Position numbers and translations under genes: made by a program
In this document: piece after piece, positions 1 through 34,199 of the stretch
Layout: each line of letters opens with the position of its first letter
Position numbering within the stretch: the first letter of the stretch is position 1
The notes under the pieces: model-generated
The model's input: only the letters and a program-made list of their open reading frames with translations
The model's database searches: none
What the model was told of the DNA's origin: nothing
NCBI GenBank assembly: GCA_050050615.1
Contig: JASFTV010000003.1
Span: forward strand, 1 to 34,199
Direction: 5' to 3'
From: Desulfobacteraceae bacterium
GTDB lineage: Bacteria > Desulfobacterota > DSM-4660 > Desulfatiglandales > HGW-15
DNA: 34,199 bases

Positions 1-30
1 ATTGGCTGTGAAGGTGCTCCGCCCGCCTTT

Positions 31-129
31 GCTACCCCTTTTTGCATAACTGTTCCTCGATGCCCTTCGTTTTTGAAAAGAGACCCCCATGCCTCGCACG
101 AAGCACTGATTCGTTCTTGGACAAGAATG
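31..129 (-). repeat. Dispersed 99-bp repeat, copy A (one end of an IS/MITE-like family; terminus CATTCTTGTCCAAGAACGAATC on the minus strand)
   Basis: Aligns without gaps to 8187-8285 (shared CTTCGTTTTTGAAAAGAGACCCCCATG and CTCGCACGAAGCAC). The same terminus recurs at 29845 and 10345. Confidence 0.8.
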
Positions 130-184
130 ATTAAGGTTACTTAAGGAACACCAGAGGAGGTCAGGGAAGAAGGCCACTCTTTCA

Positions 185-670
185 TCATGCGGCCATGTCC
201 TGTTTGACGGCGTCTATGATCTCCATGACCCTTGGATGCCGACCTGATAGCGTGATTTGGCGGCGATTGTCACTGAGGATAAGGAGTTCCACCTTTATGG
301 TCTGATCCGGGAGGATTTCCGGCCATCGATCTGCCCATTCCAGCACGACCACACCGCCGCTGTAAAGATACTCTTCAAGACCTGCTGAGAGGAGCTCCGA
401 GAGACTCTCCAGCCGATAGATATCCATATGGAAAAGGGTCAGTCTGCCCTCATACTCATTGACGAGGGCGAAGGAGGGGCTTGTAACCACGGTGCTTGGG
501 TTGACACCCAGGCCAAGGGCGATGCCCTTGGCGAGCCATGTTTTTCCGCTTCCCAATTCGCCGGCCAGTGCGACAACATCCGCCTTTTCCAGGAAAGCGC
601 CAAGCCTCTGGCCAAATTTGATCGTTTGTTGATCAGAATCCGTGATTACTGTGAAATCTTCGATCTTCAA
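185..670 (-). CDS. tsaE: tRNA threonylcarbamoyladenosine biosynthesis ATPase TsaE
   Basis: GELGSGKT Walker A, VTSPSFALVNEY, HMDIYRL and LEWAD motifs. The ORF track starts at 796, overlapping nnr; TTG at 670 gives a typical length of about 160 aa. Confidence 0.93.
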   Translation of the reverse strand: MKIEDFTVITDSDQQTIKFGQRLGAFLEKADVVALAGELGSGKTWLAKGIALGLGVNPSTVVTSPSFALVNEYEGRLTLFHMDIYRLESLSELLSAGLEEYLYSGGVVVLEWADRWPEILPDQTIKVELLILSDNRRQITLSGRHPRVMEIIDAVKQDMAA

Positions 671-689
671 GGGGCAATAGCCGTAAGCG

Positions 690-698
690 ATTATAACA
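690..698 (-). promoter_or_regulatory. Putative extended -10 sigma70 promoter for tsaE (TGTTATAAT)
   Basis: Perfect TG-N-TATAAT on the minus strand about 20 nt upstream of the TTG at 670. Confidence 0.45.
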
Positions 699-731
699 TC
701 TATGAATTTTTGGAAAAAGAAAATGACACCC

Positions 732-2336
732 TTACAGGGCATGGTAGAAATCAGCATGGGGCGGCAGGGATTCCAAAGGCCAATCTCCGCGGGCAAGTGA
801 AGCCGTTAACGCAGGCAGCACCGTGAGCAGTTCGCTTGCCAAAACACCGGACTCTCCCATATCCTCTGCCAAAAGGTCTGCTGCCAATCCATGAAGGTAA
901 GCACCGCCAATGGCCGCTTTCGCCAGAGACCATCCTCTAGCCAGAAACCCTGCGATCAGTCCCGTCAGGACATCACCGGACCCACCACTCGAGAGGGCCG
1001 GATTGCCCGTTGGATTCACATAGATTTGACCCGCAGGTTCTGCGATCACGGTTCGGGCGCCTTTCAAAACCAGGAAGCAGTCATGTTCCTGAGCGAACCT
1101 GGCAGACGTTCCAACACGGTCAGCCTGCACATCTACATTGTTCAATCCTGCCAATCTCGCCATTTCACCCGGATGAGGCGTGAGAATAACCCTTCCTTTG
1201 CAATGGCCGAGGACATCCAAGTGGCCGGACAGGGCGTTGAGACCATCGGCGTCAATGACCATCGGTAAGGGGCAGTCAGAAATGATCCGTCTTACCAGGG
1301 CGCTTGTTTCCTGATGGGTTGACAGGCCGGGCCCGAGAGTCACAGCCGTCTTCCCCTCCATGAGTTGATGAATCTCTTTCTCAGCCTGCAGGGATAGACT
1401 GCCATCTTCGGTTTCCGGCAAAGGGGTCGTCATCGCCTCAGTCAGCTTGTTTTCAAGAATGACATTCAGGCTTCCCGGCACACCCACGGTAACCAGGCCT
1501 GCCCCGGCTCTGAGTGCTCCAACCGCCGTCATGGTTGCGGCACCCGTTTTTCCTGTTGACCCGGCCAATACGAGGAGATGTCCCCGGTCACCCTTGTGAA
1601 TATCCGGTTTTTCAATGTTGAGGAGACCGCTGAAATCATGCGGTTCAATCAGGCGATATCTGGCGGGAACCCGTCGAGCCACACCCTCTGGAATACCGAT
1701 GTCAATCTTGGCCAATCGACCGACAAGATCTGCTCCAGGAAAAAGGAGTTGCCCCAATTTGGGGAAGCCGAATGTGACGGTCAGGTCCGCCTTGACAGCG
1801 AGGCCCATGATCTGGCCTGTGTCAGCGTTGAGACCGGAAGGGATATCGATCGCCATGAGCGGTTTTCTTGATGCATTTACCTCTTCTATCACTTGTCCGT
1901 AAAATCCTTTGACCGGAGAACTTAACCCTGTCCCAAGGATACCATCAATGATGTAGTCGGCGTCCAAGGTCAGGTGCCGGTGCGTATTCCATTCATCGCG
2001 GCTGGGGACCTCCGATACGTCAAGCCCCATGCGTCTGATAATCTCCAGATTTATCAAGGCGTCCCCGGAGATTTTCTCAAGTTTTGCAAGAACGATGACC
2101 GAGATTTTCAGGCCTGCATTGTGAAGGTATCTGGCCATGACATAGGCGTCTCCCCCATTGTTGCCACGGCCGCAGAGCAGGAGAACATGGGCATTCGGGG
2201 GGGGAGCAAAATGGTCCAGAAATATTCTGGTGGCTCCCCGAGCGGCATTCTCCATAAGTACCACGCCGGGAACCCCCATTTCCTCAATCGTCAGTCGATC
2301 CATTTCCTGCATTTCAGAGGACTTCACCAGTCTCAT
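732..2336 (-). CDS. nnr: Bifunctional NAD(P)H-hydrate epimerase/dehydratase (YjeF/Nnr)
   Basis: LMENAA, CGRGNNGGD, IDGILGTG, DIPSG, HKGDRG, IDADGLN, TPHPGE and GGSGDVL motifs. ATG at 2336 has a GGAGG RBS. Confidence 0.95.
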   Translation of the reverse strand: MRLVKSSEMQEMDRLTIEEMGVPGVVLMENAARGATRIFLDHFAPPPNAHVLLLCGRGNNGGDAYVMARYLHNAGLKISVIVLAKLEKISGDALINLEIIRRMGLDVSEVPSRDEWNTHRHLTLDADYIIDGILGTGLSSPVKGFYGQVIEEVNASRKPLMAIDIPSGLNADTGQIMGLAVKADLTVTFGFPKLGQLLFPGADLVGRLAKIDIGIPEGVARRVPARYRLIEPHDFSGLLNIEKPDIHKGDRGHLLVLAGSTGKTGAATMTAVGALRAGAGLVTVGVPGSLNVILENKLTEAMTTPLPETEDGSLSLQAEKEIHQLMEGKTAVTLGPGLSTHQETSALVRRIISDCPLPMVIDADGLNALSGHLDVLGHCKGRVILTPHPGEMARLAGLNNVDVQADRVGTSARFAQEHDCFLVLKGARTVIAEPAGQIYVNPTGNPALSSGGSGDVLTGLIAGFLARGWSLAKAAIGGAYLHGLAADLLAEDMGESGVLASELLTVLPALTASLARGDWPLESLPPHADFYHAL

Positions 2337-2715
2337 GGATTTCCTCCAGAACCACCATAGCGATCCCATATTGACCCTCATCTGAGAGACTCAGATGCAG
2401 ACGTGTGATCCTTTTGTCGCGACAGATCTCAGATGAACGGCCTTGGAGTTTTATGCCGGGCTTTCCGCCAGGAAAATGAAAGACCTCAATATCCCTCCAT
2501 CTTAGGCCATTCCTCATGCCAAGGCCGAGGGCCTTGGAAAAAGCCTCCTTTGCCGCAAAACGGAGAGCAAAGGAGGAGGCAGGATTTGCCCTTTTGAAAC
2601 AGGTTTCCGCCTCATTGTCAGTAAATACCCTGCGGATGAAGCGATCTCCCCACCTATTCAGCACCTCTTCCATTCGGCCTATGTTGACGAGATCAATGCC
2701 TATGCCGTAAATCAT
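2314..2715 (-). CDS. acpS: Holo-[acyl-carrier-protein] synthase
   Basis: GIGIDLV, RFAAKEAFSKALG, GKP and LSLSD motifs; follows pdxJ, a common arrangement. Confidence 0.95.
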   Translation of the reverse strand: MIYGIGIDLVNIGRMEEVLNRWGDRFIRRVFTDNEAETCFKRANPASSFALRFAAKEAFSKALGLGMRNGLRWRDIEVFHFPGGKPGIKLQGRSSEICRDKRITRLHLSLSDEGQYGIAMVVLEEIHETGEVL

Positions 2716-2786
2716 GAGAGGTGCCCAAAGTGTCTAAAGTGAGTAAATGTTCCACCTACAGCGAAGTGATGATGCCTTTTCTAGGG

Positions 2787-3500
2787 TTACTTGACAAGAT
2801 CGACCATTTCCCTGACTGCCTTCTCAAAACCCACAATGATCGCCCTGGCCACGATACTGTGTCCGATGCTGTACTCCTCGATGTTAGAAAGCGACTTGAA
2901 TCGCTTTATGTTGACATAATTGAGACCATGGCCAGCACTTATACCGAGCTTCAGTCTTTTGGCTGTCTCCACTGATCGGGCGATGCGCACGAACCGCTCC
3001 TGGGCTTCGGCCTCAGACCGAGCCTCAGAATAGTGGCCGGTATGAATCTCCACGATATCGGCTCCGATCTCACGAGAGACCTCTATTTGGCTGGGCTCTG
3101 GATCAATGAAAAAACTGATCTGGATCCCTTTCTCTCTTAATTGGTCAACAACTTTCTTGTACTGTTCAGGATTTGATCTTACATTCAGGCCGCCCTCCGT
3201 TGTAAGCTCTTCTCTCCTTTCAGGGACAAGGGTGACCAAATCCGGTTTGATATTCCGGGCGATGTGGACCATCTCATCCACGGCAGCCATCTCTAGATTA
3301 AGCTTGGTCTTGACAATCTGGCGAAGAAGCGTCAGGTCTCTGTCATTGATGTGTCGTCTGTCCTCTCTGAGATGGCAGATGATTCCCTCTGCCCCGGCCA
3401 ATTCTGCAATCCCGGCAGCCAGCACCGGGTCAGGTTCATGGATACCTCTTGCTTGGCGAACCGTGGCCACATGATCAACGTTAACGGCTAAACGTGCCAT
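2787..3500 (-). CDS. pdxJ: Pyridoxine 5'-phosphate synthase
   Basis: VNVDHVATVRQAR, HLREDRRHI, VPERREELTTEGGL, EIHTG, AGHGLNY and IGHSIV motifs; GAGGAGG RBS. Confidence 0.97.
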   Translation of the reverse strand: MARLAVNVDHVATVRQARGIHEPDPVLAAGIAELAGAEGIICHLREDRRHINDRDLTLLRQIVKTKLNLEMAAVDEMVHIARNIKPDLVTLVPERREELTTEGGLNVRSNPEQYKKVVDQLREKGIQISFFIDPEPSQIEVSREIGADIVEIHTGHYSEARSEAEAQERFVRIARSVETAKRLKLGISAGHGLNYVNIKRFKSLSNIEEYSIGHSIVARAIIVGFEKAVREMVDLVK

Positions 3501-3761
3501 GGTTTACACCTCCTCATCGCAAAGCGCTTCATCTCTCCTGTTGAAGGCGGTTTTCTGAAAGGCGGCCGAAGATAGGCTATTTACCGCTCAAAGACATAGA
3601 AAAATGAAGCTCTTCCGGGAAACGGGTGCGCATTCCAGTATAGACGTTTTGTCAAAGAGAAAAACCTTGTCCTCTTACGAGTTGGTTTATTTTATCACGA
3701 GGCGTACCCATTTCCCGGAAGAGCCAAACTTGAAGCATCGTTCCAGGGTATTTCTTATCGG

Positions 3762-4220
3762 TCACCTTCCCTGGACCTCCTCCGACTCCTTAATCAGCGC
3801 AAGAAGCCTTTCTTCCTCTTTTTCCATTTGACGCGCTTCATGGGGGGATTTCTCATGATCGTAGTCCAGTAAATGCAAAATCCCATGAATGAGCAACCGA
3901 TAAATCGTCTCCTCCAACGGTTCTCCCAGGTTGTTAGATTCATCGACGGCCGTATCCAGCGAAATCACGACATCACCCAACATGCCGGATTCAACAAGGG
4001 GCGGGGGTCCCCCCGACATGGGGAAAGCCAGTACATTTGTCGGGCCTTCTCTTTTAAGATAGCGCTGGTTCAGTTCCGCGATATGTGTGCCATCGGTTAA
4101 CAGAACGCTCAACTCGCCATCATGACAGCCCAAGTCTTTTAAGACCATCTTCAGCTTCTGCTTTATCTTCTGGCTTCTTAGCCCCGTCATCCTGCGTTGG
4201 GAAATGATTTGTATTTCCAT
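3762..4220 (-). CDS. ybeY: rRNA maturation endoribonuclease YbeY
   Basis: LNQRY, TNVLAFP, LGDVVIS and HGILHLLDYDH metal motif. Probable start at ATG 4220 (alternative 4247). Confidence 0.93.
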   Translation of the reverse strand: MEIQIISQRRMTGLRSQKIKQKLKMVLKDLGCHDGELSVLLTDGTHIAELNQRYLKREGPTNVLAFPMSGGPPPLVESGMLGDVVISLDTAVDESNNLGEPLEETIYRLLIHGILHLLDYDHEKSPHEARQMEKEEERLLALIKESEEVQGR

Positions 4221-6594
4221 TTCGTGCCTTTTTTGAAGTTCTTGCAACAGCCTCCGGGTATTCGATGCGATGGTGAAAAATACCGCTAAGGGTCTTGTTG
4301 AAGCTTTTCGCTATCTGATGAAGGTCCTTCAAGGTGAGCTCGCATTCATCCAATTGACCGTCTGAAAAGGCTTTATTGACAATTTTCTGAACCATGCCCT
4401 GGATGCGGGCTGGGGTGGGATCTGCGAGAGATCTGGAAGCCGCCTCTACCATGTCTGCCAACATGACCAGCCCGGCCTCTTTGGTCTGGGGTTTTGGCCC
4501 GGGGTATCGGAAGTCTTCCTCTTTCACGTTGCTTGATTTAACCCCCTTAGCGACCATGCGATCCTTCGCCTTTTGATAGAAGAAAGTAATCAAGCTGCTT
4601 CCATGGTGCTGCCGTATAATGTCAATGATCTCCCTACCAAGCTTATGCTCTTTGGCCAACTCCACGCCATCCTTGACATGGGAAATAAGGATGAGACTGC
4701 TCATGGAAGGGGCAAGTTTTTCGTGTTTGTTCTCGCCCCCCCTCTGGTTCTCTACGAAGTAAAGGGGCTTTTTCATCTTGCCTATGTCGTGGTAATAAGC
4801 GCTTACTTTGGCCAGGAGCGGATTTGCCTGGACTGCTTTTGCGGTAGCCTCCACCATGTTGCTGATGATGACGCTGTGGTGGTAGGTGCCGGGCACCTGA
4901 ACCATGAGGTCCCTCAAAAGCGGCTGGTCAAGACTGCCAAGTTCAAGCAGTTTTATGTCCGTTGTGAAACCGAAGGACATCTCCACCAACGGCAAAATCC
5001 CTGTTGCAATGACACCGGCAAGTAATCCTCCGGTAAATCCACAAGCCGCAGACATGATGGACTCCAAAGAAAAGAAGGTGCCGTAGATCATCTCAACAGC
5101 AAAGGCCAGTACAATATTGATAAGCCCGACAATCAGGCCTGTTTTAATCAAGATCCCCCTTTCGTTGCAGTTTCTAACCCCATAGGCCGCCACAAGACTG
5201 CTGATGAAGAAGTAAACGAAGAACTCCACCCGACCGCCGGTGACAAGAGAGGAAAGCACGGAAATCAGCAATGAAAAGGTAACAGCCATCACTGGTCCTT
5301 GAAAGACGGATATGAGCATGGCTCCAGTGGCAACCGGCACAGCGAACAGAAGAGCGGTGGACGAAAAGGATGCAAAACCTCGTGCCAGTTCTTCGGCCAC
5401 AAAATTGTAAGCCCAGAAGAACACAAAAATCGACATCAACGTCAGAGAATTGAAGGCAAGGTTTCTCCCATCTCCCTTGAATGATTTGGTCCCTCTCAAA
5501 CCAACAACATAAACCACGGAGAAGAGGAGCCCGACCAGGATGGCCATAGCGGGTACACGGCCGATCATATCTATTCGCTCCAGGGACCGGGTCTCTTCTG
5601 AAAGCCTGAGAAGGTGTTCTTCACCTATTCTTTCTCCTTCCCTGACAAGCATTTCTCCTTGCTTAATCTTGAAATAGACGGGCTTAACCGATTTTCGGGC
5701 CAGTTCTTTCCTTGACTCTGTCTCTCTTTGGTTGAATGTAAGGTTCGGTTTGACAAGTGATTGGGCCAGTTTTATACATATATCGGCAAGCTCAGGAGGC
5801 CGCATCGTTCCTCCCAAGGCTTTCCCCCGGTTTTCGATGAAACCTTTTGCACCCGCTAAATCAAAAAACCGATCAAAATCGGTTACGTTTATCTCTTTTT
5901 TGGAATACATCTCATGGAGGACAATGCCTCCTTTTTCGATCTGGTTTATCAACATTGCCCTGTTCCCAACAATCCCACGCCTCGACACCTCGGTCACCAA
6001 TCGGATCACAGCATTCTCTGCCAGGTCGGGAAAACCGAATTTTGCGAGTTGGGCAAACAGATCCTCTTCAGGGGGTATCTCCAAGATACCAAAGAATCGA
6101 TTCATGATCGTATCGTAGTTCGGGGAGTCATCCGCAGAAGATTTTTCTTCCGAGGAGCTGCTCGCTTCATCCGGGCCATAGGGATCAAAGGCGCTGACCG
6201 CATGATCCCTCCCGATGTCAAACGCTTCCCTTATGGCGGGGACGAGGTGTAAGGGCGCGTTTTCAAAGTCATATACAGCGAGCACATCTTTTACCGCCTT
6301 TTCTCTGTCTTTTTCCGTCAACTCTTTGTTTTCAATTAGAAAATCATGGGATGCTTTAATATCTCTTTCGGCTATGTCTCCAAGCGCGTAAGTGGTGGGC
6401 TTGGTGAGGATATTCGGGAAAAGGAGGATAGAGATGATGAGGCTCATGGCGATTAGGGTTATCCATCGGAAGTGGTCAATGCGCAACCACTTGTCAGGCG
6501 GACTTGGAGGTTTCCCTCTGAGGGCGGGATCTCTTTCCGGTCTTTTTGAAGATTTCCCCTTTGGGACGGTCTTTATTTTTGTCTTCTCTGGCAT
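4120..6594 (-). CDS. pgpH: 7TM-HD (HDIG) phosphohydrolase, PgpH-like putative c-di-AMP phosphodiesterase
   Basis: N-terminal TM, large extracytoplasmic domain, multi-TM block, then PGTYHHS, YYHDIGK, HVKDG, QHHG, FRYPGPKPQTKE and MLAD. phoH-HD-ybeY order. Confidence 0.85.
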   Translation of the reverse strand: MPEKTKIKTVPKGKSSKRPERDPALRGKPPSPPDKWLRIDHFRWITLIAMSLIISILLFPNILTKPTTYALGDIAERDIKASHDFLIENKELTEKDREKAVKDVLAVYDFENAPLHLVPAIREAFDIGRDHAVSAFDPYGPDEASSSSEEKSSADDSPNYDTIMNRFFGILEIPPEEDLFAQLAKFGFPDLAENAVIRLVTEVSRRGIVGNRAMLINQIEKGGIVLHEMYSKKEINVTDFDRFFDLAGAKGFIENRGKALGGTMRPPELADICIKLAQSLVKPNLTFNQRETESRKELARKSVKPVYFKIKQGEMLVREGERIGEEHLLRLSEETRSLERIDMIGRVPAMAILVGLLFSVVYVVGLRGTKSFKGDGRNLAFNSLTLMSIFVFFWAYNFVAEELARGFASFSSTALLFAVPVATGAMLISVFQGPVMAVTFSLLISVLSSLVTGGRVEFFVYFFISSLVAAYGVRNCNERGILIKTGLIVGLINIVLAFAVEMIYGTFFSLESIMSAACGFTGGLLAGVIATGILPLVEMSFGFTTDIKLLELGSLDQPLLRDLMVQVPGTYHHSVIISNMVEATAKAVQANPLLAKVSAYYHDIGKMKKPLYFVENQRGGENKHEKLAPSMSSLILISHVKDGVELAKEHKLGREIIDIIRQHHGSSLITFFYQKAKDRMVAKGVKSSNVKEEDFRYPGPKPQTKEAGLVMLADMVEAASRSLADPTPARIQGMVQKIVNKAFSDGQLDECELTLKDLHQIAKSFNKTLSGIFHHRIEYPEAVARTSKKARNGNTNHFPTQDDGAKKPEDKAEAEDGLKRLGLS

Positions 6595-6733
6595 GATCGC
6601 AGGCTTTTTCGAAAAAAGTGCCTAATATAAGTGCTCAAACGAATGATTTCCATTTCCGAATGGGCACGAACTATTGATTAAAGACGAAACAGACGTTCAT
6701 TCTCCATTCTATGAGAGGCACCTTAGGCACCTC

Positions 6734-7732
6734 TTAGGTTTCTGATTCTTTGGTACCTTCCATTTTTTCATAAGCATCTATAATTTCCTGAACAAGAGGG
6801 TGTCTCACGACATCTTCTCTAGAGAAATAGACGAACCCGAGCCCCTTGATTCCCTCAAGGATATTCCTGGCCTCTATCAAACCGGACATCTTTCCCTGAG
6901 GCAGGTCTGTCTGGGTCACATCGCCGGTAATCACGGCCTTTGAGCTGAAACCAAGCCTGGTCAAAAACATTTTCATCTGTTCCGTGGTCGCATTTTGCGC
7001 TTCATCGAGGATGACAAATGAATCGTTCAGGGTTCTACCCCGCATAAAGGCCAAGGGGGCGACTTCAATGACACCCTTCTGGATAAGGCGCAACCCATCT
7101 TCAAAATCCATCATATCATGGAGAGCATCGTACAAGGGTCTCAGATAGGGATTCACCTTTTCGTAAAGGTCGCCAGGCAAAAAACCGAGGTGTTCCCCTG
7201 CTTCAACGGCCGGTCTGGTCAAGACAATCCGTTTTATCTCCTTTCTAAAAAGGGAGGCGACAGCCATGGCCATGGCCAAATAGGTTTTTCCGGTCCCTGC
7301 TGGGCCGATGCCGAAAACAATATCGAATTTCCTTATACTGTCAATATACGTTTTCTGGTTGATGCTTTTGGGTGCTATCACATTTTTGTTTGAGGTGATG
7401 TAAACCTTATCCAAAAAGATCCTGTTCAGGTCGGCAGACGGATCGCGACTTAATATCCTTATGGCATATTCCACATCGTTCACATAGATGGGATAGTCAT
7501 TTCTAAGGAGTTCATGGAGCTGATTCAACACATTTTCGGCCAGTTCAATCTCCCAGTCTCCACCTTGAAGATTGAATCGATTGCCCCTCACGTTAATAGA
7601 AACGCCTATCTTCTTCTCCAGGACTTGGAGGTGTGCGTTCTGCTCGCCACAAAGCATTCTGACCAAATCATGGTCAGGAAACGTTAGCTTTTTCATCATT
7701 TGGGGAGTTTCTGTTGCCAAGTTTCTTCCCAA
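6734..7732 (-). CDS. phoH: PhoH-family ATPase (YbeZ-like)
   Basis: GPAGTGKTYLA, RPAVEAGEHLGFLPGD, PLAFMRGRTL, DEAQN and DVVRHPLV motifs. The start may be ATG 7699. Confidence 0.93.
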   Translation of the reverse strand: MGRNLATETPQMMKKLTFPDHDLVRMLCGEQNAHLQVLEKKIGVSINVRGNRFNLQGGDWEIELAENVLNQLHELLRNDYPIYVNDVEYAIRILSRDPSADLNRIFLDKVYITSNKNVIAPKSINQKTYIDSIRKFDIVFGIGPAGTGKTYLAMAMAVASLFRKEIKRIVLTRPAVEAGEHLGFLPGDLYEKVNPYLRPLYDALHDMMDFEDGLRLIQKGVIEVAPLAFMRGRTLNDSFVILDEAQNATTEQMKMFLTRLGFSSKAVITGDVTQTDLPQGKMSGLIEARNILEGIKGLGFVYFSREDVVRHPLVQEIIDAYEKMEGTKESET

Positions 7733-7736
7733 TAAC

Positions 7737-8156
7737 TCATTCTCCTAACATCTGCATGACGATTTGTCGCTGCCTGGGTCTGTTGTCGAAGTCCAGCAGT
7801 ACAATTTGCTGCCATGTGCCAAGGCTGAGGTTGCCATCCAAAATCGGGATGTGAAGTGATGGACCGATTAAGGCAGAACGGACGTGGGAGTAACCATTTC
7901 CGTCGCCCCACCGTTCATTGTGCTCATAGTAAAGGTCCTCTGGCGCCATCCTCTCAATCGCCTTTCTCAAGTCATTGATGACGCCGCTTTCATATTCGAT
8001 GGTCGTAAGGGCCGCCGTGGATCCCGGTATGAAAAGGGTGACTGAGCCGTTCTTGATGGCTGATTCTCCCGCATTCCGACGCACACGGGGTGTCAGATCG
8101 ATAATATCTGTTTTTGCCGTGGTATTCACAAAAATGTGTTGGACCTCAATGGTCAT
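7737..8156 (-). CDS. yjbQ: YjbQ/UPF0047 family protein (secondary thiamine-phosphate synthase)
   Basis: GSTAALTTIE, YEHN..GDGNGYSHVR and LGTWQQIVLLDFD motifs. Confidence 0.9.
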   Translation of the reverse strand: MTIEVQHIFVNTTAKTDIIDLTPRVRRNAGESAIKNGSVTLFIPGSTAALTTIEYESGVINDLRKAIERMAPEDLYYEHNERWGDGNGYSHVRSALIGPSLHIPILDGNLSLGTWQQIVLLDFDNRPRQRQIVMQMLGE

Positions 8157-8186
8157 GGGAGTTCCTCTTGAGGTTGCCTGCTAACC

Positions 8187-8285
8187 GCTACCCCCGTTCG
8201 CATAGCCCTTCCCGCATTCTCTTCGTTTTTGAAAAGAGACCCCCATGACTCGCACGAAGCACCGATTCGTTTTTGAACAAGAATG
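8187..8285 (-). repeat. Dispersed 99-bp repeat, copy B
   Basis: Direct-orientation copy of 31-129, just upstream of yjbQ. Confidence 0.8.
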
Positions 8286-8905
8286 ACCGCCCCGATTGAC
8301 GCAAGAGATCTAAGTGAAAGACACCTCCGAAACAAAGGCGCGATAGAAACATGGCCCGTGCTTATCGACCATGACGTTCGTTTTGCACGGGCCTTATCAT
8401 AATCTCTCTGTGCCTGGACCCCATCTTCATGCGGATAAAAGAGTCATTTTCAAACCTGAGTTTTACTATCACAGGGCCGAACTTCATGCAAGAAAAAGGT
8501 ACAAGACCTTGATCTCCTGTTTCATAAAAATCCATTTCTTTGGCTCAATCATTTTATGCTAAACTTGGTAATTTTATTGAAAAGTTTGTTTTAGGAGTCA
8601 CGAATTACCTCTTGTAAGCTTGTGTCGGATGATTTTGAAGGAAGGTTCAGGAGAGATGGATAAATTCCTTTATCCGCGCATAGACGAAAGGTGTTCTGCA
8701 TCGATCATTACCGAAGATCAGGACGTGTTTTTTTGCTGTTCCGGAGCCCTTCTAAGACATCCTTAGCTCTTGGCTTTCCAATATAAGATTCCTGAGTTGC
8801 GATGACGAGAGGTTGGTGCAGCAAAGGCGATCCTTTCTAGAAAAAACGCCTTAACTTATGAGTATGGCTCCAGAGAAATGGATTGGTGAGGAGAGGTGGC
8901 ACGAT

Positions 8906-10324
8906 CTACCTTTGAGACTTTCTTGCGCTTGGAATACCCATATTTGAAACATTTGGACGTAATTTGCCTCTGACGAGTGATGCAAATATGCCTCCGAAGC
9001 AGAGAACAGAAAAGATGATAAACGCTGTTTTCAGGCTTTTCATAAAAACAGGATGGTACTCAACCGTAAGTTGGACCCTCCCGATGAATAGCGCAAACAC
9101 CAAGGTAGCGATGCCCATGCTGATCATCATGCCGAGGACACGCATTGTTGCTACGGTGCCTGAAGCGAGGCCGTAAAACCTCTTTTCAACGGAACTCATG
9201 ATGGCATTGGTATTGGGGGATGAGAAAAGGGCCAATCCAAAGCCGATGAAGATCAAGCTTGCGACGATGAATACCAGGGATGAGCCCGCTTTTAGAGAAG
9301 TGAAAATGAAGAGCCCAGCAGTGGTCAATGTCATGCCTGTGGAGGCCACAATTCTTGGCTCAATCCTGTCCGAAAGCCAGCCAGCAAAGGGCGAGCAAGC
9401 AGCCATGACAATAGGTTGCGAGACTAAAACGAGGCCGGCACTTTGGGGGCTGAGCCCTTTTATGTGCTGCAGATAGAGACTCAAGAGGAACGTGATGGCA
9501 AACGTTGCGCTGTAATTGATAAGTGCCGCGAGACTTGAAAATGCGAATACCCGGTTTGTTCTAAATAGACCTAGCTGGAAGACGGGATGCTCTACTCGTA
9601 TTTCCCATTTGATAAAGGCCAACAAAGCCAGAATTCCAAACAGGATAAGCCAGGTACTTCTTATTTCAGGGAGCAAAGAGATGCCATAAATGATTCCAAT
9701 GATGCCCATGCTATAGATGATAGAACCCGTCAAATCGAACTTCTCTCCCTTTGCCTCTGCCCACTCCTCTCTTAGTTTCCAAAGGAGAAGCGATATAATG
9801 ATCAGACCCAAAGGGACATTCACAAGAAAAACGCTTCTCCATGTGAAATGCTGGGTCAGAAGGCCACCGAGGAATGGTCCGAGGGAAAGCCCCACATACA
9901 CGGCAGCCACATTTATTCCTAGAACCTTGCCTCTGTCTTGGGGAGGAAAGACGGAGGTTAGAATCGCTATTCCAGTGGCGAAGATCATGGCGCTACCGAA
10001 GCCTTGAAAAACCCTGAAGCAAATAAGGGCTGGGGCTGAAAAGGCGATGGCGGAAAGGAAAGAGGAGACCGTGAAGATGATGATGCCGTAAGTAAAAATT
10101 CTTTTTCTTCCATGGATGTCCGCCAGCCTCCCAGAAGGGACAAGGGCGATACCCGCAGCCAAAAGATAGGAGGTCGCTACCCAAGTCAAAAGGAGGGCGT
10201 CAATGTTGAATTCCTTCTCAATGGAGGGGAGCGCAATGTTAATGGAAGAGCCCATAAAGGGGGTCATGAAAGAAGTCAAGGTGGCAATGATCAAAGCAGC
10301 CTTTTTTGTGCCCGCGTTATTCAC
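8906..10324 (-). CDS. MFS transporter, DHA2 (14-TMS drug:H+ antiporter) type
   Basis: Many hydrophobic segments; GRLADIHGRK motif A, RVFQGFG, GPFLGGLL..WRSVFLVNVPLG. GTG start with GGGAG RBS. Confidence 0.9.
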   Translation of the reverse strand: MNNAGTKKAALIIATLTSFMTPFMGSSINIALPSIEKEFNIDALLLTWVATSYLLAAGIALVPSGRLADIHGRKRIFTYGIIIFTVSSFLSAIAFSAPALICFRVFQGFGSAMIFATGIAILTSVFPPQDRGKVLGINVAAVYVGLSLGPFLGGLLTQHFTWRSVFLVNVPLGLIIISLLLWKLREEWAEAKGEKFDLTGSIIYSMGIIGIIYGISLLPEIRSTWLILFGILALLAFIKWEIRVEHPVFQLGLFRTNRVFAFSSLAALINYSATFAITFLLSLYLQHIKGLSPQSAGLVLVSQPIVMAACSPFAGWLSDRIEPRIVASTGMTLTTAGLFIFTSLKAGSSLVFIVASLIFIGFGLALFSSPNTNAIMSSVEKRFYGLASGTVATMRVLGMMISMGIATLVFALFIGRVQLTVEYHPVFMKSLKTAFIIFSVLCFGGIFASLVRGKLRPNVSNMGIPSARKSQR

Positions 10325-10344
10325 GAGAAACTCCCTTCATATAG

Positions 10345-10487
10345 TATTCTTGTCCAAAAACGGTTTCCTGGTTTCCCTGCCCAGGTGAGGAGGGGAATCT
10401 GAATTTTGGGCAGCACGGGGCATCGTGTAAAAACAGACATTTAAGTAGATGGAAAAGCCTATATTTGATTTATTTAGGACACCCGTG
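10345..10487. mobile_element. Degenerate MITE-like element of the same family as 29845-29968
   Basis: Shares ATTCTTGTCCAA, GAA.CTGAATTTTGGGC, TGTAAA.ACAG, AAGCCT and TTTGATTTAT..GGA..GTG, in the same order, with the 29845 copy. Confidence 0.6.
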
Positions 10488-10590
10488 ATCTTCTATATAC
10501 GCTTTCAGAAACTTTTTAAACCTCAATCCTCAGGGTAACCCAGGATGTCAGAGTGGGCAAAGCGGTCTGATTGACCCGTATCTATTAAGG

Positions 10591-10619
10591 TTGCCGTCTG
10601 TTTTCTTATTGTTTATACT
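10591..10619 (+). promoter_or_regulatory. Putative sigma70 promoter TTGCCG-N17-TATACT for the first kinase
   Basis: Near-consensus hexamers with 17-nt spacing, ending 46 nt upstream of ATG 10666. Confidence 0.5.
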
Positions 10620-10665
10620 TGAAAATCAGTAACAACGATCTTTTCTGAAAACGGCCCGGATAGCG

Positions 10666-12225
10666 ATGAAACAAAAAGATTGGAAGCTCCTATTTATAGA
10701 TGATGAAGAGGGGATCCGAAGCGTGATGTCTATCACTCTGGCGGATGCGGGTTATGATGTGATGACCGCCGCAGATGGGGAAAGTGGCATCCAGATGTGT
10801 CGGGAAAAGTCGCCCCAGATTGTGATTACGGACATTCGTATGCCCGGTGTGGACGGGATCGAGGTCCTTGAGAGGATTAAGAAAGAAGACCCGAACAAAG
10901 AAGTTATTGTGGTGACAGCGTATGGGGAAATGGAAGTGGCCATTCGCGCCTTGCAACTTGATGCTTCGGACTTCATCACAAAACCCATTAATAATGAGGC
11001 CCTGTTTGTGGCTCTTGAGCGAGCCAAGGAACGCTACACCACCCGCAAGGAGTTGCATGACTACACGGCCCTCATCGAAGAGAGGTGGATGGATACGGCT
11101 GAAGAGTTGGCCAGGACCTTCAATTTCCAAAACAATCTGATTGAGAGTTCCATCGACGGCATTGTGGGCTGTGACAAAGAAGGAAAGATCGTGACCTTCA
11201 ACATACGCTCAGAGCAGATGCTGGGCTACTTAAAGGATGAAGTGCGCGGAAAAGTCTCTTTTGAGAAACTGCTCCCTGTGGGAACAGCCGATAAAATCAA
11301 AGAAGACTTATATTCCGATGAATACGGCGGCAAGAATCAGCTCTTTCTTTATGAGACCCATCTCATTACCAAGAAGGGAGAGAAGATTCCAGTGCAGCTA
11401 TCAGCAACGGTCCTGTTTGAGGGGGGTCAAGAGAGCGGCATGGTGGGCTTCATCCGGGACTTGAGAGAGATCCGGAGGCTGGAGCAGCAATTTGCCGATC
11501 AGACCCGGCTGCTGCAACAGCACAAGATGATTTCATTAGGGAGATTGGCCGCCAGTGTTGTCCATGAAATCAACAATCCCCTTGCAGGCATCCTCAATTA
11601 TGTTCGGCTCATGATCAAGATTGTGGGTCGTGGCTCTGCTTTAGCCCCTGAAACCCTGAAAAAATTCCAAAGATATCTTGATCTCATTGAGAGCGAGACG
11701 AGCCGATGTTCCAGGATCGTCTCCAATCTGCTCGCCTTTTCGCGGCAATCCAAATTGGAATTCAGCGAGGTGAACATTAATGAGCTTTTGGAAAAATGCC
11801 TCATGCTCAGTCAACACAGGCTCAGCCTCCAAAATATTGCCATAAAAACAGAACTGAATCCGGGGATTCCCCATATTTCTGGGGACTTCAACCAGATCCA
11901 GCAATGCGTTATCAATCTTATCTTCAATGCCATTGATGCCATGCCCGATGGGGGCGCGCTGACCTTAAAGAGTTCTCTGAATGCAAACAAAGGTGTTTTG
12001 GAGATAAAGATCGGGGATAGCGGATCCGGCATTGCCAAGGAAGACCTCCCCCATATTTTCGATCCCTTCTACACCACGAAAACCGAAGGGAGTGGGTTGG
12101 GGTTAGGTTTATCAACGGTTTACGGCATCATAGATCGACACAAAGGCACCATCACGGTAGATAGCGAATTGGGGAAGGGCGCTGTCTTCACCATCAGACT
12201 CCCGATGGAAAAAAGAGTGTCTTGA
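10666..12225 (+). CDS. Cytoplasmic hybrid sensor kinase (REC-PAS-HisKA-HATPase)
   Basis: REC motifs IDDE, ITDIRMP, TAYG and ITKP; PAS; H-box HEINNPL; N-box NLIFNAIDA; DSGSG; FDPFYTTK; GLGLGL. No TM segment evident. Confidence 0.92.
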   Translation: MKQKDWKLLFIDDEEGIRSVMSITLADAGYDVMTAADGESGIQMCREKSPQIVITDIRMPGVDGIEVLERIKKEDPNKEVIVVTAYGEMEVAIRALQLDASDFITKPINNEALFVALERAKERYTTRKELHDYTALIEERWMDTAEELARTFNFQNNLIESSIDGIVGCDKEGKIVTFNIRSEQMLGYLKDEVRGKVSFEKLLPVGTADKIKEDLYSDEYGGKNQLFLYETHLITKKGEKIPVQLSATVLFEGGQESGMVGFIRDLREIRRLEQQFADQTRLLQQHKMISLGRLAASVVHEINNPLAGILNYVRLMIKIVGRGSALAPETLKKFQRYLDLIESETSRCSRIVSNLLAFSRQSKLEFSEVNINELLEKCLMLSQHRLSLQNIAIKTELNPGIPHISGDFNQIQQCVINLIFNAIDAMPDGGALTLKSSLNANKGVLEIKIGDSGSGIAKEDLPHIFDPFYTTKTEGSGLGLGLSTVYGIIDRHKGTITVDSELGKGAVFTIRLPMEKRVS

Positions 12226-12489
12226 AGCGCCTATGTCGGTCCCTGAACGTGTGTTGCCTGTCCTCTCCCTTCTGTTTAATTGCTTTACACGGCATGCCCT
12301 TTCGAATATACTCCTTTCCAAGGCACCGTGATCGCTTCATCTAATTTCAGTTACATGCTACTGCTCTTTTGTCCTTCCCTTCCGAAAGGTTCTGTGTGAG
12401 GGTGCAGGGGGAATGGTGGGTTGATGAAGGCAGCATAGGATAAGACCTCATTCCACCTCTGAAACCATGGCTAGAGGGCAAGGGGTATC

Positions 12490-13701
12490 ATGAATCCTTC
12501 GGTCAATTTCAAAACCCTATACGATGTCTACAGGCATATCAGTGCTGTGGTGCATTCCAGCACGAATTTGGAGGAGGTTTTGGAACTGGTGGTTTGGAAG
12601 GCCTCCGAGGTGTTCGGTAGCAAGGGCGCGGTTCTCCGTACCTTCAATGTGGAGACGCAAGAATTTGATCTGTTCGCTTCCCATGGATTGAGTGAGAAAT
12701 ACCTGACCAAGGCCCCGGTTTCTAGCAAAAAATTGGTCACCGATCTCTGCCATCTGAATAAGCCCCTCATCATCAGGGATAATCTTGCAGATCCCCGTGT
12801 CAGAAATAGGGAGGAGTTGAAGGAAGATGGGATTCGGATGGTTATGGATATTCCACTCTGCCTGAGGGAGAATATCATCGGGATCATTCGAATTTATTTC
12901 GACCACGAAAAGGAGTTTTCTGATGAAATGCTGGATTTTGCTGCGGCCATAGGCGAGCTGTTTTCATGTGCGATAGATAAGGCGAAAATGATCGAAGAGC
13001 AACGGTCCCGATATGACCAACTAGCCCTCCAAACGGAAAAGCTTTCGTCCCTAGGTCGAATGGCGGCAGGCATCGCTCATGAGATCAATAACCCTCTGAC
13101 CGGGATCCTGCTTTTCAGCTCAAGGATGCGCAAGAAAGTCACGGAAGGAGGGCACATACAAGAGGGTCTGGATGTCATCATTCGGGAGACCCAACGGTGC
13201 AAGAGCATTATTCAGGATCTTTTGGAATTTTCTAGGGATAAGGATCCTGAGAAAGTCAAGGCAAACATTAACGACGTCATTGAAAAGGCCCTCAGCATCC
13301 TGGAAAACGAGTTCCGGCTGCATCACATCTCCGTGGAGAAGAACTTTTCGAGCGGAATGCCTTCTGTGCTTCTAGATGTGAACTTGATGCAACAGGTATT
13401 TGTGAACCTCCTAATCAATGCGGTTGAAGCTATTCAGGACAAGGGGGTGGTCACTGTCCGGAGCTATCTTAAACCGGACCGAAGGAGCGTGGGCGTAGAG
13501 GTTGCGGACACCGGGCCTGGTATCTCGTCAGATAATATGGGCAAAGTCTTTGACCCCTTCTTCTCCACCAAGAACAATGGGACCGGCCTTGGTCTGGCCG
13601 TGAGTTACGGAATCATCCAGAAACACCAGGGGAATATCCAAGTGTCCAGTAAATTAGAGGAGGGGACACGCTTCACCATTGAGATTCCCATACTGCAATG
13701 A
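12490..13701 (+). CDS. Cytoplasmic GAF-domain sensor histidine kinase
   Basis: N-terminal GAF-like region; AHEINNPL, NLLINAVEA, DTGPG, FDPFFSTK and GTGLGL motifs. Confidence 0.9.
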   Translation: MNPSVNFKTLYDVYRHISAVVHSSTNLEEVLELVVWKASEVFGSKGAVLRTFNVETQEFDLFASHGLSEKYLTKAPVSSKKLVTDLCHLNKPLIIRDNLADPRVRNREELKEDGIRMVMDIPLCLRENIIGIIRIYFDHEKEFSDEMLDFAAAIGELFSCAIDKAKMIEEQRSRYDQLALQTEKLSSLGRMAAGIAHEINNPLTGILLFSSRMRKKVTEGGHIQEGLDVIIRETQRCKSIIQDLLEFSRDKDPEKVKANINDVIEKALSILENEFRLHHISVEKNFSSGMPSVLLDVNLMQQVFVNLLINAVEAIQDKGVVTVRSYLKPDRRSVGVEVADTGPGISSDNMGKVFDPFFSTKNNGTGLGLAVSYGIIQKHQGNIQVSSKLEEGTRFTIEIPILQ

Positions 13702-13712
13702 ATTAACGAATC

Positions 13713-15134
13713 ATGAGCACTGAATCTGCCAAGATCTTGATTATTGATGATGAACAAATCATCTGCGATGGATGCCGTCTTGCGCTGGCAGACCAGGGGC
13801 ATGCCGTGGAATATTGCAAAGCAGGGAGGGCGGGTCTTGAGACAATTCGCGAAGGTGCATACGATTTGGTTCTGCTGGACATGAAGCTTCCTGATATGGA
13901 TGGGATGGAGATCCTGAAGACTGTACGCGAGGAAAAACCCGGCGTGTACATTATGGTCATGACCGGCTATTCCACGGTTCAGAACGCCGTGGAGGCCATG
14001 AAGCTGGGTGCCATCGATTATCTTGCTAAACCTTTCTCGGACGATCAACTGGTGCTCGCCGTGGAAAGGGTTGTGGAGAAAAAACGGCTGGTGGAAGAGA
14101 ACCTTTTCCTCCGAAAAGAGCTCCTTGATCGGTTTAGCTTTAGCAACATCGTGGGAGAGAACTCCAAGATCCTCGCAATATTCGATCAGATTGATAAGGT
14201 CGCCCCTACGGACAGCACAGTGCTCATCTATGGAGAGAGTGGAACGGGAAAGGAGCTATTCGCGAGGACTATTCATGCCCATAGCCAGCGGGCTGCCAGG
14301 CAATTCGTGGCGGTTGACTGCAGTACGCTTTCTCCAAGTCTTCTGGAAAGTGAGTTGTTCGGGCACGTGAAGGGGGCCTTCACTGGAGCGAGCCAAAACA
14401 AGGCAGGGATCTTTGAGGTGGCCCACGATGGAACGCTCTTTCTGGACGATGTGGCGAACCTGACTGGGGAGATCCAGGGAAAGCTCCTACGTGTTCTGGA
14501 AGGACACGATTACAAGCCGGTAGGGGCAAGTCAGTTTAAGAAGACGAACGTCCGGGTCATTGCTGCCACGAATAGGGATCTAAAGGTCATGGCGGACGAA
14601 GGGATTTTCAGGGAAGATCTCTTCTACCGATTGAACGTTTTCCCCATTATCCTCCCACCCCTAAGGGAGAGGAGAGACGACATTCCTAAACTCGCCTACC
14701 ACTTCCTGAGGCATTTCTGCAGGGAGACCGGGAAAAGGATTGAAGGATTCTCTGATGATGCCTTGGAGATGTTGGTGAACCATGAATGGCCAGGCAATGT
14801 GCGTCAACTGAAAAATGTGGTTGAACGCCTGGTCATCATGGCTGATCGCGGTATCCTGGATAGTCTTGATCTGCTGGAACCGCCACAAATGAAACGTTTT
14901 TTGAGGGAAGATTCAATCCCAGAGACTCTGGAAGAACTCAAGGCTGTTAAGAGACAACTCTTGGAAGAAAGTTACAGCCGGATGGAAAAAGCCTTTCTTC
15001 TCAAAGCCCTCAAGGCCTGTAACGGGAACATCACCCATGCAGCTGAGAGGGTCGGTATGCGGAGATCCAACTTCTCGACTTTGATGAAAAAGCATCACCT
15101 TTCAGGTAAACCCGCAAAGGGCGAAAACGAATAG
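13713..15134 (+). CDS. Sigma54-dependent response regulator (NtrC family: REC-AAA+-Fis HTH)
   Basis: REC LLDMKLP; GESGTGKE; GAFTGA; FREDLFYRL; WPGNVRQL; HTH GNITHAAERVG. Lies 11 nt after the GAF kinase. Confidence 0.93.
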   Translation: MSTESAKILIIDDEQIICDGCRLALADQGHAVEYCKAGRAGLETIREGAYDLVLLDMKLPDMDGMEILKTVREEKPGVYIMVMTGYSTVQNAVEAMKLGAIDYLAKPFSDDQLVLAVERVVEKKRLVEENLFLRKELLDRFSFSNIVGENSKILAIFDQIDKVAPTDSTVLIYGESGTGKELFARTIHAHSQRAARQFVAVDCSTLSPSLLESELFGHVKGAFTGASQNKAGIFEVAHDGTLFLDDVANLTGEIQGKLLRVLEGHDYKPVGASQFKKTNVRVIAATNRDLKVMADEGIFREDLFYRLNVFPIILPPLRERRDDIPKLAYHFLRHFCRETGKRIEGFSDDALEMLVNHEWPGNVRQLKNVVERLVIMADRGILDSLDLLEPPQMKRFLREDSIPETLEELKAVKRQLLEESYSRMEKAFLLKALKACNGNITHAAERVGMRRSNFSTLMKKHHLSGKPAKGENE

Positions 15135-15306
15135 CGCGCTCCCCACATAGACGCCCCTCATTAAAAGTCTCGGAAATTGTATAACTTTCTGAAATTAAAA
15201 GTAATTTTTGAGGCCCGACGTTTTTGCCCCGCATATGGAATGATGGCATATTGGAATTTTGATTTTAACTAACTTCTGAATAGTGGGGCCAAACGATGAG
15301 AGGCGT

Positions 15307-15393
15307 CGTATAATCGCCTATACGGCCCTAACCCACTAAGATCACTTCAGAGTTTATATTTCAACACGCTTTTGACGTATAAGTTCTTATACG
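15307..15393. promoter_or_regulatory. Pair of palindromic upstream activator sites CGTATA-N6-TATACG (15307-15324 and 15376-15393)
   Basis: CGTATAatcgccTATACG and CGTATAagttctTATACG lie about 110-195 bp upstream of a sigma54 promoter. Confidence 0.7.
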
Positions 15394-15501
15394 CTATGGC
15401 CCACCAATCACCGGTCCTCTCTCCCCTTTCATGCGCTTAACTCGCTAATATAACTAATAAAAATATCCGATCACCCTTGTGTCTCATAGATGCATCAAAC
15501 T

Positions 15502-15517
15502 TGGAACAGAACTTGCT
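15502..15517 (+). promoter_or_regulatory. Sigma54 -24/-12 promoter (TGGAACAGAACTTGCT) for the REC-REC-HdrA gene
   Basis: GG-N10-GC with TTGC, about 78 nt upstream of the probable start. Confidence 0.75.
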
Positions 15518-15594
15518 CACATCATATTTGAGATGAGAATAGATGAGAGGGGCTATCCAATGGAACTCAACCTTTTTGAAAAGGAGGAATGACC

Positions 15595-18500
15595 GTGAAT
15601 CAGGTCGCTGAAAGCATGAGAGACGACTACGCCGGGCAGCCCCAAATTCTTCTGATGGAGGATGAGTCCAGTGTGGCGCAGGGGCTTCAAATGATCCTGA
15701 GAGAAGAGGGTTATGGCGTGGATTTGGCTATGACGGGGCAGGGTGCTCTGGATACCTTGAGCCATAAAGATGTTGATCTCTTGGTAGCCGATCTCCGGTT
15801 GCCCGACATGGACGGCATGGAAGTGATTAGACACGTAAAGAAGAAGCAGCCCAAGACCGAGGTCATTGTCATTACGGGCTACTCAAATGTCTTATCAGCA
15901 GTGGAAGCCATGAAGACAGGCGTCTCCGACTACTTACCCAAACCGTTCACGGAGGAGGAATTCATGGCAAAAGTCCAGCGGGCGCTTAGAGAGAGAGAAG
16001 AAGCCCTTTCCAGAGAGAAGCTTGGGTTCGTGGAAAAAGGGGCGGAAATGGAGCAGGTGGCGGAAACCACGAAGGATGATTCCGCCTCTCAGCCCCAAAT
16101 CCTACTGATGGAGGATGAGTCCAGTGTGGCGCAGGGGCTCCAAATGATTCTCAAAGAAGAAGGTTATGGCGTGGATTTGACCATGACCGGAAAGAGTGCT
16201 CTGGATACCTTGAGCCATAAAGATGTTGATCTCTTGGTGGCCGATCTCCGGTTGCCCGACATGGATGGTATGGATGTGATTAGACACGTAAAGAAGAAGC
16301 AACCCAAGACCGAGGTTATTGTCATTACGGGCTACTCAAATGTCTTATCAGCCACGGATGCCATGAGAGCGGGCGTTTCCGACTATCTGCCCAAACCCTT
16401 CACTGAAGAGGAGTTCATGGCAGCGGTTGGGAGGACCTTGAAGGAGAGACAGGAAACTCTCTCCAAGGAGATCCGTGAATCCGTTGAGGCTGAAACTGGT
16501 GAGCTCGTCAAAATAGGGTTCTATATCTGCCATGGCGGGACCCATATTGCAAATAAGGTCTGGGTGGAGGATGTGATTGCCTTTGCCCGGAAGCAGCCGA
16601 ATGTGTTGCTGGCTAGAGATTATGATTACCTGTGCCAGGCTCCGGGCCTGGAGATGATTAAGAAAGACATCAGGGAGCTTGGCGTGAATCGAGTCGTCGT
16701 TGCAGCATGCAGCCCGAAACCCTACGGAAAGACCTTTAAGGAGGCCTGCCAGCAAGCAGGCCTCAAAGCTCAGCATTTCCAGATGACCCCTGTGCGCGAA
16801 CAGGTTGCATGGATCACCGAGGACCCCGCTGAAGCAACCAGGAAGGCAAAAACGCTGGCCGCAGCGGCTATCCACCGGGTGAAATACCATCGAACCCTTA
16901 CTGGCCGGGAGGTGAATGTACATCCTGATGTCCTGGTTGTCGGTGGCGGCATCGGGGGCATGCAGGCAGCCTTGGACATAGCCGAAGCCGGGCACAAGGC
17001 CTACCTCGTGGAAAGGCAGTCAACCATTGGCGGCCATATGCTTCAGTTTGATAAGACCTTCCCCACCCTGGATTGTGCGGCCTGTATTGGAACCCCGAAG
17101 ATGGTCTCGGTTGGGCAAAACCCAAATATCGAGCTTCTCACCTGTAGCGAAGTGAAGGAAATATCCGGCTTTATTGGCAACTATAAGGTGAAAATCCATC
17201 GTAGACCGAGGTACGTAAAAGAGGGCATCTGTACAGGCTGCGGTGAATGCGCCAGCGTCTGTCCTGTTACAAGACCAAACGAATGGGATGAAGGCCTTTC
17301 CGAAAGAAAGGCGATATACAGGTCCTTTCCCCAGGTCGTACCCATAACCTTTGCCATCGAAAAGAAGGACCGGGCCCCCTGCGTGGCCACTTGTCCCGCA
17401 GGTGCAAACGTCCAGGGTTATGTCCAACTCATAGGACAGGGTAAATATAAGCAGGCAGTCCAGCTGATTATGGAACGCGTGCCGTTGCCCGGAGTGCTCG
17501 GTCGGGTCTGCCCGCATCCTTGTGAAGCTGAATGCCGAAGAATTGAGGTGGATGAAGTTCTGTCCATCAGGGATTTAAAGCGTTTTGCTGCCGACCAGGT
17601 GAACCTGAGGGAACTCCCCCATCCGAGGATCGAGGAGCGCCCCGAAAAGGTTGCCGTGATTGGCTCCGGCCCTGCCGGCCTCACGGTGGCTTATTATCTT
17701 CGGCTTAAAGGTTATCAGGTGACCATCTTTGAGGCATTGCCTGTACTGGGAGGTATGCTCAGGGTGGGCATCCCCGATTATCGGCTCCCCCCGGAGGTAT
17801 TAGACCAGGAGATCGATTACATTCTCGGTCTGGGTGTTGAGGTGCGAAGGGGCGCAAGTCTGGGCCCTGATTATACGTTCGTCGACCTTAAGGAACAGGG
17901 TTTCGAGGTCATATTTCTTGGTATCGGATCTCACCGTGGCATGAAGTTAAACATTCCGGGAGAGGAGGATTTTGAAGGGGTTCTGGATGCCGTGGATTTC
18001 CTGAGAGCGGTGAATCTGGGAAACCGGGAAATGCCCGGAAGGCGTGTGGTCATCATCGGAGGCGGCAATGTGGCCATTGATGCAGCTCGAACAGCGCTTC
18101 GACTTGGTTCTGAAAAGGTGAGTATTGTATACCGCCGAACCCGGAAGGAAATGCCAGCTTATGAGGAAGAAGTCGAGGAAGCCCTGGCAGAGGGCGTCAA
18201 GATCCATTATCTAACAGCACCTGTGCGCATCCATGGTTCCGACGGAAAGTGCACCGGACTGGAATGCATCAAAACCGAGTTGGGAGAACGGGATGCTACC
18301 GGGCGTAGTCGACCAGTGCCTGTAGAGGGCTCCGAATTTGTCATGGACCTTGACGGGGTCATACCAGCCATCGGGCAGCAGCCTGATCTAGATGGGGTTG
18401 AGCATGAACCATCTCCTAAAACAACCCGTTGGGGCACTTTAGTTGTGAAACCCCATACGATGCAGACTTCCATCCCCTATGTGTTTGCTGGGGGTGATGC

Positions 18501-19911
18501 GGTCACAGGGCCGGCAACGGTTATTGAAGCTATTTCTTCAGGCCATAGGGCCGTGGAGGCGATTCACCGCTTCATAAATGGAGAGGATCTTAAGCGCTTC
18601 GCTGAAGAGCTGGCTGCCCATGAACCCCCTGGTCAGGATTGGCAGGAAATCCCGCCGGGCATAGCACGCGAGCCCCGAGCCAGGGTTGCCCTAAGAGATG
18701 CCAGCGAGAGAGCCCGCTGCTTTGACGAAGTGAATCTGGGTCTTTCGGAAGAAGCGGCGAAGCGGGAGGCTCAGCGCTGCCTAAGCTGCGGGATCTGCTG
18801 CGAGTGTATGGCGTGTGTGCGAACTTGTGAGGCAAACGCCATAGACCACAGCATGAAAGAAGAAGAATTGGAAGTGGAGGTTGGGAGCATCATAGTAGCA
18901 ACAGGATACGATCTTTGGGATCCCACTCCCATGAAGCAGTTTGGTTACGGGAAATACCCCAATGTTTTTACGAGCCTTGAGTTCGAACGTCTCAATAACG
19001 CCACAGGGCCCACCAATGGCCACATTCTGTTGAGGGACGGAAATGGGAATTTTACTAAGCCACCGGAGAGTGTGGCTATTATCCATTGTGTCGGGAGCCG
19101 GGATGAGAACTATTATGAGTACTGCTCCCGAGTCTGTTGTATGTATGCCCTGAAGTATGGCCATCTCCTTAAGGACAAAGTGGGGCACCATGCGAAAGTG
19201 TATGACTTTTACATTGACATGCGCTGCTTCGGGAAAGGTTATGAGGAATTCTACCGCAGGTGCCAAGAAGAGGGGATCATTTTTTTCAGGGGTAAACCTT
19301 CTGAAATCACAGACCAAGCCCTCAGCCCAGAAGAGGAGGGCAAGCTCATCGTTATCGGCGAAGATACCCTTCTGAACAGGCCCTGCCGAATCCCTGTTGA
19401 TATGGTGATCCTGTGTGCCGCCATAGAGGCCCGTAAGGACACCGCCGAAGTGGCAAGGATCTTCGATATCCATCGGGGAGCCGATGGGTTCTTCTTAGAG
19501 GAGCACCCTAAGTTGGCGCCACTAAGTACTGCGACACGCGGAATTTTCTTGGCTGGGACCTGCCAAGGACCCAAAGACATTCCAGACACGGTCGCACAGG
19601 CCTCGGGTGCTGCTGCACAAGCCCTCGAGCTGGCCATCCGGGGAAAGATCGAAATTCCATCCACCATGGCTTGGATAGATCCAGATGTGTGTGAAGGCTG
19701 CGGGAACTGTATCAAGCAGTGCGCTTACTCGGCCATTTGGTTTGATATACGAAAAGGAGTATCGGTGGTGAATCAGGCCATTTGTAAGGGATGCGGAGTT
19801 TGTGTTAGCCATTGCCCGAGCAGTGCTGCCCATATGTGGCAATTCAGCGAAAACCAAATTCTCACAGAGTTCGACGGCATTATGGAGGGGCTGCGAGCGG
19901 TGGCGGTGTAA
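15595..19911 (+). CDS. hdrA: Tandem receiver domains fused to an HdrA/HdrL-type FAD/Fe-S oxidoreductase with an inserted NfnB/GltD-like NAD(P)H module
   Basis: Two REC domains (MEDE, ADLRLPD, ITGY, PKPF). HdrA motifs VVVAACSP, GGGIGG, DKTFPTLDCAAC, LEFERL, HCVGSRD, YCSRVCCMYALK and GTCQGPKDIPD, plus C-terminal 2x[4Fe-4S]. Insert: APCVATCPA..LGRVCPHPCE, GSGPAG, GGGNVA..YRR. GTG 15595 fits the AAGGAGG spacing (ORF track starts at 15589). Confidence 0.9.
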   Translation: MNQVAESMRDDYAGQPQILLMEDESSVAQGLQMILREEGYGVDLAMTGQGALDTLSHKDVDLLVADLRLPDMDGMEVIRHVKKKQPKTEVIVITGYSNVLSAVEAMKTGVSDYLPKPFTEEEFMAKVQRALREREEALSREKLGFVEKGAEMEQVAETTKDDSASQPQILLMEDESSVAQGLQMILKEEGYGVDLTMTGKSALDTLSHKDVDLLVADLRLPDMDGMDVIRHVKKKQPKTEVIVITGYSNVLSATDAMRAGVSDYLPKPFTEEEFMAAVGRTLKERQETLSKEIRESVEAETGELVKIGFYICHGGTHIANKVWVEDVIAFARKQPNVLLARDYDYLCQAPGLEMIKKDIRELGVNRVVVAACSPKPYGKTFKEACQQAGLKAQHFQMTPVREQVAWITEDPAEATRKAKTLAAAAIHRVKYHRTLTGREVNVHPDVLVVGGGIGGMQAALDIAEAGHKAYLVERQSTIGGHMLQFDKTFPTLDCAACIGTPKMVSVGQNPNIELLTCSEVKEISGFIGNYKVKIHRRPRYVKEGICTGCGECASVCPVTRPNEWDEGLSERKAIYRSFPQVVPITFAIEKKDRAPCVATCPAGANVQGYVQLIGQGKYKQAVQLIMERVPLPGVLGRVCPHPCEAECRRIEVDEVLSIRDLKRFAADQVNLRELPHPRIEERPEKVAVIGSGPAGLTVAYYLRLKGYQVTIFEALPVLGGMLRVGIPDYRLPPEVLDQEIDYILGLGVEVRRGASLGPDYTFVDLKEQGFEVIFLGIGSHRGMKLNIPGEEDFEGVLDAVDFLRAVNLGNREMPGRRVVIIGGGNVAIDAARTALRLGSEKVSIVYRRTRKEMPAYEEEVEEALAEGVKIHYLTAPVRIHGSDGKCTGLECIKTELGERDATGRSRPVPVEGSEFVMDLDGVIPAIGQQPDLDGVEHEPSPKTTRWGTLVVKPHTMQTSIPYVFAGGDAVTGPATVIEAISSGHRAVEAIHRFINGEDLKRFAEELAAHEPPGQDWQEIPPGIAREPRARVALRDASERARCFDEVNLGLSEEAAKREAQRCLSCGICCECMACVRTCEANAIDHSMKEEELEVEVGSIIVATGYDLWDPTPMKQFGYGKYPNVFTSLEFERLNNATGPTNGHILLRDGNGNFTKPPESVAIIHCVGSRDENYYEYCSRVCCMYALKYGHLLKDKVGHHAKVYDFYIDMRCFGKGYEEFYRRCQEEGIIFFRGKPSEITDQALSPEEEGKLIVIGEDTLLNRPCRIPVDMVILCAAIEARKDTAEVARIFDIHRGADGFFLEEHPKLAPLSTATRGIFLAGTCQGPKDIPDTVAQASGAAAQALELAIRGKIEIPSTMAWIDPDVCEGCGNCIKQCAYSAIWFDIRKGVSVVNQAICKGCGVCVSHCPSSAAHMWQFSENQILTEFDGIMEGLRAVAV

Positions 19912-19994
19912 AAGACAAGACAGCCTTCAGAAAAGGCATCATCACTTTTGGGTCGAGTAGAAAATGTTCTCCTTAGCAAGAAGGAGGTATGGTC

Positions 19995-21722
19995 ATGAAT
20001 CAGGTGGCTGAAACCATAAGAGATGATTCCGCCGGGCAGGCTCGAATCCTTCTGATAGAGGATGAGTCGAGTGTGGCACAGGGGCTTCAAATGATCCTCA
20101 GAGAAGAGGGTTATGGCGTGGATTTGGCCAGGACGGGACAGAGTGCTCTGGATACCTTGAGCCATAAAGATTTTGACCTCCTGGTGGCCGATCTCCGATT
20201 GCCTGACATGGATGGCATGGAGGTGATTAAGCATGTAAAGGATGAGAGTCCGGATACCGAGGTTATCGTCATCACAGGATATGCAAACGTCCCATCAGCA
20301 GTGGAAGCCATGAAGACAGGCGCCTCCGGGTACTTGCCCAAACCGTTCGCGGACGACGTGTTCAAGGCAGCGGTGGAGGAGGCCCTGAAAGAGAAGAAGC
20401 GGGTGCCCACCGGGAACCACTTTAAGCCAGTGCAGCGTGAGGAAAAAAAGCTCATACAGAAGAGGGAAGTGATGCGAGTCCTGAAAAGAGCTTCCGATTT
20501 CATCACCAAGCCTTTTGATGATAAACCCATCATCGTCGGTCTTGATCGGGCCAGAGAGAATTACACGACCATGATGGAAGGGAGGGCAACGGACACATCC
20601 GAGGAGCTGGCAAAAACCATCCACTTCAGAAATAATCTGATTGAAAGCTCAATTGACGGCATTCTAGGGTGCGATAAAGATGGGAAAATCATCACTATCA
20701 ATAGAAGCCTGCAGAAGAACTTAGGTTATTCTCGGAACGAAGTATGCGAGAAAATGTCGTTCGATCAACTTCTTGAGATGGGGGGAGCAGAGAAGTTCAG
20801 AGAGAAACTGTATAGTGAAGAATGCGGAGGGAGAAACCGACTATTCCTCTTTGAGACAAACCTTGTTGACAAAACAGGAAAGAAAGTCCCGGTCCAGGTC
20901 TCGGCAACGGTCATGTTTGAGGAGGATATAGAGATAGGCATTGTGGCTTTCTTCAGGGACCTGAGAGAGCTCAGAAGACTGGAACGACAAATGACAGATC
21001 AAACCTCGCTCCTTCATCAGGACAAAATGATGTCCCTGGGCAGACTGGCCGCCAGCGTTGTCCATGAAATTAATAACCCTCTTACGGGCATCCTGAATTA
21101 TCTTCGACTTATGAGTAAGATCATGAATCGGGATGCCCTGAACCCGGAACATATACGTAAATTTCAAAGGTATTTGGATGTTGCCGAGAGCGAAACAGAC
21201 CGCTGCTCAGGGATCGTTTCCAATCTGCTCGCTTTCTCACGGAAATCCAAAATGGAATTTGGTGAGATGAGTGTCAATGAATTGCTGAAACGGTGCATTA
21301 TGCTCAGCCAGCACAAACTCACCTTGCAGAATATTCAGATCAAGACCGAACTGCAACCTGAGATTCCGCTCGTATGGGGAGACTTCAACCAGATCCAGCA
21401 ATGTGTGATCAATCTCATCTTTAACGCCATCGATGCCATGCCCGAAGGAGGTACGCTGAGCATTGGAAGTGCCTTGGATTCAAAAAAAAGGCTGGCAGAA
21501 ATAACGATCCGGGATACGGGATGTGGCATTCCCAAAGAGGATCTGCCCAATATCTTCGAGCCATTTTTCACCACCAAAGTGGAGGGAAAGGGACTCGGCC
21601 TCGGCCTATCCACCGTGTACGGCATCGTGAACCGGCACAAGGGAACGATGGCCGTGGAAAGTGAGGTAGGGCAGGGCACCACCTTCCACATCAAACTCCC
21701 TATCAGAAAGCCTGAAGGATGA
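19995..21722 (+). CDS. Cytoplasmic hybrid sensor kinase (REC-PAS-HisKA-HATPase), paralog of 10666-12225
   Basis: REC domain nearly identical to those of the HdrA fusion; PAS and kinase closely match the 10666 gene (NNLIESSIDGI, HEINNPL, GDFNQIQQCVINLIFNAIDAMP). ATG 19995 fits the RBS (ORF track starts at 19989). Confidence 0.92.
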   Translation: MNQVAETIRDDSAGQARILLIEDESSVAQGLQMILREEGYGVDLARTGQSALDTLSHKDFDLLVADLRLPDMDGMEVIKHVKDESPDTEVIVITGYANVPSAVEAMKTGASGYLPKPFADDVFKAAVEEALKEKKRVPTGNHFKPVQREEKKLIQKREVMRVLKRASDFITKPFDDKPIIVGLDRARENYTTMMEGRATDTSEELAKTIHFRNNLIESSIDGILGCDKDGKIITINRSLQKNLGYSRNEVCEKMSFDQLLEMGGAEKFREKLYSEECGGRNRLFLFETNLVDKTGKKVPVQVSATVMFEEDIEIGIVAFFRDLRELRRLERQMTDQTSLLHQDKMMSLGRLAASVVHEINNPLTGILNYLRLMSKIMNRDALNPEHIRKFQRYLDVAESETDRCSGIVSNLLAFSRKSKMEFGEMSVNELLKRCIMLSQHKLTLQNIQIKTELQPEIPLVWGDFNQIQQCVINLIFNAIDAMPEGGTLSIGSALDSKKRLAEITIRDTGCGIPKEDLPNIFEPFFTTKVEGKGLGLGLSTVYGIVNRHKGTMAVESEVGQGTTFHIKLPIRKPEG

Positions 21723-21781
21723 TTCGTCCAAGTCTTGTAAACAATGGCTACAATAGGCATAGCTAAAGGCAACACTTCTGT

Positions 21782-21815
21782 AACAGCTTAATTTTAAATG
21801 ACTATTTAAGCTGTT
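21782..21815. other. Perfect 10-bp inverted repeat AACAGCTTAA-N14-TTAAGCTGTT (terminator-like or protein-binding site)
   Basis: Seen directly, 60 nt after the kinase stop codon. AT-rich and without a clear U-tract. Confidence 0.35.
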
Positions 21816-21961
21816 CCCCGTCTTATCCCTTCGCAGTGTAGCCGTTTCCTTCATCATTTTTCCGCACGTAGACTTCTTCCAAAAGCACAAGCCTGAACCA
21901 AACGCAAGATCATTCAATCATTTCAGATACCTAAACCTAGAAAGGGCCACGTTTCGTTTTG

Positions 21962-21977
21962 TGGCATCCTCGTTGCT
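21962..21977 (+). promoter_or_regulatory. Sigma54 -24/-12 promoter (TGGCATCCTCGTTGCT)
   Basis: Near-consensus TGGCA-N6-TTGC (GG-N10-GC) upstream of the Cys-motif/GcvH-like genes. Confidence 0.78.
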
Positions 21978-22042
21978 TATATAGAGAGAAGAGGGCTTAG
22001 CGGAAGGAACCGTGAACCCCCAAAATCCTTAGTGATGACGAG

Positions 22043-22270
22043 GTGGTGGAGGTGAGGCATAGAATCATTCAAGCGGAAGCGAGGCGTCTGTCATACCGTG
22101 GCCATTGTATCCACGCTACAAAGGCTCGGACAAGCATACCCAAGATCTGCACTCGCAATTATGAGTGTTGGCATTGTGCCTTTGAGCAGTGGCTTGAGAC
22201 GATTGAAGAGGCACATCAGGCTGAGGGAAGCTGCCCGGTGGGGAGCAGTCTCTTATCAAAAGGCGCGTGA
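22043..22270 (+). CDS. Small protein with one C-x13-C-x5-C-x2-C motif, homologous to the N-terminal repeats of the next gene
   Basis: CIHATKARTSIPKICTRNYECWHCAFEQWL matches CRHALTGRVNAPKICTMNYECYHCPYDQML in 22307-23251. Start uncertain. Confidence 0.7.
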   Translation: MVEVRHRIIQAEARRLSYRGHCIHATKARTSIPKICTRNYECWHCAFEQWLETIEEAHQAEGSCPVGSSLLSKGA

Positions 22271-22306
22271 GGGATTGAAACACGTTCGAAGGAAGGAGCC
22301 AGAAAA

Positions 22307-23251
22307 ATGAAGGACAGAAAAGCAGCCAAAGAAAGAGGCAAGAAGAAGGAAAGGGTTCAGGGTTTCCAGGTCCTTGAACAGGAATGTATCTGGATGAAGG
22401 CGGGGGTCGTCAACTTCCGTCTCTGTGACAACGCCTATGATTGTTACAATTGTCCATTTGATCGCGGGATGAGAAAAGCGATGAATTTGGAACCGCAATC
22501 TGAGACCGGAGAGAGCCAGCCGGCATGGGTGGCGCATTTGAAGAGGAACTATCATGGCGCCTCTCGTCAGTGCCGCCATGCTTTGACGGGTCGCGTCAAT
22601 GCACCTAAGATATGTACCATGAACTACGAGTGCTACCATTGCCCTTACGATCAAATGCTGGATGAACTGGATATTGCCCGCCCTGCAGAGGCTCCCAGTT
22701 ACCAACTCGCCTCAGGGTATCGAATGGCTCAAGGCTATTATTATCATATGGGGCACAGCTGGGCTCGTTTTGAGCATGGTGGGCGTGTCAGGGTAGGATT
22801 TGATGATTTCCTCGTCAAGGTTTTTGGTGCCCCCAAAACCCTTACCCTTCCATTCCTGGGATCTCATTTGGTGCAAAACCAGGTGGGATGGTCATTCGCC
22901 CGGGATGATCACCGAGCCGCTGTTTTATCGCCCGTGTCAGGAACCGTCCTCGCTGTGAACCACAAGGCCCAAGACCACCCTGAAATCAGCCGGGAGGATC
23001 CTTATAGGGAAGGGTGGTTATTCATCTTGGAACCGAAGATGCCGAAGAGGGATCTTAAAGGACTCTATTTTGGGGATGACAGCTTTCAATGGATGGAGCA
23101 CGAAACCAAAGAACTGATGTCGCTTATGGGACCGGAATATGAACAATTGGCAGCCACAGGGGGTACACCGGTCAGCGACCTCTTCGGTCAGTTCCCGGTT
23201 GTCGGATGGGATAGCCTGGTGCGCACATTTCTCCGCACTGAAAAGATGTGA
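22307..23251 (+). CDS. GcvH (H-protein)-like protein lacking the lipoyl lysine, with two N-terminal 4-Cys repeats
   Basis: YYHMGHSWAR, VRVGFDDF, LSPVSGTVLAVN and DPYREGWL motifs. The ESVK motif is replaced by ARDDH. AAGGAG RBS. Confidence 0.85.
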   Translation: MKDRKAAKERGKKKERVQGFQVLEQECIWMKAGVVNFRLCDNAYDCYNCPFDRGMRKAMNLEPQSETGESQPAWVAHLKRNYHGASRQCRHALTGRVNAPKICTMNYECYHCPYDQMLDELDIARPAEAPSYQLASGYRMAQGYYYHMGHSWARFEHGGRVRVGFDDFLVKVFGAPKTLTLPFLGSHLVQNQVGWSFARDDHRAAVLSPVSGTVLAVNHKAQDHPEISREDPYREGWLFILEPKMPKRDLKGLYFGDDSFQWMEHETKELMSLMGPEYEQLAATGGTPVSDLFGQFPVVGWDSLVRTFLRTEKM

Positions 23252-23266
23252 AAAGTCGACTTCATT

Positions 23267-23362
23267 CTAGTGTGTTGTAACACAAATAACTTATCCAAAT
23301 GACAACGACGACCGCCGGCTGCGATAGAAGGTTGTCAAGTTATTTACGACACACAACACTAG
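23267..23362. mobile_element. 96-bp MITE-like element with CTAG ends and imperfect terminal inverted repeats
   Basis: Left end CTAGTGTGTTGTAACACAAATAACTT; right end reverse-complemented CTAGTGTTGTGTGTCGTAAATAACTT. Partial second copy at 27127-27195. Confidence 0.6.
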
Positions 23363-23407
23363 AAGCCCGGTCCTTCGAGACGGGTCCTATGGGTGCGGAT
23401 TCTTTGC

Positions 23408-23998
23408 TCACACCTCCTTTGACTCTTCAGTGCTTGTGTCACGAGGTCTGCTGAGGGTGAGGGCATCCCTCAGATAGACCGAGCAATACCTGCAGAAGTA
23501 GAGGGGCGTCCTATCTAAGTCTTCAATCTCCCCCGAAAAGCGCATAAGACACCTCTCATCCGTACAGTGGTGAAGATTGTACAGATGGCCCAGTTCATGG
23601 AGAGCGACCTTGGCTGCTCTCTCGATTTGAAGAGATGTGGCTGAACTGGGAACCTCAGAGCGGGTCTGTAGCCTGTGTAGAGAGACCAATGCAAATTTCC
23701 CTCCTTGCGTTGCCTCGCCAAAAACGTGGGTGAAGATTGGCACATATAGATCGACATCAAGGAGGCCAATCACCTTGTCGTAGTCATGAAAGGGCATGGA
23801 TTCAAAGGCATTAAGTATAGCACCCGCGTCATACTGAACCCGCCTTTCGTCGTAGGCATAGGTGGGATGGTCTAAGGGCGGGTGGATATCTGCGTCCAAG
23901 TTTAGATAACCGAGAATATGGGCCGCAATGGATTTTAGTGTGATTTCGGAAACTTTCCCAATGGGGACGATGCAGATAGGTCTCTGTTTTGAGCTCAT
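23408..23998 (-). CDS. amzA: Archaemetzincin-family Zn metalloprotease
   Basis: HELGHLYNLHHC-x4-CLM...FCRYC (HExxHxxxxxH plus Cys4 site); also RVQYDA, VDLY and VFGEA. Confidence 0.85.
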   Translation of the reverse strand: MSSKQRPICIVPIGKVSEITLKSIAAHILGYLNLDADIHPPLDHPTYAYDERRVQYDAGAILNAFESMPFHDYDKVIGLLDVDLYVPIFTHVFGEATQGGKFALVSLHRLQTRSEVPSSATSLQIERAAKVALHELGHLYNLHHCTDERCLMRFSGEIEDLDRTPLYFCRYCSVYLRDALTLSRPRDTSTEESKEV

Positions 23999-24023
23999 GG
24001 GCTGCGATTTTCCGCTGATGAGA

Positions 24024-25382
24024 TCAAGGTCTTGTCAAGTTGTGCCGTTTGATCATTTTGTGTAGGCTCACTCGATTAATATCCAGGATCTTGGAGGCCT
24101 TGGTCACATTCCAGTCGCAATCTACCAAAATCTGATGGATATAATCCTTTTCCATTTCACGCAGCGATCGCGGCTTTAGGCTCGGCATTGAAGAAGGGCG
24201 CAAAAAGGAGAAATCGCCGAGCCGGAGCGTCCTGGATTTGGATAGGACGACCGCTCTCTCAACAGCATTCTCTAATTCTCTCACGTTTCCAGGCCAGTCA
24301 TATTCTTCCAAAAGCCGCATGGCATCTCGGCTGACATGATCAACCCGTTTCGTCGTTTGATGGCTATATTTTTGAAGGAAATGCTGAACAAGGAGTGAAA
24401 TGTCCTCCTTCCTTTTTCTCAAAGGAGGAACGGGGATCGTAATCACGTTGATTCGATAGAAAAGGTCTTCTCGGAAAGTCCCCTTTGAGACCTCCTGCTC
24501 CAAGTCTTTTCTGGTGGCGGATATCAATCGAAAATCCACGTCGACAGGGAGTCTATCTCCGAGCTTGATGATTTTCTTTTCTTCCAGTACACGTAAAAGA
24601 TCGACCTGCATTTTCCGGCTGATCTCTCCTATTTCATCAAGGAAAAGGGTGCCGCCGGAGACGACTTCAAAGAATCCTTTGCGGGGGTGGTCTGCACCGG
24701 TAAAGGCTCCCTTCTGATGGCCGAAGAGCTCACTCTCCAGGAGGGTATCCGGAAGGGCACCACAGTTGATGGCGATAAATGGCAGGTGGGAGCGTTTGCT
24801 TTTGGCATGGATCGCTTTGGCTACCAGTTCTTTTCCAGTGCCTGTTTCCCCAACAATGAGAATGGAAGAATCGCTTTGTGCAACCTCTGGGATGAGATCG
24901 AAGACCTCCTGCATGGGTCGCGATTGGCCTATGATGTTATCGAAACGAGTGACTTCCTCCAACCGCCCTTTCATGTATTGATACTCGAAAGCCAACCTCT
25001 TTTGAGTGGCAACCTTTTCCAGAACAAGGGAAAGTTGGTCGGGTTTGAAGGGTTTGAGCAGATAGTCCACAGCCCCCATTTTCATTGCCTCCACGGCGGT
25101 CTCAATAGAACCGTAGGCCGTGATAATGATGACGATGGTGTCGGGGTATTCCTCCTTTACTTTTCCCAAAAGCTCAATGCCGTTCATGCCAGGCATCTTG
25201 ATGTCTATGAAGAGGAGATCAAAAGGGACCTTTTCAAGTTTTTCAAGAGCCTGAAAGCCTGAGGCTGCTGTTTCGACCTTGTGTCCGTATTTTTGAAACC
25301 AATGAAGAAAGGATTGCCGGACTATCCTTTCATCATCCACGACCATAATGCTCATCTTTTGATCCATGGCGGTTCTTCCCAT
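24024..25382 (-). CDS. Sigma54-dependent response regulator (NtrC/AtoC family)
   Basis: VDDE, IDIKMP, GETGTGKE, GAFTGA, LFLDEIG, WPGNVRELEN and HTH WNVTKASKIL. The start may be 25367. Confidence 0.93.
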   Translation of the reverse strand: MGRTAMDQKMSIMVVDDERIVRQSFLHWFQKYGHKVETAASGFQALEKLEKVPFDLLFIDIKMPGMNGIELLGKVKEEYPDTIVIIITAYGSIETAVEAMKMGAVDYLLKPFKPDQLSLVLEKVATQKRLAFEYQYMKGRLEEVTRFDNIIGQSRPMQEVFDLIPEVAQSDSSILIVGETGTGKELVAKAIHAKSKRSHLPFIAINCGALPDTLLESELFGHQKGAFTGADHPRKGFFEVVSGGTLFLDEIGEISRKMQVDLLRVLEEKKIIKLGDRLPVDVDFRLISATRKDLEQEVSKGTFREDLFYRINVITIPVPPLRKRKEDISLLVQHFLQKYSHQTTKRVDHVSRDAMRLLEEYDWPGNVRELENAVERAVVLSKSRTLRLGDFSFLRPSSMPSLKPRSLREMEKDYIHQILVDCDWNVTKASKILDINRVSLHKMIKRHNLTRP

Positions 25383-25395
25383 GCCTCCCTGGAAG

Positions 25396-26931
25396 TTATT
25401 GGATAGGGAAAGCTAAGGTGAAAACGCTTCCCTTTCCGACCTGGCTTTCCACTTTAATGTTCCCTTTATTCGCTCTTACAACACCGTGCACGATGGATAA
25501 CCCAAGCCCGGTCCCTTCTCCCTCTTCTTTAGTGGTGAAAAACGGATCAAAGATATGATCCACATTCTCCTCCGGGATCCCACACCCGGTATCCTGAATC
25601 TGTACAATAGCATTCTTTGAGGATTCGTCGAGCTCGGAGATCACGCTCAGTTTACCCCCCTGCGGCATAGCCTCAACGGCGTTGAAGATGAGATTGAGGA
25701 AACACTGTTGCAACTGGTTGATGTCTGCGTTAATGATTAAGGGTCTGGAAGCAATTTTTGTAATCAAATAGATATCCTGGATCTCCATCTTGTGGTGTGT
25801 CAAGGTAATAACTTCCTCCAGGATCTCATTAAGGTCAACGTTTTTGTGCTCTACTTCTGATTGACGGGAAAAAGAGAGCAGGCTGGATATGATGTTTCCG
25901 CACCGCTCCAACTCACTAGACATGATTGAAAGATAATCCCTGAATGCTTCTAGCTCCTCTGAACTTGGAGCTCCTCTTTCCAGTGTTGTTTCCATAAGAC
26001 GGCTGAATGTGAGTAGTCCCTGAATGGGATTGTTAATTTCGTGCACGCTACTCGCCACCAGTTTTCCCAGGGAGATCATTCGATCCTCTTGGATCAGCTT
26101 TTTCATGTCCGCCTTGAGTTCACTGATTCGTCGTTCCCATCTGGATGAAAGCTCCTCAGTGATATCCCTCCATATCTCTATGACCCGCACAATTTCGCCC
26201 GTCTGATCTTTCAAGGGATAGGTCACCATATTGCAGTAAATGGCATGCCCATCAGAAGTCGGGTGCTCGTGAAGGACATGGGCGGATTCTCCTGTTCTCA
26301 AGGTTTCCAGCAAGGGACATCCCAGTTCTGGGTGCGAACTGGAACAGGGCGCACTGAGGCCATGGGTGATTTCATAGCAGTGGGCCCCAATGACTTCCTC
26401 TTTTGGTTTCGCTACAGCCTTTAAATAGGCTTCATTTGCCTCGATGATGCTAAAATCAGACGTCAATACGATGATCCTTTCATTGGCCTGTTGGATCAGA
26501 AAGTCCGAGGCCCCCTTCTGAAGTTCCACCTGTTGCGCTGCACATCTCAGCCCTTGATTCATAATGAAAAGACTTCTCAATAGCCTACCGATGTTGTGTT
26601 CCAGAACGCCTACCCCTTTTGGCCTGACACGGATAAGTTCGAGAAGCACGTCCCGGCTATTGGTTAACTCAAGGACGCCGTCGAGGTTTTGGATTTTGAA
26701 GAGATCACGGAAATCATTTGTCGTATGAATCCCCATCTCTTTGGCAAGAAGAAAGCCTTCCGCCTCCGCATTCACATCACAGACCCCGACGACCTTTACG
26801 TTGAGGTAGGGGAAGAGGTCTTTCTGGAGAAGTCCCAAGAAAAATTTGCAAGCTCTCCCTCCTCCGACGATCGCCAGATTGAAAGATAGTTTTTCAGAAA
26901 CATGATTTGAGGTACTGTCCTTCTCCATCAT
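25396..26931 (-). CDS. Cytoplasmic sensor kinase with N-terminal Rossmann-like domain and Cys/His-bearing PAS domain
   Basis: LAIVGGGRAC..VVGVCD N-terminus; PAS with CYEITHG..PC..CP; HEINNPI, NLIFNAVEA, DTGCG and GTGLGL. Start at ATG 26931 or 26928 (ORF track starts at 26961). Confidence 0.88.
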   Translation of the reverse strand: MMEKDSTSNHVSEKLSFNLAIVGGGRACKFFLGLLQKDLFPYLNVKVVGVCDVNAEAEGFLLAKEMGIHTTNDFRDLFKIQNLDGVLELTNSRDVLLELIRVRPKGVGVLEHNIGRLLRSLFIMNQGLRCAAQQVELQKGASDFLIQQANERIIVLTSDFSIIEANEAYLKAVAKPKEEVIGAHCYEITHGLSAPCSSSHPELGCPLLETLRTGESAHVLHEHPTSDGHAIYCNMVTYPLKDQTGEIVRVIEIWRDITEELSSRWERRISELKADMKKLIQEDRMISLGKLVASSVHEINNPIQGLLTFSRLMETTLERGAPSSEELEAFRDYLSIMSSELERCGNIISSLLSFSRQSEVEHKNVDLNEILEEVITLTHHKMEIQDIYLITKIASRPLIINADINQLQQCFLNLIFNAVEAMPQGGKLSVISELDESSKNAIVQIQDTGCGIPEENVDHIFDPFFTTKEEGEGTGLGLSIVHGVVRANKGNIKVESQVGKGSVFTLAFPIQ

Positions 26932-27126
26932 GCTCCCATCCTTTCTCCTCCGGGCTGTCAAATCCCGAAAAGACCTTCATAATGCTCGGCCAACCTTGGC
27001 TTTCAGTCCCTGCGATCGATGGGTTTCATGGTTCAAGCAAAGGAGGTGTAAGTGCAGGCCAATAGAAATACCCGAAACAAGAGCCCCATTTCAGGAATGA
27101 GGCTCCCTTCTTCTCATGCGCGTCTG

Positions 27127-27195
27127 AATGACCAATCCCGACGGGCCCCCGCTGCGATTGAAGGTTGTCAAGTTAGTTGCGATACAGAATACTGG
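27127..27195 (+). repeat. Truncated copy of the 23267-23362 element (right half)
   Basis: GCTGCGATTGAAGGTTGTCAAGTTAGTTGCGATACAGAATACTGG versus GCTGCGATAGAAGGTTGTCAAGTTATTTACGACACACAACACTAG. Confidence 0.65.
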
Positions 27196-27349
27196 CGAAG
27201 CTTCGCCTCAAACCGATGAGGCTTTTGCCATCCCAGCTCCGCCAAAGACCCTGGCCCAGACCTGGCACTAACCGAGATATTTTGCCTGGTCACATTGCCT
27301 CATAGCAGAGAGACAATTGACGTGTACGTGCTATCGCATCAGGGCGGGC

Positions 27350-27384
27350 TTGACATTAATCCGCCCTCGGCGGATAAATGTTAA
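27350..27384. terminator. Hairpin TTGACATTAATCCGCC-CTC-GGCGGATAAATGTTAA downstream of the ORP-like operon
   Basis: 16-bp imperfect stem about 46 nt past the stop of 27431. Could be a terminator or a REP-like hairpin. Confidence 0.4.
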
Positions 27385-27430
27385 GATCTTGAGCTATGAA
27401 GACAGCTAATTGGTGGTAAAACATGGATCC

Positions 27431-28297
27431 TCAAAGGTTCATTTTGTGAGCCAGATTCTCCCATATCAAGCGGACAGCCCTTCCGGCCTCTGTGTGTGTA
27501 TTGTATTCGAAGATCGTCTGTCCCCGCACCATTGCCATCGTAAATACGGGATCAAATGGAATATGACCGATGAAACTCAACCCCTTTTCTTCGGCAAATC
27601 TTTCAATGTCGCGACTTGTATCAACGTTGAGATCAAACTTGTTGATACACACCATGGCGGGCACCTTGAAAAAGCCGGCCAATTCAGCGACACGCTCCAT
27701 ATCGTGTCTGCCTGAAACTGTGGGTTCGGTCACAATAAGGGCCGCGCTGGCTCCTCCCAGGGAGGCAATCACCGGGCAGCCGACCCCCGGGGGGCCGTCT
27801 GTCAAGATGAGATCAAGCCCCTGTTCCAGAGCGAGCTTCCTGGCCTCTTGTCTCACAAGGGTGGCCAATTTACCGGAGTTCTCCTCGGCAATGCCGAGTC
27901 TGGCATGGACCATGGGGCCAAAGCGTGTCTCAGATATATACCATTCACCACACGTATTGATCGGGAAGTCTATCGCTTCCTGAGGACAGAAATAGACACA
28001 GACGCCGCAGCCCTCGCACGCAATAGGGTCCACCTTGAAATGCTCGTTAATCGCGTGCCACCTGCACAAATCTTGACACAAGCCGCACTCCGTACATTTT
28101 TCGAGATCAATGATTGCCGTATGGCCGCTCTGGAAGTCTTCCCTTATGCGGTGCGTCGGATCCATAATGAGATGAAGATCAGCCGCATCCACATCGGCAT
28201 CACAAAGCACCTTCCTATCCGCAATGGAAGCAAAGGCAGCCATAAGACTGGTCTTGCCTGTTCCGCCTTTGCCGCTGATGACGACCATTTCTTTCAT
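27431..28297 (-). CDS. MinD/CobQ-like P-loop ATPase with inserted 2x[4Fe-4S] ferredoxin (ORP-complex ATPase type)
   Basis: SGKGGTGKT, DADVDAADL, CTECGLCQDLC, CEGCGVCVYFCP, EENSGKL, DGPPGVGCP and VTEPT motifs. Start at ATG 28297. Confidence 0.9.
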   Translation of the reverse strand: MKEMVVISGKGGTGKTSLMAAFASIADRKVLCDADVDAADLHLIMDPTHRIREDFQSGHTAIIDLEKCTECGLCQDLCRWHAINEHFKVDPIACEGCGVCVYFCPQEAIDFPINTCGEWYISETRFGPMVHARLGIAEENSGKLATLVRQEARKLALEQGLDLILTDGPPGVGCPVIASLGGASAALIVTEPTVSGRHDMERVAELAGFFKVPAMVCINKFDLNVDTSRDIERFAEEKGLSFIGHIPFDPVFTMAMVRGQTIFEYNTHTEAGRAVRLIWENLAHKMNL

Positions 28298-28401
28298 TCC
28301 TTCTTGCTCCACGCTCGGCTTTTGCGAACCTGACGACGACATTGTTTGAAGTCTCACGCCCGCTCCCCCGACCCATCGGCCTCGCTCGAGCACCGAGGGC
28401 C

Positions 28402-29238
28402 TCAGAGAAGGATCTCCCTTATTCGGTGATAAAGATCCACGAATTTTTCTATCCATCCAGGCATCAACTCAACCAACATTTCTCCTTTCGCGTAAGCTTC
28501 TGCGATACGTCGATCAAAAGGGATCTCCATAAGAATGGGAAGGTCTCGCTCGTTGGCATAGGTTCTCACCGCGTCATCCCCCATATCCGAACGGTTAATG
28601 ATCAATCCGCACGGGATATCGAGTTTCTTTACGGCCCCCACCGCCAGCTCTAAATCGTAGAGGCCGAAGGGCGTTGGTTCCGTGACCAGCAAAATGAAAT
28701 CGGCACCTCTCATGGCTGCGACGACCGGGCATGATGTGCCGGGAGGGGCATCAATAATGGTAAGTTTGTCTGAACGCGTAAAAGAACGAACCTTTCGGAT
28801 CAGGGGTGGAGACATAGCCTCTCCCACCCTCAATCTCCCATGAACGAACTCCAAGCCGTTGCGACGACCCACCTGGATCATGCCCAACTCCCGGCCGACT
28901 TCGCGAATGGCACCCTCAGGGCAGACCTCTACGCATCCACCGCAGCTGTGACAGAGTTCATGAAAGGGTAGGACTGTGCTGCCGATTACCACGATGGCTT
29001 TGAACCGGCATATTTCGTCGCATTTGCCGCACAGGGTGCATCTTTGTTCATCCACCTCAGGAACCGGGGTGGTGATCGTCTCGGTCTTTTCGAATGTGGG
29101 GTGGATGAAAAGGTGGGCATTTGGTTCCTCCACATCGCAATCCAGTAACTGAATGCCTGGTCCCAATGACAAGGCCAGGTTGGTCGCCACAGTCGTTTTC
29201 CCTGTTCCACCCTTACCGCTGGCTATGCTGATTATCAT
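28402..29238 (-). CDS. Second MinD/CobQ-like P-loop ATPase with inserted ferredoxin domain
   Basis: ASGKGGTGKT, DCDVEEPN, CTLCGKCDEIC, CHSCGGCVEVCP, DAPPGTSCP and VTEPTPFG motifs. Confidence 0.9.
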   Translation of the reverse strand: MIISIASGKGGTGKTTVATNLALSLGPGIQLLDCDVEEPNAHLFIHPTFEKTETITTPVPEVDEQRCTLCGKCDEICRFKAIVVIGSTVLPFHELCHSCGGCVEVCPEGAIREVGRELGMIQVGRRNGLEFVHGRLRVGEAMSPPLIRKVRSFTRSDKLTIIDAPPGTSCPVVAAMRGADFILLVTEPTPFGLYDLELAVGAVKKLDIPCGLIINRSDMGDDAVRTYANERDLPILMEIPFDRRIAEAYAKGEMLVELMPGWIEKFVDLYHRIREILL

Positions 29239-29363
29239 TACACAACTCAATTTGTTACTTGCGTCAAATAGTTGACTGCTTAGATGGTTCGTTCACTCTT
29301 GATAGCTCCTTCACTTCTCGACCAACAGACCACTCAACCATTGAAATGTGATCTCTTATTGTT

Positions 29364-29795
29364 CTATGTTTGTTTGATCATATAGTTGTTGAGGGCTTCC
29401 TGCAGCGTCTCTGAAGCAAGAGAAGCGCAATGGGCTTCCTCCTTGGGGATGCCGCCCAGCTTCTCTATGATGGCCTCACCTGTAATTTCCAAAATTTCTT
29501 CAGGTGTCTTCCCAATAGCCATCTCAGCAGCAAAGGAGCCACAAACGGTGATCGCACCACAACCATCTGTCTGAAAAGCGGCTTTATCCACCTGTTCGCC
29601 GTTAAACTTCAGGTAAATCTCTATGGTGTCTCCGCATCGGCCCTGTAAAGAGGCATACCCATCCGGGTCATCTACCGATCCTTTATAGAGCGGATTGAGC
29701 CATCTTTGGTAGGCTGCTTCGCCAAAGGCCTCTTTGGTTTCCTCGAAAATTTGATCCTTGATTTCCTGCACAAAGTCGTCGACCTTATCACTCAT
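29364..29795 (-). CDS. IscU/NifU-N-like Fe-S scaffold protein
   Basis: GRCGDTI, DGCG and HCA provide the three scaffold cysteines. Start at 29795 or 29813. Confidence 0.85.
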   Translation of the reverse strand: MSDKVDDFVQEIKDQIFEETKEAFGEAAYQRWLNPLYKGSVDDPDGYASLQGRCGDTIEIYLKFNGEQVDKAAFQTDGCGAITVCGSFAAEMAIGKTPEEILEITGEAIIEKLGGIPKEEAHCASLASETLQEALNNYMIKQT

Positions 29796-29844
29796 ATGAT
29801 CTCTTTCCTCCATCTATCTTGTCGAGTTCTTTTAAAGCTTTTGA

Positions 29845-29968
29845 CATTCTTGTCCAAGAACGAATCGGTGCTCATGGGAACCTGAATTTTGGGCGCCGGG
29901 GGGTATCTTGTAAATACAGGTACTTAGCTCGTCTAGAAGCCTGGTTTGATTTATCTTGGATAACAGTG
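29845..29968. mobile_element. 124-bp MITE with terminal inverted repeats and a degenerate 9-bp target duplication
   Basis: Ends CATTCTTGTCCAAGA and (reverse complement) CACTGTTATCCAAGA; flanks AGCTTTTGA and AGCCCTTGA. Confidence 0.7.
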
Positions 29969-30006
29969 AGCCCTTGATATGGAATATCAGAAAAGCGAAT
30001 ACCCCC

Positions 30007-30213
30007 TCACTCCCTCGTCATATACGAACCACATTTCGGGCATATGGTCTCAAAACAAGGCCTTCCCCGGTCGTGGGGGACTTTGTGACCGCATTCGGAG
30101 CAGACACATTGGCCGCCAGGACCAAGGCCGCGGCCTCCTCCCACGCCTCTGCCTTTACCCGATGGATCCTGGCCTCTCCCTCTTCCACTCTGGTCCTGTC
30201 CTCTTGGTTTCAT
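30007..30213 (-). CDS. Small Gly/Arg-rich protein with Cys-rich metal-binding C-terminus
   Basis: GPGGQCVCSECG..PHDRGRPC..CPKCG; purine-rich RBS before ATG 30213; co-oriented with the operon. Confidence 0.8.
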   Translation of the reverse strand: MKPRGQDQSGRGRGQDPSGKGRGVGGGRGLGPGGQCVCSECGHKVPHDRGRPCFETICPKCGSYMTRE

Positions 30214-30280
30214 CCTCTCTTCCTCCAAAGAAATAACCGTCCGCTTTCTTGTTTATATAAAATCGGGTAACGATTTTATT

Positions 30281-30328
30281 GAGACTGCCGCATCGTCCCC
30301 GATCGAGTCGGGCACTCCTCGCAATGAC
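30281..30328. repeat. REP-like palindromic element (GTCATTGCGAG type on the minus strand)
   Basis: GAGACTGCCGCATCG-(CCCGATCGAGTCGGG hairpin)-CTCCTCGCAATGAC. Single copy in the window; family recognised from memory only. Confidence 0.5.
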
Positions 30329-30439
30329 GTTATACTGAAATTAACTCAGGCAAAGGGATCCCGGTTGTTAGAGTGACCTAGCAACGACAAAATCGACTCA
30401 CATGATGGAGATAATGATCCTGAAGCTTCACATGTAGAA

Positions 30440-31687
30440 TCAGTGGTCACAAATGTTATTTCCCGTCACCAAGGTGTTTGAAAGGTATTGATGGACCAGC
30501 GACTCGGGAGAATCCGCAGGTGCTCCGGTGACCACTTTGATGCCGTTCTCATTGAACAATTGCTGGGCTCTGGCACCCATGCCCCCGGCGATAATGATCT
30601 GCGCGCCTTGTTCATGGAGCCATCTTGGCAAAACGCCCGGTTCATGGGGCGGTGGCACATGCATCGATTTGCCCTTGATTTTTCCATTCTCAGTTTCAAT
30701 CAGGGCAAACTGCTCGCAATGCCCAAAATGGGCTGAAAGCTTGCCCCCGGCCACTGGGATAGCAAACAACATCTTTGGACCTGTATCAGGCTTTTTAACG
30801 CTTGTTTCCTTTCTTTCCTCCATAAGAGCAGATACCTCCGTCTTCGTAAGTTTTATGATCTGTTCCACCATCTTGTGGAATTGCCGGACAAAGGGAAGCT
30901 GCTGACCATCGAGACTTGCCAGACTGCCCATGTCCCCTCTTTTGACAAACTCAGGCTCTATAGGCAAGCTTGCTAACAGCGGCAAGTTTTCCTTTTTTGC
31001 GATGAATTGGCCTCCACGCGCACTAAACAGATCAATTCTTTTTCCGCAATGCGGACACTCAAGTCCGCTCATATTCTCGACAATACCCAGAATCGCCAAG
31101 TTCACATGTCGGCAAAAATTTATGGACTTTCTTACGTCAGCCAGTGAGATTTCCTGCGGTGTAGTGACAACGATCGCTTTCGCATCCGGTATTGTCTGGG
31201 CTATGGTCAAAGGCTCATCCCCGGTCCCAGGGGGTGAATCAATGATGAGATAGTCCAGATCAGGCCAGTCAATGTCAGAAATAAACTGCCTGATAACGCC
31301 GATTTTGAGGGGCCCTCTCCATATGGTGGCCATGTCCTTGTTTTCGCCCATGAGGGACTCAATGGATATGACCTGCATGTTCGGGATAAAAGTGACGGGA
31401 GTTGCCTTCCCATTTTCTGATACAGACTGAATATTCCCCTTAAGACCCAGCAGTCGCGGTATGCTTGGGCCATGGAGGTCGATGTCCATAAGCCCTACCC
31501 TATGACCCTTTCTGGTAAGTGCTAAAGAGAGATAGGCAGCGATACTGCTTTTGCCTACGCCTCCTTTTCCGCTCATGACCAGAATCTTGTTCTTGATATG
31601 ACTCAACATTTCCTTGATCTCTGCGTCCTGCATCTGATGTTTGTCTTGATGGCTCTTGAACCCTGAAGATTCGTGTCCGTTTGGCAT
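30440..31687 (-). CDS. mrp: Mrp/NBP35 (ApbC) Fe-S carrier ATPase fused to a C-terminal NifB/NifX domain (MrpORP-like)
   Basis: SGKGGVGKS, DIDLHGPS, WRGP, DSPPGTGDE and ENMS..CPHC; C-terminal SAHFGHC and GGMG. ATG 31687 follows GGAGG (ORF track starts at 31699). Confidence 0.9.
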   Translation of the reverse strand: MPNGHESSGFKSHQDKHQMQDAEIKEMLSHIKNKILVMSGKGGVGKSSIAAYLSLALTRKGHRVGLMDIDLHGPSIPRLLGLKGNIQSVSENGKATPVTFIPNMQVISIESLMGENKDMATIWRGPLKIGVIRQFISDIDWPDLDYLIIDSPPGTGDEPLTIAQTIPDAKAIVVTTPQEISLADVRKSINFCRHVNLAILGIVENMSGLECPHCGKRIDLFSARGGQFIAKKENLPLLASLPIEPEFVKRGDMGSLASLDGQQLPFVRQFHKMVEQIIKLTKTEVSALMEERKETSVKKPDTGPKMLFAIPVAGGKLSAHFGHCEQFALIETENGKIKGKSMHVPPPHEPGVLPRWLHEQGAQIIIAGGMGARAQQLFNENGIKVVTGAPADSPESLVHQYLSNTLVTGNNICDH

Positions 31688-31791
31688 GCTCTTTTCCACC
31701 TCCTATTCCTTTGTCTTTCTTAATAGCTTGGCATCGTTCAAAAGTATTGGCACGGCATGAAGCCTTTGCGATGATTCATTTTCATTTCAAA

Positions 31792-31978
31792 GCAGGCCAT
31801 GACCTTTTCGAAAGGGGATATCTCACAAAAAATCCCACCTGACCTTCCAGTGGCCGGAAATTCGGGGTTCCTGCCCGGAAACATCTGGGAATCTCCCATG
31901 AACAGGTTGAACCCCGAATTTCCGGTCACCGTCCAAGAACCAAATAGATATCCCCTTGAGAAAAGTGGGACGGCCTGC
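31792..31978. other. 187-nt nested inverted repeat (rod-like hairpin with central bubble); candidate structured RNA or repeat element
   Basis: Paired arms 31792-31798/31972-31978, 31804-31809/31960-31965, 31812-31823/31946-31957 and 31850-31870/31909-31929. Confidence 0.6.
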
Positions 31979-32037
31979 AAAACGCAGAAGCGCTTCGAAC
32001 CCGGTCCATACCGACACTCTTGAACGTTACTAATAGC

Positions 32038-32475
32038 TTAGGCCTCTGACTGTTTGCCATGGTCTTCTCCTTTTACCCTCGGTCTCTTTTTCAGGGACTT
32101 CTTCAAATCCAAGGACTGGATATTTTGTCTTAAACCATTCCTTTTGAAACCCGGCATCAAGAACCTCGATTGAGATAGATTCCCTTGAAGGCACCCCCGG
32201 ATAACATCCTCTGCATGCCCTGAGATACCTGGGATAACGCTGACACCGGATGCGGTAAGCATCCTTAAAAAGGGGCGTGATACGGCACCGCATATCAGGA
32301 TATCTACGCCCAAGGCTTGAATACGAAAGCGGCGTCGTGATAAGTCGTGTTCATCAAAGTATATTTCAAGGCGAGCCGCCTCACTTTGATCTTCTATATC
32401 AAGAACCAAAAGCCTCGAGGCTGTGTCCAAAACAGGGGATATCTTGTTTTCCCAGATCGGCATGGCTAACCTCAT
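32038..32475 (-). CDS. NifB/NifX-family (FeMo-co-binding fold) protein
   Basis: MRLAMP..ISPVLDTA and GVDILICGAVS motifs. Confidence 0.8.
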   Translation of the reverse strand: MRLAMPIWENKISPVLDTASRLLVLDIEDQSEAARLEIYFDEHDLSRRRFRIQALGVDILICGAVSRPFLRMLTASGVSVIPGISGHAEDVIRGCLQGNLSQSRFLMPGFKRNGLRQNIQSLDLKKSLKKRPRVKGEDHGKQSEA

Positions 32476-32519
32476 AGCAAACCCCCTCTTGCCTCATTCG
32501 GCCTTTTAAAAGAATCGAC

Positions 32520-33077
32520 CTAGCTTTTCTTTTCCAGTTTTCTGATCATGTCTTGAATCTCTTCCATTTGCTTCTTCAGCTCCGAAGCCTGCTCCTTGAG
32601 GAAACTCAACGCCTCCTCTTTGGAAGATGGAGCAGGACCAACCTGATCGAAACCAGACATACGCATACCACGGCCTCTGCCCCTGGCTCGTCCCATGCCT
32701 CGGCCCAAACCACGGCCCATGCCATAATGACCGCTCACATTGGGCTCGCTCGTACTCCTCAGATCACCTCGCCTGTAATTCTCTATGGCCTCTCTTACGC
32801 TTCCTGTCTGACCAACAAACAGTTCAATCCCGGCTGCGGAAAGGGTTCGTAATGCATTCGGGCCACAATTGCCCGTGATGACCACCTTGGCTCCCTTTGA
32901 AACGACAAATTGGGCGGATTGAATGCCAGCACCACCACCCAGAGCAATACTATCATTGGGAAAGGCATCAAAACTCATATCTTCTATTTCTACGATCAGA
33001 AAATAGGCACACCGACCAAAACGCGGGTCAATGAGTGAATCCAATTGATCTCCCTCGGAGCTTACAGCTACCTTCAT
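32520..33077 (-). CDS. NifB/NifX-family (orange protein-like) protein with Gly/Arg-rich linker and C-terminal coiled coil
   Basis: DPRFGRC, GGAGIQSAQ and ITGNCGPNA motifs; tail GMGRGLGRGMG..LKEQASELKKQMEEI. Confidence 0.88.
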   Translation of the reverse strand: MKVAVSSEGDQLDSLIDPRFGRCAYFLIVEIEDMSFDAFPNDSIALGGGAGIQSAQFVVSKGAKVVITGNCGPNALRTLSAAGIELFVGQTGSVREAIENYRRGDLRSTSEPNVSGHYGMGRGLGRGMGRARGRGRGMRMSGFDQVGPAPSSKEEALSFLKEQASELKKQMEEIQDMIRKLEKKS

Positions 33078-33116
33078 TCGCTAGTTTCCCCTTTCATTCT
33101 TGTATTGCCGAAGCTT

Positions 33117-33359
33117 TCAGTCTCGCCTGCACCCTCCTCCTGAAGAGCAGGGAGGCGTTTCGCACCGTTCATCACGACCGCAACAGGTGTGGCCAAGCCT
33201 CCTTTCCATAGTAGATCCGACAAAGGATGATACGGAGATGATCTTTACCATCTCCCCACTTCCACAGTTCCGGCAAACGATCTGTTCATCCTCCCCCGGC
33301 CCGGTTAAAAACTCGGATATGGCGCCGCATGACCTGCATCGATACTCGTAGATCGGCAT
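33117..33359 (-). CDS. FmdB-family zinc-ribbon protein
   Basis: MPIYEYRCRSCG..CRNCGS plus a Cys-rich tail (TCCG..C..PPC..C). Confidence 0.85.
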   Translation of the reverse strand: MPIYEYRCRSCGAISEFLTGPGEDEQIVCRNCGSGEMVKIISVSSFVGSTMERRLGHTCCGRDERCETPPCSSGGGCRRD

Positions 33360-33429
33360 TCCGACCCCCTCTCTGCACGCCGCTCACCCCCGCGTCATAC
33401 GGCACTGAGCAAGCGGCCTTTTCTATGTT

Positions 33430-33792
33430 TCATACCCAATGCCCTTCCACATTCGCCTCTTTGGCTGGGGAATACCTTTCTTCTAGATAGGCCTTGATCG
33501 CATCCTTGATTTTGCCCTTGACGCCCGTCACAACCTCCACACCCGCTGCCTGGAGCACTTTGAAGGCCTTGGGGCCGCAGTTTCCCGTCATGACCACGTC
33601 TGGTTTGTATCCAATGATATTCTGGGCCGACTGGATACCCGCACCTTGTGGAAGGCTCAGGCTCTGTGTGTTCTCGATGACATCAAAAGCCATGGTTTTG
33701 GTATCAACGAGTAAGAATCTCCAAGCTCTGCCAAACCTGGAATCCACTTCAGCCTTGAGATCCTTACCTTGAGTCGTAACGGCGACTCGCAT
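33430..33792 (-). CDS. NifB/NifX-family protein, orange protein (ORP)-like
   Basis: DSRFGRA, QGAGIQSAQ, TGNCGPKAF and C-terminal ANVEGHW; GGAGG RBS. Confidence 0.88.
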   Translation of the reverse strand: MRVAVTTQGKDLKAEVDSRFGRAWRFLLVDTKTMAFDVIENTQSLSLPQGAGIQSAQNIIGYKPDVVMTGNCGPKAFKVLQAAGVEVVTGVKGKIKDAIKAYLEERYSPAKEANVEGHWV

Positions 33793-33851
33793 CTTTCATT
33801 GCACCTCCGTTCTTCTCTTACAGTGTGGGAAAGGGATGTACTTTTTTGAAT

Positions 33852-33867
33852 AGCACTTTCTGTGCCA
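33852..33867 (-). promoter_or_regulatory. Sigma54 -24/-12 promoter (TGGCACAGAAAGTGCT) of the ORP-like operon
   Basis: TGGCAC with GG-N10-GC about 60 nt upstream of ATG 33792. An IHF-like TTTCAAGCCATTA lies at 33894-33906 (minus strand). Confidence 0.78.
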
Positions 33868-33965
33868 CATTCTAAAAGAGGGCAGGTTTATTTTAATGGC
33901 TTGAAATCAGGAAAGAATTCTGTGGAGCACCCCTTCGGTGAAAAAGAGACGAGGCATTAGACACA

Positions 33966-34012
33966 TTTCATTTATGCAATGGTAAAGAGATTAGAGCATA
34001 GCAAATATGCAA
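33966..34012. promoter_or_regulatory. Two imperfect palindromes (consensus TTGCA-N4-TGCAA), candidate activator sites
   Basis: TTTCATTTATGCAA (33966-33979) and TAGCAAATATGCAA (33999-34012), 33 bp apart and 100-145 bp upstream of the -24 box. Confidence 0.5.
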
Positions 34013-34082
34013 CTTTCTTGTGCTTTGTCTGATCGATGGAAATCTATTTGAGATTCAAGAAAGATTGGGTTGTGGAAAGTGC

Positions 34083-34199
34083 CTATTCTGTTTTTCGGTT
34101 TCCCTTTGGTATCTCGATGTTGAGGCGCTTGATTTTGCGCCAGAGCGTGGTTGGATGGATGCCCATTTGGGCGGCCGTGGCCGTCCTGTTCCAGTCGTT
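34083..34199 (-). CDS. C-terminal Fis-type HTH of a probable sigma54 activator (partial; OrpR-like by context)
   Basis: Not in the ORF track. Manual translation gives NDWNRTATAAQMGIHPTTLWRKIKRLNIEIPKGNRKTE*, a typical enhancer-binding-protein HTH. Confidence 0.8.
   Translation of the reverse strand, partial: NDWNRTATAAQMGIHPTTLWRKIKRLNIEIPKGNRKTE

Follow-up and report, generated by a model that had tools for sequence, protein, structure and literature searches.

Organization of the locus

The window is a stretch of 34,199 nucleotides from a Desulfobacteraceae bacterium (assembly GCA_050050615.1; contig JASFTV010000003.1, here C3, positions 1-34,199 of the forward strand), and the region under study comprises 16.3 kb of it, from 10666 to 26961. 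The assembly amounts to 3.57 Mb and is 84% complete, so that any statement of uniqueness in the genome applies to the assembled part only. The region encodes four soluble HisKA kinases (K1-K4), two NtrC-type activators (A1 and A2), six canonical receivers and two sigma-54 promoters, and its non-regulatory cargo consists of a 1440-residue REC-REC-HdrA protein, two Cys-motif proteins and an M54 peptidase (Table 1). The highest mean Kyte-Doolittle value over 19 residues is 1.23-1.36 in K1-K4, compared with 2.61 in the neighbouring MFS transporter, which served as a control. All six receivers (K1, A1, two in the HdrA protein, K3 and A2) possess the acidic pocket, the phospho-Asp, the Thr and the Lys, and they make up 6 of the 60 REC matches of the assembly where 0.27 would be expected, an enrichment of about 20-fold. 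There is no hdrB/C/D or mvhD gene on the contig, where FlpD/MvhD (PF02662) and CCG (PF02754) have no match; elsewhere in the assembly they have 6 and 15. This inventory, based on Pfam and the open reading frames, bears out the preliminary description of the region, which was made from the letters alone and listed four kinases (REC-PAS twice, GAF and Rossmann-PAS) without transmembrane helices, two sigma-54 activators with six REC domains in total, an HdrA fusion, Cys-motif proteins and a protease as the only non-regulatory genes, and no hdrB/C, hdrD or mvhD.

Contigs from an RNA library, which is of low depth and unstranded and may contain carried-over DNA, begin at 15561, downstream of promoter 1, span 19670-19991, from the end of HdrL to the start of K3, and bridge the small Cys ORF and the Cys8-GcvH-like gene (22132-22392).

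Table 1 Features of the region 10666-26961
Feature	Position	Strand	Description	Basis
Cassette 1	10666-21722		K1, GAF kinase K2, A1, two palindromic enhancer sites, sigma-54 promoter, REC-REC-HdrL, K3	
K1	10666-12225	+	Soluble hybrid kinase, REC-PAS-HisKA-HATPase	Pfam
K2	12490-13701	+	Soluble GAF-HisKA-HATPase kinase, presumed partner of A1	Pfam
A1	13713-15134	+	NtrC-type sigma-54 activator: REC, AAA+, HTH_8	Pfam; GAFTGA at residue 221
Two enhancer-like palindromes	15307-15324, 15376-15393		CGTATA-N6-TATACG, predicted A1 binding sites	
Sigma-54 promoter 1	15502-15517	+	HdrL-K3 operon; TGGAACAGAACTTGCT, TGGAAC-N5-TTGCT, 1 mismatch to consensus	
REC-REC-HdrL	15589-19911	+	1440 aa, likely start GTG 15595; REC1 aa 20-129; REC2 aa 171-280; HdrA N part aa 302-599; NfnB/GltD-like NAD(P)H module aa 595-1078; HdrA C part and ferredoxin domain aa 1069-1431	Pfam, NCBIfam
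K3	19989-21722	+	Soluble REC-PAS-HisKA-HATPase kinase, co-transcribed with HdrL	Pfam
Cassette 2	21746-26961		K4-A2-M54, divergent from the sigma-54 promoter of the small-Cys and Cys8-GcvH-like genes	
Degenerate palindrome	21746-21764		GGCTACA-N5-TGTAGCC, predicted A2 enhancer, ~215 nt upstream of promoter 2	
Sigma-54 promoter 2	21962-21977	+	Small-Cys/Cys-GcvH operon; TGGCATCCTCGTTGCT, TGGCAT-N5-TTGCT	
Small Cys-motif ORF	22043-22270	+	75 aa as listed; free copy of the C-x13-C-x5-C-x2-C unit	
Cys8-GcvH-like protein	22307-23251	+	314 aa; two 4-Cys motifs, GcvH fold, conserved C-terminal helical extension	
M54 peptidase	23408-23998	-	Archaemetzincin type; last gene of the K4-A2-M54 operon	Pfam, NCBIfam NF033823
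A2	24024-25382	-	NtrC-type sigma-54 activator: REC, sigma-54 AAA+, HTH_8	Pfam; GAFTGA at residue 225
K4	25396-26961	-	Soluble kinase: N-terminal NAD(P)-type Rossmann domain (aa ~25-120), PAS, HisKA, HATPase	

The K2-A1 pair and its target promoter

K2-A1 lies directly upstream of a REC(-REC)-HdrA-type gene in all seven loci found, which belong to five genomes of the family (that of the window, G014, G067, G043 and G060) and two named MAGs (L048 and L050); the order-wide search scored no more than 8 candidates per genome. The A1 orthologues of the four related genomes are 66-71% identical and are adjoined by K2 orthologues with 50-60% identity, and in both MAGs K2-like genes stand beside A1-like genes (phmmer, 560 and 424 bits). 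The -24/-12 element of promoter 1 is kept upstream of the REC(-REC) gene in 7/7 loci, and paired, imperfect palindromes resembling CGTATA-N6-TATACG occur at the equivalent place in all five loci with printed upstream regions, with one further copy in L048. The preliminary description had considered that the activators might regulate loci elsewhere; for A1, the 3.57-Mb assembly holds two exact copies of the palindrome, both before the HdrL-K3 promoter (15307 and 15376), and A1 is thus not predicted to act at other sites. K1 precedes K2 in G067 as well (68% identity) and is absent from that position in L048.

Downstream, HdrL and K3 are separated by 78 nt free of any terminator-like hairpin on the + strand. 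Orthologues of K3 follow HdrL in G067 and L048, the order HdrL-K3 being found in 3/3 testable HdrL-type loci, and three of the seven K2-A1 loci lack K3. Taken together, K2-A1 looks like the inducer of the REC-REC-HdrL gene and the co-transcribed K3, a role for which the preliminary description had proposed the GAF kinase/activator pair and which the synteny, the -24/-12 element and the unique palindromes uphold.

REC-REC-HdrL is of the HdrL type

Behind its two receivers, the cassette 1 protein aligns in two pieces (E 3e-198) to solved HdrA chains, those of the methanogen MvhAGD-HdrABC and Fdh-Hdr complexes (PDB 5odc, 8rvu, 7bkb): HdrA residues 7-305 match 302-599 and residues 300-652 match 1069-1431, covering the N-terminal, the FAD-binding thioredoxin-reductase-like and the C-terminal ferredoxin domains. 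Unlike in methanogen HdrA, the inserted-ferredoxin domain is interrupted by a module of 470 residues to which NfnB/GltD chains align, no HdrB/C or MvhD is encoded nearby, and one Cys of the CHCG motif is Gly. By this domain order the fusion is the known HdrL type, that is, HdrA with an inserted NfnB/GltD-like NAD(P)H module, and it scores 530-721 bits against the NCBIfam HdrA/HdrA2 models, far under their cut-offs of 1100-1400. Two GxGxxG and four CxxCxxCxxxC motifs are present, and the motifs for FAD, NAD(P)H and the clusters are all intact. The full architecture recurs in 18 database clusters at 58-77% identity; identity is 62-74% to MvhD-linked orthologues and 45-50% to the HdrL-like proteins of about 1500 residues in relatives, many of which have an in-frame TGA. 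In the N-terminal CHCG motif the second Cys is replaced by Gly in the window, G067 and G014; this Cys is kept in 5/18 fused homologues, and its loss is therefore not a rule.

At REC-less HdrL loci, mvhD is the neighbour in 11/11 testable cases, and here K3 occupies its position. The preliminary description had spoken of an orphan HdrA; the protein is an HdrL, and the same genome has a paralogue with mvhD and other partners. The receivers are also not always fused: in G043, G060 and L050 the REC(-REC) is a separate protein before a plain HdrA-MvhD-Fdh operon, and G067 has it as an ORF that is separate or frameshifted. In L048 the gene lies directly behind a complete REC-less HdrL cluster.

A second, self-contained cassette

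The N-terminal domain of K4 matches GFO_IDH_MocA weakly in Pfam (E 0.002; 19.2 bits, cut-off 24), and its assignment as a Rossmann domain comes from an AlphaFold2 model (pLDDT 91), for which Foldseek ranks NAD(P)-binding Rossmann domains highest (1nvm_B, E 9e-5; Gfo/Idh/MocA dehydrogenases). The domain occurs in 581 representative clusters at E <= 0.001 and also forms the N-terminus of PAS-kinases, of a PAS-HD-GYP protein and of a PAS-LuxR protein. Orthologues of A2 (70-80% identity) were found in 8 loci, including a cut-off copy (L033) and a two-piece match (L034), and the M54 gene always lies beside A2-like genes within the cassettes; the window peptidase reaches 152.9 bits against NF033823 (cut-off 145) and has the HELGHLYNLHHC...C...C..C motif. 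A GGCTACA-N5-TGTAGCC-type palindrome is visible in six printed loci (the window, L029, L031, L035, L036 and L037), the window copy having 3 mismatches in a manual count on the print, and promoter 2 is conserved in 16/20 loci by regular expression, with variants in 2 more. Counts of the sigma-54 motif alone are not above chance (25 matches with at most 2 mismatches, compared with 17.5 +/- 4.4 in shuffles), and it is by conservation in place that the two promoters named in the preliminary description stand.

Of the two genes behind promoter 2, the small Cys ORF has tblastn matches (41-54% identity) immediately before the GcvH-like gene in 7/9 orthologous loci. The Cys8-GcvH-like protein scores 50.5 bits against Pfam GCV_H, stays under the cut-offs of the NCBIfam GcvH models and aligns to PDB GcvH chains with E 1e-9; its AlphaFold2 model exceeds pLDDT 90 over most of residues 130-310 and is of low confidence in the Cys-motif region, 1-130. 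The position of the lipoyl Lys is taken by Asp or His here and by a residue other than Lys in 24/24 homologues of the printed alignment, and the invariant residues of the family are C27, C40, C46, C49, C89, H91, C103, C109, C112, H147 and H150. Lipoate-binding LbpA proteins are associated in genomes with HdrA-like proteins of sulfur-oxidising Hdr-like (sHdr) systems. Compared with GcvH and LbpA, the Cys8-GcvH-like family shares the fold but is without the lipoyl lysine, carries eight invariant Cys, grouped in two motifs towards the N-terminus, and has a conserved C-terminal extension and, in places, a C-terminal fusion to HdrA/HdrL. All four longer homologues from the database search are HdrA/HdrL proteins carrying a GcvH-like domain, the one analysed in detail being of HdrL type with the domain C-terminal, and the related genome G062 has a further such fusion. 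This link between the cargoes goes beyond what the preliminary description foresaw. An HdrA-family gene lies within ~10 kb of cassette 2 in 8/20 fetched loci, as a raw count with related genomes included. In our reading, the Cys8-GcvH-like protein would serve enzymes of the HdrA/HdrL type as an accessory or acceptor subunit and would contact HdrL, and the cargo proteins of both cassettes probably work together.

The preliminary description had gone further and proposed one 16-kb island, in which four kinases, six receivers and both activators would form a single branched phosphorelay converging on the HdrA fusion. That the genes are adjacent and all their proteins soluble, that receivers are so dense, that K1, K3 and K4 are paralogous over PAS-HisKA-HATPase, that HdrA/HdrL proteins elsewhere carry the cassette 2 cargo as a fusion and that in G010 and G017, too, at most ~3-5 kb separate cassette 2 from a REC-less HdrL cluster would all fit such a relay. 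However, the enhancer palindrome and promoter of cassette 2 differ from those of A1, the receiver alpha-1 helices fall into four classes rather than one, and cassette 2 occurs as a unit without cassette 1 in at least 13 complete loci (7 orthologous, 6 paralogous), while G067 (MFS-K1-K2-A1-RECREC-HdrL-K3-orp-like) is otherwise collinear and lacks it. We therefore regard the single relay as unlikely. Cassette 2, as its gene order and control elements indicate, is self-contained, and the region is two adjacent, separately regulated sigma-54 two-component cassettes, each separately conserved.

Receivers and their candidate phosphodonors

The receiver of K3 is 72-77% identical to REC1 and REC2, and the alpha-1 helix is identical in these three and different in A1, A2 and K1. 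At the DNA level this is matched by a 300-nt repeat (84-89% identity) with copies at 15596, 16049 and 19996. K1, whose H-box reads HEINNP, and K3 have a near-identical DHp helix after the phospho-His, and on this helix similarity K3 and/or K1 are the likely phosphodonors of REC1/REC2. The Asp, Thr and Lys are retained in both receivers of all 18 fused database homologues, one of which has three receivers, and a post-translational layer of control is thus plausible; of the dual control claimed in the preliminary description, the transcriptional half is supported by the K2-A1 synteny. Receivers turn up beside HdrA in other forms too: in 8/11 testable loci the gene just before the REC-less HdrL orthologue encodes a solo REC, and in 7/9 the HdrA-like protein downstream has a canonical REC inserted. 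The solo REC is 23-25% identical to REC1/REC2 and thus a separate lineage. By gene and domain order, receivers accompany HdrA-type genes in three independent architectures.

Single-domain receivers are an established phosphate-sink device, and REC-REC could likewise be an A1-induced sink or feedback element of the K2-A1 pathway that would shape the response by draining phosphate or competing for it, the fusion to HdrL being without effect on the enzyme. The separate REC(-REC) directly after the A1-dependent promoter in G043, G060 and L050, and as an ORF of its own in G067, means that receivers could act in trans, or on the signalling pathway instead of the enzyme, and K2 is the sole kinase seen in the fetched part of L050. 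Yet 18 clusters, down to 58% identity, retain the fusion, HdrL/HdrA genes are linked with two more, unrelated types of receiver, and REC1/REC2 do not share the alpha-1 helix of A1, a difference that speaks against a common donor; we consider the sink decidedly unlikely. It is improbable that the HdrL moiety is a sensor rather than a catabolic enzyme, recruited for signalling after the loss of MvhD and its other partners, its flavins and clusters reading the NAD(P)H/ferredoxin state and signalling to receivers and K3. This might be suggested by the kinase in place of mvhD with no partner gene in the operon, by the Gly in CHCG and by the position in L048, where a duplicate behind a complete cluster would be free to change function. 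Against it, a domain that follows an N-terminal receiver is normally the one under the receiver's control, the cofactor motifs are intact at 62-74% identity to MvhD-linked orthologues, and some fused homologues keep the Cys.

Discussion

The explanation that we favour, two sigma-54 cassettes with HdrL controlled through K2-A1 and its receivers and with a GcvH-like partner, has in our judgement somewhat better than an even chance of being right as a whole. The GAF kinase K2 would phosphorylate A1, which would bind the palindromes at 15307-15393 and open the promoter at 15502, from which REC-REC-HdrL would be transcribed together with K3. With an NfnB/GltD-like FAD/NAD(P)H module seated in the inserted-ferredoxin domain of HdrA and a flavin/iron-sulfur core of the electron-bifurcating type, the enzyme most likely links NAD(P)H with ferredoxin and with a third acceptor. 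Having two receivers at its N-terminus, it is a response regulator with an enzyme as output domain. Phosphate from K3 and/or K1, with their near-identical DHp helices and the shared specificity helix of the K3 receiver, may change the dimerisation of REC1/REC2 and thereby affect how the HdrA core oligomerises or how active it is, and control would then be double, of synthesis by K2-A1 and of activity by the receivers. In cassette 2, K4 probably reads NAD(P)(H) through its Rossmann domain and activates A2, which would drive the promoter at 21962 for the small Cys protein and the Cys8, lipoyl-less GcvH-like protein. The preliminary description had proposed that the region senses intracellular redox cofactors, which may be so; the one feature that points to it is the NAD(P)-type Rossmann fold of K4. 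We infer the phosphorylation control of REC-REC-HdrL, as well as the phosphotransfer steps, the effect on activity, the ligands and the substrates, from sequence-level evidence.

Receivers placed N-terminal to an enzyme are familiar from CheB, PleD and RpfG, in PleD as a tandem; the output here, in contrast, is not a signalling enzyme but a 1140-residue flavin/iron-sulfur oxidoreductase of energy metabolism. In the searchable literature we found no description of a receiver-HdrA/HdrL fusion. The passages on HdrL in PMC2702500 and PMC5947623 describe an HdrA/glutamate-synthase fusion with NADH sites, and the HdrL proteins of Desulfobacterium autotrophicum HRM2 and Syntrophobacter fumaroxidans (Sfum_0824), as presented there, resemble the window protein in joining HdrA and a glutamate-synthase-small-subunit/NfnB-like NAD(P)H module in one polypeptide, in being soluble and in coming from Desulfobacterota. 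The window protein differs in its two N-terminal receivers, in the REC-PAS kinase instead of mvhD downstream and in having no selenocysteine; the legend of the hdr-loci figure in the HRM2 paper merely lists a 'response regulator', a 'histidine kinase' and a 'CheY-like regulator'. A comparable arrangement is the DVU2394/DVU2395-type adh-hdr/flx system of D. vulgaris, where, according to the account of the operon in PMC3333781, the sigma-54-type response regulator DVU2394 controls a heterodisulfide-reductase-like operon (adh-hdr). Control there is transcriptional only and the enzyme is without a receiver, whereas the enzyme of the window has receivers; the binding site is a direct repeat in that account and a palindrome here. 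If our reading is true, it would amount to direct phosphorylation control of an electron-bifurcation-type enzyme.

Gene content of the region

The window is one entire contig (C3, 34,199 bp) of a 3.57-Mb assembly that is 84% complete, and the closest database proteins are labelled Desulfobacterales, Desulfobacteraceae or Thermodesulfobacteriota MAGs. The gene content listed for 10666-26961 in a preliminary description was borne out by a Pfam domain scan (see the table). GAFTGA is present in both activators and the HEINNP H-box in all four kinases; A1 and A2 each combine a receiver, an AAA+ domain with GAFTGA and HTH_8, the make-up of NtrC-type activators, and the elements expected of NtrC-type targets, GG-N10-GC at -24/-12 with predicted upstream enhancer sites, were found as well. 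Six of the 60 receiver matches in the assembly fall within these 16.3 kb, and a paralogous HdrL cluster on another contig of the same assembly (C43) has four more. No protein of the region has a hydrophobic stretch like that of the neighbouring MFS transporter (19-residue hydropathy maximum at most 1.4, against 2.61), in agreement with the description of the kinases as lacking evident transmembrane helices. Likewise, the reported absence of MvhD and CCG-domain genes from the window holds: PF02662 (MvhD/FlpD) and PF02754 (CCG, the test for an HdrB/HdrC or HdrD partner) have no match on this contig, with 6 and 15 matches, respectively, elsewhere in the assembly.

Coordinates of features in the window and, where a fetched locus (L) is named, in related genomes
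Feature	Position	Strand	Description
Left flank	1-10324		Housekeeping: NAD(P)HX repair YjeF, AcpS, PdxJ, YbeY, 7TM-HD protein, PhoH, UPF0047, MFS transporter
Cassette 1	10666-21722		K1, K2, A1, REC-REC-HdrL, K3
Kinase K1			REC-PAS-HisKA-HATPase (Pfam)
Kinase K2			GAF-HisKA-HATPase (Pfam)
Activator A1			REC, sigma-54 AAA+, HTH_8 (Pfam)
Exact palindromes CGTATA-N6-TATACG	15307-15324; 15376-15393
RNA-library contig	15561-15728
REC-REC-HdrL	15589-19911		1440 aa; two receivers ahead of an HdrA-like flavin/iron-sulfur protein (Pfam)
Start region of REC-REC-HdrL	15589-15690		P0001, the recorded gene call (1406 aa), starts late, inside REC1; probably too short
Likely GTG start of HdrL	15595		Favoured by ribosome-binding sites in five loci
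300-nt repeat, first copy	15596-15895		Starts at the likely GTG
300-nt repeat, second copy	16049-16348		89%
300-nt repeat, third copy	19996-20295		84%
CHCG position of HdrA N-terminal domain	16528-16539		HdrL residues 314-317
RNA-library contig	19670-19991		HdrL end and entire HdrL-K3 spacer
Kinase K3			REC-PAS-HisKA-HATPase (Pfam)
Cassette 2	21746-26961
Cys-motif ORF			75 aa
Cys-GcvH protein			314 aa; two Cys motifs and GCV_H domain
Basic N-terminus of GcvH-like protein	22307-22393		Gene call P0121 (285 aa) starts late, past this stretch
M54 peptidase, activator A2, kinase K4			Opposite strand to the HdrL genes (Pfam)
M54 peptidase in its operon	23408-25382
K4 N-terminal domain	26602-26889		Residues ~25-120
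Orp-like cluster	27431-33867	-	Two Fer4-ParA NTPases, NifU-like, Mrp-NifX fusion, three Nitro_FeMo-Co (orange-protein-like) genes
Sigma-54-like site	33852-33867		TGGCACAGAAAGTGCT, immediately upstream of first orp-like gene
Receiver-bearing ~1140-aa HdrA-like proteins (among others)	L021:1-2949	-
	L015:1744-5172	-
	L022:12971-16399	+

The enzyme is of the HdrL type

The protein that follows the two receivers is homologous to HdrA, matching PDB chains 8rvu_a (phmmer, E 3e-198) and 5odc_A (E 1e-182) in two collinear pieces, with HdrA residues 7-305 aligned to 302-599 of the window protein and HdrA 300-652 aligned to 1069-1431. It carries GxGxxG at residue 452 as well as CxxCxxCxxxC motifs, and it misses the NCBIfam HdrA/HdrA2 cut-offs (721, 557 and 530 bits against 1100, 1400 and 1300). 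The module of about 470 residues between the two pieces matches NfnB, the glutamate synthase small subunit and dihydropyrimidine dehydrogenase, with Fer4_20 and Pyr_redox_2 at residues 595-985 and NfnB/GltD chains aligned to 595-1078, so that HdrA's inserted-ferredoxin domain is interrupted, and the protein passes NF009410 (558.7 bits; cut-off 516). Judged by this domain order the enzyme is HdrL, defined in the HRM2 genome paper, in the part available, as HdrA and a glutamate-synthase-type module in one polypeptide (PMC2702500). The earlier view of an orphan HdrA has to be amended in that this is no plain HdrA. Homologues and ribosome-binding sites indicate that the longer form of the protein is probably the correct one.

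Receiver-less HdrL orthologues of 1136 aa (62-74% identity) are found in related genomes of the family, and the window's own genome holds such a paralogue on C43 (63% identity). The clusters around them are highly regular and run in the order kinase(s), Usp, REC, PAS-PAS sigma-54 activator, solo REC, HdrL, MvhD, FrhB/FdhB-like Fe-S protein and an HdrA-like protein of about 1140 aa. MvhD and the Fe-S protein follow HdrL at all 11 testable receiver-less loci, and mvhD does so also in the paralogous cluster on C43; the solo REC stands directly before HdrL at 8 of the 11, and a canonical receiver lies inside the downstream HdrA-like protein at 7 of 9 testable loci. A sigma-54 promoter-like element is located 40-100 nt ahead of the solo REC at 6/11 loci. 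Two apparent single-REC fusions detected by tblastn, in the related genomes G021 and G014 (contig C422), in fact consist of two separate genes each, a solo REC and, after it, an HdrL. In the available portions of the respective papers, every HdrL locus of HRM2 has mvhD next after HdrL (PMC2702500), and in Syntrophobacter fumaroxidans HdrL, MvhD and an Fe-S protein adjoin hdrABC and are abundant with sulfate (PMC5947623). The window departs from the HRM2 loci in that HdrL is followed by kinase K3 rather than mvhD, and from the receiver-less clusters in its two N-terminal receivers, the absence of mvhD and the other partners, and the kinase that comes next.

Where the HdrA N-terminal domain has its CHCG motif, the window and the related genomes G067 and G014 show CHGG, and the 12 receiver-less, MvhD-linked HdrL orthologues show CHCG (CYCG once). 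Loss of the second Cys was considered as a mark of the REC-REC clade, and holds at three of three genome loci, yet CHGG occurs in only 13 of 18 database homologues; since the other five fused homologues keep the second Cys, its link to the loss of MvhD is a tendency only.

Receivers joined to HdrA-type proteins

Pfam Response_reg recognizes two stretches in the window HdrL (190.8 bits), and both REC1 and REC2 possess the acidic pocket, phospho-Asp, Thr and Lys of a receiver. The full REC-REC-HdrL architecture is present in 18 database clusters (58-77% identity; one with three receivers), and phospho-Asp, Thr and Lys are retained in both receivers of all 18 fused homologues. Identity is 86-89% between REC1 and REC2 and 72-77% between either of them and the receiver of K3, and the three receivers have in common the alpha-1 helix SSVAQGLQMILREEGYG, in which REC2 has a single Arg/Lys change and which is unlike the corresponding helix in the receivers of A1, A2 and K1. 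On the kinase side, the helix after the phospho-His is nearly the same in K1 and K3 and different in K2 and K4. From these specificity-bearing helices we infer that K2 would phosphorylate A1 and K4 would phosphorylate A2, while K1 and/or K3 would serve the three like receivers.

At the DNA level, a direct repeat of 300 nt spans the leader and the first two thirds of REC1, REC2 and the K3 receiver, and because its DNA identity is as high as the protein identity, recent gene conversion among the three copies is suggested. In five deep-branching homologues REC1 and REC2 are only 51-54% identical, so that the duplication is old and the high identity in the window lineage secondary. The idea that REC1 and REC2 generally evolve in concert was rejected, as the intra-protein identity (89%) exceeds that to every orthologue only in the window protein; the database protein P0010 comes close (80% against 78 and 77).

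The solo REC is unrelated to REC1/REC2 in lineage (23-25% identical), and the receiver inserted in the downstream HdrA-like protein occupies the same HdrA position as the NfnB/GltD module in HdrL, a site in the inserted-ferredoxin domain that looks like an insertion hot spot. Were the receivers of HdrL a feedback sink for phosphate only, the finding would reduce to an ordinary sigma-54 two-component regulon with a known enzyme type. The comparisons indicate that receivers are joined to HdrA-type proteins in three separate ways, as REC-REC fusion, solo REC and inserted REC, and this is our main argument that they would act on the enzyme and are not merely a sink.

Predicted transcriptional control of HdrL and K3

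With the first 450 residues as query, REC-REC relatives were found in 5 of 61 family genomes and, with 8 candidates per genome scored in the order-wide search, in at least 5 of 209 order genomes. Genome G067 (also L049) has the order MFS, K1, K2, A1, REC-REC, HdrL, K3 and orp-like cluster, with 56-72% identity to the window proteins and with REC-REC and HdrL as two overlapping ORFs; the MFS gene adjoins K1 on the left there as well. In G014, K2, A1 and the fused protein extend up to the contig end, and in L048, which comes from a named Desulfobacterales MAG, the tail of a receiver-less HdrL cluster is immediately followed by K2, A1, the fusion and K3. Genomes G043 and G060 (L027, L028) have K2, A1, a separate REC-REC protein, a plain HdrA broken by in-frame stops that are taken as Sec, MvhD, and FdhB-like and FdhA-like proteins, and L050, from a Desulfohalobiaceae MAG, is organized in the same way with a single REC. 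The cassette of GAF kinase, activator, promoter and REC(-REC) is accordingly also seen ahead of an HdrA-MvhD-FdhB-like-FdhA-like operon at these last three loci. It is portable between HdrA-type operons and extends to another taxonomic order.

A -24/-12 element precedes the REC gene at 7/7 loci, as TGGAAC-N5-TTGCT in five and as variants in G060 and L050, and two CGTATA-N6-TATACG-like palindromes lie about 110-200 nt upstream in each of the five loci inspected. From the conservation of these sites, A1 almost certainly drives the HdrL-K3 operon. The preliminary description had named regulation of loci elsewhere by the activators as one outcome that would refute its reading; for A1 this is not predicted by the sequence, since the exact palindrome has just two copies in the whole assembly, both before the HdrL promoter. 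The spacer between HdrL and K3 is 78 nt and lacks a terminator-like hairpin on the + strand; the terminator and sigma-70 scans, which overall performed at chance (16 vs 17.0 and 18 vs 16.1), were used for this spacer only. For most genes of the window, three metatranscriptome assemblies with three study codes contain small contigs of at least 99% identity, two of which are listed in the table. These contigs denote presence in RNA libraries only, without strand or level and with DNA carry-over possible, and stretches without them are not evidence of silence.

Cassette 2 is a separate module

The whole 16-kb unit had been read as one island with a branched phosphorelay. In G067, K3 is followed by 2.3 kb of other genes and then by the orp-like cluster, with cassette 2 on another contig, and this collinear region without cassette 2 argues that the supposed island is two modules side by side. 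The interpretation in the preliminary description finds partial support: the circuit from K2-A1 to HdrL-K3 is well supported by comparative evidence, the single-island phosphorelay is not supported. For the model as a whole, two cassettes with a doubly controlled HdrL, we lean slightly in favour.

The small-Cys and Cys-GcvH genes, divergent from M54-A2-K4, recur with all parts in 7 orthologous loci, an eighth being cut by a contig end (identities to the window: GcvH-like 63-75%; M54, A2 and K4 50-80%), and a paralogous version (GcvH-like 31-40% identity, mostly a tandem pair) is complete in 6 loci and partial in 2. By regular expression, TGGCA(T/C)-N5-TTGC is found before the cargo at 16 of 20 loci; two more have TGGCC(C/T) variants, and the other two have less than 280 nt of upstream sequence. 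A palindrome, GGCTACA-N5-TGTAGCC, is seen in six loci, at a distance of about 215 nt upstream of this element, the window copy being degenerate. An assembly search for it with up to 2 mismatches did not recover the window's own copy, and is thus uninformative on the A2 regulon.

The archaemetzincin signature is an HExxH...H zinc site and, after it, four Cys. The M54 peptidase passes NF033823 (152.9 bits; cut-off 145), and its zinc-site motif is HELGHLYNLHHC-x4-C...C-x2-C. One idea is that it may process the Cys-rich protein. Opposite the GcvH-like gene, the kinase-activator operon always ends in an M54 gene with its zinc site intact, in the window as in L029-L047. The orp-like cluster borders on cassette 1 in G067 and on cassette 2 in G015, and in the window it is similar to the orp operons that sigma-54 and OrpR control in D. 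vulgaris, as far as the available part of that study describes them (PMC8359166).

The GcvH-like protein and its link to HdrA and HdrL

On the NCBIfam GcvH model the window protein reaches 52 bits, against a cut-off of 117; in the alignments, Asp or His takes the position that the lipoyl-Lys has in solved GcvH chains, and none of 24 homologues has Lys in this column. Sequence comparison thus indicates a protein that is of GcvH fold but not a GcvH member. Nine Cys/His are invariant in its two C-x12/13-C-x5-C-x2-C units, its C-terminal extension is conserved, and the 75-aa ORF is a free copy of the same unit. The Cys-motif region, the small ORF and the linker between REC2 and HdrA have no significant Pfam match, and the AF2 model is unreliable at residues 1-130, the Cys region. 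Homologues and ribosome-binding sites support the longer form of the protein. Selenocysteine in its paralogues was also considered; the flags for one internal TGA are natural stop codons at match ends.

All four database matches longer than 550 residues are HdrA-type proteins bearing a GcvH-like domain, and one of them is of HdrL type, with the domain at residues 1358-1563 (49% identical). In genome G062, an HdrA-GcvH fusion in an HdrA-MvhD cluster lies beside a free Cys-GcvH-like gene and a K4-like kinase; copies of cassette 2 adjoin Sec-type HdrL-MvhD genes in G011 and G023, and lie within about 3-5 kb of a receiver-less HdrL cluster in G010 and G017. An HdrA-family gene is present within about 10 kb of cassette 2 at 8/20 loci, a raw count that includes kin genomes and has no measured background. 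On the strength of these fusions and neighbourhoods the GcvH-like protein may be taken as an accessory or acceptor subunit of HdrA/HdrL enzymes, an assignment that we make tentatively and hold to be somewhat short of probable. If it is a subunit of HdrL, its place beside a partner-less HdrL would be meaningful.

The N-terminal domain of kinase K4

PF01408 matches the N-terminus of K4 below its cut-off (E 0.002; 19.2 bits against 24). In the AF2 model the first 120 residues fold into a Rossmann domain of five strands, which leads into a long helix (pLDDT 91); the sequence has a VGGGRAC loop and a VGVCD strand, and the best Foldseek matches are the NAD(P) domains of acylating acetaldehyde dehydrogenase and Gfo/Idh/MocA dehydrogenases (probability 1.0, E 9e-5 to 5e-3). 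An ESM Atlas look-up gave no usable match for this part. The domain is found in 581 representative clusters at E <= 0.001, and heads signalling proteins in 9 of 10 scanned (PAS kinases, a PAS-HD-GYP protein and a PAS-LuxR protein); Pfam recognizes the K4-type N-terminal part in none of the 10. Its consensus is LNxAIVGGGxxC...IxGVADxNP, and one protein of the set P0241-P0390, P0241, has three copies.

Discussion

Sigma-54 two-component control of an hdr operon is described for D. vulgaris DVU2394 (PMC3333781), and a redox-sensing sigma-54 activator for orp genes (PMC8359166), in the available parts of these papers. No description of a receiver fused to or inserted in HdrA/HdrL was found in the literature searched, main texts mostly outside subscription journals, and the legend of the hdr-loci figure in the HRM2 genome paper names only 'response regulator', 'histidine kinase' and 'CheY-like regulator' (PMC2702500). 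HdrL itself is already known, and what appears to be new is a response regulator with an HdrL output domain in an otherwise ordinary NtrC-type regulon.

One could also speculate on all parts together, although we think it unlikely that the following holds in full. His-Asp phosphorylation would gate HdrA-type enzymes of flavin-based electron bifurcation directly, through receivers attached three times in this Desulfobacterales family (N-terminal REC-REC, solo REC just ahead of HdrL, and REC at the NfnB site), so that electron flow among NAD(P)H, ferredoxin and a thiol or protein acceptor could be switched in seconds, beyond what transcription alone allows. In place of HdrBC, these enzymes would have a dedicated partner or acceptor in the Cys8 GcvH-like protein without lipoyl-Lys, and synthesis of this protein would be governed by a kinase reading NAD(P)(H) via a Rossmann sensor domain that would be new as a signalling module.

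Three further leads arise: the portable GAF-kinase/activator/REC cassette before varied HdrA operons (HdrL-K3 or HdrA-MvhD-Fdh), the conserved kinase/activator/M54 cassette that would control a GcvH-like protein tied by fusions to HdrA/HdrL, and the widespread Rossmann-type sensor domain heading PAS kinases, one PAS-HD-GYP protein and one PAS-LuxR protein. Energy conservation in methanogens, sulfate reducers and syntrophs depends centrally on HdrA-type complexes, and to our knowledge hardly anything is known of the regulation of these complexes beyond transcription. REC-REC-HdrL would offer a concrete, purifiable case in which to ask whether phosphorylation can switch flavin-based electron bifurcation.

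Follow-up and report, generated by a model that had tools for sequence, protein, structure and literature searches.

Why would an HdrL-type oxidoreductase carry two phospho-receiver domains? A gene with this combination lies in a 34,199-nt stretch of a Desulfobacteraceae genome (contig JASFTV010000003.1, forward strand), which we refer to as the window. We asked whether the fusion is real, whether both of its halves look functional, and how the gene and the protein might be controlled.

The REC-REC-HdrL gene is a single open frame on the + strand (15589 or 15595 to 19911) that encodes 1440 amino acids with no stop, according to both the ORF listing and the translation. The longest frame begins with ATG at 15589, and there is an alternative in-frame start, GTG at 15595. 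A GGAGG (15583-15587) lies 1 nt 5' of the ATG and 7 nt 5' of the GTG, so the GTG, which the sequence-only reading of this DNA had taken as the start, is at least as likely. The two receivers are followed by an HdrA-type flavoprotein, which an NfnB/GltD-like NAD(P)H module interrupts, and then by a C-terminal ferredoxin domain. On the + strand, the HdrA part begins with the N-terminal (MvhD-like) domain (16510..16887; alignment to 8rvu_a, cysteine table, and AF2 model). Next is the first part of the FAD-binding region (16906..17370; Pfam, PDB match, and cysteine table), with a GGGIGG motif, an LDCAAC pair (C496/C499), and an inserted ferredoxin motif. The inserted NAD(P)H module (17371..18777; Pfam, PDB match, and NF009410) consists of Fer4_20 and Pyr_redox_2. 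The second part of HdrA (18778..19653; translation, PDB match, and cysteine table) has LEFERL and CSRVCCMY, with its adjacent-cysteine cluster site, and the 2x[4Fe-4S] ferredoxin domain is at 19669..19827 (Pfam and cysteine table).

Pfam places FAD_oxidored from residue 447, Fer4 at 541-560, Fer4_20 at 595-672, Pyr_redox_2 at 687-985, and a C-terminal Fer4 dicluster at 1361-1413. When we searched the sequences in PDB, methanogen HdrA (8rvu_a, E = 3.2e-198) matched residues 301-592 and 1069-1431, and NfnB (4ylf_B, E = 5.1e-91) matched residues 596-999; 5jca_L also matched (E = 6.4e-90). The translation, Pfam, and the PDB matches bear out the single uninterrupted frame and the domain order of the sequence-only reading, which had put the NAD(P)H insert at about 17370-18790. 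The motifs that it quoted are all in the translation: MEDES, VADLRLPD, ITGY, and PKPF are in both receivers, and LEFERL and CCMYALK are also present. The AF2 model has a pTM of 0.35, and its domain-to-domain arrangement is without confidence.

The fusion could come from misassembly, for example as a chimera of the three REC copies, which are nearly identical, or the gene could be a pseudogene in decay. At the DNA level, REC1, REC2, and the receiver of the downstream kinase are 84-89% identical to each other (89% for REC1 versus REC2), the REC repeat interrupts the de Bruijn contigs assembled from run X1, and in one relative (L011/L096) REC-REC and HdrL occupy separate frames. However, all 1440 codons are open, and contigs from public runs span both junctions: X1 record 4 (15870-16134) bridges REC1 and REC2, and record 7 (16323-17064) bridges REC2 and HdrA, and neither has a listed indel. 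Both receivers, the junction, and the core are also represented in RNA-library contigs, which is not in itself proof of transcription.

The architecture also recurs in other bacteria. Using representatives of clusters at 90% identity, we found at least 18 other representatives with the REC fusion among the 119 matches listed beyond the window's own gene call. These independent relatives are 58-77% identical to the window's protein, and most have two receivers (16 of 18; one has three and one has a single receiver). When the tree is rooted on an outgroup, a single clade (support 1.0) holds 17 of the 19 fused sequences. Relatives without receivers share 67-75% identity over the core. Given the 89% DNA identity of REC1 and REC2 and the recurrence in independent assemblies, the architecture is more than chance. 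We conclude that REC-REC-HdrL is a genuine variant of HdrL, conserved and restricted in lineage, and neither a one-off nor an assembly artefact. Two conditions that would have counted against the sequence-only reading, an unspanned REC-HdrA junction and a lack of homologs with the fusion, do not hold. An artefact or a pseudogene is already close to refuted, and we find either of these hardly credible.

Both receivers appear to be canonical. Response_reg (PF00072) matches in two stretches with 190.8 bits (the cut-off is 30.2), and the best stretch is residues 20-129. Receiver 1 (15637..15993, + strand; residues 17-135) has an acidic pocket (E24-D25), a phospho-Asp (D68), T96, and K118; the equivalent residues in receiver 2 (16090..16446, + strand; residues 168-286) are D176, D219, T247, and K269. 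The acidic pocket Asp, the phospho-Asp, the Thr, and the Lys (the D25, D68, T96, and K118-P-F columns) are invariant in all 39 aligned receivers, which agrees with the earlier description of two complete phospho-sites. The best matches in PDB are the receivers of NtrC1 (4l4u, 1ny5, and 1zy2). In the AF2 model, alpha5 of each receiver continues as a long helix (122-147 and 273-301) into the next domain. From these features, the receivers look functional.

Tandem receivers elsewhere can include unphosphorylated adaptor copies, and these receivers might similarly be phosphorylation-independent modules that serve only as scaffolds for dimerisation or docking. We consider this improbable: all of the residues for the phospho-chemistry are kept in 39 of 39 receivers across 50-89% divergence, and kinase genes are syntenic with the receivers. 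In PleD (REC-REC-GGDEF), CheB, and NtrC1/DctD-type proteins, receivers have helical linkers, and phosphorylation acts via dimerisation or by relief of inhibition. Judging from the model, REC-REC-HdrL resembles these proteins in having canonical N-terminal receiver(s) before a catalytic or assembling domain, probably linked by an extended alpha5 helix. Their output is a signalling enzyme or an AAA+ ATPase, whereas the output of REC-REC-HdrL is a multi-cofactor redox enzyme.

The enzyme part has the N-domain, the FAD/thioredoxin-reductase-like domain, and the inserted and C-terminal ferredoxins of HdrA. As in HdrL, a GltD/NfnB-like module shares the polypeptide with the HdrA scaffold and lies between two HdrA stretches; this module has the two-cluster Fer4_20 and the FAD and NAD(P)H Rossmann folds. 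The region of the NAD(P)H module scores 558.7 bits against NF009410 (cut-off 516). The NCBIfam model HdrA2 scores 721 bits, which is below its cut-off of 1100 because the match is split. Judging by the Pfam and PDB matches and the FAD-site motifs, which the sequence-only reading also called intact, the scaffold and its NfnB-like insert appear to be intact. Of the 19 fused proteins, 16 or more retain the cysteine at each Fe-S and FAD column, as do the 101 REC-less sequences; the one exception is residue 316, in the N-domain. The cysteine columns of the NAD(P)H module (598, 602, 641, 645, and 649) are invariant. So far as its sequence can tell, the enzyme part looks functional. At residue 316, a possible cluster-ligand position and the one motif cysteine that the window's protein lacks, methanogen HdrA and 99 of the 101 REC-less HdrL proteins have CHCG, but the window's protein has CHGG; Gly replaces this second Cys in 14 of the 19 fused proteins, including the window's. 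Also, residue 921 is Leu in the window's protein alone and is Cys in 17 of the 19 fused proteins and in all 101 REC-less proteins. The Gly at 316 and the Leu at 921 could mean altered or relaxed catalysis. We infer from the homology to HdrA that REC-REC-HdrL may perform electron bifurcation.

HdrL was described as a fusion of HdrA and a glutamate-synthase-like protein by Strittmatter et al. 2009 (PMC2702500). In Desulfobacterium autotrophicum HRM2 and in Syntrophobacter fumaroxidans (Sfum_0824), it is a large soluble paralogue of HdrA with an NAD(P)H module that resembles NfnB or the small subunit of glutamate synthase, and its proposed role is to link NAD(P)H to the reduction of sulfite/DsrC or to confurcation (PMC2702500, PMC5947623). 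REC-REC-HdrL has the same plan of HdrA plus an NAD(P)H module. In D. autotrophicum, the hdrL genes are followed by mvhD (PMC2702500), and the consulted passages of these papers mention no receiver. In contrast, REC-REC-HdrL has two N-terminal receivers, the Gly in CHCG, and no mvhD on its contig. Its homology to HdrA from the Mvh-, Fdh-, and Elp-Hdr complexes of methanogens (8RVU, 5ODC, 7BKB, and 9SW2-9SW6; E = 3.2e-198 to 1.2e-182) covers the N-domain, the FAD domain, and the inserted and C-terminal ferredoxins, and they share the LDCxxC pair and the adjacent-Cys (CC) cluster motif. Unlike methanogen HdrA, REC-REC-HdrL has an inserted NAD(P)H module and added receivers, and there are no HdrBC or Mvh genes nearby.

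No genes for potential redox partners were identified at this locus. Among the window's ORFs of at least 150 amino acids, Pfam identified no genes for HdrB/HdrC-type proteins, MvhD, DsrC, or other acceptors. A profile search for MvhD (PF02662) had no match on the gene's contig and six matches elsewhere in the genome. A REC-less HdrL paralogue (on contig C43) has an mvhD gene directly downstream; no mvhD directly follows REC-REC-HdrL, and the next gene downstream encodes a REC-PAS kinase. Since the search identified no HdrB, HdrC, or MvhD genes at the locus, REC-REC-HdrL should not be classed with the subunits of canonical HdrABC complexes.

The neighbors encode signalling proteins instead of partner subunits: within 16 kb, there are four kinases and three further receivers, and the neighborhood also has two NtrC-type activators. 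Pfam confirms all four of the flanking kinases in the earlier annotation. One of these is an upstream REC-PAS-HisKA-HATPase kinase (10666..12225, + strand, 519 amino acids), whose position is kept in L011/L096 (68% identity), and another is at 25396-26961. The other two belong to a conserved cassette, whose order is GAF-kinase, NtrC-type activator, REC-REC-HdrL, and REC-PAS-kinase. Pfam and synteny support the first two cassette genes, which are a GAF-HisKA-HATPase sensor kinase (12490..13701, + strand, 403 amino acids) and an NtrC-type sigma-54 activator with REC-AAA+-HTH_8 domains (13713..15134, + strand, 473 amino acids). Orthologues of the GAF-kinase (50-71% identity) lie directly 5' of the NtrC gene in L010, L011, L095, L097, and 15 of 26 metagenome loci. 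In most of these loci, the NtrC orthologue (62-81% identity, with one outlier at 43%) is directly 5' of the REC(-REC) gene. The last gene encodes a REC-PAS-HisKA-HATPase kinase (19989..21722, + strand; Pfam), whose position is kept in L010 and L011 and whose receiver is 75-80% identical in protein sequence to those of HdrL. There is no + strand terminator-like site in the 77-nt gap between HdrL and this kinase, and an RNA-library contig spans 19670-19991, from the end of HdrL into the kinase, although this is not proof of transcription. The downstream kinase is probably co-transcribed with REC-REC-HdrL.

The region between the NtrC gene and REC-REC-HdrL has the sequence features of a sigma-54 promoter and its activator. 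A motif search identified two candidate activator-binding sites on the + strand: site 1 (15307..15324), of the type CGTATA-N6-TATACG, and, 69 nt from it, site 2 (15376..15393), a perfect 8+8 palindrome, CGTATAAG-TT-CTTATACG. There are two matches of this type in the window, versus 0.05 expected by chance, and the motif (with up to one mismatch and a spacer that is always 6 nt) is in 19 of 22 NtrC-to-REC intergenic regions. Downstream of these sites, 72 nt before the ATG at 15589, is a sigma-54 type -24/-12 element (15502..15517, + strand), TGGAACAGAACTTGCT (TGGAAC-N5-TTGCT). In 16 of the 22 homologous intergenic regions, such an element is the only match; when we shuffled 14 of the regions as a control, 1.1-7.9% of the shuffles matched. 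The spacing of the elements, the upstream sites, and the conservation in orthologous loci are those of a regulon of sigma-54 and an enhancer-binding protein. Because of the conserved synteny, the -24/-12 element, and the paired palindromic sites, it is well supported that the GAF-kinase/NtrC pair would control this gene via a sigma-54 promoter.

We propose that REC-REC-HdrL is an HdrA-type oxidoreductase, soluble and linked to NAD(P)H, and that two-component systems control it, first through its transcription and probably by phosphorylation too. Since the receiver fusion recurs in related bacteria, cell signalling probably acts directly on the enzyme. In the first step, the adjacent GAF-kinase/NtrC-type pair would activate the sigma-54 promoter. 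A neighboring kinase would then phosphorylate the receivers at D68 and D219, which may change the quaternary state or the freedom of the N-terminal arm, and the flow of electrons between NAD(P)H, flavin, and a low-potential carrier would be switched on or off. By their likeness to other receiver-enzyme fusions, the receivers would be inputs to the enzyme. The sequence-only reading had likewise suggested that phosphorylation may switch catalysis, dimerisation, or partner binding, or that the enzyme might signal its redox state to a phosphorelay. We give this explanation as a whole (a conserved HdrL variant, with transcription by sigma-54/NtrC and with receiver phosphorylation switching electron flow) slightly better than even chances.

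The dense neighborhood of kinases and receivers fits a signalling role for the protein equally well. The HdrL body might be a redox sensor that reads the state of NAD(P)H/ferredoxin or of its flavin or Fe-S clusters, and that sets how the receivers take up, hold, and lose phosphoryl groups. The protein would then work as a phosphate sink or relay, tuned by redox state, with feedback to the REC-PAS kinases and the NtrC-type activator. The near copy of HdrL's receivers in the downstream kinase, the absence of partner subunit genes from the locus, and the loss from 14 of the 19 fused proteins of a cysteine that is near-universal in REC-less HdrL all point this way, and the gene would be induced by the same system that the protein could titrate. 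On the other hand, the fused proteins conserve their cofactor sites and NAD(P)H module just as strictly as the REC-less enzymes do, such a module persists even where it was swapped for a NuoEF-like one, the REC-REC protein in sister loci adjoins catalytic complexes with a molybdopterin (FdhA-like) subunit, and a multi-cofactor enzyme of 1136 amino acids is a costly sensor. This evidence is weak because a sensor would keep its cofactors too. We consider a redox sensor to be possible but doubtful.

Besides the N-terminal REC-REC, receivers pair with HdrA-type proteins in at least four further arrangements. A receiver is inserted into a double HdrA (PF00072 is in all of the best 120 homologues), and there is also a triple-REC HdrA. 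A separate REC-REC protein adjoins a selenocysteine double HdrA, and sister loci have a REC-REC protein beside catalytic complexes that include the molybdopterin (FdhA-like) subunit. A small REC gene overlaps the start of a REC-less HdrL paralogue. L010 has a split REC-REC-HdrA with NuoE-, NuoF-, and NuoG-N-like genes inside, which replace the NfnB-like insert. This swap argues for selection on catalysis.

Two-component control of heterodisulfide-reductase-like genes has precedent in another sulfate reducer: in Desulfovibrio vulgaris, the response regulator DVU2394 controls transcription of the adh/hdr-flx operon (PMC3333781). The control described there is transcriptional only, whereas REC-REC-HdrL itself bears the receivers. 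Our literature search found no description or characterised case of a receiver-HdrA/HdrL fusion or of a similar receiver-redox-enzyme fusion; the sequence-only reading knew of none either. Beyond that reading, the cassette, the sigma-54 promoter with its activator sites, the several REC-HdrA architectures, and the attachment of the receivers to the mobile-arm domain are new.

That attachment suggests how control might work. The receivers join the HdrA N-terminal (MvhD-like) domain, which is part of the "mobile arm" in the Hdr complexes of methanogens (PMC13580544). Our tentative idea, for which the chances are somewhat below even, is that phosphorylation of the receivers locks, releases, or dimerises this arm or, in reverse, that the redox state tunes the flow of phosphoryl groups, and that this may be a general layer of control. 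If phosphorylation does act on the enzyme, this would be the first two-component gating of a flavin-based electron-bifurcating-type enzyme after translation. If the reverse is true, the protein would let the cell read its balance of NAD(P)H and low-potential carriers directly. Either way, receivers that are inserted in, beside, or tripled on HdrA would point to a possibly general and overlooked layer of control over energy metabolism in the Desulfobacterota.

We examined a protein with two phospho-receiver domains (REC1 and REC2) in front of an HdrL-type oxidoreductase. It is encoded by a single open frame on the + strand (15589..19911; 1440 amino acids). Pfam identifies two Response_reg stretches (190.8 bits, as against a gathering score of 30.2), the start of an FAD-binding Rossmann fold at residue 447, a ferredoxin motif (residues 541-560), Fer4_20 (595-672), Pyr_redox_2 (687-985), and a C-terminal 2x[4Fe-4S] domain (1361-1413). 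Among PDB sequences, methanogen HdrA (8rvu_a) matches in two pieces (residues 301-592 and 1069-1431, E = 3.2e-198), 5odc_A matches with E = 1.2e-182, and the stretch between the two HdrA pieces resembles NfnB/GltD-type proteins (4ylf_B, residues 596-999, E = 5.1e-91). This is the HdrL architecture as defined in Desulfobacterium autotrophicum (PMC2702500, accessible part), and the REC-REC in front is the addition in our protein. By these matches, the protein belongs to the receiver family and has the HdrL architecture. Classing it as a subunit of a canonical HdrABC/Mvh complex would be unwarranted, as the partner genes are missing: searching the contig for PF02662 and running Pfam on the window's ORFs of at least 150 amino acids found no mvhD, hdrBC, or dsrC in the locus. 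Its NCBIfam name comes solely from a generic "NAD(P)-binding protein" model, and its relatives are labeled in their sources as "response regulator", "NAD(P)-binding protein", or "heterodisulfide reductase subunit A".

GTG 15595 is at least as likely as ATG 15589 to be the start of translation, because a Shine-Dalgarno GGAGG lies at 15583-15587. The sequence-only reading had placed the start at 15595, which the position of the GGAGG favors. All of the motifs that it had quoted are found in the translated protein, and Pfam recovers all four of the kinases that it had mentioned.

The DNA for REC1 (15596-15895), REC2 (16049-16348), and the receiver of the downstream kinase (19996-20295) is 84-89% identical, and therefore an assembler could be misled into creating the fusion. 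We consider such an artefact extremely unlikely. The sequence-only reading had staked the fusion on sequence across the REC-HdrA junction and on homologs that share it, and both are found. Contigs from a public sequencing run, X1, which may be the source sample, account for 0.94 of the sampled words; tiled across 15300-20100, they show no listed indels. One piece (15870-16134) spans REC1 to REC2, and another (16323-17064) bridges REC2 and HdrA. In two metatranscriptome libraries, contigs extend over REC1, REC2, the junction (16372-16522), the core, and the stretch between the hdrL and kinase genes (19670-19991), which indicates presence in an RNA library and is not proof of transcription. (An apparent contig joint from 20096 to 16150 was itself an artefact: the aligned stretch ended inside the kinase's receiver, and the remainder was placed on the similar REC2.) Finally, the best 120 matches in a collection of 5.8 billion proteins comprise the window's own gene call, 18 other cluster representatives that bear receivers, and 101 REC-less HdrL proteins of about 1136 amino acids. 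The 18 representatives are 58-77% identical to our protein and have 1317-1597 amino acids; 16 have two receivers, one has three, and one has a single receiver.

In a tree that was rooted with the genome's own REC-less HdrL, and whose backbone supports are low (0.4-0.8), 17 of the 19 fused sequences group with P0049 in one clade with support of 1.0. The two other fused sequences are P0010, which lies amid the REC-less proteins, and P0090, at the base. (A midpoint-rooted tree was misleading, so we used the outgroup-rooted tree instead.) P0049 was counted as REC-less, but its contig (L011/L096) encodes REC-REC and HdrL in different frames. At about 10807-10861 of that contig, a REC-REC ORF of 299 amino acids and an HdrL ORF of 1148 amino acids share about 50 nt; either the two are truly separate, or the MAG contains a frameshift error.

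By these searches, the family of receiver-HdrL fusions is narrow. An order-level scan found matches in 5 of 209 genomes (counting G000), all from one family, and a sample of the phylum gave none in 400 other genomes at E ≤ 1e-60 with this query and four candidates scored per genome. After clustering at 50%, only about four representatives (P0246-P0248 and P0250) span the REC-HdrA junction. A single-protein scan of genome contigs returned 79 loci, of which only L010 and L011 have the REC-REC-HdrA junction; the others are receiver-only matches. P0336 was ruled out as a similar fusion, as it is an unrelated REC-REC-PAS-GAF-GGDEF-EAL protein.

Both halves of the protein, the receivers and the redox enzyme, look functional from their conserved residues. 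When the 38 receivers of the 19 fused proteins are aligned with that of the kinase, all 39 have the pocket Asp, the phospho-acceptor Asp, the Thr, and the Lys-Pro-Phe. REC1 and REC2 of the same protein are 50-89% identical, and the window's pair is the most alike (89%, versus 50-78% in relatives), which suggests recent local gene conversion among HdrL's receivers and that of the kinase. In an alignment of the 120 core sequences, the Fe-S and flavin cysteine columns are conserved in at least 16 of the 19 fused proteins and are nearly all invariant, as in the 101 REC-less proteins, with one exception. This is the second Cys of the N-domain CHCG (residue 316, nucleotides 16534-16536), which is Cys in 99 of 101 REC-less proteins and in the aligned methanogen HdrA, but in just 5 of 19 fused proteins; the other 14, including ours, have Gly. 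The accessible part of PMC13580544 describes the shuttle cluster and mobile arm of HdrA, and not the ligands of the clusters. At residue 921 (18349-18351), our protein alone has Leu, where 17/19 fused and 101/101 REC-less proteins have Cys.

A canonical receiver takes a phosphoryl group on its conserved Asp and acts on the domain attached to it, in many cases via dimerization. In methanogen Hdr complexes, the arm that includes the HdrA N-domain moves so that the shuttle cluster HA3 is close to the bifurcating FAD at one time and to the outgoing clusters at another (PMC13580544, accessible part). In an AlphaFold2 (AF2) model of residues 1-445, a long alpha5 helix (residues 273-301) joins the receivers to the N-domain, so phosphorylation could plausibly alter the arm or the dimer. 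The monomer model has three folded domains and a pTM of 0.35, with no inter-domain contact readable, and the two-copy prediction for the same residues (score 0.00) says nothing for or against a dimer. On balance, we lean towards a mechanism in which phosphorylation of the receivers would change the freedom of the arm or the assembly of the dimer, this would switch electron flow, and the NtrC-type activator would turn on the gene in response to the same signal. The main rival reverses the arrow: the redox body would tune the receivers, with the protein acting as a sink or relay. The kinase-rich surroundings, the absence of mvhD, hdrBC, and dsrC from the locus, and the lost N-domain cysteine all count in favor of this rival, which we view as possible but less probable. 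That the receivers are a scaffold and nothing else seems unlikely to us.

The REC-REC-HdrL gene lies in a conserved cassette, probably under sigma-54 control. The order is REC-PAS-kinase (10666-12225), GAF-kinase (12490-13701), NtrC-type activator (13713-15134), REC-REC-HdrL, and REC-PAS-kinase (19989-21722); the fourth of the kinases mentioned above is at 25396-26961. L011/L096 keeps this entire order and the divergent MFS gene as well, while in L010 and L090 the match starts at the GAF-kinase or the activator. Among metagenome loci (the first 26 of 80, from a sample of at least 600 matches), 15 of 26 have the GAF-kinase and activator immediately before a REC or REC-REC gene.

We compared 22 intergenic regions between the activator and the REC gene (14 at first, and then the remaining 8 that were usable). 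A single sigma-54-type element, TGG-N9-TGC(A/T), is present in 16 of the 22, mostly as TGGAAC-N5-TTGCT and usually 54-146 nt before the end of the region (409 nt in L100). In shuffled controls for 14 regions, 1.1-7.9% of shuffles had a match. Also, 19 of the 22 regions contain CGTATA-N6-TATACG with at most one mismatch and a spacer of always 6 nt; these sites are often paired, 68-71 nt apart, as at 15307 and 15376 in the window. Across the whole window, sigma-54-like matches are not above chance (4 versus 2.1 expected), and the case for the promoter rests on its position and its conservation across loci. We found no sigma-70-like promoter upstream of the REC-REC-HdrL gene and no + strand terminator between it and the downstream kinase. 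As a sequence footprint, the cassette, the conserved element, and the CGTATA-N6-TATACG sites give good support to the prediction that the neighboring two-component pair controls transcription of the gene. There is a precedent for two-component control of the transcription of hdr-like genes in Desulfovibrio vulgaris (PMC3333781, accessible part).

Farther downstream, a GcvH-like gene (22307-23251, + strand, 314 amino acids) was rejected as a conserved partner: a tblastn search of every fetched locus located it in L150, L013, and L016 alone, and none of these has a fused HdrL. The protein lacks the lipoyl-lysine (it reads ..ARDDHRAAVLSPVSG..) and has two cysteine-rich repeats with a C-x2-CP motif at its N-terminus, and its gene has its own sigma-54-like element upstream (TGGCATCCTCGTTGC, 21962-21976). 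An M54 archaemetzincin-like peptidase is at 23408-23998. The - strand at 24024-33077 has a second PAS-kinase/NtrC-type pair, then two ParA/NUBPL-like P-loop proteins with ferredoxin motifs and two Nitro_FeMo-Co (NifX/NifB-C-like) proteins.

Receivers are paired with HdrA-type proteins in other ways. Another contig of the same genome, C43, encodes a small receiver, a REC-less HdrL that is 63% identical to ours, mvhD, an FrhB/FdhB-like protein, and a double HdrA, in that order. The small receiver (P0245, L009:8592-9005, - strand, 137 amino acids) overlaps the start of the REC-less HdrL by 4 nt, and this pair is a "split" counterpart of the fusion. In the double HdrA (P0125; L009 = C43:1-2949, - strand), a canonical receiver interrupts the sequence behind the inserted-ferredoxin domain, at the very position that the NAD(P)H module occupies in HdrL. 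The best 120 homologs of P0125 all have PF00072 (73-89% identity, mostly about 1142 amino acids), and many of these 120 share contigs with REC-less HdrL matches. This co-occurrence suggests that HdrL-MvhD-FrhB-like-(REC-bearing double HdrA) is a common operon.

Among the matches listed, stand-alone REC-REC proteins of 382-384 amino acids occur in two genomes (G143 and G175) and several metagenome loci. These proteins (L095:3148-4302, which is P0122; L099:7956-9104; and P0249) are always encoded between GAF-kinase/NtrC genes and a double HdrA that contains selenocysteine (U in place of the second Cys of LDCxxC). Their extra C-terminal domain of about 85 amino acids matched no Pfam family. In L099, genes for a ferredoxin-like protein and a molybdopterin oxidoreductase come next after the selenocysteine double HdrA. 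In L010:10022-16021, from a Desulfobacterales MAG (JAUWXF010000001.1), the REC-REC-HdrA is split: the N-part has 579 amino acids, the C-part sits behind a NuoG-N-like Fer2/Fer4 region in one fusion (616 amino acids), and NuoE-like (195 amino acids) and NuoF-like (617 amino acids) genes lie in between. Here the NfnB-like module has apparently been exchanged for a NuoEFG-like NADH module. P0246 (1217 amino acids) combines three receivers with an HdrA-type protein that lacks the NfnB-like insert. Such repeated pairings form a Rosetta-stone pattern, which argues that these receivers and HdrA-type redox modules are functionally linked, regardless of which module brings in the electrons.

Our full-text literature searches turned up no account of a receiver joined to HdrA or HdrL in one protein, and the accessible parts of four accounts of HdrL (PMC2702500 excluding the domain figures in its Fig. 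S3, PMC5947623, PMC5109826, and PMC4046663) mention no receiver. The parts are known; what is new, in that we did not find it described, is their conserved combination, and the proposed mechanism is specific and testable.

Energy conservation in methanogens, sulfate reducers, and syntrophs centers on HdrA-type flavoproteins, whose control is currently described as gene expression and as conformational gating within the complex. Phospho-receivers on a domain that moves during catalysis would give a concrete, testable handle on oligomeric state, arm position, and electron partitioning. The wider pattern includes the receiver inside the very common double HdrA, the separate REC-REC proteins, and the swap of the NfnB-like module for NuoEF-like proteins, and it suggests that two-component signaling reaches HdrA-type redox machines far more often than annotations show.
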